64,000 nt of DNA. Source: an uncultured Candidatus Peribacteria bacterium. Lineage in GTDB: Bacteria; Patescibacteriota; Gracilibacteria; RBG-16-42-10. Below the pieces are notes generated by a model. The model had not been told where the DNA came from and ran no database searches. It saw only the letters and a program-made list of their open reading frames with translations. Below are positions 1-64,000 of the stretch, in pieces. Every line of letters begins with the position of its first letter. Positions within the stretch are counted from its first letter, which is position 1. Made by a program: the position numbers and the translations under genes. Location of the stretch: contig CAZERA010000001.1 of assembly GCA_964514565.1 (NCBI GenBank), forward strand, positions 124,001-188,000. Direction: 5' to 3'.

Positions 1-2711
1 ACGATGGTGTCATGCACTGAGAAACCCATTACAGTAAGCAGAGCAGTAATGAAAAGTGTGTCTACCTCCAAGCGGAACACTGAGAATACACCGATGGTAA
101 TGATCAAATCATGAATCAGAGCTACTACTGCAACGATACCGAAACGCCATGGATTGAGTGTCTTTGGTACTTTGCGGAAAGCATAAGTGATGAACAAAAT
201 GATGAAGAGTGCAGCGACTGCAAGAGATTTGAAGGCATTGGTTTTGAGAGTAGCTCCAATAGTAGGCCCAATTGTTTCAAAACGTAGTTCCTGCACCTCT
301 TGGTTGTTGTTGATAAGCTTGAATTGATCCAACAATTTCTGACGAGTTTCATTGTTGATATGCTTCATGCGCAATACAAATCCATTGTTTTCAGTAGGTT
401 GTACTACGGTGTTGCTCAAGTCTGGATTGCTTTCTGCCTCCTGAAGACCATTGGCACTTGCTGCTGGTGTAGCAGTAGGATCAGCGATCTTTTGGGCATA
501 GGCGATTGGTAGCAATGATGTCTGCTTGACTACAATGTGAGTCTTGTTGATTGCATCTTGTACTTGTTGAGAGGTGACTGCTTGATTGAATTTAACTTCC
601 ATCAAAGTACCACCAGTAAAGTCGATACCGGTATGGAGACCATTGGTAAAGAGGGATACAAGCGTAATGATGATCAAGATACCAGAGAAGCCAAAGAATA
701 ATTTGTCATTCTTAACAAATTGGATATTGCTATGAGTATCACTAAATCCACACTTCCATAGTTTGGGATTCTTGAACCAACGATAACCTAGATCAATGAA
801 TGTACGAGTAAGATTGATAGCAGTAAACATACTGATCAAAATACCAATTGCCAAGGTAATAGCGAAACCCTTGATGATGTTGGTACCGAAAATAAATAGA
901 ATAAGACAAGTAATTAAACTTGAGAGGTTAGAGTCGTGAATTGAAGTCCAAGCGCGGTTGAAACCAGCTTTGATTGAAGCTTCTAGGCTCTTGCCACTTA
1001 CTAGCTCTTCTTTTAGACGTTCAAAGATCAAGATGTTTGCATCCACGGCCATACCAATAGACAGGATAAATCCGGCTATACCAGCCAAGGTAAGGGTAAT
1101 GTGGAAAGTTTGGAAAACAGCAGCACTAATGATGCCGTAGAGTGTAAGACCAAGTAATGCTGCTAAACCTGGTAGGCGATAGTAAAGCAACATGAAGACG
1201 ATCAGTACTAATAAACCGACCATGCCGGCTTTGAGAGCATTGGCGAGTGCGTCTTGACCCAATGTAGCACCTACGGTGTTTTGACCGATCAAGATTACTG
1301 GGGCAGGTAAAGCACCAGTATTCAAATTGGTAGCTAGGTCATTTGCTTGAGCAGCAGTAAAGCTACCGGTAATAATCGCTTCACCACTGTCGATTACTGT
1401 TTGCACAGTTGGAGCAGAGATATTTTCATCATCCAAGAAAATACCAATTGGTTTGTTGAGATTCTTCTTTGTGAGTTCAGTAAATAATTTCTTACCTTCG
1501 TCATTGAATTGGATCTGTACAATATAGCCCACTCCGTTGGAGTTTATAGCTGCATTAGCATGACTAAATTGCTTACCAGTGAGCCCAGTACTTACCCAAC
1601 CATCAAGTGGTTTAGCTGGTTTTTTCTTGAGCAGTAATTCCTGTCGTTTTACTTTTACTGTCTCGGTCTTGTTGGTGACTTGAATGATATGATAACCAAA
1701 TTCAGTTTCGATAGGGCCGACAATAGTATCTTTTTGAGCGCCAAATGCAGCATCCTCAAAGTTTTTCGTCATTTCGCCCTTGGTGAACGTGCCCAAACTA
1801 CCACCTTTGGTGTTACTCAAAGCATCATCAGAGTTCTCAGTTACTTCTTTAGCAAAAGTATCTTTAGTGACACGGGCCTTGATATCGTCAGCTAGTTTTT
1901 TTGCTTCTTCTTTGCTGCGAGTAACGTTTGGGCTAGCACGGTTAGCGCCTGTGTAGCTAATTAAAATATGATTTGCTTCCACCCCTTCTTCTTTTTTTGT
2001 ATCAAGAATCTTTTCTACATACGCTGCGTCTGGTGTCTCGATCATCACCAACTTTCCAGCAGGTAATTGACTAATTTGTGGCCAAATTGCTGGATCAACA
2101 CCATTCTCACTTTGGAAATCTATTTCGCCGCCAGTAGAAATATTTTTACCTTCAGACTTTTCTTTTACAATTTTAGTAAAGTCAGCACCAGGTTTTTCAG
2201 TGTCTTTCAAAATTGCCCTAGCACGTACTAATACATCAGCATTGTATTGATCATTGGCTTTTTTCTCTTCTGGAGACCATTCATCTTTTTGTTCTTTGAA
2301 TTCCAGCTGTACAGTTTTACCTACACGATTGATTGCTTCATTGATGTCTTTGACACCTGGGAGCTCTACCAAAATATAGTGGTCATCACCAAGCTGAGAT
2401 GTTTGTACTACTGCTTCAGATACGCCCAAAGCATTGATACGACGATCCATTACGCCCTTGATGCCCTCTACTACTGAGGTGCGATCACCGACAGGTATGT
2501 TGCTAGTATCTACCCGATAACGAAGCTGGGTACCACCTTGCAGATCTAGACCCAAACTAAACTTGATGTTGTTGATTGACTCAGCAATGCTGCCAGAGTC
2601 AGGAGTGCTACCAAGTACAGATTGTTTGATACTGGTAGGAGCACTAATAAAACCTAAACCTAAGGCGATAATACAGATTAGTACTACACGCGCCCATAAT
2701 TGTCTCAACAT
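1..2711 (-). CDS. secDF: Fused SecD-SecF translocase accessory subunit with two parvulin (PpiC) domains in P1; runs off the left window edge
   Basis: Not in the ORF track; translated by hand from ATG 2711 (MLRQLWARVV). SecD motifs FSLGLDLQGG, RRINALGVSE and TGALPAPV continue in frame into SecF motifs GIDFTGGT and GFSVHDTIV. Confidence 0.95.
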   Translation of the reverse strand, partial: MLRQLWARVVLICIIALGLGFISAPTSIKQSVLGSTPDSGSIAESINNIKFSLGLDLQGGTQLRYRVDTSNIPVGDRTSVVEGIKGVMDRRINALGVSEAVVQTSQLGDDHYILVELPGVKDINEAINRVGKTVQLEFKEQKDEWSPEEKKANDQYNADVLVRARAILKDTEKPGADFTKIVKEKSEGKNISTGGEIDFQSENGVDPAIWPQISQLPAGKLVMIETPDAAYVEKILDTKKEEGVEANHILISYTGANRASPNVTRSKEEAKKLADDIKARVTKDTFAKEVTENSDDALSNTKGGSLGTFTKGEMTKNFEDAAFGAQKDTIVGPIETEFGYHIIQVTNKTETVKVKRQELLLKKKPAKPLDGWVSTGLTGKQFSHANAAINSNGVGYIVQIQFNDEGKKLFTELTKKNLNKPIGIFLDDENISAPTVQTVIDSGEAIITGSFTAAQANDLATNLNTGALPAPVILIGQNTVGATLGQDALANALKAGMVGLLVLIVFMLLYYRLPGLAALLGLTLYGIISAAVFQTFHITLTLAGIAGFILSIGMAVDANILIFERLKEELVSGKSLEASIKAGFNRAWTSIHDSNLSSLITCLILFIFGTNIIKGFAITLAIGILISMFTAINLTRTFIDLGYRWFKNPKLWKCGFSDTHSNIQFVKNDKLFFGFSGILIIITLVSLFTNGLHTGIDFTGGTLMEVKFNQAVTSQQVQDAINKTHIVVKQTSLLPIAYAQKIADPTATPAASANGLQEAESNPDLSNTVVQPTENNGFVLRMKHINNETRQKLLDQFKLINNNQEVQELRFETIGPTIGATLKTNAFKSLAVAALFIILFITYAFRKVPKTLNPWRFGIVAVVALIHDLIITIGVFSVFRLEVDTLFITALLTVMGFSVHDTI

Positions 2712-2890
2712 AGTAAAAAAAGTAAAAGAAGAACGCGCCGAATATAGCATAGACTATGAGGAGAATCTATCTTATTGTCACTATCCTTTTTTGCCTGCTT
2801 TTGGGGCTCATTATTAACCTCTTTTCTGTCAAGCAGAATTATTTCATTTCTGAGCAGATAAAGTGCTTCTTGCCACTAACCTTTTTCTTT

Positions 2891-3277
2891 ATGAGAAGTA
2901 TTAATAAAGCAGTTTTACTTGGTAACTTAGCAGCTGACCCTGATGAGAAGGTTTTACCCAAGGGGCAGTCAATGGTTTCATTTCCCTTGGCAACTCACCG
3001 TGAGTATGAGCAAGACGGTGAAAGAAAAAAGTCTACTGACTTTCATCGTATTGTAATCTGGGGTAAGTTGGCCCAAGTAGCAAAACAGTATTTGGCTAAA
3101 GGGTCGGCTGTCTACTTGGAAGGCAAGATCGTCAATCGTACCTATGCCGACCAAGGTGGTGATCGTAGATTCATTACTGAAATCGTTGCGGATGAAATCA
3201 ATATCTTGACTTGGAAAACTGAAAAGGAGCAGGCGAAGATCGTGGGCAGTACGGGGCTAGCAAGTGGAACTAATTGA
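2891..3277 (+). CDS. ssb: Single-stranded DNA-binding protein without acidic C-terminal tail
   Basis: MRSINKAVLLGNL...TDFHRIVIWGKLA...YLEGKI...TEIVAD. Start moved to ATG 2891. Confidence 0.93.
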   Translation: MRSINKAVLLGNLAADPDEKVLPKGQSMVSFPLATHREYEQDGERKKSTDFHRIVIWGKLAQVAKQYLAKGSAVYLEGKIVNRTYADQGGDRRFITEIVADEINILTWKTEKEQAKIVGSTGLASGTN

Positions 3278-3954
3278 TATTTATGACTGCGAAATTACCA
3301 ATTACACCTTTGGCCAAGGCCGCTCATGACATGCGCACGTTGCTCACCTTACTGCAAGCTGACTTACTACACTGGCAGAATAAAATTGAGGAGTCGGATG
3401 CCAATCCCAATATGGTGCGAGAAGCGACTGCCATGTACACCCACACCCAAAGGTTGGGTGACTTGTTGGGCTCGCTATTGTTGCAAAATAAACAGTTAGT
3501 CGAGCCCACGGTATTTGATCTGCAGCAGTTGATCCATGATGTGCTTGATACTTATCAACAATCTTTTCCTGGAGTGAAATTTACTTTCTCTTGTAAAGGT
3601 GAAGCTTTGATCAGTGGGCTACCAGAAGAAATAAAGATTGTGATTCAGAATATTCTTGAGAATGCACTGAAATATGGCCAAAATCATGATGTTGATCCTG
3701 TGATTGATTGTCAGTTGATACGAATAGGCCAGAAATATCAGCTTACCATTACTGATCAGGGAGCCGGAATTGCTAAACAGGATCTTAATAAGGTTTTTAT
3801 CCCCTTCTTTAGAGGTAAAAATGCTACGCTACCTGGCAGTGGTTTAGGTTTAGCGATAGCGAGAGAGATTGTTCTCCACCACAACGGTAGAATTACTATT
3901 AAAAGCATAGTAAATCAGGGCACGGAGGTGGTTATTATCTTGCCTATAACTTAA
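3274..3954 (+). CDS. Sensor-less histidine kinase (HisKA + HATPase_c)
   Basis: H box AHDMRT, N box NALKY, G1 DQGAGI, F box FIPFFR, G2 GSGLGLAI. No TM or sensor domain. TTG start overlaps the ssb TGA. Confidence 0.88.
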   Translation: MIFMTAKLPITPLAKAAHDMRTLLTLLQADLLHWQNKIEESDANPNMVREATAMYTHTQRLGDLLGSLLLQNKQLVEPTVFDLQQLIHDVLDTYQQSFPGVKFTFSCKGEALISGLPEEIKIVIQNILENALKYGQNHDVDPVIDCQLIRIGQKYQLTITDQGAGIAKQDLNKVFIPFFRGKNATLPGSGLGLAIAREIVLHHNGRITIKSIVNQGTEVVIILPIT

Positions 3955-3966
3955 TGTTTATTGAGG

Positions 3967-4074
3967 AGTGAATAACAAATAGTGAATAATGAATAGTTTA
4001 AGAGCATGGGGATAACGCCAAACAACAAAGAAAGTGGCTAAACTTTTCACTATTAATCATTCATTATTCACTAT
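3967..4074. repeat. Intergenic inverted heptamer-arm element (family B)
   Basis: AGTGAAT AACAAAT AGTGAAT AATGAAT ... TTTCACT ATTAATC ATTCATT ATTCACT; shares an 18-mer with the 51690 element. Confidence 0.8.
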
Positions 4075-4183
4075 CTTCCGCCCGCCTCTTTTAAAACGAG
4101 ACTACACTACCCACTTTCCTTCCCTGTCAAACTAATATATAGTACGCAGTCACTCTCACTACGAGAGGCTATGGTACAATACA

Positions 4184-6949
4184 ATGATACGCCAATTTAT
4201 TTTTGATCATCCCTCCATGGAAAGCGCGACCAAACGACCTTGTACTCATCGATTCTTGATCGGCTTGCTTTTAGCTAGCTTGGTTTTAGTAACTAGTATT
4301 GATAAAGAATTGGTTATTGCTGTATTGAGGCAGGTAACTGTGGCCACAGTAGCTATACCTCCAGTCCAAGCTAGTTCTAATGTGTCACCCTATGGTGACA
4401 ATGTGCTTGCTGCTCAATCCCAACCATATCTTTCTGATGCAGAAACTGTTAGCAAATATTCAGCTGTCCAGGCTACTTGGGAACAAAGTGCTGATGCAGA
4501 TGTCAGTGTATGGGTGAGTAATGGTGGTGACTGGAGCGCCTTAGAAAATGACCCAGATGCTGATGTGGGTATTAGTTTGCCAGTATTACTGACTCCTGCT
4601 ACTCAACTCCAAATCAAAACGGCGGTTCGAAAAGGTACTGTAAAAAACATGCAGGTCAATTTGCTTGATCCAGGTGAGCAAGATGCTAGTCTTTTACCAC
4701 AAGCTTCTGCTGATGAGACTGTTTTGACTCGTGCTCAGTGGGGAGCCGATGAGTCTCTTCGTCTGCGCGAAACTCGTGATCGTATTCGTGCTGATGCTGC
4801 TAAAAAGGCTACTCCGAAGCCTGCAGAAACCAAAACACCTACACCAGCTCCAGTTGCTCCTACTACTGATACGCAGCAATCTGATTCTTCAGAATATGGT
4901 CCCAACTGTAGCATTCTCCAATCTAAATATCCTGACGAGTTCAAGGTCGGCCAAGTGATCTCTAGTGATACAGCTGGTAAAGCTTTTACCTGGCCAATTG
5001 CGTATACATTAAAGTTACGTAAAATTGTGGTTCATCACACGGATATGGAGATCAAAGATTATGATCAGAGTGGAACTATTGATAAAGCTGACTACGCAGC
5101 GGCGGTCCGGTCTATTTATTATTTCCATGCTATCTCTCGAGATTGGGGTGATATCGGGTACAACTATTTAATTGATCCAGCTGGTCATATCTATGAGGGT
5201 AGAGCAGGTGGTGATATGGCTATTGCTGCTCATACACTCTGTAAAAACAATGGGTCTCTTGGCGTGGCTTTACTTGGAAATTTCCAAAATCAAAATCCTA
5301 CCCCCGCCGCTTTACAAGCTTTACAAAGTTTAATTGCTGCCAAGACACAAGCTTACGGTATCGATTCGCAAGGCATGGGAATGTTTTATGGTAGTTTGTT
5401 ACCCAATATAATTGGTCACCGTAATGTTCGTGCTACTAGCTGTCCAGGTGATGCTCTCTATGCACTTTTACCTTCACTACGTAGCGGTACTTTAGCTACT
5501 CCCGAGAATGTTATTTTCCCTGCTACTGATACTAGTACTTATCGAAAACCATCGACCTTCACGAGTCCAGTGATTCCAGAGACAAGCAAGCTGTATAGAT
5601 CGCAAGCTCAATCTGTCACTGCCAGTGTCGTTGTTGAGCCAGGGAAGACAGCCAAGCCAACTATTACATTTCAAAACTTAGGCACTACTACTTGGAATCA
5701 AGATACTGTGATTCGGCCTGTTTATTTAGAAAAGGGAGCAAGTCTTCTCAAACAAGCTAAACAACAACAAGACCTTGTTTCACCCAACGGTCTAGCTACT
5801 TTTGCTCCTGAGCTGGTATTTGATAGCAAATTGTCGGGACGCGCTTTCATTATTGAATTTTATGTAGTAGCCAACAATCAAATAGAGCTCAATACTGAGA
5901 GAGCAAAAGTAAATGTCCAGGTGACTGATCAATCCAAGAGTGATGTGACTTTAAATGGTGTACCTCTCGACCAGCTCAAAACCACGTTGAGTCAGAATGC
6001 CATTGCTGCTCAATTGTTGAAATCAAGTGATCATGTGACCCAATTTCTCAGCCAAGAAATAGGTGGTCCTACCACAGCAAGTGCAAGTACTTTGGCTAAG
6101 AATATTCGAATCAAATTACAAGCACCTACTGATTCTTCAGTCGCTCTCGCTAGCAGTGATGCTAGTGTGATTATTGATAACCGGACTGTCGCTTCACTGG
6201 TACAAGGCAACACTATAATTATTGTTCCACAGTCAGCAGGCCTCTTGGTAAAACTCGGCAAAACTACTTATGACGGAGCTGTTGTTCGTCTGGTGCCTCA
6301 AGGTCAGGATGGCAAAGTTACTTTGGTAAATCTTTCTAATGTTCCAGACTGGAATAAGTCTCTCAATGACAATGTTTACCGCGATACCATGGAATGGAGA
6401 ATTGTTGGAGGTAAGCTTGTCACTATCAATGAGTTACCTGTAGAGCATTACCTACTAGGTTTGGCTGAAGTATCAAATACTGCCCATCCTGAAAAACAAA
6501 AAACGATGGCAATCATTGCCCGTAGTTATGCTCAGTACTATTTGACTAAGGCTCAGAAATTCCCTGGCATGCCTTATAACCTAGATGATGATCCTAATAG
6601 TTCTCAGAAGTACTTAGGATATGGATATGAAATGCGTTCACCAAACTTTGCTGCCGCTGTAGAAGCAACAAATAATCAAGTAGTGACGTATCAAGGTGAA
6701 GTAGTAAAAACACCTTATTTTAATAAGAGCGACGGTCGTACTCGTAGTGCTCAGGAAGTTTGGGGATGGACCAATACACCATACCTAGTATCAGTACCTG
6801 ATCCACTCTGTAAGAGTGATGATCAAAAGCTAAGTGGTCATGGCGTTGGTTTGTCAGGTTGTGGTGCTGATGGAGCTGCTGCCCGGGGATATACCGCCGA
6901 GCAGATTCTCCATTATTACTACCCTGGTACTATTATTTCGACTCTGTAA
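4184..6949 (+). CDS. Secreted N-acetylmuramoyl-L-alanine amidase (Amidase_2/PGRP-like) fused to a SpoIID/LytB domain
   Basis: TRAQWGADE, IVVHHT, WGDIGYNYLI, IYEGRAG, GHRNVRATSCPG; C-terminal INELPVEHYLLGLAE, ARSYA, SQKYLG, GHGVGLSGCGA, ILHYYYPG. Alternative start ATG 4217. Confidence 0.9.
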   Translation: MIRQFIFDHPSMESATKRPCTHRFLIGLLLASLVLVTSIDKELVIAVLRQVTVATVAIPPVQASSNVSPYGDNVLAAQSQPYLSDAETVSKYSAVQATWEQSADADVSVWVSNGGDWSALENDPDADVGISLPVLLTPATQLQIKTAVRKGTVKNMQVNLLDPGEQDASLLPQASADETVLTRAQWGADESLRLRETRDRIRADAAKKATPKPAETKTPTPAPVAPTTDTQQSDSSEYGPNCSILQSKYPDEFKVGQVISSDTAGKAFTWPIAYTLKLRKIVVHHTDMEIKDYDQSGTIDKADYAAAVRSIYYFHAISRDWGDIGYNYLIDPAGHIYEGRAGGDMAIAAHTLCKNNGSLGVALLGNFQNQNPTPAALQALQSLIAAKTQAYGIDSQGMGMFYGSLLPNIIGHRNVRATSCPGDALYALLPSLRSGTLATPENVIFPATDTSTYRKPSTFTSPVIPETSKLYRSQAQSVTASVVVEPGKTAKPTITFQNLGTTTWNQDTVIRPVYLEKGASLLKQAKQQQDLVSPNGLATFAPELVFDSKLSGRAFIIEFYVVANNQIELNTERAKVNVQVTDQSKSDVTLNGVPLDQLKTTLSQNAIAAQLLKSSDHVTQFLSQEIGGPTTASASTLAKNIRIKLQAPTDSSVALASSDASVIIDNRTVASLVQGNTIIIVPQSAGLLVKLGKTTYDGAVVRLVPQGQDGKVTLVNLSNVPDWNKSLNDNVYRDTMEWRIVGGKLVTINELPVEHYLLGLAEVSNTAHPEKQKTMAIIARSYAQYYLTKAQKFPGMPYNLDDDPNSSQKYLGYGYEMRSPNFAAAVEATNNQVVTYQGEVVKTPYFNKSDGRTRSAQEVWGWTNTPYLVSVPDPLCKSDDQKLSGHGVGLSGCGADGAAARGYTAEQILHYYYPGTIISTL

Positions 6950-9476
6950 TTAGTTCTGGTTGTTTGTCTCCAGCAGCGACTACTTCATCTGGTTCACTAG
7001 TGTCAGCCACAAAGATAGTGAATGAAGCCACATTGTCGTCTTTGTCGAGTCTCATCACAATTACGCCTTGAGTTGAGCGGCCAATTACCGGAATAGCCTG
7101 TACCGGTATTCTGATGATTTGACCTTGGCTTGATGTCACCATGACATCAGATGGCATGTCAGCTGCGGTGACGAAGTATGCTCCGACGAGTGGTCCAGTC
7201 TTGCTGGTTACTTTTGCTACACGCACACCACTACCACCACGTTTTTGAGGAGCGAATTCTTTCTTCTTACTCATTTTGCCATAACCATGTTCACTGAGTA
7301 CCAAGACATTACCGTCTTCTTCAGGTACTTTGATTAGTTGTACGACACTATCGTCCTTCTTCACACGAATACCACGCACACCTTGGCTTGCACGGCCCAT
7401 TGCACGTACATCAGACTCATGGAAGAGTACGCTTTGGCCTTGACTAGTGATGAGCATCATATGGTCTTTACCTGAGGTAGGACGTACCCATGATAATTGC
7501 TCGGTATCTTTTAGTTTGATTGCGATTAGTCCTGAAGCACGCACATTGGCAAAGTCAGTGATAGCTGTCTTTTTGATAGTGCCACCAGTGGTAGCCATGA
7601 AGTAGAATTGATTTACTTCTTTGTCTTCTTTCTCAACAGGCAACATTGCTGTAATTCTTTCTTCGGGACGTAGTTGCAAGAGATTCACAATCGCTTGTCC
7701 TTTTGCTGTACGTGAGGCTTGAGGGATTTCCCAAGTTTTCAGTCTGAATACCCGACCAGTAGAGGTGAAGAACAAGAGCTCAGTATGCGTAGTAGTACTG
7801 ACAATATGTTCTACTTGGTCCTCGTCTTTGGTAGTGATACCAGAGACACCCTTACCACCACGATGCTGTGAACGGTAGGTAGAAGGTGGTAGACGCTTGA
7901 TATAGTTACCTTGAGTCAACATTACCACCATAGCCTCATCAGGAATCAAATCCTCTTCAGAAAAGCCCTTGAGTGATTTCTTGATCAACTTAGTACGACG
8001 TTTGTCACCGTATTTAGTTTGGATCTCAGCAAGCTCTTGTTTGATGATGCTGGTTATTCTTTCTTCGCTAGCTAGGATACTTTGGAGGTCAGCGATCAAA
8101 GCCAATATTTTTTGGTATTCATCAAGCAATCTTTGGCGTTCCAGACCTGCTAATTGTTGCAAGCGCATTTCTAGAATCGCTTTAGTTTGGCGTTCTGATA
8201 GGCCAAACTTTTCTTGCAAAGAGTTACTTGCTGCTTCTTTAGTTGGAGCTTCACGAATAGTACTAATTACCTCATCAATATGATCTAGTGCTTTATTGAG
8301 ACCTTCCAAGATATGGGCACGATCTTGGGCGACCTTGAGATCATAAGTTGTACGACGAATCACTACAGTGCGGCGGTGGGCGATGAAGGTTTCAAGTAAG
8401 CCCTTGAGATTCATTAGTTTTGGTTGGAGACCATCTACCAAGGCAATCATATTCATATGAAAGTCCATTTGGAGAGTGGTGTACTCAAACAATTGATTCA
8501 GAATCTTTTTTGGATAAGCATCCTTTTTGAGCTCGATTACGATCCGGATTTGATCATCTGATTCGTCACGCAAATCACTAATGCCTACAATTTTCTTGTC
8601 ATTAACCAATGCTGCAATCTTTTCGATCAAGAGAGCTTTATTTACCTGGTAGGGGATCTCAGTAATGATGATGTCGAAGCGGCCTGTTTTCTTTTCTTCA
8701 ATCTCAGCTACACCACGCATAGTGAATTTGCCGCGGCCCGTTGTATAAGCTTCACGTAATCCTTCACCACCGTAAATAATACCAGCGGTTGGGAAGTCTG
8801 GACCGGTGACCACAGTCATCAAGTCATCCACTGTACAGTTTGGATTGTCGATCACCATTTGTAATCCATCGATTACTTCAGTGAGGTTGTGAGGGGGGAT
8901 TTTAGTAGCCAAACCTACGGCAATACCTTCACTACCATTGAGCAAAAGATTTGGCAGACTAGTAGGCAGTACTGATGGCTCTTCTTCAGAGGCATCAAAG
9001 TTGGGACGGAAGTCGACAGTTTCTTTTTCAATGTCGTTACAGAGTTGTTCAGCAAGCGCTGTCATACGTGCCTCAGTGTAACGGTAAGCAGCAGCACTAT
9101 CACCATCGATAGAACCAAAGTTTCCTTGACCATCTACTAGGGGATAGCGCAGTGAAAATGACTGAGCTAGACGGACCATTGCCCCATAAATTGGTTGATC
9201 ACCATGGGGGTGGAATTTACCAATTACTTCACCGACAATCTTTGCTGATTTGCGGTATTTAGAATTGGAGCGTAGGCCTTGTTGGTACATGCTATAGATC
9301 ACACGTCTTTGCACAGGCTTGAGACCATCACGAGCATCAGGCAAGGCACGTGCCACGATGACGGACATAGCGTACTTGAGGTAGCTATCTTGCATCTCAG
9401 TGACCAGCTCACGCTGATGCACTTTTCCAATGTCCATAGGACTCAAAAGATTCTCTTCGTTGTTGGGGGTAGACAT
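6933..9476 (-). CDS. gyrA: DNA gyrase subunit A
   Basis: [28 protein letters not shown], GyrA-box QHRGGKG. Start set at ATG 9476. Confidence 0.98.
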
Positions 9477-9644
9477 GACACTAAAAAATAAGCAATTATT
9501 CGGCGAGAGAATAGCATAAATCCCAATTAAAAACGAATCCAAACTGATTACTAATTAGCATGCTGTGAGTGAAAACTATTTTGAATACTTATAAGCGTTT
9601 AAAGTCGATATTTACCGCTAGATAAATTGAATAAAACGCCTATA

Positions 9645-9679
9645 TTACTTCTTAACTCTTACCTCTTACTTTTTACCTC
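9645..9679. repeat. Five-unit heptamer tract (single arm of family A)
   Basis: TTACTTC TTAACTC TTACCTC TTACTTT TTACCTC. Confidence 0.75.
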
Positions 9680-9728
9680 CCGCAAAAAGTGCTATCATCT
9701 TGGCAATTTAACATCACCAGATTTGTTA

Positions 9729-9756
9729 TTGACAAATTTGATTAGAGTGTTATATT
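9729..9756 (+). promoter_or_regulatory. Sigma70-type promoter of ORF 9788
   Basis: TTGACA-16 nt-TATATT with TG extension. Confidence 0.65.
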
Positions 9757-9787
9757 TATCAGCTTTCGTTATATTAAATCTATCTGT

Positions 9788-11047
9788 ATGGATTCCAGAA
9801 TTAAATCTGTTGGTTCTCGAGTAGCCTCAGTTGGTCGTTCACCAAGTTTCATCGGTGGGCTTCGTAAATCTTTTGCTACCGTGCTCACTGCCGGTGCTCT
9901 TGCTGCTGCTTGCGGTATAGAGGTCAAAGATGCCGATTTCACAGCTACTCCAGTATCGTTGACACCTGCAGATGGTGGCAGTAGTGAAACAGGCGCTGAT
10001 GCTCAGAATCCTACTGATACTATTGATGCTTCAGCTCCTGATGTCGTCACCACAGATATAGTAGATGTAGTTATTGTAGATACGGGAACTGATAGTGGCA
10101 CTCCAGTAGATATGGTTGATGCAAGTATTCCTGTGGATATGCCTATTACTCCCGATGTCACACCAATTACAGATCGTGGTGTTGATGTGCCTGTAGATAT
10201 GCCACCAGCTGACGTTGGGGTGCCTTGTCGTCCAACTGGAATGCATGTAAGTGGTGACAATATTAATAACTCGTACGATACACAAAGTGCAGTGCCGGTA
10301 GTAATTGATACTACAGGTGACTGCTCTGCAACTGGTACTTCATTGGCATTCTCTATTAACTACGGTGTAGCTGGTTCAGTAATTAGACCCGTGTTAGCTA
10401 TTGATTCAACAAGAAATCAAATCAGAACAAACTTAGATCTTACTGATCCATCATTAGTAGGTTTTCCTGACAACCATAGAAATATTCGTTTAAATACAAT
10501 GGTTGCAGGCCTCCCAGTTGAAACTAGTTTCTTACGAAAAAGGTATCCAGCAACATTTCAAACAGCTGGTACTGTATTTGGGTCGTTTGTTGGGACTGTT
10601 GAATATAATGCTCGCATTCAGTTAAATGACACTAGTACTCCATCACGTCCCGATGACTTTAATAGAGATGCGTTGGTTGGTATTGATCTTACTAATGATA
10701 CTGGTTCCACACTACTTTGGCATGGAGCTCTCACGACATGTGACTTTTCTGCTACAACTAATCCTTGTATAGATGAGGTGTTGGATGGATCTGGGCGTAC
10801 TCAGAGATGTTTTATTCCTAATATGTTAACGGCTGATAGGACAAATGGCTTTTGTGATGTTTCAGAGGGAAGAGTATTTACTTATCCAGGCGGCGGAGTT
10901 AGCTATGGAATGCAAATTCGAGGCGTTGACTTTAATCGCGTTCGCACAGCAACTCCTGTTGGCGGCTATATAAGAGCAGCGGTTTACATTACTGATATTG
11001 CTCAGAATGTAACAATTGGTAATTATCGATTCCGTCGGGGAGACTAA
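9788..11047 (+). CDS. Orphan lipoprotein-like protein with Asp/Pro/Val-rich linker, lysine-poor
   Basis: 419-aa ORF with its own promoter and terminator; lipobox-like LAAAC after a long basic N-terminal extension; Cys-containing C-terminal domain. Confidence 0.75.
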   Translation: MDSRIKSVGSRVASVGRSPSFIGGLRKSFATVLTAGALAAACGIEVKDADFTATPVSLTPADGGSSETGADAQNPTDTIDASAPDVVTTDIVDVVIVDTGTDSGTPVDMVDASIPVDMPITPDVTPITDRGVDVPVDMPPADVGVPCRPTGMHVSGDNINNSYDTQSAVPVVIDTTGDCSATGTSLAFSINYGVAGSVIRPVLAIDSTRNQIRTNLDLTDPSLVGFPDNHRNIRLNTMVAGLPVETSFLRKRYPATFQTAGTVFGSFVGTVEYNARIQLNDTSTPSRPDDFNRDALVGIDLTNDTGSTLLWHGALTTCDFSATTNPCIDEVLDGSGRTQRCFIPNMLTADRTNGFCDVSEGRVFTYPGGGVSYGMQIRGVDFNRVRTATPVGGYIRAAVYITDIAQNVTIGNYRFRRGD

Positions 11048-11077
11048 TATTTCAAGTATAACGCATTGAATATCTTT

Positions 11078-11101
11078 AAGGGGTTTAGCTAGCCCCTTTT
11101 T
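11078..11101 (+). terminator. Intrinsic terminator
   Basis: AAGGGGTT-tagct-AGCCCCTT followed by a T run. Confidence 0.65.
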
Positions 11102-11146
11102 AAGTATTATGAAATTGTGCTACAATGTAAGGAAAAACAAAAACAA

Positions 11147-14100
11147 ATGAAAAAAATAGCGATTATAGTTTTTATACTGTGTTTAGTTGCTAATAATGCT
11201 ATTGATCTAGCTCAAGTAAATAATAAATCGTTAGCTTCATATAGCCAAACAATTACTGTTGATGATTCTGGTGATGCTGATAATCATTCAGGGGCAAACT
11301 GTGGTAGCCCTTGTACTTTGAGAAGCGCAATATTAGCGACTAATGCATCAACTGGGACAGTGTTAATTAGATTTAGTTCTGATTTTAGTATTGATGTTCC
11401 AACAAATCTAGATGCTCTTCAAGCATCTAATAGTTCAATTGTAATTGATGGTGAAAACCATAATATTGTTATTAATGCGACTTCAACTTCAGTAGATTAT
11501 GCATTTAGACTCGGTTCTATCATTGATTCGGGGCCAGTATTAATAAACAGTACTATTAGAAACTTAACTTTAACCAATTTCCGTAATGGGATTGTTATTT
11601 ATGGTGATAACAATACTGTTGAAAATGTTATAGTCCAAGGTCCAGAGGCATCTGGTGTATGTACTAATGAAGGTGAGCGAGGGATATTAGTACTCGGTCG
11701 TGATACTGAAGATACTATTGGTAATACCATCAGTAATAGTTATATAACTTGTTACCGTAAGGGCATCATGGCTCAATCTGTGATGGGTATTTCAATTACA
11801 GGGAACACAATTATTAGAAATACTTCGAATGCTGACCTAACTACAGTTCCTGATTTTAATGATGCTAATCCTTGTTTTACTGCTGGTATAGAAATTCAGG
11901 GCCATTATTTTTTCGGATCTGCTTCAGACCGTAAAAACAATATTACTAATAATGAGATCACTTTTAATGGTTTTGAAACTCCAATTGGTACATGTGTTAG
12001 TCAACCATTTCGTTCAGCCGGTATTATTCTTGATTTATATGGAGATACTCCTGTTGCTCATGACACGCCGGCTCATCTCAATCGGATAGCCAACAATGAA
12101 ATCACTGACAACGTCGGAGATGGTATTAGTGTATTTCAAGCTTATAAGAACGAAATCGTGAGCAATCATATTGCTCGTAATGGGTCAGTACCATCAATTC
12201 TCGATGCTACTTCTGATAAAGGAAATGGTATTTCTTTATTTTGTACTGAAGGTGGAATCTCTGGGGCAGTAACTACCGGTAATCTGATGTATCGCAATAC
12301 GATTGAGCACAATGCAGACAATGGTATTTTTGTCGGTAAGTTTTGTGAAGTGACTAGTACACCTACTTCTGATTCAAATGCATTTAATCCAATTGTCGAA
12401 AATACCATTTATGAAAATGGTCGTGTTAGTGGTACGGCTGATCCTAGCAATGATGATGGTATCGGTATTGATCTCCAAGATCAGTCAAATCTGAGCGCTT
12501 TTTCATATACTAGTGGCAATACTAATATCAATGAAAATGATACTGCTCTTACTGATGGCGGTAACCAAATGGCAGATACACCTGTGATTACTAGTGCATC
12601 TTACAATACAGGACTTTCTACTTGGACAGTAAATGGTACTCAGTTTATACCATCAAGTGGTTCAGGATCTATGGTGGAGCTCTATCAAGTAGGCTGTGCT
12701 AGCAATAATCTACCCACCAATTTAACTACTTGTGATTTAGATACATATAGTGGTGCTCCCAATGCGTATGGCTATGGCCAAGGACGTATTTTCTTGGGAC
12801 GAACATATACTACAACTGGTGAATGGGTGATTAATATTCCTCCAAGTGCTGGTTTCAGTGGAGGTTTGCTTACTGCTACCAATACTATGGTAGATGTAAA
12901 TCCTAGCTGTGCGACACCTCCTACTGTTTTGGCTGAGTTTGTCGGCGGTGGTAGCAATGCGCTTTGTTCTAGTTCAGAATTCAGTGCCAACTTTTTAGCA
13001 CAAGCGCCTACACCATTCACATATGGTGGTAATCTGACCAAACTAGTGACACCACAGAGCATCGTACAAGGTGGCACAGGTACTACTATCTTGAGCTTTA
13101 CCAATACTGGCAATGGCTCATTTGCTTCAGTGGATATTACCGACGCTCTTAGTACTCCCAGTGTGGACTATGTTGCTGGTACGTGTAGTTGGGCAATCAA
13201 TGCTATGCCAGTTACACCAGGTAACTGTGACTTTACTGCTGATACAATAAATTTGTTTGGATTTTTATCTTTGTTGCCTGGTGCGACTCTGCATGTAGTA
13301 TTTGATTTTACCGTGCCACTGTCTGCGACACCTGGGCCACATACTAATACAGCAACAGCTACAGTGACTCCTGCATTTGCTGTCGCACCTAGCTCTGCTA
13401 CATTCCAAGTGACTGCTGCTCCGGCGGCAGTTTATGCTGGAGCATTTAGTAAAATTGTCGCGCCTTCTAGTATCCCCACTAGCGGTACTGGCACTACTAT
13501 CCTGAATATGACCAATACGGGAAATGATAGTATGTCATCGGTTGTTTTTACTGATAATTTAGCTGATGCCGGTGTTGAGTATGTACCTAGTAGTTGTCAT
13601 TGGAATATCAATGACGCACCTATTGGTACCAATGAATGTCATTTTACTGGTAACGCGATCAACATGACAGCGTTCCCAGGGCTGGCTCCTAGCGAGACAG
13701 TGCAGGTGACGTTTGATTTTACTGTCCCAGCTGATGCGACACCAGGACCACACGTGAATACTGTTTATATCACTACAACGCCAGGAGGATTGCTTGGTTC
13801 TACCACTGCAGACTTTGCTGTAACAAGCACACCGCCTCCAGTTTGTACTACTACTGGTACCAATGTCGATGCGACATTTACTGCCAACGGTGTTAGCCAT
13901 GGTCCATCTATCGAGATGTATCCTAGTGCTTTAGTTTTAGAAAATAGCCATTCAACTCAAGGCGACAATCCCATTAATTTCAACTGGATTGTGGACGGTA
14001 CCTCACAAGGTACTGGCACCCAAATTACATTGAACCTACCTGCTGGTACTCATGCAGTGACCCATGTCATCAGCGATTGTGATGGATCGTATGATGTAAG

Positions 14101-16096
14101 TACTATATCAGTAACAATTAAAAACTTACCTGCTGCCCCAGTGAATAGTATGACTCTGCATAAGAGTATTTCACCAGCTACCAATCTCCATATTGGTGAT
14201 TTAGTGACTGTAGTAGTGCAAGTAGAAAATCCTCTCACCAGTACTGGCTTTACCACTATTGATCTCGCTGACGATCTCAGTGGGCTCAGTAATCTAGTGC
14301 CAGTTTGTAACTATAGTGTTGGGTCGATGCCAAGCCTCAGTTCTGATACATGTACTGTTACTACCGGCGGACAAATTTCTTTGGACTTGAGTGTTACACC
14401 ACTCACTATTGGGCAAAGTCTTTTCATTCGTTACGTCGCTGCAGTGACTGGTACACCAGCTGTTTATCATGATGCTGTTGGCTATCAGTCTTCAGTACCT
14501 ACTGTGTCTCCATCTCCAGCTGTCGCTAATGCTGACTTTACTGTCGTAGCTGCTGCTCCAGGCGGACCTGTTTGTACGACTACCAGTACGGTTGATGCTA
14601 GTTTTAGTCTCAATGGTCAGCCAACACCTTCACAGCTTATTACCGCCGATGCTGGCACTTACAATTTAGTGAATGCAAGCACAAGTGGGGATACCCCAGT
14701 GGTATCTCGCTGGTATGTGAATGGTGAATTGCAATCAGAAAATGCTGGTACTTTGACCAGAGCAATTACTGAAAGTACAACCTTTACTTTGCTCAAGGTG
14801 GATTGTGACGGTAGTGCTGCGATGGATACTCTCACTGTGTTTATTCCAGATATCAGTGTGCCTCCAACTCCAGATCCAACTGTAAGCCCAACTCCAACTG
14901 CCACACCTACTACTACACCTTCGCCAACTGGGTCTCCTACCCCCAGTGCTTCACCCACAGCTACTCCTACAGCGACACCAATACCTACAGTTGGATTTAC
15001 AGTAGATAAGGAGATCATGAATCCCGTTGCTCTCTATACTACTGATAGTCCCAATCACACCATCAAAATCAAATCGACTATTCACAATACTGGTTCGGCT
15101 ACGAGCCTCTATACCTTTACTGATCCCGTCAGCAATGTGTTCATGCCTGTAGCACTAGTCAATGATTCAGCTGGTGGTACCAATGAAAGTATTCCTGGTC
15201 AGATCAAGGTCAGTGCAATCTCAATTCCTGCCCAAAGCAGCAAAGCAATCATTTATACTTTGATGATCAAATCTGCCACTGATTTCCCACTGAGCACTTA
15301 TCATCTTGATAGCAATGCTGCTAGTGATGATAGCGATTTCTACCCAGTACGGATCAAAACAGCAAGACTAGGAGACACTAGTAATGATGATCCTGATAAT
15401 TTGCTTGATGCACCTGACGGTATCGTGGTGAATCTCGGTGACCGCGGTAGTGTAGTTGTGGATCTCGGCAAAGATAAAATTTTGGTTGATGGTGACGGAG
15501 ACGATTTAGCTATTGCTCTCACCAAAGGAAAAATTACTGTAGCCGCTTCACAAGATGGGAAGACATTTGAAAAACTCCGTGGTACCACTGCTTTTGATTT
15601 AACTGATGCTGACATGACATGGGCTCGTTACATCAAGATCACTGACAACAGTGTCGATGCTCTCAATACAGCCAATATCGATGCAGTTTGTCTGCTCAAC
15701 CTTGGTGTCGGTGTTGCTGACACCTCACAAGTTACCTTGGCCTCAGATAATCGTACCAATGCTGTGCCTGCTTATATTGATGTGACATCAGCTTTTGATG
15801 AACCACTCAGTAGTAGTGACTGTCGTAGTCCTAAAGCTGCTGTTGCTAAACAAGCTAGAACTATTGAACTAGAACCTCCTGCACCGGTGGCTCCTTATGT
15901 GCCTACACCGATTATAACACCCGCTGCACCAGTGATTCCTGAACCTATTCCAGTTGTACAGTTACCAAAAACAGGACCAGAGAATGTAGTATTTGTTCTG
16001 GGGGCAGCTTTATTGGCTGCTTGGTTGTTCCGTTCTCGTCTCATGCCCAAACGACTCAAAGTAAAAGTTACAGATGAGCAGGTAGGCCGAAAGTAA
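11147..16096 (+). CDS. Large surface protein: beta-helix, DUF11/Ig-like and PKD-like repeats, PT linker, LPXTG-type anchor
   Basis: Signal peptide, CTLRSAI (CSLREA-like) motif, N/G-rich beta-helix repeats, duplicated KxVxP..GTTIL.TNTGN modules, duplicated VCTTT..VDAxF modules, C-terminal LPKTG + TM + basic tail. Confidence 0.85.
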   Translation: MKKIAIIVFILCLVANNAIDLAQVNNKSLASYSQTITVDDSGDADNHSGANCGSPCTLRSAILATNASTGTVLIRFSSDFSIDVPTNLDALQASNSSIVIDGENHNIVINATSTSVDYAFRLGSIIDSGPVLINSTIRNLTLTNFRNGIVIYGDNNTVENVIVQGPEASGVCTNEGERGILVLGRDTEDTIGNTISNSYITCYRKGIMAQSVMGISITGNTIIRNTSNADLTTVPDFNDANPCFTAGIEIQGHYFFGSASDRKNNITNNEITFNGFETPIGTCVSQPFRSAGIILDLYGDTPVAHDTPAHLNRIANNEITDNVGDGISVFQAYKNEIVSNHIARNGSVPSILDATSDKGNGISLFCTEGGISGAVTTGNLMYRNTIEHNADNGIFVGKFCEVTSTPTSDSNAFNPIVENTIYENGRVSGTADPSNDDGIGIDLQDQSNLSAFSYTSGNTNINENDTALTDGGNQMADTPVITSASYNTGLSTWTVNGTQFIPSSGSGSMVELYQVGCASNNLPTNLTTCDLDTYSGAPNAYGYGQGRIFLGRTYTTTGEWVINIPPSAGFSGGLLTATNTMVDVNPSCATPPTVLAEFVGGGSNALCSSSEFSANFLAQAPTPFTYGGNLTKLVTPQSIVQGGTGTTILSFTNTGNGSFASVDITDALSTPSVDYVAGTCSWAINAMPVTPGNCDFTADTINLFGFLSLLPGATLHVVFDFTVPLSATPGPHTNTATATVTPAFAVAPSSATFQVTAAPAAVYAGAFSKIVAPSSIPTSGTGTTILNMTNTGNDSMSSVVFTDNLADAGVEYVPSSCHWNINDAPIGTNECHFTGNAINMTAFPGLAPSETVQVTFDFTVPADATPGPHVNTVYITTTPGGLLGSTTADFAVTSTPPPVCTTTGTNVDATFTANGVSHGPSIEMYPSALVLENSHSTQGDNPINFNWIVDGTSQGTGTQITLNLPAGTHAVTHVISDCDGSYDVSTISVTIKNLPAAPVNSMTLHKSISPATNLHIGDLVTVVVQVENPLTSTGFTTIDLADDLSGLSNLVPVCNYSVGSMPSLSSDTCTVTTGGQISLDLSVTPLTIGQSLFIRYVAAVTGTPAVYHDAVGYQSSVPTVSPSPAVANADFTVVAAAPGGPVCTTTSTVDASFSLNGQPTPSQLITADAGTYNLVNASTSGDTPVVSRWYVNGELQSENAGTLTRAITESTTFTLLKVDCDGSAAMDTLTVFIPDISVPPTPDPTVSPTPTATPTTTPSPTGSPTPSASPTATPTATPIPTVGFTVDKEIMNPVALYTTDSPNHTIKIKSTIHNTGSATSLYTFTDPVSNVFMPVALVNDSAGGTNESIPGQIKVSAISIPAQSSKAIIYTLMIKSATDFPLSTYHLDSNAASDDSDFYPVRIKTARLGDTSNDDPDNLLDAPDGIVVNLGDRGSVVVDLGKDKILVDGDGDDLAIALTKGKITVAASQDGKTFEKLRGTTAFDLTDADMTWARYIKITDNSVDALNTANIDAVCLLNLGVGVADTSQVTLASDNRTNAVPAYIDVTSAFDEPLSSSDCRSPKAAVAKQARTIELEPPAPVAPYVPTPIITPAAPVIPEPIPVVQLPKTGPENVVFVLGAALLAAWLFRSRLMPKRLKVKVTDEQVGRK

Positions 16097-17711
16097 TTGG
16101 TGCTGGCAACCTATTGTTGTCATTGTGTCTGTTCTGCCAATTGCCTAGGCTTATTGTGCCGTCGCTCATGACAGAAAAACTGAAGCGATCACCTGAATGC
16201 GTAAGGTGTCTGAGGTGACCTGCAGTTTCATGCTGCGGTCCGCGTTCGAGTTGGTGCAGTATTCGGATAGCATCACTATGTCTATGTTGGTAGCCAGCTG
16301 GTAATGCTGCGCGTGTGCCATTGTCAGTTAAAAATTCCGTCAAAGCTTGCACGAAAGTGACATGAGGAGAGTGTCCAGTGGATACTGTAATTGTTTTGCT
16401 AAATGTATTATGTGCTGCCGGAGTTTCTGCTGTCGTGACAATTGGAGTAGGAGAAATATCGCTATCTACTACTGGAGTGACAATATTTGAGACTGTTTGG
16501 ACGCTAATTGGAGCAGGCTCATTGGCCTGTGCTTGTGGTACTGGTGTGCCTTGGGAGCTGGCGATGGCATTGAGACCAGCCGCTAATAAGATTGCAGCAA
16601 AGCTTTGGCGGATGTTTCTTCTGAAAGAAAAGATACTAGCAATACTAGAACGCACAACATCACTAATTTTATTGGCTGCAGTTGTAATTGAATTTTTCAA
16701 TGAATCCAACCAATGTATTTTTTTCTGTTGTTCAATTGGTGTGTGTCGAGCGGTTGCTTCAGCTGCTTGAGCGTGAAGTTCTATGTCATCAATAACAATA
16801 GAATGTAGTTCGTCTGCTAGATATCTATTTGTCGCTTCACTACTCATTAGGCCGTGAGCTGTTCCTAAGTTTGGTCCCACGCCAGGCTCTGTATCTCGAT
16901 GAGGAATAGCTAGATTACCAGTTACACCTATGCTGGGCGGCGCTGGAGGAAGAATGGTCCTGCTATGTTCTCTGCTACTTCCAGATGAGCTTGTTCTAAG
17001 CTTTACCAAATCGAATATTGCTACCGTTTCTTGATCAGCATCATCGAGCTTTGGTCTTAAATCATCTTCCAGATCTTTTGCATCTACAAAAGCATCAGGG
17101 GTTTCAGAAAGACTAACGATTGGGGCTGTATCATCTATTAAATCTTTCCAATCTGGATCTACTGCTACATCAGCCGTAGGTCTATCAGAAGGGAGACTCT
17201 TTTTTACTAAGTCATCTGAAGGTGCCATTACCACCGTAGCTCCTCTAAGGCTTCTTCGTAGGCTAGGTGGTGTGGCCATATATAAATGGTCGGTGTGGAT
17301 ACCAAGTACTGGTGTAGCATCAGAAATAGGTAGGAGACTACCTGGAGGCGGTGGGATTATAGATTTAATTGCGCTTCTAGCGACCTGGCCAGGGGTAATT
17401 GGTGCTCGGAGTGATGGGCGTCGAGATGATGGGGACTCAATAGGTCTAATTCCTGGTTGTTTTGAATCTCTTGGTGGGGCAAAGGGAATAGTTGTCCGTA
17501 ACTGTACTGCGCTGACATCTTTATTGCCATGGCCGTAACTTGTGTGGTCATGTTCTTCTGCTAATCTGGGACCAGGTCTTACCGTTGCTACAGCCCTTAC
17601 GCCAGTAGTTACATCCTTCCTACTAGTATTAGGATGCTTTGGAGTTTCAGGGGTATTGTCAATATCCCATATTAATTCCTCATTTGTATCTGGTGCTTCT
17701 ATCCCTGCCAT
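16068..17711 (-). CDS. Orphan single-pass membrane protein with a long Pro/Ser/Thr/Asp-rich N-terminal region
   Basis: 547-aa ORF; hydrophobic segment FAAILLAAGLNAIA; His-rich C-terminal domain. Confidence 0.7.
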   Translation of the reverse strand: MAGIEAPDTNEELIWDIDNTPETPKHPNTSRKDVTTGVRAVATVRPGPRLAEEHDHTSYGHGNKDVSAVQLRTTIPFAPPRDSKQPGIRPIESPSSRRPSLRAPITPGQVARSAIKSIIPPPPGSLLPISDATPVLGIHTDHLYMATPPSLRRSLRGATVVMAPSDDLVKKSLPSDRPTADVAVDPDWKDLIDDTAPIVSLSETPDAFVDAKDLEDDLRPKLDDADQETVAIFDLVKLRTSSSGSSREHSRTILPPAPPSIGVTGNLAIPHRDTEPGVGPNLGTAHGLMSSEATNRYLADELHSIVIDDIELHAQAAEATARHTPIEQQKKIHWLDSLKNSITTAANKISDVVRSSIASIFSFRRNIRQSFAAILLAAGLNAIASSQGTPVPQAQANEPAPISVQTVSNIVTPVVDSDISPTPIVTTAETPAAHNTFSKTITVSTGHSPHVTFVQALTEFLTDNGTRAALPAGYQHRHSDAIRILHQLERGPQHETAGHLRHLTHSGDRFSFSVMSDGTISLGNWQNRHNDNNRLPAPITFGLPAHL

Positions 17712-17814
17712 AACTAGTAATGATTATACCTAGTTAAGCTATCACGACCAATTTATTTGGTCCAGCTTTACTAATGATGAAAAATATATCTTGGTTAAAC
17801 TTGACTGAGCCAAC

Positions 17815-17841
17815 CTAGCACTCTATATTTATGAGTGCTAA
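17815..17841. promoter_or_regulatory. CIRCE element (HrcA operator) upstream of groES
   Basis: CTAGCACTC-N9-GAGTGCTAA, one mismatch to the consensus. Confidence 0.93.
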
Positions 17842-17869
17842 CACGCATTTATCCTTAATTATACTCTGT

Positions 17870-18181
17870 ATGGCTCAAGCAGTTTCATCAGTACAATCAA
17901 TTAAGCCTTTGCGCGATCACATTGTAGTGCAAGCGCAACCTCAAGAAACCATGACTTTGTCAGGTATTGTGTTGCCAACTACTGGTTCTCAAGAGAAACC
18001 TCAGACCGGTACCGTAATGGCTGTAGGCCCAGGTAAAGTGGCAGATGGTAAAGTAGTACCAATGTCAGTAAGTGTAGGAGATACCGTGCTTTTTTCTAAA
18101 TATTCTCCCACTGAAGTCAAAGTAAAAGATCAAGACTATCTTATTTTGCGTGAAGAAGATGTGCTCGCTGTGCTTTCTTAA
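17870..18181 (+). CDS. groES: Co-chaperonin GroES
   Basis: IKPLRDHIVV, SGIVLP, AVGPGK, LREEDVLA. Start ATG 17870, since the upstream ATG lies inside CIRCE. Confidence 0.97.
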   Translation: MAQAVSSVQSIKPLRDHIVVQAQPQETMTLSGIVLPTTGSQEKPQTGTVMAVGPGKVADGKVVPMSVSVGDTVLFSKYSPTEVKVKDQDYLILREEDVLAVLS

Positions 18182-18193
18182 GTATTTGAATAA

Positions 18194-19876
<1,683 letters not shown>

Positions 19877-19877
19877 T

Positions 19878-20507
19878 CTAAAACGCGCCACTTTCTTGCA
19901 TAGCTTTGAGCATGCTGATGATGGCGAACAATACGGCGACAGCGCCAACAAAATACCCAGCGGCAAGAACTGCTGGGTTATTTTGGTATATACCAACCAA
20001 CAATAAGATTACAAAGATTACTTCTAATGTCATCTTCAATTTGCCATAGGCATTGGCGCCTTGAATCTTGCCTTTCCAGAGCATATAGAAGATCACATTG
20101 AGTACCACCATCATTCCTTCCAAGAAAATGATCAGATAAAGCGTCCAGTGTTTCAGAGTAGCTGCCAAAAAGAATACAATGCTGCCAATCAGAATCTTGT
20201 CCGCCAAAGGATCTAGGAGCGTGCCCATCTCAGTAATTTGTTTGCTATTACGAGCTAATGCTCCATCCCAAAGATCAGTGAGGGCAGTCACAATAAATAA
20301 AATCAAAATAGTATAGTTCCAAAAGTCAGATACCTCTTTCTCAGTAAAAAAGAGTGCCCACAAAATCGCTGTCCCAATGAATCTCGCGAGAGTTAGAATG
20401 TTTGGAGTGATGCCAAAAAACTTCCAGATATGGTCAAATGTCCTAGCCATAAAAGCATCATCGATTTTTTGGAACTTGTACACTAACTCACTTATTAAAC
20501 GTAGCAT
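19878..20507 (-). CDS. pgsA: CDP-alcohol phosphatidyltransferase (PgsA-like)
   Basis: PNILTLAR, DLWDGALAR..T..G..LDPLADK. Confidence 0.88.
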   Translation of the reverse strand: MLRLISELVYKFQKIDDAFMARTFDHIWKFFGITPNILTLARFIGTAILWALFFTEKEVSDFWNYTILILFIVTALTDLWDGALARNSKQITEMGTLLDPLADKILIGSIVFFLAATLKHWTLYLIIFLEGMMVVLNVIFYMLWKGKIQGANAYGKLKMTLEVIFVILLLVGIYQNNPAVLAAGYFVGAVAVLFAIISMLKAMQESGAF

Positions 20508-20602
20508 AGATTAAAATTGAGTTTAATTTTCATCTTTCTTTAATCTGGAAACTTTGGCTTTTTGAGCTGTCCGTACTATTTTCTGGTTACTTCACCCCAC
20601 CC

Positions 20603-21274
20603 ATGAAAATATTGCTCATTGAAGACAATAAAGAATTGGCGCAGATAGTAAAGAGGCAACTCGGGTCTTTTCAGGTCAATGTCGACAATGCTTACACCGG
20701 TGAGGAGGGGATCAGGCTAGCTCGGACAGCTTATTATGACTTGATAGTGACGGATTTATTGCTGGATATCGCTTTAAGTGGTTTAGATGTAATTCGGTTG
20801 ATTCGTAAGTTTGATCGCTATGTGCCAATTGTAGTGATCTCCGCTCTCCAAGACATTGAGACCAAGATCAGCGCCTTCGAGGCTGGTGTCGATGACTATA
20901 TTCTCAAGCCATTCCATATTGATGAAGTAGCGGTTAGACTGCGACGTCTGTATCAAAGATCAAATCGTCCTTTTGTCACCCAACTAGCCTATCGGGGACT
21001 GACATACGACGTAGATAAAAAATGTATTCAGTACAAAGAGCAAAAGATTTTTCTCAAAAATAAAGAAGCGGCTTTGTTTGAATATATGATGAATCATACT
21101 GAGCGGCCTTTATCGCGAGACGAACTGGTGACGTCAGTATGGCATCTCAACCAAGAGCCCAATAGCAATGTAGTAGATGTCGCAGTGAAAAAGTTACGCC
21201 AAAAAATAGATAAACAGCTGGGTACTAGCTATATCACTACACTCCATGGGGTAGGTTACCGTTTTGGTCTGTGA
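20603..21274 (+). CDS. OmpR-family response regulator
   Basis: MKILLIED, phosphoacceptor D in LIVTDLL, DDYILKPF, wHTH with GVGYRF. Confidence 0.93.
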   Translation: MKILLIEDNKELAQIVKRQLGSFQVNVDNAYTGEEGIRLARTAYYDLIVTDLLLDIALSGLDVIRLIRKFDRYVPIVVISALQDIETKISAFEAGVDDYILKPFHIDEVAVRLRRLYQRSNRPFVTQLAYRGLTYDVDKKCIQYKEQKIFLKNKEAALFEYMMNHTERPLSRDELVTSVWHLNQEPNSNVVDVAVKKLRQKIDKQLGTSYITTLHGVGYRFGL

Positions 21275-22800
21275 CCGGTGTGGCTACGGTTTGCTACTGC
21301 ATGTGTCATGTATTCTCGAATCACTTGAATTTTTACTTCACCTGAGCGCACTGCATTGCTGGCTTGCACAGCCGTAGCGATCTCTTTTGCAATCGATTGA
21401 GTCTGGGTGTCGTCAGTAGTATTGGCATCTACAAAAGCTCTTACTTCTCGTCCAGCTTGGATTACAAATGCTTTTTCTACGCCTTTTTGACTGAGAGCTG
21501 CTTCTTCCAGTGCTTTCATACGACCGACATAATCTTCCAATGATTCATGATGACGAGCTCCAGGTCTAGCAGCAGAGATAGCATCAGCGAGCTGCACTAC
21601 ACGGGCCTCAATACTACGATATGGCTCAGCTTCATGATGAGCATAAATTGAGTGTACTATGTCTGGATGTAAGTGAAAGTTTAGTGCCAGATCACGACCA
21701 ATTGCATCATGAGCGCCAGCAATATCAGCATCCACACCTTTACCAATGTCATGCAGTAAACCACCGACAATACAAATGTACGGATCACAGCCTATTTCTT
21801 CTGCAATCATCCGACCAAGTACTGCTACTTCAATTGAGTGACGATAAATGTTTTGGCCAAAACTGGTGCGATAATCTAGACGACCTACTAATTTGACTAA
21901 TTCCGGTGGAAAGTCAGTGATACCTAAATATTTGCAAGCTTTGAGCCCGATTTTCATCATTCGGTCTTCCGTATACTTTTGGGTGTCAGTGATCGCTACG
22001 TCCAAAAGGAGATTGGGATTTTTCTTCATTCGTTCTAATGCCCCCTTAATGATATACCGGCGCCACAAATCATAACCAAAAATACGTACCCGTTTTTCTA
22101 CTAGCTCCATTTTTAGCTCGGCTCCTAAGCTAGTCTGGAGGTGAATAATCTTACTCATTTGCTCATCACCAACTATGCGTAAAAACTCTGGATCAGAAAA
22201 TTCAATTTCAATCAAAGTAGGATCTCGGGTGCTTTCTCCTGAGTAGCGTTGATTGATTACATTCATGATTGCTTTGGCATGGTCTTCAATCTTCTGTTCG
22301 TAGTGATACAGCTTTTTCTCCCAGCGTTTAGTTTGATTCTCTAGCTCACACTCCAAGGTGTCCTCCATAATCATGGCTAGGCCCGCTGTAGTATTGATTT
22401 TCGCCATATTCTCTAGACTTTCGAGTTGTTTACTAATGATCGATTGGTATTGCTTTCGCAGTTCGCTAAAGTGATCTTTTTTTTCATTGAGTAATCCTTG
22501 TTTTTCTGTAAATGCTTTGTCTTCGTGCTCTAGACTATTGATGCGTTCATTTAAATGTTCTGTGGTAGTGCTCAAAAATACTTGGTCATGCTCAATCTGA
22601 GTGGCCAAAAGTTCTTGACGTCTTTCGATATCATTTTTCGCACGTGCTAAAATATTCTCAGCACGTAACTCAGCTTGTTTTTTGAGGAGTTTGGCAGTTT
22701 GATTTGCCTCTGCTTGTTTGCGTGAGTTTTTGATTTTCTTGAGGCTCATGAAAGCCACTATGCCAATCAATAAACCAATAATACCTACTAGGTAATTCAT
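21256..22800 (-). CDS. rny: Ribonuclease Y-like HD-domain protein
   Basis: N-terminal TM and coiled coil, RTSFGQN, LLHDIGK, ADAISAARPGAR, IQAGREVR. Confidence 0.9.
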   Translation of the reverse strand: MNYLVGIIGLLIGIVAFMSLKKIKNSRKQAEANQTAKLLKKQAELRAENILARAKNDIERRQELLATQIEHDQVFLSTTTEHLNERINSLEHEDKAFTEKQGLLNEKKDHFSELRKQYQSIISKQLESLENMAKINTTAGLAMIMEDTLECELENQTKRWEKKLYHYEQKIEDHAKAIMNVINQRYSGESTRDPTLIEIEFSDPEFLRIVGDEQMSKIIHLQTSLGAELKMELVEKRVRIFGYDLWRRYIIKGALERMKKNPNLLLDVAITDTQKYTEDRMMKIGLKACKYLGITDFPPELVKLVGRLDYRTSFGQNIYRHSIEVAVLGRMIAEEIGCDPYICIVGGLLHDIGKGVDADIAGAHDAIGRDLALNFHLHPDIVHSIYAHHEAEPYRSIEARVVQLADAISAARPGARHHESLEDYVGRMKALEEAALSQKGVEKAFVIQAGREVRAFVDANTTDDTQTQSIAKEIATAVQASNAVRSGEVKIQVIREYMTHAVANRSHTGHRPKR

Positions 22801-22876
22801 CGCCAATAGACTTAGACAGAAGCACTATATAGAACTTCTTTTCTTTCAGCTACTATGGCTATGCTTATTCTTTATT

Positions 22877-23320
22877 ATGCGTGTATTTCGTTGGCTAGCT
22901 TTGCTAGGTATAGTGGCTTTAGTTGGTTATGGTGTCACACACTCTGTATTTATATCAGCCAATGGTTTGCATTGGTATTGGGTAGAGGTAGCAACGACTG
23001 AGCCAATGTGGGAAAGAGGATTGATGGGCAGAGTTTCTATGGCCAGTAATCAAGGCATGCTGTTTATTTTCCCTGACGAAAGAGTTGTATCTTTTTGGAT
23101 GAAAGATACGCTTGTGCCTTTGGATATGATCTTTTTGAACGCCCAAAAACAAGTAGTCAGTATATCAGCCAATACCCAGCCATGCTTAAATCAAGCAGCC
23201 CAAACATGCCCTACCTTTCAAGCGGATCAACCAATTAAATATGTATTGGAGCTTAAGGCTGGGGAGACGAAAGAGAAACAGATTCTTGCTGGGGCACAAG
23301 CATACTGGCTCCTGTACTAG
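22877..23320 (+). CDS. DUF192 family protein
   Basis: GLMGR, GMLFIF, FWMKDTLVPLDMIF, YVLELKAG. Confidence 0.92.
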   Translation: MRVFRWLALLGIVALVGYGVTHSVFISANGLHWYWVEVATTEPMWERGLMGRVSMASNQGMLFIFPDERVVSFWMKDTLVPLDMIFLNAQKQVVSISANTQPCLNQAAQTCPTFQADQPIKYVLELKAGETKEKQILAGAQAYWLLY

Positions 23321-24116
23321 TGAGTGGGAGCTCAGATTTTCGACTATCCTGGACAGGGGTATCAATGAAAAGCTTGGTATTGGTGAGTACCTTGTCTACG
23401 GCAGTGAGCTCAGGACTATTAGCAATGATTTGTTCTGATGCTGAGCTTTGGGGAAGATCGATAGAATCCGCTGAATCATTATTAGTTGTACTACCTCCAC
23501 TACCCAATGCAATATCTTCATTACTGAGACTTTGAAGTGAAATATCTTGCTTCTCAGCCACAATTTTAATTGCTTCTGCTTTTACTTGTCGCAAAGTACG
23601 TACTTGCTCTTGTGAAGCAGCAACAATCTTTTTTTCAATTACTTTCTTTTCTGTGCTATCACTGATGCTTTGAGCGGCGATGATTGCTTGTTTGTTGTTA
23701 TTATCAATTGCTACAACGGTATTGGTATCGATGGTCTTCTGAGTCTCGACTTGCAGCTTCACTTCACGGGCCCGTTTTTCTGCAAATGACAGATAAATTT
23801 CTGCTTTAGCAGAAGGTGTGTCAGCTAGGCGTAGCATAATATTCTCGCCAATCACTTTGATTGGGTAAAGAATATTGTCGGAGGTAATATGATCACTTTG
23901 ATAGGCATACACACTAGTCCAACCTGCTGACACCATCATGAACAAAGCCACGCTCACTGTGGCTAGCTTTGGTAAGAAAGTAGCGAGGAAGCTTTGTTCT
24001 ACACGCATAGCCATAAACTTGTACCACAAACGGATACGCAAGCGTTTACGAGCCCAGAATGAGGGCTTAATGTGCGATAATTCCTTGAAAATGTGTTCGA
24101 GTGATGGCTTGGGCAT
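23253..24116 (-). CDS. Putative membrane anti-sigma factor (DUF5667-like)
   Basis: Directly downstream of the ECF sigma; TM followed by LYPIKVIGENI...FAEKRAREV. Confidence 0.7.
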   Translation of the reverse strand: MPKPSLEHIFKELSHIKPSFWARKRLRIRLWYKFMAMRVEQSFLATFLPKLATVSVALFMMVSAGWTSVYAYQSDHITSDNILYPIKVIGENIMLRLADTPSAKAEIYLSFAEKRAREVKLQVETQKTIDTNTVVAIDNNNKQAIIAAQSISDSTEKKVIEKKIVAASQEQVRTLRQVKAEAIKIVAEKQDISLQSLSNEDIALGSGGSTTNNDSADSIDLPQSSASEQIIANSPELTAVDKVLTNTKLFIDTPVQDSRKSELPLTSTGASMLVPQQESVSLSSPQP

Positions 24117-24636
24117 GAATTGGAGAGAAGGTGCGAGCGATTTCTTGCTTGAGGGTAGTAATTGCGCGATGGAGCATGACCCGGATATTGCCCTCAGTCT
24201 TGTGAAAGAACTGCGCTAATTCTTGATTGGTCATCTCACTAAAAAACTTGAGTTGAATGATTTCTTGTTGGCTTTCGGGAATCTTGCTCATGGCATAGAG
24301 CACAGTTGCTGTGTCATAGCTGATATTGAGATTCTCCACTAGTTTGTCAGGAGAGACCAAGAGATGATCTACATCCTCTATATCTACTAATTCTCTGCGC
24401 GTACGATAGTAATCAATCAAATGATTGCGAGCGATACCATAGATCCAATTTTTGAAATCGGAACGACTGGGATCATAACTATCAAACTTTTCTAACGCTT
24501 TGAGAAAGAGTTCTGACGTCAGGTCAAAGGCCAAATCTTTATTGTGCCCTGAACGGAATAGTACATAGCGATACAACTGATCGAAGTATTGCTCGTAGTA
24601 CTTTGTGAAGATTTGATACTGAGTAGTTGTAACCAC
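24067..24636 (-). CDS. ECF RNA polymerase sigma factor
   Basis: DLTSELFLKA, WIYGIARNHLIDYYR, region 4 EGNIRVMLHRA. Confidence 0.93.
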   Translation of the reverse strand: MVTTTQYQIFTKYYEQYFDQLYRYVLFRSGHNKDLAFDLTSELFLKALEKFDSYDPSRSDFKNWIYGIARNHLIDYYRTRRELVDIEDVDHLLVSPDKLVENLNISYDTATVLYAMSKIPESQQEIIQLKFFSEMTNQELAQFFHKTEGNIRVMLHRAITTLKQEIARTFSPIHAQAITRTHFQGIIAH

Positions 24637-24693
24637 TTGACCAAGACGTTAATAAGTACGGAGATCGATAATAAACGTTACACCATTTCCACC

Positions 24694-25188
24694 CTAGAAG
24701 ACATGATACTCGTGAACTGTCTTGTATTCCACTAATTCTTTATCGCTGAACCATAATGGTACTTCCACAGCAGCATCCTTTGCATCACCTGAAGCGTGCA
24801 CGATGTTGAATACGATTTTACCAGTAATATCTGCTTGGCCATAGCTGACATGACAGAAGTCACCACGAATGGTACCTGGTAATGCTGATTTTGGTTCAGT
24901 GCTGCCTACTAATTTTCTTACTACTTCGATCGCCTCTACACCTTCGAGTACCATAGCGATGACTGGGTTGGTAGAAATTGCGTCAGTGAGCATTTTGCGT
25001 ACTTTTGCGCCACGACGAATTTCAATATCTTCTGTGTAGTGCTTACGAGCAAACTCTTCATTGACATGAGTCATTTTGAGACCGATCATTTTGAGACCAG
25101 CACGTTCGAAACGTTGGATTACTTCACCAATCAGACCTCTTTGGATACCATCTGGTTTAATCAGTACCAAGGTGCGTTGCATCAACAT
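24694..25188 (-). CDS. ndk: Nucleoside diphosphate kinase
   Basis: TLVLIKPDG, PGTIRGDF, NIVHASG. Confidence 0.97.
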   Translation of the reverse strand: MLMQRTLVLIKPDGIQRGLIGEVIQRFERAGLKMIGLKMTHVNEEFARKHYTEDIEIRRGAKVRKMLTDAISTNPVIAMVLEGVEAIEVVRKLVGSTEPKSALPGTIRGDFCHVSYGQADITGKIVFNIVHASGDAKDAAVEVPLWFSDKELVEYKTVHEYHVF

Positions 25189-25286
25189 AAATGCGTATAA
25201 AGTTAAAAAAGCATGACCATACTATCATGAGCTTCTCAAGAATAAAAATAACCTTTATGCTCTAGACAGGATGGCCTTTTGTTGTA

Positions 25287-25315
25287 TTGACAAATTTAGA
25301 CTTTGTTGCTAAACT
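25287..25315 (+). promoter_or_regulatory. Sigma70-type promoter of ORF 25343
   Basis: TTGACA-17 nt-TAAACT with TG extension. Confidence 0.65.
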
Positions 25316-25342
25316 TCCAACCTTCTCTTTTAATAAAATACT

Positions 25343-27157
25343 ATGGATTTGAAGACTAGATTAGTATCTCCTGCATATACTCGTACACCCTCTTCAACCC
25401 GTAACTCATTGTTTGGAGCATTAGCCATTGGTGCTAGTACTCTTTTATCACCAACTAAAGCATTTGCTCAGCCTCAAGTAGCATCTACAGTACATAATTG
25501 TCCTACACGGCTTACTGGTCCCCACAGCTCTAGAGAGTGGCAAGAGAATGGTTTGACATTTTATATGTGTGGTGGAACAACTTCATTCCCCGAAGAGGCT
25601 AGAAGAAACTATTTTTTCAACGCATTTGAAGCTTTTGTTCATGCTAGCACTGACAGTACCGATATTGCTGCACATCAAAGTGCTTTGCCAGAGCTTAATT
25701 TTAATTTGAGGACATCGGCACGTAGAGCGCTTGATTTAAGTCAACTAGCATTACCATTGAGTATTGGCCGCCAGGTGACACCTGAGCAAGTTGCTACTCG
25801 TCATCGTGAGAATGAGATTATTAAGGCTGCCAACATGCAGGCAGTTAACGGATTTTTGAATCGTCTGGTTCCTTCGACTACAGTTCCTAATTCAGCTGAA
25901 AGTAGAGTCGTGGCGCAAAGAGTTCTAGAAGTTCGAAGCTTAGCAATTCAATTGTTGCGAGTGACCGATTCTAATCTTTCTAGTTTGCTGTCTGTTTATC
26001 ATGACTCTTTGTTGCCCATTGCTGATAGTTTGCAAATTTGTGGTGGGACAAGAACAGCTCGAGTAAATGGTGAGGCTTTCACTATTTTGAATACATTTCT
26101 TTGTGCGAGAGCTGGTACTCTTTCATATCGAGACTTTCTGCGTGTAGCTACTGATCCAAATTTAGAATCTGCCCTACCTGGTCAGCATTGGCCATCCACT
26201 TTAGTAAATGGTAGAGGTGATCGAATTAATGCTAACTTTGCCTCTACTTTAGGACTTGTTGTTGATGGTCGTACAGCTAACATGGACTCACTTGTGAGAT
26301 CTATTAATGAGCAATTTTATTTACTACATCTTTACATAAGATTAGTTAATGGGATTGATGAAATTGTTGTCAGGCAAGGTGGTGTCTCAGTAGTAAGTGG
26401 CATTCGACTCACAAATGTTGTTGCAACAACACCTGAAGCGATTGCACGTGTAATTGAACCAGAGAATATGCCATCGGTTGGCACTCCAAATAATCCTAAT
26501 CCTCACCCAACTCCAATCAGTCCTATCGTCCGCCCCAATCCAGGTCAACTCAATGTTGTGGTTAATCCTCCAATCGATACTGCTCAACTTGCTCGTACAC
26601 GTGCTCTTGAAGCTTATCAATCTCGTGTACGCATGTGGCGTATCATTGGTATCAGTGCAGCTGGTGCCGGTGCTGTTACATTAGGCACAGGTTGGGGACT
26701 TAGTGCTGCCAATGCTAGTGAAGCACAAAATGTACCTAATACACCTGAGAATCGTGCTCGCCATGCTGAGATTGAACAAATAAGAGCTGGTGTTTATCAC
26801 ACTCAAGCTGATGTTGATCATGCTAATGCCCGTCTACAAGCTATTCATACTGGATTCTTAGCTTCAGTTACTCCTTATCAAGATACTGCTAGTACATTGC
26901 AAGTAGTTAGTTATGTAGGGCTAGGTGTAATGATTGCTGGCGGTGCTGTAGCAGCATTGGCTCCAGTGTTGGCTGGTTCTCCACCTGCTCAACCAGCTTC
27001 TCCAAGTCTTGTTCCAACTGGTGGACGTCAAGGACCTCATCCTGCTACCACTCCAGGTAGAAGAACTGAGAATGGTGATGGCCAAGATAGTCAATTTGGT
27101 CTTGCTCCACTGGTTACTAACACTACAGTCGGAGTAACCGCAACGGGTACTTTCTAG
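25343..27157 (+). CDS. Orphan secreted protein, lysine-poor, with a C-terminal Gly-rich hydrophobic hairpin and terminal Phe
   Basis: 604-aa ORF with its own promoter and terminator; signal ending AFA|Q; ends GVTATGTF. Confidence 0.75.
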   Translation: MDLKTRLVSPAYTRTPSSTRNSLFGALAIGASTLLSPTKAFAQPQVASTVHNCPTRLTGPHSSREWQENGLTFYMCGGTTSFPEEARRNYFFNAFEAFVHASTDSTDIAAHQSALPELNFNLRTSARRALDLSQLALPLSIGRQVTPEQVATRHRENEIIKAANMQAVNGFLNRLVPSTTVPNSAESRVVAQRVLEVRSLAIQLLRVTDSNLSSLLSVYHDSLLPIADSLQICGGTRTARVNGEAFTILNTFLCARAGTLSYRDFLRVATDPNLESALPGQHWPSTLVNGRGDRINANFASTLGLVVDGRTANMDSLVRSINEQFYLLHLYIRLVNGIDEIVVRQGGVSVVSGIRLTNVVATTPEAIARVIEPENMPSVGTPNNPNPHPTPISPIVRPNPGQLNVVVNPPIDTAQLARTRALEAYQSRVRMWRIIGISAAGAGAVTLGTGWGLSAANASEAQNVPNTPENRARHAEIEQIRAGVYHTQADVDHANARLQAIHTGFLASVTPYQDTASTLQVVSYVGLGVMIAGGAVAALAPVLAGSPPAQPASPSLVPTGGRQGPHPATTPGRRTENGDGQDSQFGLAPLVTNTTVGVTATGTF

Positions 27158-27177
27158 TCTGTTAATCGGTTTTCCCC

Positions 27178-27212
27178 AAAAGCTTCGTACAGGAAATTGT
27201 GCGGAGCTTTTT
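27178..27212. terminator. Bidirectional intrinsic terminator
   Basis: AAAAGCTTCGTACA-ggaaat-TGTGCGGAGCTTTTT between convergent genes. Confidence 0.75.
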
Positions 27213-28699
27213 TATATTTGTTGATTGCGGTAATTAAGCGCTTCTTTGCAGTGCTCGATGCCGACGTACTCGCAGCTTTCCAGATCAGCTATTGTTCGAC
27301 TTACTTTCAGTAATCTCACCCACGCTCTGGGAGATAGATGTAATATTTGTTTCATACTTTGTAGGATAGTTTGGGTGTCTGGATGTATCAAAAGGGAGGG
27401 GAATATATTGTTTAAGGTTAACTTAAGTGCGGCATTAGTTTTCCCTTGGCGTTTTAACTGAATTTCGTGAGCACCAATAATCTTTTGTTGTAATTGTGAT
27501 GAACTTTCAGCGGTATTTTTTTGCCAAAGCTGTTGATATGGAATACGTGGGACATAGCTAAATAAATCGATCCGATCCAAAATTGGTCCTGATAATTTAC
27601 TGAGGTACTTAGCTTTTATTAGGGGACTACATCGACAGTGAATTTCGGGATCACCGCTATACCCGCAGGGACAGGGATTCATGGCTGCAACTAGTTGAAA
27701 ATCAGCTGGAAACCTTGCTTTTGCTTGAGCCCTGGAAATGGTAATCATTTTTTCTTCTAGGGGTTCTCGCATGCTTTCCAGTACGTCTTTTCTAAACTCA
27801 GAAAACTCATCCAAGAAAAGGATGCCTCTATGGGCTAGGGTAATTTCACCTGGGGTCGGTATTGCCCCGCCACCAATAATTGCATTGGCTGAAGATGTGT
27901 GATGCGGGGACCTAAATGGTCGCTGCAAATCAATCTGAGTAATCGATTCGCCACTTATAGATCTGATGCTGGTAGTAGTAATTAGTTCAGCAAAACTTAA
28001 TGGCGGCAGTATGCCAGCCATCGCTTTTGCTAGTAAACTTTTCCCGGTGCCAGGGGGGCCTTGTAACAAAATATTGTGTCCACCAGCTGCGCAAATCAGT
28101 AGTGCTCGCTTTGCTTGAATATTACCTACAATATCTTGAAAGTTGTTATTGTTTGCCGATGTGAGTGTAGTTGGTTGGTATGGAGCGAGTGGATCAATAG
28201 TTGTATTTACTTCTAGTAGGTTGCGAAGTGGGAATATGGTTATTTGTGCTGCTAATAAGCTAGCTTCTAATTGATTTTCTGCCGGTATATATGCTTGGGT
28301 GAATCCTTGGGCTTGAGCTGCTTGTAACAATGCTAAAATACCTGGTACTGATCGTACGGCTCCTTCAAGTCCCAACTCACCCACGAATAAAATTCTTTGA
28401 TTAGGATCCAGTTGGATTTGCTTTGTAGCCTGTAGGATCCCTATCGCCATAGCCAAATCCAAGTGGCTGCCAGATTTACGCATTTGAGCTGGTGCAAGAT
28501 TGATCGCTATACCCTTTTTAGTGAATCTGTAGCCGCTGTTGATGATCCCAAATCGTACCCTTTCTCGTGCTTCTAGTACTGCCATGTCTCCCAATCCGAC
28601 AATAGAAAACTTATTAATCTGATTATGGATTTGCGTCTCCACCGTAATAATAGTGCCCTCCATATTTACAATACAGCCACCATAAATAGTGTTAGACAT
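27212..28699 (-). CDS. comM: ComM/YifB Mg-chelatase-like AAA+ ATPase
   Basis: INLAPA, GPPGTGKS, RPFRSPHH, LFLDEF, AAMNPCPCG. Confidence 0.95.
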   Translation of the reverse strand: MSNTIYGGCIVNMEGTIITVETQIHNQINKFSIVGLGDMAVLEARERVRFGIINSGYRFTKKGIAINLAPAQMRKSGSHLDLAMAIGILQATKQIQLDPNQRILFVGELGLEGAVRSVPGILALLQAAQAQGFTQAYIPAENQLEASLLAAQITIFPLRNLLEVNTTIDPLAPYQPTTLTSANNNNFQDIVGNIQAKRALLICAAGGHNILLQGPPGTGKSLLAKAMAGILPPLSFAELITTTSIRSISGESITQIDLQRPFRSPHHTSSANAIIGGGAIPTPGEITLAHRGILFLDEFSEFRKDVLESMREPLEEKMITISRAQAKARFPADFQLVAAMNPCPCGYSGDPEIHCRCSPLIKAKYLSKLSGPILDRIDLFSYVPRIPYQQLWQKNTAESSSQLQQKIIGAHEIQLKRQGKTNAALKLTLNNIFPSLLIHPDTQTILQSMKQILHLSPRAWVRLLKVSRTIADLESCEYVGIEHCKEALNYRNQQI

Positions 28700-28760
28700 A
28701 AGCAACTAGTTAGTAGTTACTATTATAACTCTTTGATTATGAAAACTTTTTATTGCTTGG

Positions 28761-28892
28761 GAAGTAAAAGTTAAGAAGTAAAAGGTAAAAAGTGAATGGT
28801 CTGTCTTTCCGCAGATGCGGAGTAGCTCGATCCAGGCAGCTGTTACTTTGTTAATAAACTTCTTAACTCGTCCCTTTTACTTCTTACCTCAT
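28761..28892. repeat. Intergenic inverted heptamer-arm element (family A), overlapping the alr stop codon
   Basis: GAAGTAA AAGTTAA GAAGTAA AAGGTAA ... TCCGC-agat-GCGGA ... TTACTTC TTACCTC; 22-bp identity to the 34386 copy. Confidence 0.85.
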
Positions 28893-30032
28893 CAGGCCGT
28901 TATTTTTTCGTGGAATAAAATTTGGCAGTCTAGCTAATAACTCGTAGTTAATTGTGTCCCCAAAAGCCGCTTGTTCTTCCGCTGTAAGTACCGCTCCCTT
29001 ATCTTGACCAATAATAGTAACTATACTTGTTTCATTCGCTGCTGGAATATCAGTGATATCTAAGGTGGTCATATTCATCGCTATTCGCCCTATGATCGGA
29101 GCTTTCTTACCACCCACTAGTGCGCTGGCTTTGTTGCTCCAGGCTCTAGGAAGACCCTCGTAGTAACCGCAGGGGAGGATTGCTATCCTAGTTGGCCGTT
29201 TGGTCGTGAATGATCCGCCATATCCGATTGGTTCCCCAGCATTTAGGTCTGCGATGTGTACGATAGTACTACGAAATTGTAAGGCTCGGCTAAATGGCGA
29301 CGTGGTTATGTTGGGATGTTCTTTATGCCATAGGATCTCCACCTCTGGACTGGGCCACAATCCATAAGTACTAATACCCACTCTCACTATATCAAAGTGG
29401 GCTTCTGGAATTAATAATGCTCCCACAGAAGAGGAAATATGGTTTTCATAAGCAGGATACAGCTGGATGATTCTTTTGAATGTACTAATTTGATGTACGG
29501 TTTGGAGACTTTGAGGATCTTCACTATTTGCTAGATGTGAAAATAAGCCTTGGATTTCAAGGTTGGGGGTCTCTCTCACTCTGTTCATCACATCTGATAA
29601 CTCGTTCTCACTAAAGCCCAAACGGTTTAACCCGGTATTAAGTTTTATATGGATCTTTAAGGATGGATGGGGGGGCGGGAGTGACTGCAGCAAATCTAAT
29701 GCGTCAGTATTTACCAACTCTAGTTCAATATCATGTTGTTGTGCTGCTTGCACTAACTCCTTGGTCCGAAAAGCCCCTGCTACTACTATTCTTTTGGAAA
29801 AGTTATTATTACGTAGTAACAAGGCTTCTTCTACAGCATTGACCACTACACCTGCTACTTCTGGTCTAGTATCAAATGTTTGAGCCACAGCTAGCATGCC
29901 GTGACCGTAGGCATTAGCCTTAATCACTGGAAAAAGCTTGGTCCTAGGTGATATCTGACTACGGAAAAAGACCAAGTTATTGATAATCGCTTGATGGTCT
30001 ATCTCCAACCAATAGGGGTATTGTTCTGCCAT
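28884..30032 (-). CDS. alr: Alanine racemase
   Basis: VIKANAYGHG (PLP lysine), KLNTGLNRLG, IGYGG, TINYELL. Confidence 0.96.
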   Translation of the reverse strand: MAEQYPYWLEIDHQAIINNLVFFRSQISPRTKLFPVIKANAYGHGMLAVAQTFDTRPEVAGVVVNAVEEALLLRNNNFSKRIVVAGAFRTKELVQAAQQHDIELELVNTDALDLLQSLPPPHPSLKIHIKLNTGLNRLGFSENELSDVMNRVRETPNLEIQGLFSHLANSEDPQSLQTVHQISTFKRIIQLYPAYENHISSSVGALLIPEAHFDIVRVGISTYGLWPSPEVEILWHKEHPNITTSPFSRALQFRSTIVHIADLNAGEPIGYGGSFTTKRPTRIAILPCGYYEGLPRAWSNKASALVGGKKAPIIGRIAMNMTTLDITDIPAANETSIVTIIGQDKGAVLTAEEQAAFGDTINYELLARLPNFIPRKNNGLMR

Positions 30033-30048
30033 GGTGTAGCGTGATGAG

Positions 30049-31104
30049 CTATACCGCTAAACTAATATCAATTAGCTTTTGAATCAATTGCTTGGTATCT
30101 ATTCCGGCACTGCCAAATAACTTACACAACATGCCATTGGCTGTGAAGCTAGGTAAAGTATTTACTTCATTGATCAAAATTTGTTCATTGATCAAGAAGA
30201 AATCTATTTTAGCCAGTCCTCGTAAATGCATGATTTTGAAAGCCTTCAGGGCCATGCTTTTTATTTCTGCAGTTGTTTGATGATCTAGTGGTGCAGGGAT
30301 AATTACTTGGGTTTGGTCACTGTGGTATTGAGCTGCGCCATCGTAAAATTCACCTCTGCTTGTCACTTCACCGACGTTGCTGGTCTCCAAATGATTGGTG
30401 CCAATCACGGCACATTCTAGTTCACGGGCATTAGTCAGTCCTTGCTCTACAATAATACGGTCACTGTAGGTACAAGCAAACTCCAATGCATCTTCCAATT
30501 TACCGATGTTACTTACTTTTTTTATGCCAATACTAGATCCAAAGTTGGCTGGTTTCACAAATAGTGGAAATCTCAAATCTTGGGTAATTGTCTCCCTGAC
30601 AGTCAGAATGTCAGTTTGAATCTCTTCTTTGGTGAAGGGCAGAAAGGGAACTTGGGCTAAACGATACGTAGCAAAAAGCTTTTTCATTACTATCTTGTCC
30701 ATTCCCAATGCTGATCCCAGTACACCGCTGCCGACATATGGTACATGGCTGTACTCAAAAATACCTTGTAGCGTGCCATCTTCACCATATGGTCCATGTA
30801 TGAGTGGAAAGAAAAGATCAATCTTTTGGAATACATTCGCTTTTCCTGTTGGCAGGATAAAGACGCCCTTCAAATCCCCACTGGTACTAATAGTACATTT
30901 AGCCAACTCATGCCGACTGAGGTCATGTTTTAAAGTCATTAAAACATGTGGCCCGGCATACATAGTGCCGTCAGTGTCTACTCCGATCTGTAATACATCA
31001 TAGACAGCGTGATTGATGTTCTCAATCACATGCATGGCAGATAAGAGCGAGAGCTGGTGCTCTGCGGTTACTCCGCCGAATATGATAGCTATAACAGGTT
31101 TCAT
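30049..31104 (-). CDS. ddl: D-alanine--D-alanine ligase family protein (several active-site substitutions)
   Basis: FGG..AEH, HGPYGEDG, VKPANFGSSIGI, NEVNTLP; adjacent to alr. Confidence 0.9.
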   Translation of the reverse strand: MKPVIAIIFGGVTAEHQLSLLSAMHVIENINHAVYDVLQIGVDTDGTMYAGPHVLMTLKHDLSRHELAKCTISTSGDLKGVFILPTGKANVFQKIDLFFPLIHGPYGEDGTLQGIFEYSHVPYVGSGVLGSALGMDKIVMKKLFATYRLAQVPFLPFTKEEIQTDILTVRETITQDLRFPLFVKPANFGSSIGIKKVSNIGKLEDALEFACTYSDRIIVEQGLTNARELECAVIGTNHLETSNVGEVTSRGEFYDGAAQYHSDQTQVIIPAPLDHQTTAEIKSMALKAFKIMHLRGLAKIDFFLINEQILINEVNTLPSFTANGMLCKLFGSAGIDTKQLIQKLIDISLAV

Positions 31105-31106
31105 TT

Positions 31107-31715
31107 TTATATTGTTCTTCTACCTTGGAAAGCTTGGCCCAAAGTAATCTCATCTGCATATTCTACACTAGATCCTATCGGTATGCCTACTCCTATTCGG
31201 GATATTTTGACCTGAGGAAACTTTAACAGCTGAGAGATATAGCTCGCAGTTGATTCACCTTCTAGGCTAGGACTCATAGCCAGGACCACCTCTACATTGC
31301 TTGTAGGGGCTAGTTTCTTCACCCTTTCTACTAGTTCGTGAATTTTGATGTGATCGGGGCCAATGCCGTCCATTGGCTTTAATATACCGTGCAATACATG
31401 GTACACCCCTTGGAAATACTTTGTTCTTTCAAAGGCCATCACATCTAGTGGTTCTTCCACTACCATGATCTGATTCGGATTTCTTTTGTCATTGGCACAA
31501 ATAGCACAAAGGTCTTGATCAGTAATTTGAAAGCATTGCTGACAGAAACGTAATGACTTTTTTAAGTTGAGTAGAGCGTTTCCTAAGCTCTGTACCTCAG
31601 AATCTGGCTTTTTGATGAGATGATAAATCAAACGAGAAGCAGTTTTGGGACCAATGCCCGGCAGTTTCGCTAAAGCTTCAATTGCTTGGTTGATTTGTGG
31701 TGGTAATAACAACAT
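31107..31715 (-). CDS. recR: Recombination protein RecR
   Basis: LPGIGPKTA, C4 zinc finger, Toprim VVEEPLD, YHVLHG. Confidence 0.97.
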   Translation of the reverse strand: MLLLPPQINQAIEALAKLPGIGPKTASRLIYHLIKKPDSEVQSLGNALLNLKKSLRFCQQCFQITDQDLCAICANDKRNPNQIMVVEEPLDVMAFERTKYFQGVYHVLHGILKPMDGIGPDHIKIHELVERVKKLAPTSNVEVVLAMSPSLEGESTASYISQLLKFPQVKISRIGVGIPIGSSVEYADEITLGQAFQGRRTI

Positions 31716-31770
31716 ATAATATTGACAATTTTGATAAAATGTTTTATAAAGAGTCTTTTATTTGCGCAAA

Positions 31771-32955
31771 ATGAAAATGAATTGGCTGCAGAAATGTCTT
31801 TATATGGGAGCAGTGTTCGTCCTAGTTGCTACTAGTACTGTAGCAAAAGGCTATGCATTTAGCACTCCATATCTAGTAGGTGAGACGACTATTGCGATCA
31901 ATCAGCAAAATCGCCCAACAAAGCTAACTGCTCAAGCTACTAATGGCGGTTTGATTAGTGCGATCAAGTTGGTCAATACCAAAGAAACTGTCGCTTACTA
32001 TTTAGTCTCAGGCAATACTTTGTATGTTACTGGTTTCAAACCAGGTACTATGCAGTTTCAAGTAGAGGAGACTTTGGCTAATGCTCGCAAGGTGCTTTCT
32101 AGTCCGGTAGCAGTCACTTTTTATCAAGTAAATATTAGAACTCAGACTGCTTGTGAGAGCTATGATCCCACTACTAGAACACTAGCAGTATCACCTGTTA
32201 ATCCTTTAACACTGTTAGTAGATACCAATCCAGGTACTGCCAAGCCTTTGCTTCATGCTGTGTTGCAGAATCCCAATTTAGGTGATGTTCAGATCTTTTA
32301 TGATAGTACCGGACGCTCTTTGCTGCAGATTAGTTATAAAGCATCTGGTAGCAGCATACTTACCGTCTATGATGTTGATAACACTGCTATTGTTGCTATT
32401 AGTGTGGATTTTTTACCAATGAAAACAGTCACCCTCAATCTCTATCATGTAATGGATATTGCTGGGAATCGTTCATTTCGGTTAGACCAAGAGGCAATGA
32501 TCGGCTATATGCAAACAGCCGAAAAGATTCTCAACCAGTCTGGTGTTACTTTACGGATCAACGATCAACAAGATGTTTATGTTGCTTCCAATCTAGGCAA
32601 AACCGTAGATGCCTATTCTGAAGGTCAATCTGCTGAAGAACAAGCGGTACTTTCTGCAGCTCCTCAATCAACTACAGCTGATGTCTCTGTATTTTTGGTC
32701 TGGGATTATCAGATTAAAAATGAGAATACAATTGGTATCAACTACGATGTCGATCAATTGGGACAAGTAATCTTCCTGTCAGAAAAGAGTCACAAACCCG
32801 GTGAGACCTTGGCTCATGAGATTGGTCATGCTCTTGGGCTCAGTCACAATGTGCTTGGTACTAGCTACCTGATGTCACCAGCAGAAGTGACTACTGGTGA
32901 CCAATGTTTGATTACACGAGCTGAACGTCAAATACTCAATCCAATCAGTATTTAA
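31771..32955 (+). CDS. Secreted metzincin-type zinc metallopeptidase
   Basis: Signal peptide; HEIGHALGLSH plus Met-turn YLMSP; upstream TTGACA-17-TATAAA (31722-31750). Confidence 0.8.
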   Translation: MKMNWLQKCLYMGAVFVLVATSTVAKGYAFSTPYLVGETTIAINQQNRPTKLTAQATNGGLISAIKLVNTKETVAYYLVSGNTLYVTGFKPGTMQFQVEETLANARKVLSSPVAVTFYQVNIRTQTACESYDPTTRTLAVSPVNPLTLLVDTNPGTAKPLLHAVLQNPNLGDVQIFYDSTGRSLLQISYKASGSSILTVYDVDNTAIVAISVDFLPMKTVTLNLYHVMDIAGNRSFRLDQEAMIGYMQTAEKILNQSGVTLRINDQQDVYVASNLGKTVDAYSEGQSAEEQAVLSAAPQSTTADVSVFLVWDYQIKNENTIGINYDVDQLGQVIFLSEKSHKPGETLAHEIGHALGLSHNVLGTSYLMSPAEVTTGDQCLITRAERQILNPISI

Positions 32956-33257
32956 GCCATCCCAGGGAAGCCGCCCATATCTCCCATCATTTTTTTCATA
33001 TTCTCTGAACTAGTTTTCTTGGCTTTATCCATAGCTTTCTCAATCGTGTCGACGATTGCTTTGCTCAGATATTTCTCGCTGTACTGAGCATACGCACCAT
33101 CTTGAATAGTTAGCTCAGTAATTTCCATTGCTCCGTTTACAGTGACATGTAGCATGCCATCTGATGTTTGAGCTGTGAAAAGTGTCTTCTTGAGCTCGTT
33201 TTGCATGGTTTTTGCTTGTTTCTGAAACTTGTAAAGATTTTGTAATTTGTCGAACAT
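32952..33257 (-). CDS. ybaB: YbaB/EbfC nucleoid-associated protein
   Basis: KQAKTMQNELK...GMLHVTVNGAMEI...MGGFPGM; lies near recR. Confidence 0.88.
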   Translation of the reverse strand: MFDKLQNLYKFQKQAKTMQNELKKTLFTAQTSDGMLHVTVNGAMEITELTIQDGAYAQYSEKYLSKAIVDTIEKAMDKAKKTSSENMKKMMGDMGGFPGMA

Positions 33258-33311
33258 GTAGATGAGTTTAAAGCAAGCTGATATTATCGGCTTGTCTTAA
33301 GACTGGCAACA

Positions 33312-33791
33312 ATGGTAATTCTTGGAATTGATCCGGGTACAGCAACAATTGGATACGGGCTGATTGAGAGCACTCGATTTGAGGCTCAGTATCGTGAATG
33401 CGGTGTGATGCTGACTAGCAAGGGGCTACCGCTCAGTGATAGGCTAGTAGAGATTGGTAAAGATATTGAGAACCTGCTCAAAGAAACAAAGCCAGATCTT
33501 TGTGTAGTCGAAGAACTGTTCTTTTTTCGTAATGTGACCAATGCGATGAGTGTGGCACATGCTAGAGGGATTATTCTGTATCAAATTGCTCAAGCTAATA
33601 TTAAGTTACTTGAGCTCACTCCCCTGCAAATGAAAAAAGCAGTGACCGGTATGGGCCAAGCTAGTAAGAAACAAGTGGGTATGATGATCAAAAACTTACT
33701 CAAACTTGATGCCATTCCCCAACCTGATGATGCAGCTGATGCTTTGGGCTTAGCTCTGGCTGGTTATATGGCTACTCGTAGTGGTAAATAG
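33312..33791 (+). CDS. ruvC: Holliday junction resolvase RuvC
   Basis: ILGIDPG, EELFF, DDAADAL. Confidence 0.97.
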   Translation: MVILGIDPGTATIGYGLIESTRFEAQYRECGVMLTSKGLPLSDRLVEIGKDIENLLKETKPDLCVVEELFFFRNVTNAMSVAHARGIILYQIAQANIKLLELTPLQMKKAVTGMGQASKKQVGMMIKNLLKLDAIPQPDDAADALGLALAGYMATRSGK

Positions 33792-34350
33792 ATTCGTCTA
33801 ATCCCTTTTCACGTTCAGCAATCGTGAGATCTAGTAATTCAGCCGGAGTATTGGCATAAAATAACTTAGCTGATGTGCGGTAGGCTAAGCCGTCCACTAA
33901 GCTTTCAATTTTTCTAGTAATGCCACCACTCTGGCCTAAGATGCCGATGATCTTGCATTCATGATAAGCCAAACTGAATTCATTGAGGGTACCAATACCT
34001 CCGCCAGTAAAAATGACGATTTCGCTGTTGAAAATATTAATGTGATCACGAAAATCAAACCCAAGACCGGTATAAGTAATAAAAGTATGGGGATCAAGCG
34101 GTAAATGCCAGTTTTTGACATGGTCTGAGGCATTCTTGGCTGGAGACATACCATAAATGATGCCGCCTTTACTATGGGCACCATATGCAGCCTCAAGAGG
34201 CAAACCATTGGTCGCTCCAGTGACCAAATAATGACCACGCTCCGCTACTAGCTCACCCAGATGAAAAGCTTTCTTGCGCGCTTCTTGGCTAATATGCCCT
34301 GAGGCAGCTCCCATAGCTCCGATTCGAAATGGACCCTTTATTTCTGACAT
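33772..34350 (-). CDS. LOG/SLOG-family Rossmann nucleotide-binding protein
   Basis: LVTGATNGLP, YTGLG, GGGIGTLNEF. Confidence 0.85.
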   Translation of the reverse strand: MSEIKGPFRIGAMGAASGHISQEARKKAFHLGELVAERGHYLVTGATNGLPLEAAYGAHSKGGIIYGMSPAKNASDHVKNWHLPLDPHTFITYTGLGFDFRDHINIFNSEIVIFTGGGIGTLNEFSLAYHECKIIGILGQSGGITRKIESLVDGLAYRTSAKLFYANTPAELLDLTIAEREKGLDESIYHYE

Positions 34351-34385
34351 TTTATTTTTGTACTATCAGTCTATTATACATTGTT

Positions 34386-34533
34386 ATGAGGTAAGAAGTA
34401 AAAGGGAAGAGGTAAGAAATGTAACTGCTGCTGGAGCTGCGCTGCTTTTTTTTAAAAAAAAGAGCTAATTCCGCTTTATGCGGATACTTAGCCCTTCAAC
34501 TTCTTACCTCGTACATTTTACCTCTTACTTCCT
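34386..34533. repeat. Intergenic inverted heptamer-arm element (family A)
   Basis: GAGGTAA GAAGTAA AAGGGAA GAGGTAA ... T8A8 ... TCCGC-tttat-GCGGA ... ACTTCTT ACCTCGT ACATTTT ACCTCTT. Confidence 0.85.
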
Positions 34534-34541
34534 AAGCTTAT

Positions 34542-36491
34542 TTATTGTTTTAGTTCGATTTGAAATACCTTGCCTGATTTACTCAGTAGCATCAGTTGGT
34601 CTTTGGTAAGACTGGGTAATAACTGGATATCGATCAGATCTCTTACGTCTGGTAATACATATTGTGCTTGGTATTTACCACTCTTGCTCAGTACTACTAC
34701 TCGGCTGTTTTCTGGGTCTAAGATATAAAGACGACCGGTGTCTTGATTCTTGTCTGCCAAGATTTTGGTAGGGTTTTTGAGTGGATCACTGAGACCATCA
34801 ATTACAAAGTCCTGCTTTTCGTCTGCATAAGTTTTACTGATCTGGCCATCACTCGATAGTACATAGACGGCGCCGTCTACTGTGACTGATACAGCGTTCT
34901 TGTAGTCTAGTTTAGCAAGATTCTTGCTGACTGGCTCTTGGAATGCTCCATTTGCATCGCGACCATAACGCCAAATAGTATCTGCGCTAGGATCTAAGAA
35001 ATAAAGAAACTTACGATCAGCATACTCAGCCAATGCCACTGCATTTTTCCAAACAGCACTGTCTCCACCTGGAGCTTTGATTTGGGTGAAGTTGCCTCCC
35101 TTGAACTCGATTACTTGGTTGTCTTTGGTATAAAGCTCGATGACATTGTCCTTGGTAATTGGGGCGGCATAAGTAACTTCAGCGGTAGTATTACCGTTCA
35201 CGACCACAGTACGTTGGTCTACTTTGTCTACGACTAGTTTGTAGAGGACATTGCTGTCAAAAGCATAGAGCTCATTGCCCAAGCGAGTCAGTCCACGGCC
35301 TTCAAAGTTGCTGCGTTCTTTGCTGAGATCAAATGCTACTTTGGGATTATCTTCACGGAACACATTGTCTACCATAGCCATCAGTTGTTTGATCTCACTG
35401 AGCTCACTATTGATCTGGCTAGTCAAAATCACATCAGTGGTAGAAGGTAGGGCGTCAGCGAGTTTCTTTTGGTCAGCAAGAAGTAAGTTTTTAGCGCTTT
35501 CTTTATCATATATTGCGCGAGTCTTGGCATCATCACGATCTTTAGCTGATTGTGCTACCAATGTTTGTAGGTCTTTTTTGAGAGCACTGGCTTTTTGGTA
35601 GCCAGCAATGCTGTAAATTACACCAATACAAAGTACTACTACTGCTGCTACTGCTATCACTTTGCTTAATTGCCAAGGCTTTCGTACCAATGGTCTCTCG
35701 CGATTAAATACGCGTTCCAAGGTCTTCTTGAGATTGGTTTTGAGAATCTCTACAGTATTGATCAATTTGTTACCATTCGCAGGAGCTCTGAGTGGCGCTA
35801 CAGCAGGAGTAGCTGACATACTTGCTGCCATTGGTAAATCTTCATCGACTGGAAGCATTGCTTCCTGACATTGAATTACTGCGAGCCCAGCATATGTTAA
35901 GGCTGGAATATGTTTCTCGGGATGTGGTACTGAAATTGCTTGTTTGAGTGCGTCGGTGTCTACTATTTCTTTGAGAAGCTCAGTGCTCAACAAAATCTTG
36001 TCGTCTTTCAAAAGGTTGCCACTGGCAAGTGATAGAAAAATTTTATTGTCTGACATTGTGTCTGGTACTAGTCCTTCACTAATGCAGCTGAGGTGTTTTC
36101 CTCGCAATAAATAAATACTGCCATTGCCACCGACTGATAAATGTAAGTCACTGCGAGAGAACACCGCTAAAGCGATATTGAGGCTTTGTTGCCAAGTGAT
36201 TCCTTCTGCTTGGCTAATATTGACGGCATTGTCATTGATTACTTGCAATACTTCTTCGAAACTTTGTTCTGGATCGCGTTCGAGGTCTTGGTAAAAATGT
36301 TGTTGAAAACTCTCAATAATAATTGAGCGAATTTCAGGGGCGAGCTCTTGCGCATCTTTGAGCGTATAGCTAAAAAATACTGAACCATATGCAGCTTCCT
36401 CTGGATTGGAAGGAATATATGATCCAGTTACTATATGCGTATGAGGGTCCTGTGTACCTAGAGAAAACAAACTCTGTTTGAGCACAAACAT
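34542..36491 (-). CDS. Membrane protein: degenerate PP2C-like N-terminal domain, TM, extracellular beta-propeller
   Basis: Central TM VIAVAAVVVLCIGVIY; propeller-like repeats LYFLDP, VYVLS, LYILDPENSRVVV. Start set at ATG 36491. Confidence 0.65.
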   Translation of the reverse strand: MFVLKQSLFSLGTQDPHTHIVTGSYIPSNPEEAAYGSVFFSYTLKDAQELAPEIRSIIIESFQQHFYQDLERDPEQSFEEVLQVINDNAVNISQAEGITWQQSLNIALAVFSRSDLHLSVGGNGSIYLLRGKHLSCISEGLVPDTMSDNKIFLSLASGNLLKDDKILLSTELLKEIVDTDALKQAISVPHPEKHIPALTYAGLAVIQCQEAMLPVDEDLPMAASMSATPAVAPLRAPANGNKLINTVEILKTNLKKTLERVFNRERPLVRKPWQLSKVIAVAAVVVLCIGVIYSIAGYQKASALKKDLQTLVAQSAKDRDDAKTRAIYDKESAKNLLLADQKKLADALPSTTDVILTSQINSELSEIKQLMAMVDNVFREDNPKVAFDLSKERSNFEGRGLTRLGNELYAFDSNVLYKLVVDKVDQRTVVVNGNTTAEVTYAAPITKDNVIELYTKDNQVIEFKGGNFTQIKAPGGDSAVWKNAVALAEYADRKFLYFLDPSADTIWRYGRDANGAFQEPVSKNLAKLDYKNAVSVTVDGAVYVLSSDGQISKTYADEKQDFVIDGLSDPLKNPTKILADKNQDTGRLYILDPENSRVVVLSKSGKYQAQYVLPDVRDLIDIQLLPSLTKDQLMLLSKSGKVFQIELKQ

Positions 36492-36615
36492 GGCATATAC
36501 ATCAAAATCGTATCGATCGTAGCAAAAAAGGCAGGGTGCTAAAAGCTTTTTCGCTAGATGCAGAGCACAGTAATATGTTTTGTGGTATAACACTACAGTA
36601 TAGCAATTTACCTCT

Positions 36616-37659
36616 ATGTTTTTACCTGCCCAACTCCACCAATGGTTGAAAGACCATGAACAACCTAGCTACCGTTACAAGCAAATAATGCAAGCGCTCT
36701 TTCAAGAAGGAAAGAGAAGTTTTGCTGATATACTCACTCTTCCCAAGGATGTGAGGACTACCTTGTCAGAAGAGTTTACTGCTTTTACCTTGAAGGAAAA
36801 GATGGCAGTTCATTCTCAAAACAATGACTGTACCAAAACTTTATTAGAACTAGCTGATGGGGAGATGATTGAGGCTGTCTTGATGGAATTTGAAGACGGT
36901 CGTGCATCTGCTTGTGTATCTAGTCAAGTCGGATGTGCTTTAAAATGTTCATTTTGTGCTACTGGCGACTTTGGTTTCCGTCGTCAACTTTCTAGTATAG
37001 AAATATTTGAACAAGTTTGGTGGCTTTCTTGTAAGTTGCAGGCAGAAAAGCGTCGTTTATCAAACTTAGTATTCATGGGTATGGGTGAACCACTACTGAA
37101 TTACGATGCTGTAGTAGAAGCGATTCGGATGATCAATGATCCAGATATGATTGGTTTAGGTATGCGACATATTACTGTTTCTACCTCAGGTATTGCTCCT
37201 CAGATTATTCAATTGGGTAGAGATTTACCTCAAATAAACTTGGCTGTTAGTTTGCACGCTCCTGTACAAGCATTGCGTGAAAAGATTATGCCGATTGCTA
37301 AAAAGTACCCACTTGATGAGCTATTTGCTTCTATTGATGCTCATATTGAAGAAACCCATCGTCGTGTGACCTATGAGTATTTATTGATCGATGCGCTCAA
37401 TGACACTGATGAGTTAGCTCATATTTTGGGCAAGAAAATCAGTAGACAAAACTGTCATGTCAATTTAATTCCTTGGAATAAAACTGATCATTCTGACTTC
37501 AAGCCATCTTCACGCAAACAGATCTTTAAATTTGCCCGTATTCTCGAAGAATATGGTGTACCAGTGACGATTAGAGTAACAATCGGTGCTGATATTGATG
37601 CCGCTTGTGGTCAGTTGGCCAACAAAGCAGAAGCCCCTACTCCTGCCCAACCAGCGTAA
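36616..37659 (+). CDS. rlmN: Radical SAM RNA methyltransferase RlmN
   Basis: CVSSQVGCALKCSFC, FMGMGEPL, DIDAACGQL. Confidence 0.97.
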   Translation: MFLPAQLHQWLKDHEQPSYRYKQIMQALFQEGKRSFADILTLPKDVRTTLSEEFTAFTLKEKMAVHSQNNDCTKTLLELADGEMIEAVLMEFEDGRASACVSSQVGCALKCSFCATGDFGFRRQLSSIEIFEQVWWLSCKLQAEKRRLSNLVFMGMGEPLLNYDAVVEAIRMINDPDMIGLGMRHITVSTSGIAPQIIQLGRDLPQINLAVSLHAPVQALREKIMPIAKKYPLDELFASIDAHIEETHRRVTYEYLLIDALNDTDELAHILGKKISRQNCHVNLIPWNKTDHSDFKPSSRKQIFKFARILEEYGVPVTIRVTIGADIDAACGQLANKAEAPTPAQPA

Positions 37660-38668
37660 GCTTGGCTGAGAGGGAGTTTTGGTTGAGGCGATCAGCGATA
37701 TCTTTGGTATTAATATCTGTATAGTCATTGTCTAGCACGAGATCGGTGCCGGTCCATGCTTGCTTAAATGTAATGTTGGTAAATGGAAGGTCATCAATAA
37801 ACAATCGTAAAGGTTTATTGAGTTTGTCTTTACTCATTTGAGCGAGCATCTTTTGGCCGTCTGTATCTAGGGTGGCATGCACAGTGAAATCTTTGATGTT
37901 GTTCACATCCTCAGGATCTTTTTTGACAACAGTTACTTTGGTGATATGGCCAGACAGGTTGAGTACTGGCATGTAATTTAGATAAGGACCGTTTTCTTTG
38001 AGATCGCGGCTTACTTGTTGGTAATGAAATACTTTGGCTCCGCCTTCATCTTGTACATCAGTTACTTTTGCAAACCAGACTGCATAGCTCAATTCTACTA
38101 CGGGAGTAATGCCATTCACTGGCGTTTGTAATAATGCGTCCCAGATTTTTGGTTCATTGATACCGCCTTGATCAAATGGTCCATGCGTACCTTTGGTTAC
38201 CAAATCTACTTCATCACTTGCTTGCACGACTAGCGCATCCATAGTTTCTGGGTGAGCTAAAGCACTTGCATGAGCTTTTACTACTATGTCTTTTTGATAC
38301 TTGTTGTACTGTTGATTAACTTCAGCTTCCGCTGGGGTAAAAGTAGTACGGGGTTCTTCTAATGTAACTTGTTTCGTTGTCCCAAGGTCCAATGCTTTGT
38401 TTCGATCGAAGTCTGGTAGATCAGTGTCTACTACTAGAGTATCTCCATCATTGGTGACCGTGCTTTTGGTGCTACCTAGCGCTACTAATCTTCGCTCTAG
38501 CTCTTGTTTGACTGTGGCAGCGGTTAGTTGCTGATTGTCGCTAGTACGTACTATTTGGTAGGTGAGTTTGTGTTGGCTTGCTGTGGGATCAGTAGTAGTT
38601 GCTGTGCTGCAAGCACTAAGAGTGAGTGTAAGTAGTGCAAAAGCAAAGCAAAGTTTGGTGATTTTCAT
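37637..38668 (-). CDS. Lipoprotein homologous to the SecD P1 domain, with one degenerate parvulin
   Basis: Lipobox LSAC; colinear by eye with this window's SecD P1 (ERRLVALG vs DRRINALG; KLNKPLRLFIDD vs NLNKPIGIFLDD). Confidence 0.75.
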   Translation of the reverse strand: MKITKLCFAFALLTLTLSACSTATTTDPTASQHKLTYQIVRTSDNQQLTAATVKQELERRLVALGSTKSTVTNDGDTLVVDTDLPDFDRNKALDLGTTKQVTLEEPRTTFTPAEAEVNQQYNKYQKDIVVKAHASALAHPETMDALVVQASDEVDLVTKGTHGPFDQGGINEPKIWDALLQTPVNGITPVVELSYAVWFAKVTDVQDEGGAKVFHYQQVSRDLKENGPYLNYMPVLNLSGHITKVTVVKKDPEDVNNIKDFTVHATLDTDGQKMLAQMSKDKLNKPLRLFIDDLPFTNITFKQAWTGTDLVLDNDYTDINTKDIADRLNQNSLSAKLTLVGQE

Positions 38669-38737
38669 AAAATTATATTGGCTAGAGACAAGGAGAGTTT
38701 ATCTGAGCTTGCGAACTTGCTCAATGGGCAACTGAGG

Positions 38738-38824
38738 TAGTAACTAGTAATGAGTGGGTAGCAAGTAGGTGCCCGTATTGTCGCCGTGCATTCGTTACTA
38801 CTTTTTACTTACTAACTATTACTT
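38738..38824. repeat. Degenerate inverted heptamer-arm element overlapping the lgt stop
   Basis: TAGTAAC TAGTAAT GAGTGGG TAGCAAG on +; AAGTAAT AGTTAGT AAGTAAA AAGTAGT on -. Confidence 0.55.
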
Positions 38825-39621
38825 CGTTTACCGACCGCGAAGCCCAACATCACGATACTAGCAACTAGTATCGGCAACGTCAGTAACTGTCCCAAGGTAA
38901 AGTAATGAAAAATATAGCCAATCTGTGTGTCTGGTTCTCGTACAAATTCTACAAGTATTCTCACAATGCTATAGTACAACATAAAAAGCGCTGTCCTTAC
39001 TCCTGTCGGCCATTTTTGTTTGATTGTAATCAAAAAGAAGCTGCCCGCTACAATGTGAAGTAGTGCTTCGTAAAGTTGTGCCGGATGTCTATATACCGTC
39101 ATATTCCAAAATCGCACGGCCCAAGGCAAATCACTGATGCGGCCATACAGCTCAGCATTGATGAAGTTGCCTATTCGCCCCAAAGCTAATGTGAAAGGAA
39201 CAATGGTTAAAACACTGTCTGTAATTGTAGGCAGTCTGGGGGCTCTGAGCCGTGTAGTTTTGATTCTATACCAGAACCATACAAAACCAAATGCTGCTCC
39301 AATAAAGCCGCCATGAAAAGACATCCCTCCTTGCCATACGGCAAAAATCCTCGCAGGGAATCGCCAGTATTGGTTAAAGTCATAAAACAAAATGTAGCCC
39401 AGTCGGGCGCCAATAAGTAAACAAAGACAGGTGATGAAAATGAGGTCGTTGAGATGCTCTAGTGATAATTTGAGTCGGCCAATAAAGATCTCACGACGAA
39501 GAAAAATGTAGACTAAACTAAAGCTCAGTAAATACATAATACCGTACCAGTGGATGGCTAGAGAGCCCAACTGGAAAGCGATCGGATTGATATACGGTAA
39601 ATCAATAACTAGAGGTGTCAT
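38812..39621 (-). CDS. lgt: Prolipoprotein diacylglyceryl transferase
   Basis: IHWYG, GARLGY, GGMSFHGG, GRIGNFINAELYGR, HPAQLYE. Confidence 0.97.
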   Translation of the reverse strand: MTPLVIDLPYINPIAFQLGSLAIHWYGIMYLLSFSLVYIFLRREIFIGRLKLSLEHLNDLIFITCLCLLIGARLGYILFYDFNQYWRFPARIFAVWQGGMSFHGGFIGAAFGFVWFWYRIKTTRLRAPRLPTITDSVLTIVPFTLALGRIGNFINAELYGRISDLPWAVRFWNMTVYRHPAQLYEALLHIVAGSFFLITIKQKWPTGVRTALFMLYYSIVRILVEFVREPDTQIGYIFHYFTLGQLLTLPILVASIVMLGFAVGKRSNS

Positions 39622-40939
39622 GAATTTGATCAGGAATAAGGGCACTAGCTATCCAGATATGGACTAGAATAAAAGGATAGAGCAAGCTATTCATGAAGAT
39701 TGAACTGATAATGAAGGCAAGCAAGCCACAACCAATCGCTAGTGCTTGATTGCGCCAAGCCATCGAGACTGATTTACGAAGCCACATTTGTAGTGTCAGC
39801 TTGAATGTACAGATCCAAAGCCAAATATAGGCTAGCCCACCAAAAACACCTGTGGTTACAAATACAGTGAGCAAAGAGTTTTCTAAACCCCCGCGGTTAT
39901 TCACATCAAATTCATCTACTAGTGAATAGTAGTCTTGGATAGTAGCGAGGTTGTTGTATCCCACGCCAAAGACAGGGTGGCTTGCCAATATGCGAGTACC
40001 TTTATCCCAGGAGTATACGCGCTTCAAGCCTGTCTCATCTACAGACAATCCATCAGTAATTCTTTGGACAGCACGAGGAGATGCGACTAGTCCAAGTGCT
40101 ATACAAGCAGTACCAATAATAAGCAGCTTTGGAGATCGTAACATGCCTATAATAAAGAAAGCAGCGAGGAAGGCTACATAACCCGTACGAGAGAATGTCA
40201 GTAATAAGGCTACGCTACAAAACAAAATACTAATTGCTATCAAGATCTTGTGACGCTTTGTGCAAGTAGGATACATTCCCATGCCAAGTGCCAAGATAAA
40301 AGCAAAATAACTACCAATGAAGTTCGGATCGAAAAACGTTCCTAATAAACGATCTACATGAGGGTCCCAACCCGCAGCAATAGCGTAGGCTGTAAAATCA
40401 GGCATTACAATCAATTGAATAAAGCCACCAATGCTGACTAGAATACTCGTAACAAAAATACAGTTAAATAAAAATGATCTGTGCTCTGGTTTCTGCGCTA
40501 AGAATTCGTAAGTAATGAAATAAAGCATTGCATAAGCAACGAAGCGAATGAAATAAGATATGCTTACTACAATCGTTTTAATGTCTGGGGGAATAAGGGT
40601 AACGATATTGATAATACCAGCTAAAGCTGAGACAGCTGTGACTACTAAGAAAATTTGAATTGGTGCTGTCAGTGGTGGGATTTTAAACTTTCTTTCAATT
40701 ACCATTTTTCGCCACAGCCAAGCTATACACATTGCTATTACTACGACGTCAGTAGCGATAATTGCTGAACCTCCACGATTATCAGTGCCTAAAGAAAGGC
40801 GAGCTAATTGGCCTCCTACAATACTCAAAAAAAGCATCACATAGGCAAAACGGGGATAACGTGTCATTAGGGTCATACCTGCTATACCTACTAATGCCAA
40901 TATGATTGTAGCCGCGATGAGCAAATGATCAAAAAACAT
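39602..40939 (-). CDS. O-antigen ligase/Wzy_C family membrane protein
   Basis: Multi-TM; RLLGTFFDPNF, LTFSRTG, PVFGVG. Confidence 0.85.
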   Translation of the reverse strand: MFFDHLLIAATIILALVGIAGMTLMTRYPRFAYVMLFLSIVGGQLARLSLGTDNRGGSAIIATDVVVIAMCIAWLWRKMVIERKFKIPPLTAPIQIFLVVTAVSALAGIINIVTLIPPDIKTIVVSISYFIRFVAYAMLYFITYEFLAQKPEHRSFLFNCIFVTSILVSIGGFIQLIVMPDFTAYAIAAGWDPHVDRLLGTFFDPNFIGSYFAFILALGMGMYPTCTKRHKILIAISILFCSVALLLTFSRTGYVAFLAAFFIIGMLRSPKLLIIGTACIALGLVASPRAVQRITDGLSVDETGLKRVYSWDKGTRILASHPVFGVGYNNLATIQDYYSLVDEFDVNNRGGLENSLLTVFVTTGVFGGLAYIWLWICTFKLTLQMWLRKSVSMAWRNQALAIGCGLLAFIISSIFMNSLLYPFILVHIWIASALIPDQIHDTSSY

Positions 40940-40986
40940 AAAGACAATAACTTATCTCGCGCCCACTGTAGCACCTTATTTGTCTC

Positions 40987-41496
40987 TTAGCTAAATCGAT
41001 CGATGAAGAGCTGCCAAGCTAATGCCTTATTGGTTAAACTCAAATCTTTGATAAACTTTTTGATCTCAAATTCGCTAATATGTGCTTCTAGCCATTCTAA
41101 ATGTTTTTTGAGTGTGCTCAAAGAGATCTTGTCTAAGCAATACCAATAGTTTTTCTCAGCATAACAACTACTATCTGGAGTAGTGGTATAAATACCTTGA
41201 TTAAGTCCTAAATTGAGTATGCCGTCATAAAGCCAAATTTTGGCTAATCTTCGAGTGCTGTTTTTGAGATGAGGGTACTGTTGTTGTAGTTCTGCATCTG
41301 TGAAACTGTTTTGGCCAAGGGCCTGAGTACTTTTTCCTTCATCGATACATACAGCTACGATCGTGTGCACGATACCGATAGATGTGTTGTTTTCTAAACT
41401 AATAATATGTCCCACTTCCAAGCTTGAATCCTGATAAAGTTCAACAGTAACTTCAGGGTATTGAATCAGGATGATTTCACCTAGTCGTTGAGCCAT
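40987..41496 (-). CDS. Hypothetical protein, possible HAS-barrel domain
   Basis: 169-aa ORF directly downstream of trpS; LGEII..., GIV..., QYPHL pattern. Confidence 0.55.
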   Translation of the reverse strand: MAQRLGEIILIQYPEVTVELYQDSSLEVGHIISLENNTSIGIVHTIVAVCIDEGKSTQALGQNSFTDAELQQQYPHLKNSTRRLAKIWLYDGILNLGLNQGIYTTTPDSSCYAEKNYWYCLDKISLSTLKKHLEWLEAHISEFEIKKFIKDLSLTNKALAWQLFIDRFS

Positions 41497-41497
41497 A

Positions 41498-42475
41498 TTA
41501 ATCAGCTGAGATTAATCCTACTTTTTGGCGTACCAAGCTAATAGTAGAACGAGCAACTTGGCGGGCTTTTTCTCCACCTTTTTTTACGGCTGCTCGTAGC
41601 TCATCATCGGTGATTTCAGCATAACGTTTTTGCATTGGCGCAAAATAGGCTTGTACTTTTTCTAGCAAAATCTTTTTTGCTTCTCCATATCCCATCCCGC
41701 CTTTACGGAATTTATCTTCAACATGTCCAATGGTGGTAGGGTCAGCAACTAATCTGAGCAACGTTACAATCGTATTATTTTCTGGATCTTTTGGTTCATC
41801 TACTCCCAATGAATCTGTCTTGATCGACATGATTCTTTTTTCCATTCCTTTGATATCGGTAAATGGAGAAATAGTATTGTTGTATGACTTACTCATTTTT
41901 TCACCATCGATACCAGGGATACTCTCTACAGTAGGAATAATATAAGGCTCGGGTAACACGAAGGTCTCACCATAGTAGTGATTGAACTTCTCAGCTAGGT
42001 CTCTGGCAATCTCAATATGCTGTTTTTGATCCTTACCCACTGGTACTAGGTGGCTCTGATACATCAAGATGTCGGCTGCCATCAGTACAGGGTAATCAAA
42101 TAACCCGACATTGGCCTCTTTCCCTTTTGCTAATGCATCTTTGTAGGCATGTGCTCTTTCCAAAAGACCAAGAGGCGTTAGACAGTTGAGCACCCAAGCG
42201 AGCTCGGTGTGTTCCGGTACGTCAGATTGAATAAAGATATTCGACTTTTCAATATCAATGCCTGCTGCTAAATATTCTCTCAGGATATTCCAACTGTTTT
42301 GTTCCAAGTCTGGCGCACTACGCATTGTAGTGAGCGCATGATAGTTGGCGATGAAATAGAATCGATTACAATCTGCTTTATCTTGTAAGTCGACGTATTG
42401 TTTGATGGCGCCAAAATAGTTTCCTAAATGGGCGTGGTCACCAGTTGGTTTAATTCCTGAGATAATTGTTTGCAT
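41498..42475 (-). CDS. trpS: Tryptophan--tRNA ligase
   Basis: SGIKPTG, HLGN, YPVLMAADIL, VPVGKDQ, KMSKS. Confidence 0.98.
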   Translation of the reverse strand: MQTIISGIKPTGDHAHLGNYFGAIKQYVDLQDKADCNRFYFIANYHALTTMRSAPDLEQNSWNILREYLAAGIDIEKSNIFIQSDVPEHTELAWVLNCLTPLGLLERAHAYKDALAKGKEANVGLFDYPVLMAADILMYQSHLVPVGKDQKQHIEIARDLAEKFNHYYGETFVLPEPYIIPTVESIPGIDGEKMSKSYNNTISPFTDIKGMEKRIMSIKTDSLGVDEPKDPENNTIVTLLRLVADPTTIGHVEDKFRKGGMGYGEAKKILLEKVQAYFAPMQKRYAEITDDELRAAVKKGGEKARQVARSTISLVRQKVGLISAD

Positions 42476-42477
42476 AA

Positions 42478-43584
42478 CTATTTGGTTGCTTTACTTTTTG
42501 GTGGTAATGGAGCGGACTCTGCTGCTGCTGCATTGTTAGTAGCAGTAGTAATAGCTAAGTCTTTTTCTGCTTTGATAGCAGCTCGTGCTTTTTGGGCAAT
42601 CTCTTCTAAGAGCTTATTGTTTTGTTTCAAGAATAAACGAGCATTTTCTTTACCTTGGCCAATTTTGAGATCGCCATAGTTATAGAAATTTCCTGCTTTC
42701 TCAATGATGTTATACTTGGTGCTGATCTCTAGAATATCGCCGGCTTTAGAAATACCTTCATTATAAAGAATATCAAATTCAGCAGTCTTGAATGGTGCTG
42801 CTACTTTGTTTTTGACAATTTTAACCTTGGTGTGGTTACCAATGATTTCTCTTGTGTCTCCTGTACCGATTTCTAATTTGTCGCCCTTACGAACATCAAT
42901 ACGAACTGATGCGTAAAATTTTAAGGCATTTCCACCAGTAGTGGTCTCAGGATTGCCAAACATCACACCGATTTTTTGACGTAATTGGTTGATGAAGATC
43001 ACGGTGGTACCTGATTTGCTCACGATACCAGTAAGTTTGCGCAATGCTTGACTCATCAATCGTGCTTGGAGACCCATATGACTATCACCCATTTCGCCCT
43101 CGATTTCTGATTTTGGTACTAATGCTGCCACTGAATCGATGACGATGATGTCTACTGCGCCAGAACGAACTAACGTCTCAGTAATATCTAGTGCTTGTTC
43201 ACCATTGTCAGGTTGTGAGATCAAGAGGTTCTCTGTATCTACGCCCAATCTACGCGCATAGTCAGGATCGAAAGCATGCTCAGCATCAATAAAAGCAGCT
43301 AGTCCGCCGCCCTTTTGGCATTCAGCCACTACGTGCAAACTGAGTGTTGTTTTTCCAGATGATTCTGGACCAAAAATCTCGATGATTCTACCTTTTGGCA
43401 TACCGCCACCCAGGGCAATATCAAGTGAAAGACAGCCAGTAGAGATCATTTCTACAGACACACGACTAGCGTCACCCATAGTCATGATTGCTCCTTTGCC
43501 AAATTGCTTCTCAATTTGACTCATTGCTAGTTCGATTGCGCGTTTTTTATCTTTTGAAACAGATACAACTTCTGTGGTCGACAT
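42478..43584 (-). CDS. recA: Recombinase RecA
   Basis: [28 protein letters not shown]. Confidence 0.99.
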
Positions 43585-43632
43585 AAGATTTGTTATTAAG
43601 CTTTTCGAGTGTAGGTGAGTATTATTACACCG

Positions 43633-44625
43633 TCAAGGTGAGTGGAGCTTTTTTATATCTTGACTGCGTTCCCGATCGCATACCAACAAACCATCTTTGG
43701 TATTTACAATGACCAGATTTTCTACCCCAATTACTTTTACTACCTTTTCCGTCTCGTTACGAATATAGCAGTTTGTAGCATCAAGGCTAGCTACATTGCC
43801 AATTGTCTCAATTCCCAATGCCTTGAAATCACCAATATCACTCCAACCTAAATTGTCAGTAGGGATAGTGGCCAAGTGATCTACTTTTTCTGAAATACTA
43901 TAATCAAGCGAGATCGCTTCTAGGGTTTCGTAAATGGTGTGCCAATTCTGAAAGTTATGAATAAGCGAGTGATAGGTTGTGGGCACAAACTTTTCTAACC
44001 ATTGCAGCATACTGCCCAGTGTCCAGATATAAATGCCACTATTCCAAACATATTGGCCCGAAGCGATATACTCTTGTGCTCGAGCTAGGTCAGGTTTTTC
44101 TACAAAACGTTCAGCTAACATTACTTCTTCTAGTAGTGAATTATTGTTGTATTTAATGTAGCCATACCCAGTCTCTGCATAAGCTGGCTTGATCCCAATC
44201 GTCACTAAGTAGCTAGGATTTTTCTCTAAAAAACGTTCTCCTAGGTGCAACAATCTACGTAGTTCTATTTCATTGCTGATTCGGTGATCGCAGGGGAGCA
44301 TCACTATAACACTATTCAAGTTTAGTCCTTTTTGTTGCATCAAAATCTGGCTAACAGCAATAGCCGGCGCATTGTCACGTTTGGATGGTTCAAATATGCA
44401 TTGATCTACTACTAATTCTGGTATGCTTTCTTGAATTAATTGTGCATGTCTCTTATTGGCCGCCAACCAAATATTGCTGTTGGGGATAATGGGGAGTACA
44501 CGTTCGTATGTAGTACGTAAAAGGTCTCGATTATCAAAAAAAGCCTGAAATTGTTTAGGTTTCTCTTCGGTACTGACTGGCCACAATCTAGTTCCTCCCC
44601 CTCCTGCCATAAGTAAAGCGTGCAT
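43633..44625 (-). CDS. manC: Mannose-1-phosphate guanylyltransferase
   Basis: MAGGGGTRLWP, PKQF, ETGYGYI, FVEKP, WSDIG. Confidence 0.92.
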   Translation of the reverse strand: MHALLMAGGGGTRLWPVSTEEKPKQFQAFFDNRDLLRTTYERVLPIIPNSNIWLAANKRHAQLIQESIPELVVDQCIFEPSKRDNAPAIAVSQILMQQKGLNLNSVIVMLPCDHRISNEIELRRLLHLGERFLEKNPSYLVTIGIKPAYAETGYGYIKYNNNSLLEEVMLAERFVEKPDLARAQEYIASGQYVWNSGIYIWTLGSMLQWLEKFVPTTYHSLIHNFQNWHTIYETLEAISLDYSISEKVDHLATIPTDNLGWSDIGDFKALGIETIGNVASLDATNCYIRNETEKVVKVIGVENLVIVNTKDGLLVCDRERSQDIKKLHSP

Positions 44626-44680
44626 AGCGAAAATTCAGTACTTTCAAAATAGCTGATCAATACGTAAAAGTCGAAACTGT

Positions 44681-45484
44681 TTAAACTAGATTTTTGAGCA
44701 AGGATTTTTCTAATCTCTTGCAAACATGTTGTTTTGAATCTTCACTCAAAGCATCAAGTGAAAGAAACGGCATCATGTCCTCTATCTCCATCAAAAAGAG
44801 TTCACCATTTGCCATCCGACAAGCATCAATTCTTTGTAGTCCAAAGGGAAGATGATTCCAGTCTACAAACTTCTTGGCCCAATCAATTTCATTCTGGGTA
44901 GGGGAGTATTCTACTAATTCCCATCTTTGGTCTGGCTCTGAGGATACAAGGGTATAAGTTAAATGATCATCAATGAAGTAAAAAGAAACTTCATCTTGAA
45001 AGTGGAGCTTGGGTTGGATGATATGCTTGAGCGGATTTCTATTTAGCAACTGGTTTAGACTCATTACTTCTACTCCCCAAGATGATGCCCCATCTAATGG
45101 TTTTATTAAGTACTCATCAGTGACAGGCAGTTGGGCGATTTCTTTACTGAACCGTACTGATGGTATGACGGGATAGCCGGCTTTAAACAATTCAACTAAG
45201 TAATTTTTGTCCTCTACATATCCGTTGCGATGAATGGGGTTGTAGAGCTTTATTTTCTTTTCAACACACATCTTTTGAAACTGTTCAAATTCAGATTTAA
45301 ATAATCTACTTGGCCAGGCATTACGAACCAGACAGCCATCAAAATTTGATACAATGCCAATAGCATCAGCTACTGAACAAATAGTTACCGTAAAATTATT
45401 TTGCAAATAGTAAGCGAGATATTGGTCCTCTTCGGGGTCTGTATTTTCTTGGTTGGTCACAAGAAGTAAACGAGGGGTGATCAT
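44681..45484 (-). CDS. ATP-grasp fold protein (RimK/glutathione synthetase-like)
   Basis: EDKNYL, IKPLDGASS, IIQP, RIDA, LMEIE. Confidence 0.75.
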   Translation of the reverse strand: MITPRLLLVTNQENTDPEEDQYLAYYLQNNFTVTICSVADAIGIVSNFDGCLVRNAWPSRLFKSEFEQFQKMCVEKKIKLYNPIHRNGYVEDKNYLVELFKAGYPVIPSVRFSKEIAQLPVTDEYLIKPLDGASSWGVEVMSLNQLLNRNPLKHIIQPKLHFQDEVSFYFIDDHLTYTLVSSEPDQRWELVEYSPTQNEIDWAKKFVDWNHLPFGLQRIDACRMANGELFLMEIEDMMPFLSLDALSEDSKQHVCKRLEKSLLKNLV

Positions 45485-45488
45485 TTAC

Positions 45489-46349
45489 TTAACTAATTAA
45501 TAGCTTTTCCAGAGAGTCTAATTCCGCCATTGTTGTATCTCTATAAAGAGTTCGTCTGTCTTCATTGTGAAACTTCAACATAGTATCGCTAATGATAATA
45601 GAACTTTCTGGTCCCAATGCCTTTGCTTTAGTACGTGACCTTGCAAGCATTGGAATACGAACTAGTTGGTTGGCCAAATAGGGCACAAAAGAAAACTGTT
45701 TATTCTTCAGCACATGTGAACCTTTAGTCGTAAGTGCTGGTAGCATTTTTTTTACCCATTGATTTTGCCTCAACCAGTCTGTGTGATGTTTGCCAAAAAG
45801 TGGGATTACGTTCGCTAGCCAATAGTGTAAATAGAGGTCTTCAGGTAAAGCTATTTCTTGCATATTGATATTGTCGGCTGTGACAAAGAAACTTAAACAG
45901 ATTTGTTCTTCGATGTTGCCAGGTTTTCGCCTTAGTCCTGCTTTTTCTAAAGCAGCTGTGAGTTTCAATCTAGCCCACCATAAAAGTTTAGGCTCGCAAA
46001 TTACTACTAGATCGATATCACTGGTTGGTTTCAAGGCCCCTAGGCTATAAGAATTTACTAAGAGGATGTCTTTAATTTCTGGAATGGCCTGCACGATTAA
46101 CTTTAATTGTTTGATGTTACGCTCCAAATTTTCTTTTAGTTCGCGATGTTTTTTTGTTTGTTCTGCATTTCTTTTTTGTTCTTCACCTAAGTGTTTTTCA
46201 TAAATCTTGATGGCCTCCTGCCATTCAGTGTCATTTAAAATCTCACTACAAGTAAGCGCTCGGATTTGGTTTAAACTATAAGATCCTTTGATCGCACGGT
46301 AAAAAGCAATTGGGGTCAGGAATGCTCGTAGCTTTGTTTTAGATAGCAT
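45489..46349 (-). CDS. Nucleotidyltransferase-domain protein
   Basis: NSYSLG...SDIDL (pol-beta-like DxD motif), ICLSFFV, LKFH..D.R. Confidence 0.7.
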   Translation of the reverse strand: MLSKTKLRAFLTPIAFYRAIKGSYSLNQIRALTCSEILNDTEWQEAIKIYEKHLGEEQKRNAEQTKKHRELKENLERNIKQLKLIVQAIPEIKDILLVNSYSLGALKPTSDIDLVVICEPKLLWWARLKLTAALEKAGLRRKPGNIEEQICLSFFVTADNINMQEIALPEDLYLHYWLANVIPLFGKHHTDWLRQNQWVKKMLPALTTKGSHVLKNKQFSFVPYLANQLVRIPMLARSRTKAKALGPESSIIISDTMLKFHNEDRRTLYRDTTMAELDSLEKLLIS

Positions 46350-46350
46350 C

Positions 46351-47031
46351 TTATTTCCAAGCTAAACGGTAACCAAAACCGCGAATGGTTTGTACATACT
46401 GTTCACCTACTGGACAGTGTTGGTGCAACTTCTTGCGTAGGAAATTGATGTAGACATCTACTTTGTTGGTGTATGGATCCACGTACATATCCCAAATATG
46501 TTCGAGAATTTCATCTCGACTAAAGGTTTTTTCAGGTACCTCCATTAGTAATTCCAGTAATCGGTACTCTTTGGGAGATAGGGCTACGTCCTTACCATGG
46601 AGTTGTACCGTCATATGTCGTTTGTTGAGCTGGATGTTTTTATAAGTAGAAATTGCCAAAGCAATAGGGCGTTCTTTACGACGGTTGATCGCATAGAGTC
46701 GAGCTATAAATTCTCTTGCATCAGTTTCTTTGTTGATTACATCATCTGCCCCAGCATCAAAAGCACTAATGGTAGTGTAATGATCAGTAATCAATGAATA
46801 GATCACGATAGGAATAGTGAGATTGCGAGATCGAATCTCTTTGCATATCTCCAACATATTGCTCTCTCTCAATACTACCTCGGTAATCACGCAGTCATAA
46901 TGGCTGTGATTGAGTAAGTACAACAAATCTCCCTTGGTAGCGACTATGTCCACTGTATAATGCAGTGGTAGTAGTAGTCCTTTTGTACGCAGTGACGAAT
47001 CTGGAACATCATCTACCAAGAGAATTTTCAT
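46351..47031 (-). CDS. OmpR-family regulator with atypical receiver (Asp replaced by Glu)
   Basis: MKILLVDD, YDCVITEVVL, GADD, wHTH IRGFGYRL. Start ATG 47031. Confidence 0.88.
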   Translation of the reverse strand: MKILLVDDVPDSSLRTKGLLLPLHYTVDIVATKGDLLYLLNHSHYDCVITEVVLRESNMLEICKEIRSRNLTIPIVIYSLITDHYTTISAFDAGADDVINKETDAREFIARLYAINRRKERPIALAISTYKNIQLNKRHMTVQLHGKDVALSPKEYRLLELLMEVPEKTFSRDEILEHIWDMYVDPYTNKVDVYINFLRKKLHQHCPVGEQYVQTIRGFGYRLAWK

Positions 47032-47056
47032 GTTGTGACCGGCTAAAATGGTGTGT

Positions 47057-49678
47057 TTAAGCAGCAGCTTTAGCAACAGTTTTGGTGGTGCGGGGTTTCT
47101 TCACTATCTTATATACTAGTTTTTCGCCATTTGGGCTAGTGGTAAATTGCACGGTATCCAGTGGTTTGATGTCTTGATTGAGTAATCCATCAGATAAAGC
47201 GTCTTCAATATGTTCTTGAATTGCTCTGCGCATTGGTCTAGCACCGAAGTCTTTACTATAGCCTTTTGTTGCCAAAAAATTTTCCGCAGCATCCGTGAAC
47301 TTAATAGTTAGCTGATGTTCATTGAGCCGTTTCTGGAGTTTGTCGATTTCCAACTTCACGATCGCGTGAATATGTTCTTTGGTGAGGGGCCTGAACACGA
47401 TTGATTGGTCGATACGATTGAGGAACTCTGGGGTGAAGTGTTCTTTCAATTCATCAAGTACCGTGCTTTTAATCTTGTCATAATTCTTTTCGTCTTCCAG
47501 CAATGCCTCGTCGCTATCAAACCCAATCTTTGATGCTTCTTTGGTCAGTCTTTGAGCTCCGATATTAGAAGTCATGATGATAACTGTATTGCGGAAGTCG
47601 ATTTTACGACCACGGCCGTCAGTTAGTCTGCCTTCTTCTAGAATTTGTAGCATCAGATTGAATACTTCATGATGAGCCTTCTCAATTTCATCAAAAAGGA
47701 TAATTGAATAAGGTTTGCGACGCACAGCTTCAGTTAGCTGTCCTCCTTCCTCATAACCTACGTATCCCGGAGTAGCGCCTACTAGTCTAGATACATTGTG
47801 TCTTTCCATAAACTCACTCATGTCCACCGTGATCACTGCGTCTTCGCTATTGAAAATCTCGCGAGCTAAAGATTTTACTAATTCAGTTTTTCCTACACCG
47901 GTAGGCCCCAAGAAAATGAACGATCCGATTGGTCGTTGATGGCTAGCCAAACCTACTCTTGAGCGACGGATGGCTCGAGAGATAGCAGAGATCGCTTCTG
48001 TCTGACCAATCACTTGTTTCGCTAGGGAGGCTTCTAGGCTGACTAATTTGTCAGTTTCGTTTTTGAGTAAGCGAGTCAAAGGAATGCCAGTCATTAGTCC
48101 AATTACTCTAGCAATATCTTCCTCTGTGATTTGTTGCACTACTTCTGGTGCTGGGGTATGCGAGAGTTTTTCTTGATGAATTTCTTCCAATAATTTTACT
48201 TCTTGTTCACGCATGTTGGCAGCTGTCTCATAATCTTGAGAAGCAACAGCCTCTTCTTTCTTACTAACAATCGTAGAAAGCTTTTTCTGGAGTTTCTTCA
48301 AGGTATCAGTCGTTCGATGTGAGCGTACGCCTTTTTGGGAAGCTGCTTCATCGATCAAGTCAATCGCCTTATCAGGCAAGAATCGGTCGCCTACATAGCG
48401 TTTAGACATATTTACGGCAGCATTGATGGCGCTATCAGTGATTTTGAGTTGATGATGTTCTTCAAATGCTTTTTTGAGGCCGTGCAAGATAGTGATGGTG
48501 TCTTCTATTGATGGTTCTTCTACTACTACTGGTTGGAAACGGCGCTCCAAGGCAGCATCATTCTCAATATATTTGCGGTATTCATCGATCGTAGTAGCTG
48601 CGATCACTTGAATCTCCCCACGTGAAAGTGATGGTTTTAAGATATTCGCCGCATCCATACCACCTTCAGAGCTACCTGCGCCGATGATAGTGTGAAATTC
48701 ATCGATAAAAAGTACTACATTGCCTGCTTCACGAGCTTCATTGATTACCGCTTTGATGCGCTCTTCAAATTCACCACGATACTTGGTGCCAGCCACTAGA
48801 GCTGCCATGTCCAGGGTCAGGATCCGCTTGCCTAGTAAACTATCAGGAATATCTTCACTCACTATTCTTTGAGCTAGCCCTTCAGCAATCGCTGTCTTAC
48901 CCACACCAGGCTCACCAATCAAGATCGGGTTGTTCTTGGTGCGACGGTTGAGAATACTCACTACTCGTCCTATTTCTTTGTCCCGACCGATAATGGGATC
49001 CATTTTTTTATTACCACGTGCCTTGGCAGTAAGATCAATCGTGAAATAACTAAGAGCAGGGCTGTCTTTCGCATCGTTTTTCTTGGTCCGTTCTGCTACT
49101 GCAGATCGTCCATTGCGAGGAGGTGTATTCACGCCTTGCATTTGATTGAACATATTGCCTAAGAAATTGCCAAAGAAAGCTTCTAGTGGATCATTCTTTG
49201 TTTCACCATCACTTGTTTCTTCGCTTGGTCTTTGATCGCGAAATAATTTCTCGATATGTTCTTTAATTTTGGTGGGTGGTACCTGTAAACTTTCTAATAC
49301 AGAGGCAGCAGCGGTTTGCTTTTGGGATACCAACGCTAGCAGTAGATGTTCAGTACCCACAAAACTATGGCCATATTTAAATGCCATTGCTGTTGCGTTC
49401 TCGATAATTTGTTTTGCTAGTTCTGATAGGCCGTTTTTGAGCACATCTTTGTCTGCCACTTGGTGTCCAGTGCGCATATAAAGAATATTGCCTACATTTT
49501 CTTTAGTAATTCCCATACTAGTCAGAATTGTACAGCCCAAAGCATTACTTTGATCCAAAATACCGAGCAGGATATGCTCAGTGCCGATAAAAGGAAGCTT
49601 CATTTCTGCTGCTGCTTTTTGCGCTACGATCAAGGCTTGTTTGGCTTCAGGTGTAAATTTATTGAATTGGTTACTCAT
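47057..49678 (-). CDS. clpC: ATP-dependent Clp protease ATPase subunit ClpC
   Basis: Two Clp-N repeats, [11 protein letters not shown]-like [23 protein letters not shown] loop. Confidence 0.95.
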
Positions 49679-49705
49679 AATTTGTACGCGTGAAAAGTAA
49701 AAGTA

Positions 49706-49732
49706 TTAGCACTCAAACCATTATACTGCTAA
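49706..49732. promoter_or_regulatory. CIRCE-like element overlapping the clpC -10 box
   Basis: TTAGCACTC-N9-TACTGCTAA; minus strand reads TTGCAA-16-TATAAT. Confidence 0.75.
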
Positions 49733-49838
49733 GTGTGATTTTTGCAATAAAGAATTAGCGATTCTTGAGCACTATTGTCAGGCTGCTCTTAGTTTTTTGC
49801 AACCAAGCTTTATTTCTTTCCCTTGTCAAAATAAAATG

Positions 49839-50786
49839 CTACTGACCACTGCTCAAGATTTTTAGTAATTGTTGACTATCAATTACTTGTTGAGGTGCGG
49901 GGATCACCAAGGGTGAAGTTAGCGCTTGGCTTTGTAGCTCAAGTTTATAGGTGATCGCAATGCTGGTACTGCTATTGAGCTGGCCTTGGAGAGCAATAGT
50001 GCCAAACATGTTCTTAATCATGCCAGTGTCTTGGCTTAAGAAAATTGTTCCCTGCCATTGTAACAGTGGCAAGAGTCGTAGATATTCTTCTCGAGTAGCG
50101 GCATCCATCTGTGCAATGGTTTCTGGTTGCTTTAAATAAGCTAAGAGCTTTTCAGTGTCTAGACTCACGGCCACTTGATAGGCTTTTTCATCAGCTGTTT
50201 GGACTAGGGAGATATCATTGATTTGAAGATATTGTAGATAATCACTGATGTTGGCTAGGTGGGTGGGGAAGAGTGAGTTGAGCGCTTTTTGTATGGGCCA
50301 ATAACTACCACTACCCGGCAAGGTAAACCAAATATTACTGAGGGGGGCCACGTTAGTATTGAGATTCTCACTTTCTGGTCCAGAAAACTGAGTGCTAATC
50401 AGCCTAAATAAGATTTGGGTGCTAGTACTGACCGTGTCTATATTGGCAATACCTCTAGTGTGGTCAGTTGAAGTAATGTCGCTAGTAGGAATATCAATAC
50501 TGAAGGTACCTTGACCACGAATGGCGTGATTGTCTTGATCAAACTGGCCATTGAGGTTGAGACCCAGGGCGTCTTGTTGTGTGGGGCTTATCATCTTCAT
50601 GTCAGCTGAGAGTTTGAATGTCCCTTGTGATGTAAGCATTAGTTGATTGAGTCCTTTCTCAATCAAACTTCTCCCATCAGGGGCCACTACCATTACTGGT
50701 TTTTCTAGAGCTGGGGCCTCAAAAAGACTACAACCAGAAAGTAAGGCTGTACTACAGAGTATGATCCAGAGCTTTGCTCGTTTCAT
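49839..50786 (-). CDS. Lipoprotein, possibly LppX/LprG/LolA-like beta-sheet fold
   Basis: Lipobox LSGC; alternating beta strands; W motif in NIWFTL; ends LVIPAP. Confidence 0.55.
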   Translation of the reverse strand: MKRAKLWIILCSTALLSGCSLFEAPALEKPVMVVAPDGRSLIEKGLNQLMLTSQGTFKLSADMKMISPTQQDALGLNLNGQFDQDNHAIRGQGTFSIDIPTSDITSTDHTRGIANIDTVSTSTQILFRLISTQFSGPESENLNTNVAPLSNIWFTLPGSGSYWPIQKALNSLFPTHLANISDYLQYLQINDISLVQTADEKAYQVAVSLDTEKLLAYLKQPETIAQMDAATREEYLRLLPLLQWQGTIFLSQDTGMIKNMFGTIALQGQLNSSTSIAITYKLELQSQALTSPLVIPAPQQVIDSQQLLKILSSGQ

Positions 50787-50789
50787 GAG

Positions 50790-51404
50790 TTATGATTGAG
50801 AAGTTTTTGCTTTAAACTTTTTACCTTTCCATTCTGGGCGGGGAATAAAAGCAGGAAAAACTGGTTTGACTCCCGTGCCTTTTGCCTCTTCTATCAATCG
50901 CATCAGCTTGGTGATGTAGTGATGAATGTCGCGAGGATTTGGGATGTATTGGGCAGTAAATTGGCCACCACCGATTACTTGCAGTTTGCCATAGTTGAAT
51001 AAACCATGGAAAAAGTTTTCGTAACTAAAAGATGTGTCTTTGATCCCATCTAATCTCAATTCACGGGTGTAGTTGTTGAAAAAGCCTTTTGGTACAATTT
51101 TTACTATTCGAGAATCAGTGATCAGACAGATAGAGCGATACCAGAGTGACCAAGCAGCCATCACACTAGTAATGACGGCTAGAATAAAGAGCGAAAAGAA
51201 TGCATTGCCTAGGCTATTGGAATAAGTCAGCCCACTGATACGCATTACCAAGTATCCCACTAGTCCAACAGCGATTGCTGCCCCCACATACACTACGAAA
51301 AGCTCAGCTATGCGACCAATCAAACGTAATACATGTCGGTGTGAGCGAAATAAAATCACCTCATCTTTACCTTGGCCGGCAAAACGACAAAAGCTATAAC
51401 GCAT
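50790..51404 (-). CDS. Membrane protein with bacterial PH (bPH_2-like) domain
   Basis: Two TMs then LITDSRIV..GFF..ELRLDGIKD..FNYGKL..IPNP. Confidence 0.75.
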   Translation of the reverse strand: MRYSFCRFAGQGKDEVILFRSHRHVLRLIGRIAELFVVYVGAAIAVGLVGYLVMRISGLTYSNSLGNAFFSLFILAVITSVMAAWSLWYRSICLITDSRIVKIVPKGFFNNYTRELRLDGIKDTSFSYENFFHGLFNYGKLQVIGGGQFTAQYIPNPRDIHHYITKLMRLIEEAKGTGVKPVFPAFIPRPEWKGKKFKAKTSQS

Positions 51405-51405
51405 A

Positions 51406-51603
51406 TTAGTAACTAAGATAGTAAGCGAAAAAATTGATAGCAGCACTGACAAAAACTAGTGTCCAAAGCACCGTCAGAATAAATACTGAGGGCATAGCAC
51501 TGGGACCTAGATTGCGCTGTCTATAAAGCTGTACTGCTGAAACCATATGCACGGCCATGAGGACGACAACAATGGCGAGGAATAAAACTAATAAGATGGT
51601 CAC
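51406..51603 (-). CDS. Small two-TM membrane protein
   Basis: 65 aa, two hydrophobic stretches, abuts the next gene, upstream TGCTACACT -10. Confidence 0.55.
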   Translation of the reverse strand: MTILLVLFLAIVVVLMAVHMVSAVQLYRQRNLGPSAMPSVFILTVLWTLVFVSAAINFFAYYLSY

Positions 51604-51689
51604 AGATGCAAGTTAGCGGTCTTAGTGTAGCAAAGTCCTGCGGCTTGTCGAGATAAGCTTAATGATAAGGTACGGCTAATGTGAAAGCT

Positions 51690-51797
51690 AGTTAATAACT
51701 AATAATGAATAGTGAAAAGTTTAGCGGCTAACAGTCCGCAACCCGGAGAACTGTAGTCGCTAAACTATTAGTTTTTAATTATTCATTATTCACTATT
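51690..51797. repeat. Intergenic inverted heptamer-arm element (family B) with long nested stem
   Basis: AATGAAT AGTGAAA AGTTTAGCGGCT..ACAGT..CCG-caacc-CGG..ACTGT AGTCGCTAAACT..ATTCATT ATTCACT. Confidence 0.85.
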
Positions 51798-51856
51798 ATG
51801 ATTTGAGCTTAGTACCTAGTAAACCAATATGCTACAATGAAGAGAAGTACCAAAGT

Positions 51857-52756
51857 ATGAAACAAAAATACATTGTGGGTCTGGGCGCAGGGGTAATGGA
51901 TTATCTGCAAGTAGTGGATTCTTTTCCTGCTACTAATACTAAAATTCGTAGTTCAGTAGCTGATCTGCAAGGCGGTGGCTCTGCTATGACTGCTTTGGTT
52001 ACATTGGCTCATTTAGGTCTGCCTTGTCTGGCTCTTACTGTAGTTGGTGATGATCCCGTCGGTGAGATGATTGTGCGTGACCTTGCTAACCATGCTGTGG
52101 ATACCCAGCTAATCCAAAAAAGTACTCAATCGCATTCATCACTTTCATCAGTAATTATTGCTAAACAAACACGTACAATTGTTGGGCATTATGAACTGGA
52201 GCACAAATTGAATCTAAAAAAAATCAAAGATAGTATCTGGGGAGCTGTACTATTATTACATGTGGATGGGCATCATGCTGAGGCTGCTTTGCAAGCGGTC
52301 CAAAAGGTAAGAGCGTTGGGTGGTTTGGTATCTATAGATGGAGGTCATGCATCGCCTGATATTGATGCCTTGTTGCCATATGCTGACATCATGATCATGT
52401 CGGAAACTTTTGTGTTGGAGAGAGCAAAACAAAAAGAGCTTGCCACTCATATGAAGATGCTTAATCAAAAGTATCGGCCTAAAGTTTTAATCGTTACTAG
52501 AGGTGAAAAGGGTGTGTGGTATTGGGAAGATGGTAAAGTGAAAAAGCTGCCAGCATTTAAGGTGATCGCTAAAGATACGACTGGAGCGGGGGATGTGTTT
52601 CATGGTGCTTTTTTGTATGGATATTTGCAAGAGTGGTCTTTGCAAAGATCTATTCAGTTTGGCCAAGCAGCATCAGCTTTGAAAGTGCAACATTTGGGTG
52701 CGCGACAGGGTATCCCTAGCCAGAAGCTGATAGAGCGGTTTTTGAAACGTCAATAA
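51857..52756 (+). CDS. PfkB-family carbohydrate kinase
   Basis: GGGSA, VGDD, VTRGEKG, DTTGAGDVFHG. Confidence 0.93.
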   Translation: MKQKYIVGLGAGVMDYLQVVDSFPATNTKIRSSVADLQGGGSAMTALVTLAHLGLPCLALTVVGDDPVGEMIVRDLANHAVDTQLIQKSTQSHSSLSSVIIAKQTRTIVGHYELEHKLNLKKIKDSIWGAVLLLHVDGHHAEAALQAVQKVRALGGLVSIDGGHASPDIDALLPYADIMIMSETFVLERAKQKELATHMKMLNQKYRPKVLIVTRGEKGVWYWEDGKVKKLPAFKVIAKDTTGAGDVFHGAFLYGYLQEWSLQRSIQFGQAASALKVQHLGARQGIPSQKLIERFLKRQ

Positions 52757-52763
52757 TAACCAG

Positions 52764-53498
52764 TTAGCTCTTTCGGCCTAGTACTAAGCTGAATATGGTT
52801 TTTAGTGTGGCAGTGACTTCGTGGTTTTCAATCAGGATGGCGAAAGCGTCGTAATAGAGATTAAGCATCAATACTTTCTGATCGAAAATTGCAATAGATG
52901 AATAGAGTGTGCCTTGCTCTTTGGGGAACAAATGAATAATTCTAGCTTGTTTTTTATCTTTGGCTTGTAGTTTTGTATTAATTTCTGCGTTACTACAAAT
53001 AGCCTCGAGATTGATCTTTCTTTTTGCTCGCTCATCCATGAAGTGATTCATAAATTCTTCACCGAAACGCATTACTAAGTCCTCATGTGCGCCAAACTCT
53101 AATATAGTGCTTTTGCTTTCAAGTAATAATGAATAAGCTTTTTTGCAGTTCTCTACGCCCTCGTAAAAAGTGACTTTCGGCTCACTACTATAAGGTGTCT
53201 TGAATTCTTCTAATAAGGGTAGCACTTGTTCTAAGCTGTGTTTTTGTTGTTCTAGCTCAGCAGATTTGTGTTTTGCTAAATCGGTCGGCTGTGCTTCAAA
53301 ATACTGGGTTCGTCCTTTTTGTGAGCGTTGAATATAGCCTCGATCGACTAGATTTTTTAGAATAAATAAGACTGTTGCTTTGGGGTACTGCACTTTTTGG
53401 GCGATTTTGGTGCCATTACTTTTGCCGAATTCTAATAAACAGAGGTACACCGCTATTTCTTTTTCATTAAATCCTAACTTTTGCAGTAACTCACGCAT
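52764..53498 (-). CDS. TrmB-family transcriptional regulator
   Basis: LGFNEKEIAVYLCLL, PKVTFYEG; divergent from the AlaX gene. Confidence 0.88.
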   Translation of the reverse strand: MRELLQKLGFNEKEIAVYLCLLEFGKSNGTKIAQKVQYPKATVLFILKNLVDRGYIQRSQKGRTQYFEAQPTDLAKHKSAELEQQKHSLEQVLPLLEEFKTPYSSEPKVTFYEGVENCKKAYSLLLESKSTILEFGAHEDLVMRFGEEFMNHFMDERAKRKINLEAICSNAEINTKLQAKDKKQARIIHLFPKEQGTLYSSIAIFDQKVLMLNLYYDAFAILIENHEVTATLKTIFSLVLGRKS

Positions 53499-53587
53499 GT
53501 CATTAATATTTGTTGATGTCTTTAGTATAGTGTTTATTTTTCTATTGTATAGAAGTGGTAATCTATCGTTAGAAATAATTGATATAT

Positions 53588-54286
53588 ATGACAAGATTAG
53601 ATTATTGGCAGATGCCAGCTTTGGCTACTACCGAAGCAACCGTCTTGCAAATGCTAAAAGCTGAAGATGGTAGAGATGTAGTAGTTTTGGATAGTACGAT
53701 CTTTTATGCCCAGGGAGGAGGACAGCCGGGGGACAGAGGCTCAATTAGGGCAGAGGTCAGAGCGGCAAGGTCAGAGGTTTTGGGCGAGTTCTTGGTTGAG
53801 GATGTTCGGCATGTGGGTACGGATGTGTACCATTATGGTACTTATAGCTCGAGGCAGTTTGAGGTTGGGCAGACTGTCATTTTGGCGATTGATTGGGAGA
53901 GACGTTTGCTCAATACTCGGCTGCATTCTGCTGCTCATCTTTTGGATGCTTTGATGCGGCAGTTCTATGCTAGTTGTAAGCCGATTAAGAGTTATCATTT
54001 TCCTGAGGGACCCTATGTAGAGTATCAATGTAGTGAGGTTTTGGATTTGGAGAAGATGCAAGAGCTCCTTAGCCAAGAATGTGCTCGGCATCAAGTCCAT
54101 AACATACCCACTACTATTGATCTTACCAATCCTGAGCGGCGAGTTGTTACTTTATATTTGCCAGAACCACATGCAATTCCTTGTGGTGGCACACACGTAA
54201 ATAGTGTCGCTGAAATTGGTCGGGTCCAGATTCGTAAGATCAAGCTGAAGAACGGTGTGTGTCGAATTAGTTATGCTTTGATTTGA
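53588..54286 (+). CDS. alaX: AlaX-type alanyl-tRNA editing protein
   Basis: TIFYAQGGGQPGD, HSAAH, CGGTH. Confidence 0.92.
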   Translation: MTRLDYWQMPALATTEATVLQMLKAEDGRDVVVLDSTIFYAQGGGQPGDRGSIRAEVRAARSEVLGEFLVEDVRHVGTDVYHYGTYSSRQFEVGQTVILAIDWERRLLNTRLHSAAHLLDALMRQFYASCKPIKSYHFPEGPYVEYQCSEVLDLEKMQELLSQECARHQVHNIPTTIDLTNPERRVVTLYLPEPHAIPCGGTHVNSVAEIGRVQIRKIKLKNGVCRISYALI

Positions 54287-55347
54287 TGTTCAATAGTAGC
54301 CGAGCCGACACATTCATCTTCTTGATAGAAGACAATACTTTGTCCTGCAGTTATTGCGCGTTGTGGCTCGCTAAAGCTAACAGTTCCATCTTCGTGCACT
54401 ATACAATCCTGGTCTGGTTGGCGGTAACGAATCTTTGCTTTGCAGGCATATGGTAATTCTGGCTTTTTCGAGATCCAGTGCATATTATTTGCTTGTAACT
54501 TATTAGCAAAAAGTGCTGGATGATCGTGGCCTTGGACAGCAATTACTAGATTGTTCTTCACATCAGTTCGCGCGACAAACCATGGTTCACTCAGCGGCGA
54601 GGTATTATGAATATTGAGTCCATACCGTTGACCAATAGTATAGTTGTAGGCACCTTCATGTGAACCAATCTGTTTTCCATCCTGATCAACTATTTGCCCT
54701 GTTTTTGGCGGCAAACGGAAACGAAGAAAGTCTTGGAGATCGAGCTTGCCGATAAAGCAAATTCCTTGGCTGTCTTTCTTGGTGGCTGTATAAAGCTTGT
54801 GTTCCTTGGCATAAGTTCGTACTTCACTTTTGGGCATCTCACCAACTGGGAATAGAATCTTGGAAAGCTGAGCTTGGTTGAGCTGACATAAAAAGTAACT
54901 CTGATCTTTTGTAGGGTCACGGCCTTTCAGTAAATGAAAATAGCCATCTGGGCGTTCTTCTACACGGGCATAGTGACCTGTCGCAATCTTTTCTGCCCCC
55001 AGTTCTTCAGCATATTTGAGCAGCGCATCAAATTTAATCAGCTTATTGCAAAGAATATCAGGATTAGGTGTGCGGCCAGCTTGGTACTCTTGATAAAAGT
55101 ATTCTAAAACCAACGCTCGGTATTCTTGCTCGAAGTCTACTGTTTTGAGCACTATGCCCAGTTGGGCAGCTACTGCCAGCGCATCTAGTCTGTCTTTGAC
55201 CCAAGTACATGCGCCTGTCTTTTCAGCTTGATTGTCTGACCAATTTTTCATAAATACGCCAAAAACTTGGTGCTCTGATTGCTCTTTGAGCAGTGCTGCT
55301 GCAACTGACGAATCGACCCCACCAGACATAGCAATCGCAATTTGCAT
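54271..55347 (-). CDS. mnmA: tRNA 2-thiouridylase MnmA
   Basis: AMSGGVDS, TPNPDILCN, ATGHYA, KDQSYFL, DSQGICF. Confidence 0.98.
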   Translation of the reverse strand: MQIAIAMSGGVDSSVAAALLKEQSEHQVFGVFMKNWSDNQAEKTGACTWVKDRLDALAVAAQLGIVLKTVDFEQEYRALVLEYFYQEYQAGRTPNPDILCNKLIKFDALLKYAEELGAEKIATGHYARVEERPDGYFHLLKGRDPTKDQSYFLCQLNQAQLSKILFPVGEMPKSEVRTYAKEHKLYTATKKDSQGICFIGKLDLQDFLRFRLPPKTGQIVDQDGKQIGSHEGAYNYTIGQRYGLNIHNTSPLSEPWFVARTDVKNNLVIAVQGHDHPALFANKLQANNMHWISKKPELPYACKAKIRYRQPDQDCIVHEDGTVSFSEPQRAITAGQSIVFYQEDECVGSATIEHQIKA

Positions 55348-55468
55348 AACTAATCGTAAACTATAAATAGGAAACAATTCTATGGCTCAGACAATACATT
55401 CTCTCTAGCCTAGAGACAAATAAGTGCTATAATTGAGAGAAATCTAACAAAAACTAATTACTTCATTT

Positions 55469-56686
55469 ATGTCTTCACTTCAATTTTCTACCAGAACTAC
55501 ACTGAGTAAGCGAGTGAGTCTGATCAGTAAATATCTCGGAGTTGGACTAGCTCTCGCTAGTATGGCTAGTGTCTTGGTGCCTATGGCGCAAGCAGCTACA
55601 ACTACTACTAGTGATGGACAAGCTATGTTGATGCTTTCTCCTGACACTGGCAATTTTGCAGTAGGGGATAAAGTGACTATGCAGGTATTGCTCGATACCA
55701 AAGGACTCGAAGTGAGTCAGGTGGATTTTAAATTACAATACGATCCTTCATACCTAGAAGTACAAGATAGTGATTTGACCAAGAGTGGTCTCCAAATCAA
55801 GGATGGTGATTTATTTGAAGTGTTGCTCTCTAGTAGTCCAGTTAATACTACTACTGGTATGATTCAGTATTCAAAGTTGGCTTTGAGTGAAAGCAAATAT
55901 TACAAGACTACTGGCACCCCAGGAAAGCTCGCTACTATTGATTTTAAAGCTTTGAAGGCAGGTAGTACAAAACTTACTTTCCAAACAGCTGATGGTATTA
56001 GTACCAAAATCTATCGTGCAACAGATGATAGCCAAGTGCTCGGTGAGGTGACTAATGCTGATATTACTATCGGTGCTGGTAATGGTCAGTCAGCTATGGC
56101 TACTAGTAGCCCAAGTGCTAGTGCTTCACCAAGCGCTACGCCTTCTGTGTCAGCTACACCAACAGCTACTGCTGCAGTCAACAAACTGAGTCTTGCTTTA
56201 GCTCTCAATAAAAACAGCTTACAAGCTGATGGTACTGATAAAGCTACACTCCAAGCTACAGTAAAAGATAAAGATGGTAAGGCAGTACCTAATAGTAAAG
56301 TAGTATTCGGTCTGACAGGTAATGCCGTACTTGGTGCTTTGAGTGCGATGACTAGTGCTTCAGGTGTTGCTTCAACAACTATCACTGCTGGTACTCAGGC
56401 CGGTAATGTAAGCGTATCTGCTAACCTCGATGCTGATCCAACAGTTTCTAGTGCTGTACAAGTTACTTTAGTCGCTAAGCCTGCAGCTACACCAACAGCT
56501 ACTGCTAAACCTGCAACCTCTCCTGTTGCTACTCCAAGTGCTGCTCCTCAAGTCATCCCAGCTCCTGACCACCTCAACCAAGTCGGTCCAGCTGACACTC
56601 TAGCTATGAGTTTGATGTTAAGTATGGCGTTGGCAGCACTTGCACTTACTGCTCCTCGTTTGGTTAAAGTAATTGTGAAGAAATAG
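55469..56686 (+). CDS. Surface protein: cohesin-like and Ig-like (Big_1) domains with sortase-like tail
   Basis: GKLATIDFKA (cohesin-like), LQADGTDKATL..VKDKDGKAV (Big_1), LNQVGP + TM + basic tail. Confidence 0.8.
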   Translation: MSSLQFSTRTTLSKRVSLISKYLGVGLALASMASVLVPMAQAATTTTSDGQAMLMLSPDTGNFAVGDKVTMQVLLDTKGLEVSQVDFKLQYDPSYLEVQDSDLTKSGLQIKDGDLFEVLLSSSPVNTTTGMIQYSKLALSESKYYKTTGTPGKLATIDFKALKAGSTKLTFQTADGISTKIYRATDDSQVLGEVTNADITIGAGNGQSAMATSSPSASASPSATPSVSATPTATAAVNKLSLALALNKNSLQADGTDKATLQATVKDKDGKAVPNSKVVFGLTGNAVLGALSAMTSASGVASTTITAGTQAGNVSVSANLDADPTVSSAVQVTLVAKPAATPTATAKPATSPVATPSAAPQVIPAPDHLNQVGPADTLAMSLMLSMALAALALTAPRLVKVIVKK

Positions 56687-56714
56687 TGCGCGAGCTCACT
56701 AATGCTAAATACAC

Positions 56715-56745
56715 AAGAGAGAGTGGTACAAAACCACTCTTTTTT
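56715..56745 (+). terminator. Intrinsic terminator
   Basis: AGAGTGGT-acaaa-ACCACTCT followed by a T run. Confidence 0.75.
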
Positions 56746-56780
56746 GTTGTAGAATCGTTTTGCTAGATTTTGACTATAGT

Positions 56781-58148
56781 ATGAATAAAAAAATCCTTTT
56801 AATTGCTGGAGTAGTTTTGTTGTTGGCGGGCGGGTATGGTTTGTATTATTTCTGGTCTCAACCCCAAGTTGTATCTGAAACTACGCTTGATTGGGCGGCT
56901 GATCAGAAATCTCTCGACGAATTACCTAATATCGCTCCTCAAAAAGTAGGTACTGTTGTGCCTACGGCTATATCAACTACAAGACCTTCATTAAGCCCGA
57001 TACCCACAACTACACCGAGGCCACCTGAGAAAATTGTGGTACCAGCAGAGACTAGCGTACCCGGTGCCAGTAGCACTGATCCTAATATTCGTTTGGGTAA
57101 AAGTTTACTGACTCAAGGTAAATATGCTGAGGCACGTGATGCTTTTAACCAAGCAAACGCTAGTGAGGCGACTACTATTTACTATCAAGCTTTGATGGCG
57201 AGTTACTTTGGTGATCGTACTGCTTCAGTGGCTTCTTTAAACACACTCAAAGGACTGTCCAATGCAGATGCTAAATTGCAAGACAATGGTCAAAAGCTCC
57301 TGGATACCTACGCTTTGTTTGATACTTATCAAGATGGTAAACAGGAATTTCTAGCCGCTTTGATTGCTAAACAATTACTAGCGTTTGGAGAAGTGGATTT
57401 GGCAATCGGTAAATTGGAATACGTACTGACCAAGGTGCCTGATTATACTGATGTATCTACTTTGCTCGGCTCAGCTTATCTGATCAAAGGTAATTATGAA
57501 AAAGCGATTACTATCTTTACAAATTCATTGCCCAACGATCGTCCAGAAGTTTACTACTGGTTGGGCATTGCGCACTTTTATCAGCAAAGTTACAGCAAAG
57601 CAGTTGGTGCTTTTCAATTGGCTTTGGACAAAGGCTATCGTCCTCAATTCAAACCACATGAGAAGATTGCCGATGCTTATGTTTACATGACAAATTATAC
57701 CCAAGCAGTAGAGGAGTATAAGTCAGCAATCAATACCTCCGATGGTCAGGACTATATTGATCTCTATGTGCGACCGGTGTGGTTATATATCGATAAATTG
57801 CGGATGCCAGAGGATGCTTTGACTTTAGCCACTCAAGCTGTTGCTCGTTTCCCTCGATCGGCTATGGCTTACAATTTACTTGGTTGGTCACAATTAGGTC
57901 TTGGTCAATTTGACCCGGCTAAGCAGTCTTTGGACAAATCTGTCAGCTTGGATCCTACCTTGGCAGCGACTTACCTCAACTTAGGCAATTACTTCCGTTC
58001 TCAAAACAATCCCACCGAAGCAATCTCTGCCTATCAAAAAGCAGTACAGTATGATAAACAAGGCTCAATCGCTAAAGCGGCTCAGAATCTGATCAAAAGT
58101 ATTCCAGTTCCAACACTAACTCCTATTGACGCTGCTATTAGTGCTTAA
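56781..58148 (+). CDS. Membrane-anchored TPR-repeat protein
   Basis: N-terminal TM; TPR patterns LLGSAYL..GNYEKA, YNLLGW, YLNLGNY. Confidence 0.88.
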   Translation: MNKKILLIAGVVLLLAGGYGLYYFWSQPQVVSETTLDWAADQKSLDELPNIAPQKVGTVVPTAISTTRPSLSPIPTTTPRPPEKIVVPAETSVPGASSTDPNIRLGKSLLTQGKYAEARDAFNQANASEATTIYYQALMASYFGDRTASVASLNTLKGLSNADAKLQDNGQKLLDTYALFDTYQDGKQEFLAALIAKQLLAFGEVDLAIGKLEYVLTKVPDYTDVSTLLGSAYLIKGNYEKAITIFTNSLPNDRPEVYYWLGIAHFYQQSYSKAVGAFQLALDKGYRPQFKPHEKIADAYVYMTNYTQAVEEYKSAINTSDGQDYIDLYVRPVWLYIDKLRMPEDALTLATQAVARFPRSAMAYNLLGWSQLGLGQFDPAKQSLDKSVSLDPTLAATYLNLGNYFRSQNNPTEAISAYQKAVQYDKQGSIAKAAQNLIKSIPVPTLTPIDAAISA

Positions 58149-58151
58149 TCT

Positions 58152-58931
58152 ATGTATATCAAACCCAAGCCCTTTTTAGGCCAACACTTCTTGCATGATC
58201 GTGGTACATTGATGGCTATGCTGGAGGCTGGTGATGTACAACCATGCGATACTGTAGTGGAGATTGGCGCTGGTAATGGTGTGCTCACCAGAGAGTTATT
58301 GCTCAAAGGTGCCTATGTGACAGCTTATGAAATCGATCATGATTGTTTCCCCTTGCTACGTGAAATGGCAGCAGAGGATGATAATCTCAAGCTCAATGAA
58401 TTTTCAGTTTTGGAAGGATATCCGCCTGAAGAAAAATATAAGGTAATCGCTAATATCCCTTATTATCTCACTGGCACTATTCTTAGACTCTTTTTGCATG
58501 TCTTCACCCACCAACCTGAACGAATGGTGCTGCTGGTCCAAAAAGAAGTAGCGGAGAAAATTGTATCGCCTGATAGTTCTTTATTGGCTTTAGCTGTGCA
58601 GATGTATGGTAAGGCTAAAATAGTTCGTCGTGTACCCAAGGGGGCATTTTTCCCACCACCACAAGTAGATTCAGCTGTAATCCAAATTGTGGCCCATGAA
58701 TCACCTGTACTCCATGTAGCTAGTGAAGACTTCTTTCGCGTCACCCGTGCTTGTTTTCATAACCAACGTAAACAAATTCAGGTCTCTCTGCGTCAGGTGG
58801 TGAATCTCACTCGTGATCAATTGATCACAGAGTTGCAATCACTAGCAATAGATCCTACTCTGCGCCCGGAAAAATTATCTTTATCACAATGGGAAGCGAT
58901 AGTGCTCAAATTCCAGCCATTTATAATCTAA
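58152..58931 (+). CDS. rsmA: 16S rRNA dimethyladenosine transferase
   Basis: LGQHFL, VEIGAGNG, ANIPYY, FFPPPQVDS. Confidence 0.97.
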   Translation: MYIKPKPFLGQHFLHDRGTLMAMLEAGDVQPCDTVVEIGAGNGVLTRELLLKGAYVTAYEIDHDCFPLLREMAAEDDNLKLNEFSVLEGYPPEEKYKVIANIPYYLTGTILRLFLHVFTHQPERMVLLVQKEVAEKIVSPDSSLLALAVQMYGKAKIVRRVPKGAFFPPPQVDSAVIQIVAHESPVLHVASEDFFRVTRACFHNQRKQIQVSLRQVVNLTRDQLITELQSLAIDPTLRPEKLSLSQWEAIVLKFQPFII

Positions 58932-59932
58932 GTCAGTACGACTTTGCCTATCCCGAAAGCTTGGTGGCAAAAGAGCCGCTTGTTAAAAGAGATGAAGCAA
59001 AATTATTAGTGTATGACCGTGCTACGGAAGAAATTTCGCATCATCATTTTTATGATTTGCCACAGCTCCTCGGAAAAGAGGTGAGCTTAGTTTTTAATCA
59101 TTCCAAAGTTTTTTTAGCTCGAGTATGGGCTGAGAAGATTGGTGGTACTGCCAAGGTGGAAGTCTTATTCGTTCGCCAAGAAGATAGTGGCTTGTGGGCA
59201 TGTTTAATTAGACCTGGTAAACGACTACATATCGGACAAAGTATTCGTTTTGAAGATGGCTCTGAAGCTACACTCTGTGAAAAAGGGGATAGTGTTTGTT
59301 TATTAGAATGGCTTCACGAAGATCCATTCAAGTTTTTTTCCCAATACGGGGCTCTGCCGCTGCCGCCTTACTTAGCTGGCTCCAAGGCCACTATTGAAGA
59401 CTACCAAACTGTTTTCGCCAATCCAGTTGGTTCAGCTGCCGCTCCGACTGCAGGATTGCACTTTACAGAGGACTTGTTGCTAAAGCTTGAAAGTGACCAC
59501 CCTTTGCATTACGTTTGCTTACACGTGGGATTAGGTACCTTTAAACCGATCCAAACAGAAGATATCCGAACGCATACTATGCATGAAGAATATATTGAAA
59601 TGGGCTATGACGTGGCGGCTGCATTGAATAGCTGGAAGAAAGCGGGCAAAAAAGTTTGTGCTGTGGGAACTACTAGTTTGCGAACACTAGAAAGTACTTA
59701 TCACGAAGGTAAGTTTGAATCTTATATGGGAAATACTGGGATTTTTCTTTATCCGGGCAAACCTCCACAGGCTACTGATATGTTGATTACTAACTTTCAT
59801 ACCCCCCAATCAAGTCTGTTAGTCTTAATTGCTAGTATGGTGGGTGATCAAGCATGGCGAAGAATATACCAAGAAGCGATTGATCATGAATACCGATTGT
59901 TTAGTTTTGGTGACGGGATGTTGATTGTATAA
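58889..59932 (+). CDS. queA: S-adenosylmethionine:tRNA ribosyltransferase-isomerase
   Basis: PLPPYL, YQTVFA, AAPTAGLHF, LHVGLGTF, FSFGDGM. Start uncertain; overlaps rsmA. Confidence 0.95.
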   Translation: MGSDSAQIPAIYNLSQYDFAYPESLVAKEPLVKRDEAKLLVYDRATEEISHHHFYDLPQLLGKEVSLVFNHSKVFLARVWAEKIGGTAKVEVLFVRQEDSGLWACLIRPGKRLHIGQSIRFEDGSEATLCEKGDSVCLLEWLHEDPFKFFSQYGALPLPPYLAGSKATIEDYQTVFANPVGSAAAPTAGLHFTEDLLLKLESDHPLHYVCLHVGLGTFKPIQTEDIRTHTMHEEYIEMGYDVAAALNSWKKAGKKVCAVGTTSLRTLESTYHEGKFESYMGNTGIFLYPGKPPQATDMLITNFHTPQSSLLVLIASMVGDQAWRRIYQEAIDHEYRLFSFGDGMLIV

Positions 59933-59982
59933 TAGTCAGGTTTTAGGTGGGCTGATATAGTGCCGTTGATTTACTGCTATCT

Positions 59983-61719
59983 ATGACAAGCACTTCATCA
60001 AGTACTCAGTTTGGCGCTCCGTATGCAGTTCTTAATATCTCTAAATTAGGCCTTCGTTATTTTAGAATTGGCTTTCAATTATCAGCTAGTTCTTTAGCTA
60101 CACTTACTGAAAAGTTTAAGTTGCATCCTAATGTTGGTTGGATATTTACTACGGAGGGGTGGTGTAATCTAGTAATTGGTATTTTTGCTCATGACAATGC
60201 TCAGATAAATGATATTAGTTCCTCCATCAGATCTGAGCTCCAGGCGAGCGATACAATTGTTTTTCAATCTGAACTTACCAGTCTCTATGGTTTTGGTAAT
60301 AGACCAATGCTAGCTGATGCAAACGCAAAGGCAATGCCAATTATCGATGCAATTTACCAACCCCTAGAGTTTTCTCCTTTGGAACTAGATTATATTAAGC
60401 TACTGACGATGGATAGTGCAGTAGCATCGCCAGAGATGGCTGCAATCCTTAGTATTACTGAAGAAAATCTATCTACCCTCAAGGGCAATCTTGAAGATCG
60501 AGGCGTAATAGTGGGATATCAAGATAGAATTGATTATGGTCCCAAGCATTGGAAAGTATTTGTCGACACATCAAGCAGGAAAGTTGATTCTAGGATTGGA
60601 GATATAGTAGAGGCTTTATGGTCTGATGCACGATGTATCTATGTGGAAAGAGCGAATGCAAAATATGATTTAGAGTTTGAGTTGGTTTTAGAGTCAGCAG
60701 CTGATCTATCAAAATATACAGAAAGCTTTGAGACATTTCAGTTGATCCAATTCACAGCCAATGTCTATACAAACCTCTATCCATTGAGTAAAACAGCTAA
60801 TTTAGTAGAAATTAAAAAAGCGGTCGATCGACAAGTGGGCAATGTAGTTGACTTACGTGAGTCCAAGCTTTGGTATCTCAACTACCAAGGAGCGCAAGGC
60901 TATCTCAATATCTATGATCATCGTGAATACTTCGAAACAATGGAAAAGAGTGAACTGGATCTCTTTGACCAACTTGTCGCAGTTCTCAAAGCAAAATATC
61001 CCAATACACTTTTTCACATAATCGATATTGGTAGCGGTAACGGAATGAAAGGAAGAATCTTTATCGAGAAACTTGGAGAAAAAAGCATCAAGGCTTATTA
61101 CCCAGTCGATATTCAACCGATTGAGTTAGCTGCAGCAATGAATGCGCACAAAGGTAGTAAGTATGCTATCCATCCTACTTTATTAGACTTTGAAAATTTA
61201 GCCTCTCGTTTTCCTCTAAAATTACTGCCGGGTGAGATCCAAATATTTCTTTTCCTTGGTGGCACCTATGGTAATTATCCTAGCAATGTGATCAATAGTT
61301 ATATGAAGCCTTTGCTTAGTAAGTCATCCGTGCTGTTTATTGCTATGCCACTTCGGGCACCGGGGAAAAGCGATGGAGAGATTATCAGTTCTTATACATC
61401 AACTAGTGTGGAAGACGTTGCTTTTGGACCACTCACTCAGATTGGTTTTGAAAAGAAGGATTTTGCTAGAAATGCCCAAAATCCTGATCTCCATGTAATA
61501 CCAGTATTAGAAGAGGGGAGATTAGTAACAACACTACAGCTTAAAAATGATGTAAAAGTGCTTGATCGTACTTTCGCTAAAGGGACTGTGTTTAAATTTA
61601 CTACTTCTTGGAAACCCAGTTTACCTGACGTTCGTGAGGCGTTAGAAGCAGACTTCGTTCTGGAGGAAATGTTTCACAACCACGACATGTCTCTTACTTT
61701 GATCACCAAGTTAAAATAA
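59983..61719 (+). CDS. Fusion of Lrp/AsnC-like modules and an EgtD-like SAM-dependent methyltransferase
   Basis: N-terminal ILNISKLGL-like / GWCNLVI RAM-like module and internal HTH (LEDRGVIVGY); C-terminal SKLWY, IDIGSGNG.K, YPVDI, FLGGTYGN. Confidence 0.7.
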   Translation: MTSTSSSTQFGAPYAVLNISKLGLRYFRIGFQLSASSLATLTEKFKLHPNVGWIFTTEGWCNLVIGIFAHDNAQINDISSSIRSELQASDTIVFQSELTSLYGFGNRPMLADANAKAMPIIDAIYQPLEFSPLELDYIKLLTMDSAVASPEMAAILSITEENLSTLKGNLEDRGVIVGYQDRIDYGPKHWKVFVDTSSRKVDSRIGDIVEALWSDARCIYVERANAKYDLEFELVLESAADLSKYTESFETFQLIQFTANVYTNLYPLSKTANLVEIKKAVDRQVGNVVDLRESKLWYLNYQGAQGYLNIYDHREYFETMEKSELDLFDQLVAVLKAKYPNTLFHIIDIGSGNGMKGRIFIEKLGEKSIKAYYPVDIQPIELAAAMNAHKGSKYAIHPTLLDFENLASRFPLKLLPGEIQIFLFLGGTYGNYPSNVINSYMKPLLSKSSVLFIAMPLRAPGKSDGEIISSYTSTSVEDVAFGPLTQIGFEKKDFARNAQNPDLHVIPVLEEGRLVTTLQLKNDVKVLDRTFAKGTVFKFTTSWKPSLPDVREALEADFVLEEMFHNHDMSLTLITKLK

Positions 61720-61747
61720 AGCTTTTATAAACAATGCAATTGAACAC

Positions 61748-61781
61748 AAAAAAAGAGAGTAGGTGAGTACTCTCTTTTTTT
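61748..61781. terminator. Bidirectional intrinsic terminator
   Basis: A7-GAGAGTA-ggtgag-TACTCTC-T7 between convergent genes. Confidence 0.85.
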
Positions 61782-61809
61782 GAATAATGAATTGATTTGG
61801 TCTTGTTGC

Positions 61810-62214
61810 TTAACGTTTGCTCCACTGAGGCGCGCGGCGAGCTCTCTTGAGACCTGGCTTTTTTCTTTCTTTTGCGCGAGGATCACGAGTGAGGAAACCA
61901 GCTTTCTTGAGGGTAGGACGGAGTGTAAGATCTAATACAGTCAATGCGCGAGCTACAGCGTGGCGAATTGCTTCTGCTTGGCCAATCATACCACCACCAG
62001 ATACCATCACAGTCAGGTCCACAGTACCTTCCATACCGACAGACTTGAGAGGAGCTAATACTGATTGAAATTGAGCACCTGTCTTGAGATACTTGTCCAT
62101 TGGTAAACCATTGATAGACACATCACCTTTACCTTTTGGAAACAATCGTACTGTAGCAGTAGATGTCTTGCGATATCCGTTTGCGTAGAAGTAATTAGAA
62201 GTTTTAGTAGTCAT
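61810..62214 (-). CDS. rpsI: 30S ribosomal protein S9
   Basis: GGGMIGQAEAIRH, RRAPQWSKR. Confidence 0.99.
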   Translation of the reverse strand: MTTKTSNYFYANGYRKTSTATVRLFPKGKGDVSINGLPMDKYLKTGAQFQSVLAPLKSVGMEGTVDLTVMVSGGGMIGQAEAIRHAVARALTVLDLTLRPTLKKAGFLTRDPRAKERKKPGLKRARRAPQWSKR

Positions 62215-62225
62215 ATAGTAGTAAA

Positions 62226-64000: not shown

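Follow-up and report, generated by a model that had tools for sequence, protein, structure and literature searches.

Lysine-poor exported proteins in a Candidatus Peribacteria genome: a probable class of surface contact proteins

The stretch of DNA analysed here (64,000 nucleotides, hereafter the window) belongs to a 1.12-Mb, 42% GC, 92.7% complete genome of Candidatus Peribacteria (CPR). Within it, ORFs 9788, 16068 and 25343 code for proteins with very little lysine in their extracytoplasmic parts. The features of these genes, and of a giant gene lying between the first two, are the following (window positions):

9729..9756, plus strand: sigma-70-type promoter of ORF 9788 (TTGACA, 16 nt, TATATT)
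9788..11047, plus strand: ORF 9788, predicted Lys-poor lipoprotein (4 K, 27 R)
11117..16096, plus strand: giant beta-helix/DUF11 surface protein (1659 aa) with an LPKTG sorting signal
16071..16535, minus strand: extracytoplasmic C-terminal part of ORF 16068, residues 393-547 (1 K, 8 R, 12 H)
16536..16607, minus strand: single membrane helix of ORF 16068, residues 369-392, with an Arg-rich flank before the helix (N-in)
16608..17711, minus strand: presumably cytoplasmic N-terminal part of ORF 16068, residues 1-368 (15 K, 26 R)
25287..25315, plus strand: sigma-70-type promoter of ORF 25343 (TTGACA, 17 nt, TAAACT)
25343..25471, plus strand: signal peptide of ORF 25343, residues 1-43, ending AFA/QP, with 2 of the 3 Lys
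25472..26638, plus strand: ectodomain of ORF 25343, residues 44-432 (1 K, 33 R)
26639..26980, plus strand: two Gly/Ala-rich hydrophobic helices of ORF 25343 (433-458 and 521-546) with a 62-aa loop
26981..27157, plus strand: C-terminal tail of ORF 25343 (0 K, 3 R) with a conserved GPHP..GRR motif

An exact recount bore out the hand counts on which the original prediction rested, including the use of Arg instead of Lys. ORF 25343 (604 aa) has lysines only at positions 4, 39 and 161, one of them after the signal peptide, and 44 arginines. Those of ORF 9788 (419 aa) are at 6, 27, 47 and 251, two of them after Cys42, and it has 27 arginines, while the 547-aa ORF 16068 has neither residue in its helix and a single Lys in the 155 aa that follow. 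The median K/(K+R) of all 977 ORFs is 0.586; among the 801 crude ORFs of at least 150 aa, ORF 25343 is the genome minimum (0.064), and ORF 9788 ranks tenth from the bottom (0.129). The Lys-free run of 443 aa in ORF 25343 has a probability of about 1e-12 at 6% Lys, and the depletion in the three ORFs exceeds chance. If a lysine desert is defined as an unbroken run without Lys over at least 50% of the protein length, as in the available text of PMC13696103, ORF 25343 is one (443 of 604 aa, 73%), ORF 9788 narrowly falls short (203 of 419 aa, 48%), and 33 of the 801 ORFs qualify (20 exported, 11 membrane and 2 cytoplasmic, in crude classes). The other exported proteins of the window are Lys-rich, as had been noticed: 4184 (Amidase_2 and SpoIID, 46 K/30 R), 31762 (14 K/10 R), the lipoprotein 37637 (24 K/8 R) and the Ig-like surface protein 55469 (Big_1 and Cohesin, 25 K/2 R).

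ORF 9788 starts with a long n-region and a lipobox-type Cys42, followed by a disordered, acidic stalk (residues 43-145, with 21 D+E and 2 K+R) and a tandem beta-sandwich head (residues 145-419). The cysteine is invariant in 8/8 aligned homologues; position -3 of the lipobox is a non-canonical Ala, with Val or Leu in four homologues and different residues in the others. With this lipobox and an Lgt encoded in the genome (lgt lies in the window at 38812-39645, PF01790, E 4e-58), the protein is predicted to be a bacterial lipoprotein. Confidence in the structure models is middling (mean pLDDT 55-60); the best Foldseek rows for ORF 9788 were cytokine-receptor FnIII pairs, SdrG/ClfA, SiiE and invasin domains, generic tandem Ig/FnIII rows with TM-scores of at most 0.47 and identities of at most 13%. 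The giant protein 11117 carries Lys in its N-terminal leader and last ~450 aa, with 0-2 K per 150 aa in the middle, and ends in LPKTG, a hydrophobic segment and a K/R tail. Two PF04203 matches represent sortases in the genome, and the giant would thus be a sortase-anchored LPXTG protein. It is the conserved partner gene of ORF 9788, and together with the flanking ORF 16068 they form a module conserved in relatives; the three genes had been described as stand-alone units, which is true of ORF 25343 only.

In ORF 16068 the N-terminal part is poorly conserved, and a conserved domain rich in His and Arg occupies the last ~110 aa. Residues 50-360 of ORF 25343 were modelled as all-alpha (pLDDT 70-88), and Cys233 and Cys254 of its ectodomain are invariant. 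The hydrophobic helix pair and its loop (0 K/4 R) are the best conserved part of the family; if the two helices both cross the membrane, this loop should lie in the cytoplasm. The tail ends in T/S-F in 9/9 representatives. For this protein Foldseek gave no match at E <=0.001, and a wide aligner returned three-helix/TPR-like rows only, with Z <=8.9, below the meaningful level for helical models. Pfam-A contained no family at E <=0.1 for any of the three, NCBIfam had no match above cut-off (sub-threshold rows appeared for 25343 only) and a protein atlas yielded only leads under 0.9. The profile and structure searches proposed with the original prediction therefore returned no curated family, only generic helical or Ig-like rows; nor did the profile searches find a toxin domain, a delivery system or host-like sequence. 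Tat export was rejected as a route: the three ORFs have no RR motif, and PF00902 and PF02416 were not found in the 92.7% complete genome.

The promoters of ORFs 9788 and 25343 have 13 identical bases in common, TATTGACAAATTT. Among genes with an upstream gap of at least 100 nt, TTGACA precedes 7/13 low-Lys genes versus 20/315 others (p 1.4e-5), which points to shared strong promoters. When K-mers were searched for a motif peculiar to a regulon, the ordinary -35 hexamer was all that came back.

The original prediction spoke of three proteins; genome-wide there are at least 20. K/(K+R) is below 0.2 in 26/801 ORFs of at least 150 aa. For the mature parts, values below 0.1 occur in 13/250 predicted exported ORFs versus 0/623 others (Fisher p 7e-8), and values below 0.2 in 20 exported versus 4 others. 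These export calls are crude, with known false positives in the window (Ddl, SSB, PfkB, MnmA and RpoA). As had been predicted, the exported class is bimodal in K/(K+R) (BIC 633.7 for two components versus 693.2 for one), the cytoplasmic and membrane classes being unimodal. A stricter export rule (n=164), which misses ORF 9788, again favoured the two-component mixture (BIC 448 versus 471). We estimate the repertoire of this 1.12-Mb genome at ~20-30 genes and, in addition, distal domains in several SLH- or sortase-anchored giants. In a comparison genome of the same class the low-Lys tail is missing (0/258 ORFs with K/(K+R) <0.3).

Outward-facing parts of these proteins are almost Lys-free and keep Arg, whereas parts that lie inside or are cleaved off have normal Lys. 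In the 20 low-Lys proteins, the signal-peptide n-regions contain 33 K/38 R (K/(K+R) 0.465) and the mature parts 53 K/539 R (0.09); the n-regions of low-Lys exported proteins are as long as those of normal ones (median 18 each, p 0.38). Among SLH proteins, 9/25 have a passenger K/(K+R) of at most 0.27, and in 7 of these 9 the SLH domain itself has at least 0.5, although SLH domain and passenger do not differ over all 25 (Wilcoxon p 0.47). Lys is confined to the leader and the anchor vicinity in 3/5 LPKTG giants, and in several giants and SLH passengers Lys and Arg are both rare. N-glycosylation sequons are not enriched in the low-Lys proteins (observed/expected 0.92 versus 0.98). The claim that Lys is avoided only in exported portions is thus supported by the n-regions, by the two halves of ORF 16068 and by the seven SLH proteins; against it stands the Lys-free, presumably cytoplasmic loop of ORF 25343. 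Many exported proteins, 55469 for example, are Lys-rich; therefore "exposed" must denote a subset only, and one without an independent definition.

Homologues of the three ORFs occur in the same genus or family only and are still Lys-poor at 26-48% identity, where neighbouring genes have ~86%. In the 79 syntenic pairs with the relative G001 (median identity 85.6%), ORF 25343 is the lowest (25.9%) and ORF 16068 the second lowest (33.1%); the G001 slot corresponding to ORF 9788 holds a 404-aa lipoprotein with 3 K/26 R and no BLAST match in this genome. The three ORFs are the fastest-diverging genes of their neighbourhood. In the 25343 family each of the 9 representatives contains 1-7 K against 39-63 R, and in the 9788 family the counts are 1-5 K and 21-31 R for all 8 aligned proteins; the few Lys still present in low-Lys proteins are conserved ones. 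ORF 9788 shares 78% identity with P0009/P0010 in its N-part and 26-28% in its C-part, and 34-39% and 72-77%, respectively, with P0006/P0007, a pattern that shows a cassette-wise exchange of parts within the family.

Base composition does not account for the bias. The three ORFs have an overall GC of 0.43-0.45 versus 0.42, in keeping with the earlier description of a composition like that of their neighbours, which fails at single codon positions: in low-Lys genes GC3 is lower (0.289 versus 0.362 in the rest) and GC2 higher (0.488 versus 0.373). Their codon index is 0.591 versus 0.624, AGR makes up 203/577 of Arg codons versus 3639/13899 elsewhere, and AGA and ATA are commoner, not rarer. The products of the low-Lys genes have 1.0% Lys (6.0% in the rest of the proteome), 4.0% Glu (5.5%) and 6.5% Arg (4.1%), and they are richer in Ala, Gly, Ser, Thr and Asn. 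With 6.0% Lys in a 42% GC genome and GC3 below the rest, this is a depletion not explained by GC. Since the bias has come through near-saturating divergence in an AT-leaning genome, it must be upheld by selection on the amino acid, rather than by base composition or foreign origin.

CPR bacteria are generally regarded as living in attachment to other cells, and their contact proteins are mostly unknown orphans. The low-Lys set is probably a special class of surface proteins, namely contact proteins. The original prediction placed them in a compartment beyond the cell's own surface; the lipobox-type Cys of ORF 9788 together with lgt, the membrane helices of ORFs 25343 and 16068 and the SLH domains of other members speak for retention on the cell's own envelope through predicted anchors. 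The explanation that we prefer, at about an even chance, is that they are genus- or family-restricted, rapidly diversifying contact proteins of the own surface, in which selection against exposed Lys continues. The low-Lys proteins would then be the outermost contact layer, facing a partner or host: ORF 9788 may act next to the giant LPKTG adhesin as a beta-sandwich head on a stalk, ORF 16068 may be a bitopic protein displaying a small His/Arg domain, and ORF 25343 a helical ectodomain atop a Gly-rich helical hairpin. Exposed epsilon-amino groups would be a liability in such a layer, most likely because neighbours, the host or the bacterium's own surface enzymes would direct proteolysis or covalent chemistry at Lys; wall-embedded domains and wall-zone enzymes would not be exposed and hence would keep their Lys. 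A Lys-specific protease or surface Lys-modifying enzyme was not found in the genome. Its candidate enzymes are one SLH-bearing S8 subtilase, two HtrA-like proteases, the two sortases and one transglutaminase-core protein, none of which is, to our knowledge, Lys-specific. The transglutaminase-core gene (C1:354278-355174), which lies between two low-Lys genes, was considered as a surface cross-linker and rejected, its product having no signal peptide.

A bolder reading, to which we give a rather low probability, takes the near-total absence of Lys as a proteome-level signature of the partner-contact layer of a CPR episymbiont, arising from Lys-directed attack or capture or from entry into the partner envelope. 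If it were true, K/(K+R) of mature domains could reveal the interaction genes of uncultured symbionts from sequence alone, and ORF 25343, whose hairpin is Lys-free and Gly-zipper-like, would be a contact protein that inserts into a membrane.

Protein interfaces disfavour Lys and favour Arg, and a physical reason is conceivable, although we think it fairly unlikely: Lys, the least sticky and most flexible residue, would be removed, and Glu reduced, for adhesive or self-assembling surfaces, for instance in lattices or in tight binding to a partner, whereas Arg, being well suited to interfaces, would stay. The opposite shifts of Lys and Glu on one side and Arg on the other fit this, as do the adhesin-typical folds (beta-sandwich, PKD and helical modules) and the rarity of both basic residues in several giants and SLH passengers. 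However, it explains neither the near-absolute rule (1-5 Lys per 400-600 aa across homologues) nor the Lys-rich Ig-like/cohesin surface protein in the same window.

Delivery to the envelope or interior of a host cell, with Lys avoided either as mimicry of the host exoproteome or as a way around Lys-directed degradation or conjugation, is in our judgement unlikely. Extreme divergence and swapped cassettes are expected of partner-interaction genes, the Gly-rich hairpin of ORF 25343 with its Lys-free loop could in principle enter another membrane, Peribacteria, inferred to be symbionts, have large extracellular proteins that vary between strains (available text of PMC4736985), and toxin-protecting Lys deserts are a known precedent (available text of PMC13696103). 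Nevertheless, each of the three proteins has an envelope-retention feature (lipobox Cys or stop-transfer-like helices) and others have SLH domains, ORF 9788 is the conserved neighbour of a wall-anchored giant, and no toxin, enzyme or secretion-system domain was found in the profile searches.

Alkaline-adapted secreted enzymes show Lys-to-Arg shifts, and Arg might suit the pH of the habitat through stability or charge; alternatively, scarce imported Lys might be spared in proteins that cannot be recycled. The shift toward Ala, Gly, Ser, Thr and Asn is in line with such explanations, as is the absence of most amino-acid synthesis in Peribacteria (available text of PMC4736985). We find both very unlikely, given that the whole cytoplasm and most exported proteins are Lys-rich, that the low-Lys genes lack the codon adaptation of abundant proteins and that the same-class genome has no such tail. 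Descent from a high-GC, Lys-poor donor whose amino-acid composition was kept is largely refuted and extremely improbable: higher GC at codon positions 1 and 2, a low-Lys lipoprotein (C3:80222) with a Tat-like RRRFL signal where TatA/TatC were not found, and Myxococcota hypotheticals as the nearest protein-language-model neighbours of ORF 25343 (0.88, lead level 0.9) would suit it, but a GC3 below the genome's excludes a high-GC donor, which had been named as a refutation of the original prediction, synonymous use is like the genome's, homologues are syntenic within the genus with no outside relative among 1.84 billion cluster representatives, Lys is still absent at 26% identity despite AT-leaning pressure, and the n-regions of the same genes use Lys normally.

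Returning to the preferred reading, own-surface contact proteins under selection against exposed Lys, the practical value lies in a simple compositional mark that is compartment-specific, GC-independent and kept through extreme divergence, and that picks ~2-3% of genes, each of them evolving fast and anchored at the surface. Should this mark follow exposure or partner contact, interaction genes could be recognised from sequence alone, and a Lys-directed pressure acting outside bacterial cells, as yet unrecognised, would be indicated.

Compared with known systems, the replacement of Lys by Arg in exported proteins resembles that of alkaline-adapted secreted enzymes, but an alkaline shift would be expected in all exported proteins, and most of them here keep Lys. 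The modelled tandem beta-sandwich of ORF 9788 recalls stalked Ig-like or MSCRAMM-type adhesins, from which it differs in having no Pfam match and an apparent N-terminal lipid anchor instead of a sortase anchor. Lys-poor catalytic chains are known from AB toxins (London & Luongo 1989; Hazes & Read 1997; both via the available text of PMC13696103), and lysine deserts have been surveyed in Actinobacteria (PMC10665810, available text). The likeness is a domain-specific, near-total Lys-to-Arg change beyond base composition (PMC13696103); those cases meet ubiquitin or Pup in the cytosol (PMC13696103, PMC10665810, as far as their available text goes), whereas here the Lys-free parts are extracytoplasmic and belong to anchored surface proteins, without a toxin domain, of a 42% GC CPR bacterium. 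Neither "secreted" nor "extracellular" appears in the available text of PMC13696103, and in the literature covered, which lay outside subscription journals, the pattern of Lys-poor secreted or surface proteins is not described for bacteria or CPR; our results would carry the idea of lysine deserts beyond degradation systems of the cytosol to the surface of bacterial cells. A further parallel is the same lineage as described by Anantharaman et al. 2016 (PMC4736985), with exported large proteins, S-layer genes, sortase and lipoproteins, and with strain variation concentrated in them, there as here. That paper emphasises Cys-rich proteins, and lysine has 0 occurrences in its available text, which describes neither the Lys bias nor its confinement to exposed parts nor the exchange of cassettes.

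The lysine counts of the original prediction for three exported orphan proteins proved exact to the residue (ORFs are named by their position in the window):

ORF 9788, 419 aa: Lys at 6, 27, 47 and 251; 27 Arg
ORF 16068, minus strand, 547 aa: 16 Lys, K439 being the sole one past the membrane helix; residues 1-368 with 15 K/26 R, 369-392 with 0/0, 393-547 with 1 K/8 R/12 H
ORF 25343, 604 aa: Lys at 4, 39 and 161; 44 Arg

While the observation on this set of three is confirmed, the trait is broader than stated and extends genome-wide. Peribacteria are part of the Candidate Phyla Radiation (CPR), and the genome under study (G000; 1,117,677 bases, 7 contigs, 42% GC, ordinary stop-codon use) yielded 977 ORFs by crude greedy longest-ORF calls, 801 of them of at least 150 aa. 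The median K/(K+R) of this crude set is 0.586; 26 of the 801 fall below 0.2, with ORF 25343 at the bottom of the genome's ranking (0.064) and ORF 9788 tenth from the bottom (0.129). A simple hydrophobic-N-terminus rule divided 873 ORFs of at least 120 aa into 250 exported, 124 membrane and 499 cytoplasmic. In steps of 0.1, the mature K/(K+R) is distributed as 13, 7, 9, 16, 28, 73, 54, 36, 12 and 2 in exported ORFs, and as 0, 2, 8, 29, 69, 164, 142, 61, 20 and 4 in cytoplasmic ones. Values below 0.1 occur in 13 of 250 exported ORFs versus 0 of 623 others (Fisher p 7e-8), and values below 0.2 in 20 versus 4. When Gaussian mixtures were fitted on ln(K/R) by class, two components were favored over one for exported ORFs (BIC 633.7 versus 693.2; minor component 13%, mean -1.65) and one over two for cytoplasmic (843.4 versus 861.0) and membrane ORFs (266.5 versus 275.9), so that the bimodality raised in the original prediction exists in the exported class only. 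The export rule is poor (Ddl, SSB, PfkB, MnmA and RpoA in the window were miscalled exported), but such false positives swell the normal mode and do not make the low one. A stricter rule (n=164), which dropped ORF 9788, gave the same outcome (BIC 448 versus 471), and the N-termini of low-Lys ORFs (low mature K/(K+R)) were inspected by eye.

Lysine avoidance follows the compartment, not the gene, because three contrasts are found within proteins. Summed over the 20 low-Lys exported ORFs, K/(K+R) is 0.465 in the n-regions (33 K, 38 R) and 0.09 in the mature parts (53 K, 539 R), compared with 0.565 and 0.614 in 205 ordinary exported ORFs. ORF 16068 and five homologues have 3-19 K ahead of the helix and 1-3 past it. 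Nine of the 25 SLH-domain proteins whose non-SLH part reaches at least 100 aa have a passenger K/(K+R) of at most 0.27, and in seven of these the wall-binding SLH domain remains at 0.5 or higher. Similarly, three of the five LPKTG giants, including ORF 11117 (the surface protein gene between 9788 and 16068), carry Lys in the leader and in the last ~450 aa by the anchor, with 0-2 K per 150 aa in the long middle. Two results run counter to the compartment rule: many SLH passengers are Lys-rich, and taken over all 25 SLH proteins the domain shows no difference from the passenger (p 0.47); and the 62-aa loop linking the two hydrophobic helices of ORF 25343, which would lie in the cytoplasm should both helices cross the membrane, has 0 K and 4 R.

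The base composition and codon use of the low-Lys ORFs are as follows.

Composition of low-Lys ORFs and of the rest
Overall GC: 0.445 versus 0.416
GC2: 0.488 versus 0.373
GC3: 0.289 versus 0.362
Codon index: 0.591 versus 0.624 (reference: 24 ribosomal and elongation-factor genes plus GroEL, which favor CGT, ATC and TTC)
AGA share of Arg codons: 0.29 versus 0.20
ATA share of Ile codons: 0.18 versus 0.11
AGR among Arg codons: 203/577 versus 3639/13899 (p 3.6e-6)

A foreign origin from high-GC donors is unlikely, since the GC excess is confined to codon positions 1 and 2 and GC3 falls below that of the other ORFs; neither GC3 nor codon use gives a signal of import. AGR codons are one transition away from Lys codons. 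The amino-acid shift is a specific one: Lys goes from 6.0% in the rest to 1.0% in low-Lys ORFs, Glu from 5.5% to 4.0% and Arg from 4.1% to 6.5%, with Thr, Ala, Pro, Gly, Ser and Asn likewise higher. The opposite extreme in the window is an exported Big_1/Invasin_D3/Cohesin protein (55469-56686), whose mature part has 25 Lys to 2 Arg and whose codon index of 0.73 is among the window's highest.

C1:118-208 kb, which takes in the window (G000:C1:124001-188000), aligns collinearly with a 90.6-kb contig from the congener G001. Identity across the 79 syntenic protein pairs of this stretch has a median of 85.6% and an interquartile range of 77-92; at the low end are ORF 25343 in last place (25.9%), ORF 16068 next to last (33.1%) and the giant ORF 11117 fourth from last (55.5%). 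The slot of ORF 9788 is taken in G001 by a 404-aa lipoprotein (3 K/26 R) with no BLAST match in the genome under study, which pairs an N-terminal part of the type seen in the ORF 9788 homologues P0006/P0007 with a C-terminal part of the P0009/P0010 type. ORF 9788 itself is 78% identical to P0009/P0010 over residues 1-145 and 26-28% over the remainder, the figures against P0006/P0007 being 34-39% and 72-77%. This family (including P0006-P0010 and G001:C6:13841-15055) is a mosaic: its two N-types and two head types are found in all four pairings, indicating that the beta-sandwich head is swapped as a cassette between lineages. G001 also holds low-Lys ORFs absent from G000; one such lipoprotein (G001:C6:87860-88963, 367 aa, 0 Lys, 18 Arg) is inserted beside fusA and missing at the same G000 place. 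That Lys is kept out through such large divergence and a mutation pressure toward A-rich codons requires continuing selection.

The lipoprotein gene also directly precedes the giant gene in the related genomes G003 and G007, and the convergent overlap of the 3' ends of 11117 and ORF 16068 (29 bases, 16068-16096) recurs with the 16068 homologue in G001 and G002. Thus 9788-11117-16068 is a single conserved surface module. The three genes had been described as stand-alone units, which is correct for ORF 25343, located between ndk and a comM-like gene, and not for 9788 and 16068. A perfect TTGACA within 150 nt upstream was found at 7 of 21 low-Lys genes versus 37 of 852 others, and, where the upstream gap is at least 100 nt, at 7 of 13 versus 20 of 315 (p 1.4e-5); TATTGACAAATTT is common to the promoters of ORFs 9788 and 25343. 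TTGACA is the ordinary housekeeping consensus and no special regulon signal, though it shows that many low-Lys genes are self-standing transcription units.

The three proteins are built as follows:

ORF 9788: long n-region; Cys42, invariant, at a lipobox-like site; residues 43-145 an acidic stalk (21 D+E, 2 K+R); residues 145-419 a predicted tandem beta-sandwich (block pLDDT mostly 65-85) with conserved Cys
ORF 16068: poorly conserved N-terminal part of ~370 aa; one helix; conserved His/Arg-rich domain of ~110 aa
ORF 25343: signal peptide; predicted all-alpha ectodomain, residues 50-360 (pLDDT 70-88, two invariant Cys); low-confidence linker, two Gly/Ala-rich helices and a tail

For ORF 9788, the Foldseek matches were all generic ones to tandem Ig/FnIII and adhesin structures (TM at most 0.47), and no solved fold stands out for ORF 25343 in fold searches. 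All nine 25343-family representatives end in G-x-T/S-F (window 26981-27157); ahead of it come a short hairpin of predicted beta strands and the conserved GPHP..GRR motif. Such an ending is reminiscent of the C-terminal Phe signal that outer-membrane proteins carry, in a lineage regarded as single-membraned. The genome encodes lgt and two sortases. TatA and TatC were not found in it (92.7% complete), despite which a low-Lys lipoprotein (G000:C3:80222-82024, 18 K/62 R) bears a textbook twin-arginine signal, TRRRFLGVLGAALAASC. The longest Lys-free run in the genome (1229 residues) lies in a protein of 1283 aa and nine PKD domains (G000:C4:53166-57017), whose neighbor (G000:C4:57051-58280) is also Lys-poor (2 K/27 R). 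This 1.1-Mb CPR genome has 29 SLH-domain proteins and five giant LPKTG paralogues of 1522-1991 aa, with the C-terminal ~450 aa conserved among them.

None of the three ORFs belongs to a Pfam or NCBIfam family, and of 20 further low-Lys ORFs, 17 have no family, one is the nine-fold PKD protein and two have SLH domains. In a 5.8-billion-sequence collection we found three homologues of ORF 25343, five of ORF 9788 and three of ORF 16068. A 25343-family profile matched seven of 1.84 billion cluster representatives, all below 1e-30, with no remote relatives among them. ORF 25343 was matched in 2 of 40 other related genomes and ORF 16068 in 2 of 12, all of the same genus, and ORF 9788 in 2 of 12, one of the same genus and one of another genus of the family. 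Window 24600-27300 is matched at 95-100% identity by short contig pieces from sequencing runs labelled as activated sludge, wastewater and sediment metagenomes (four studies, DNA only, low depth). The bias is retained in all homologues found (1-7 K and 39-63 R in nine 25343-family representatives; 1-5 K and 21-31 R in eight 9788-family members), and leftover lysines are conserved: K161 of 25343 in its two closest homologues, K251 of 9788 in its C-type, and, in the two low-Lys SLH proteins, three of the four Lys at the two SLH columns of near-invariant Lys. No K/(K+R) below 0.3 was found among 258 ORFs of at least 150 aa in the first 400 kb of G040, a complete genome (33.6% GC) from another family of the class; minima were 0.18-0.19 in samples of 21 and 73 ORFs from two other genera of the family and 0.27 in 46 ORFs from a third genome of the class. 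Because these genomes show no such extreme, extreme Lys avoidance characterizes, as far as sampled, this genus and its close relatives.

The low-Lys anchored proteins and domains are the fastest-diverging in their neighborhood, and their Lys avoidance is compartment-specific and maintained by selection in genus-restricted, anchored surface proteins and domains. They may form the outermost contact layer, where an exposed Lys would be a liability; no Lys-specific candidate agent was found among the proteases or the transglutaminase-core protein of this genome. The main rival is a physical cause, Lys being removed for adhesive or self-assembling surfaces. Action in a host compartment, as originally proposed, has no positive support and conflicts with the envelope anchors of these proteins; it is unlikely, though conceivable, in particular for ORF 25343. 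The earlier interpretation is partly supported, for avoidance by compartment and not for the host. Lys economy is an unlikely explanation.

In the accessible parts of the Peribacteria genome paper, extracellular proteins that are large and vary between strains are described along with S-layer genes, lipoproteins and a sortase, and lysine is not mentioned (PMC4736985). The literature searched, mostly outside subscription journals, gave no description of a class of exported proteins purged of Lys in a low-GC bacterium. Lysine deserts were reviewed in 2026 for toxins, ubiquitin-system proteins, Actinobacteria and phages, in a text whose accessible part contains neither "secreted" nor "extracellular" (PMC13696103). 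The proteins described here extend this known phenomenon to a lysine desert at the bacterial surface.
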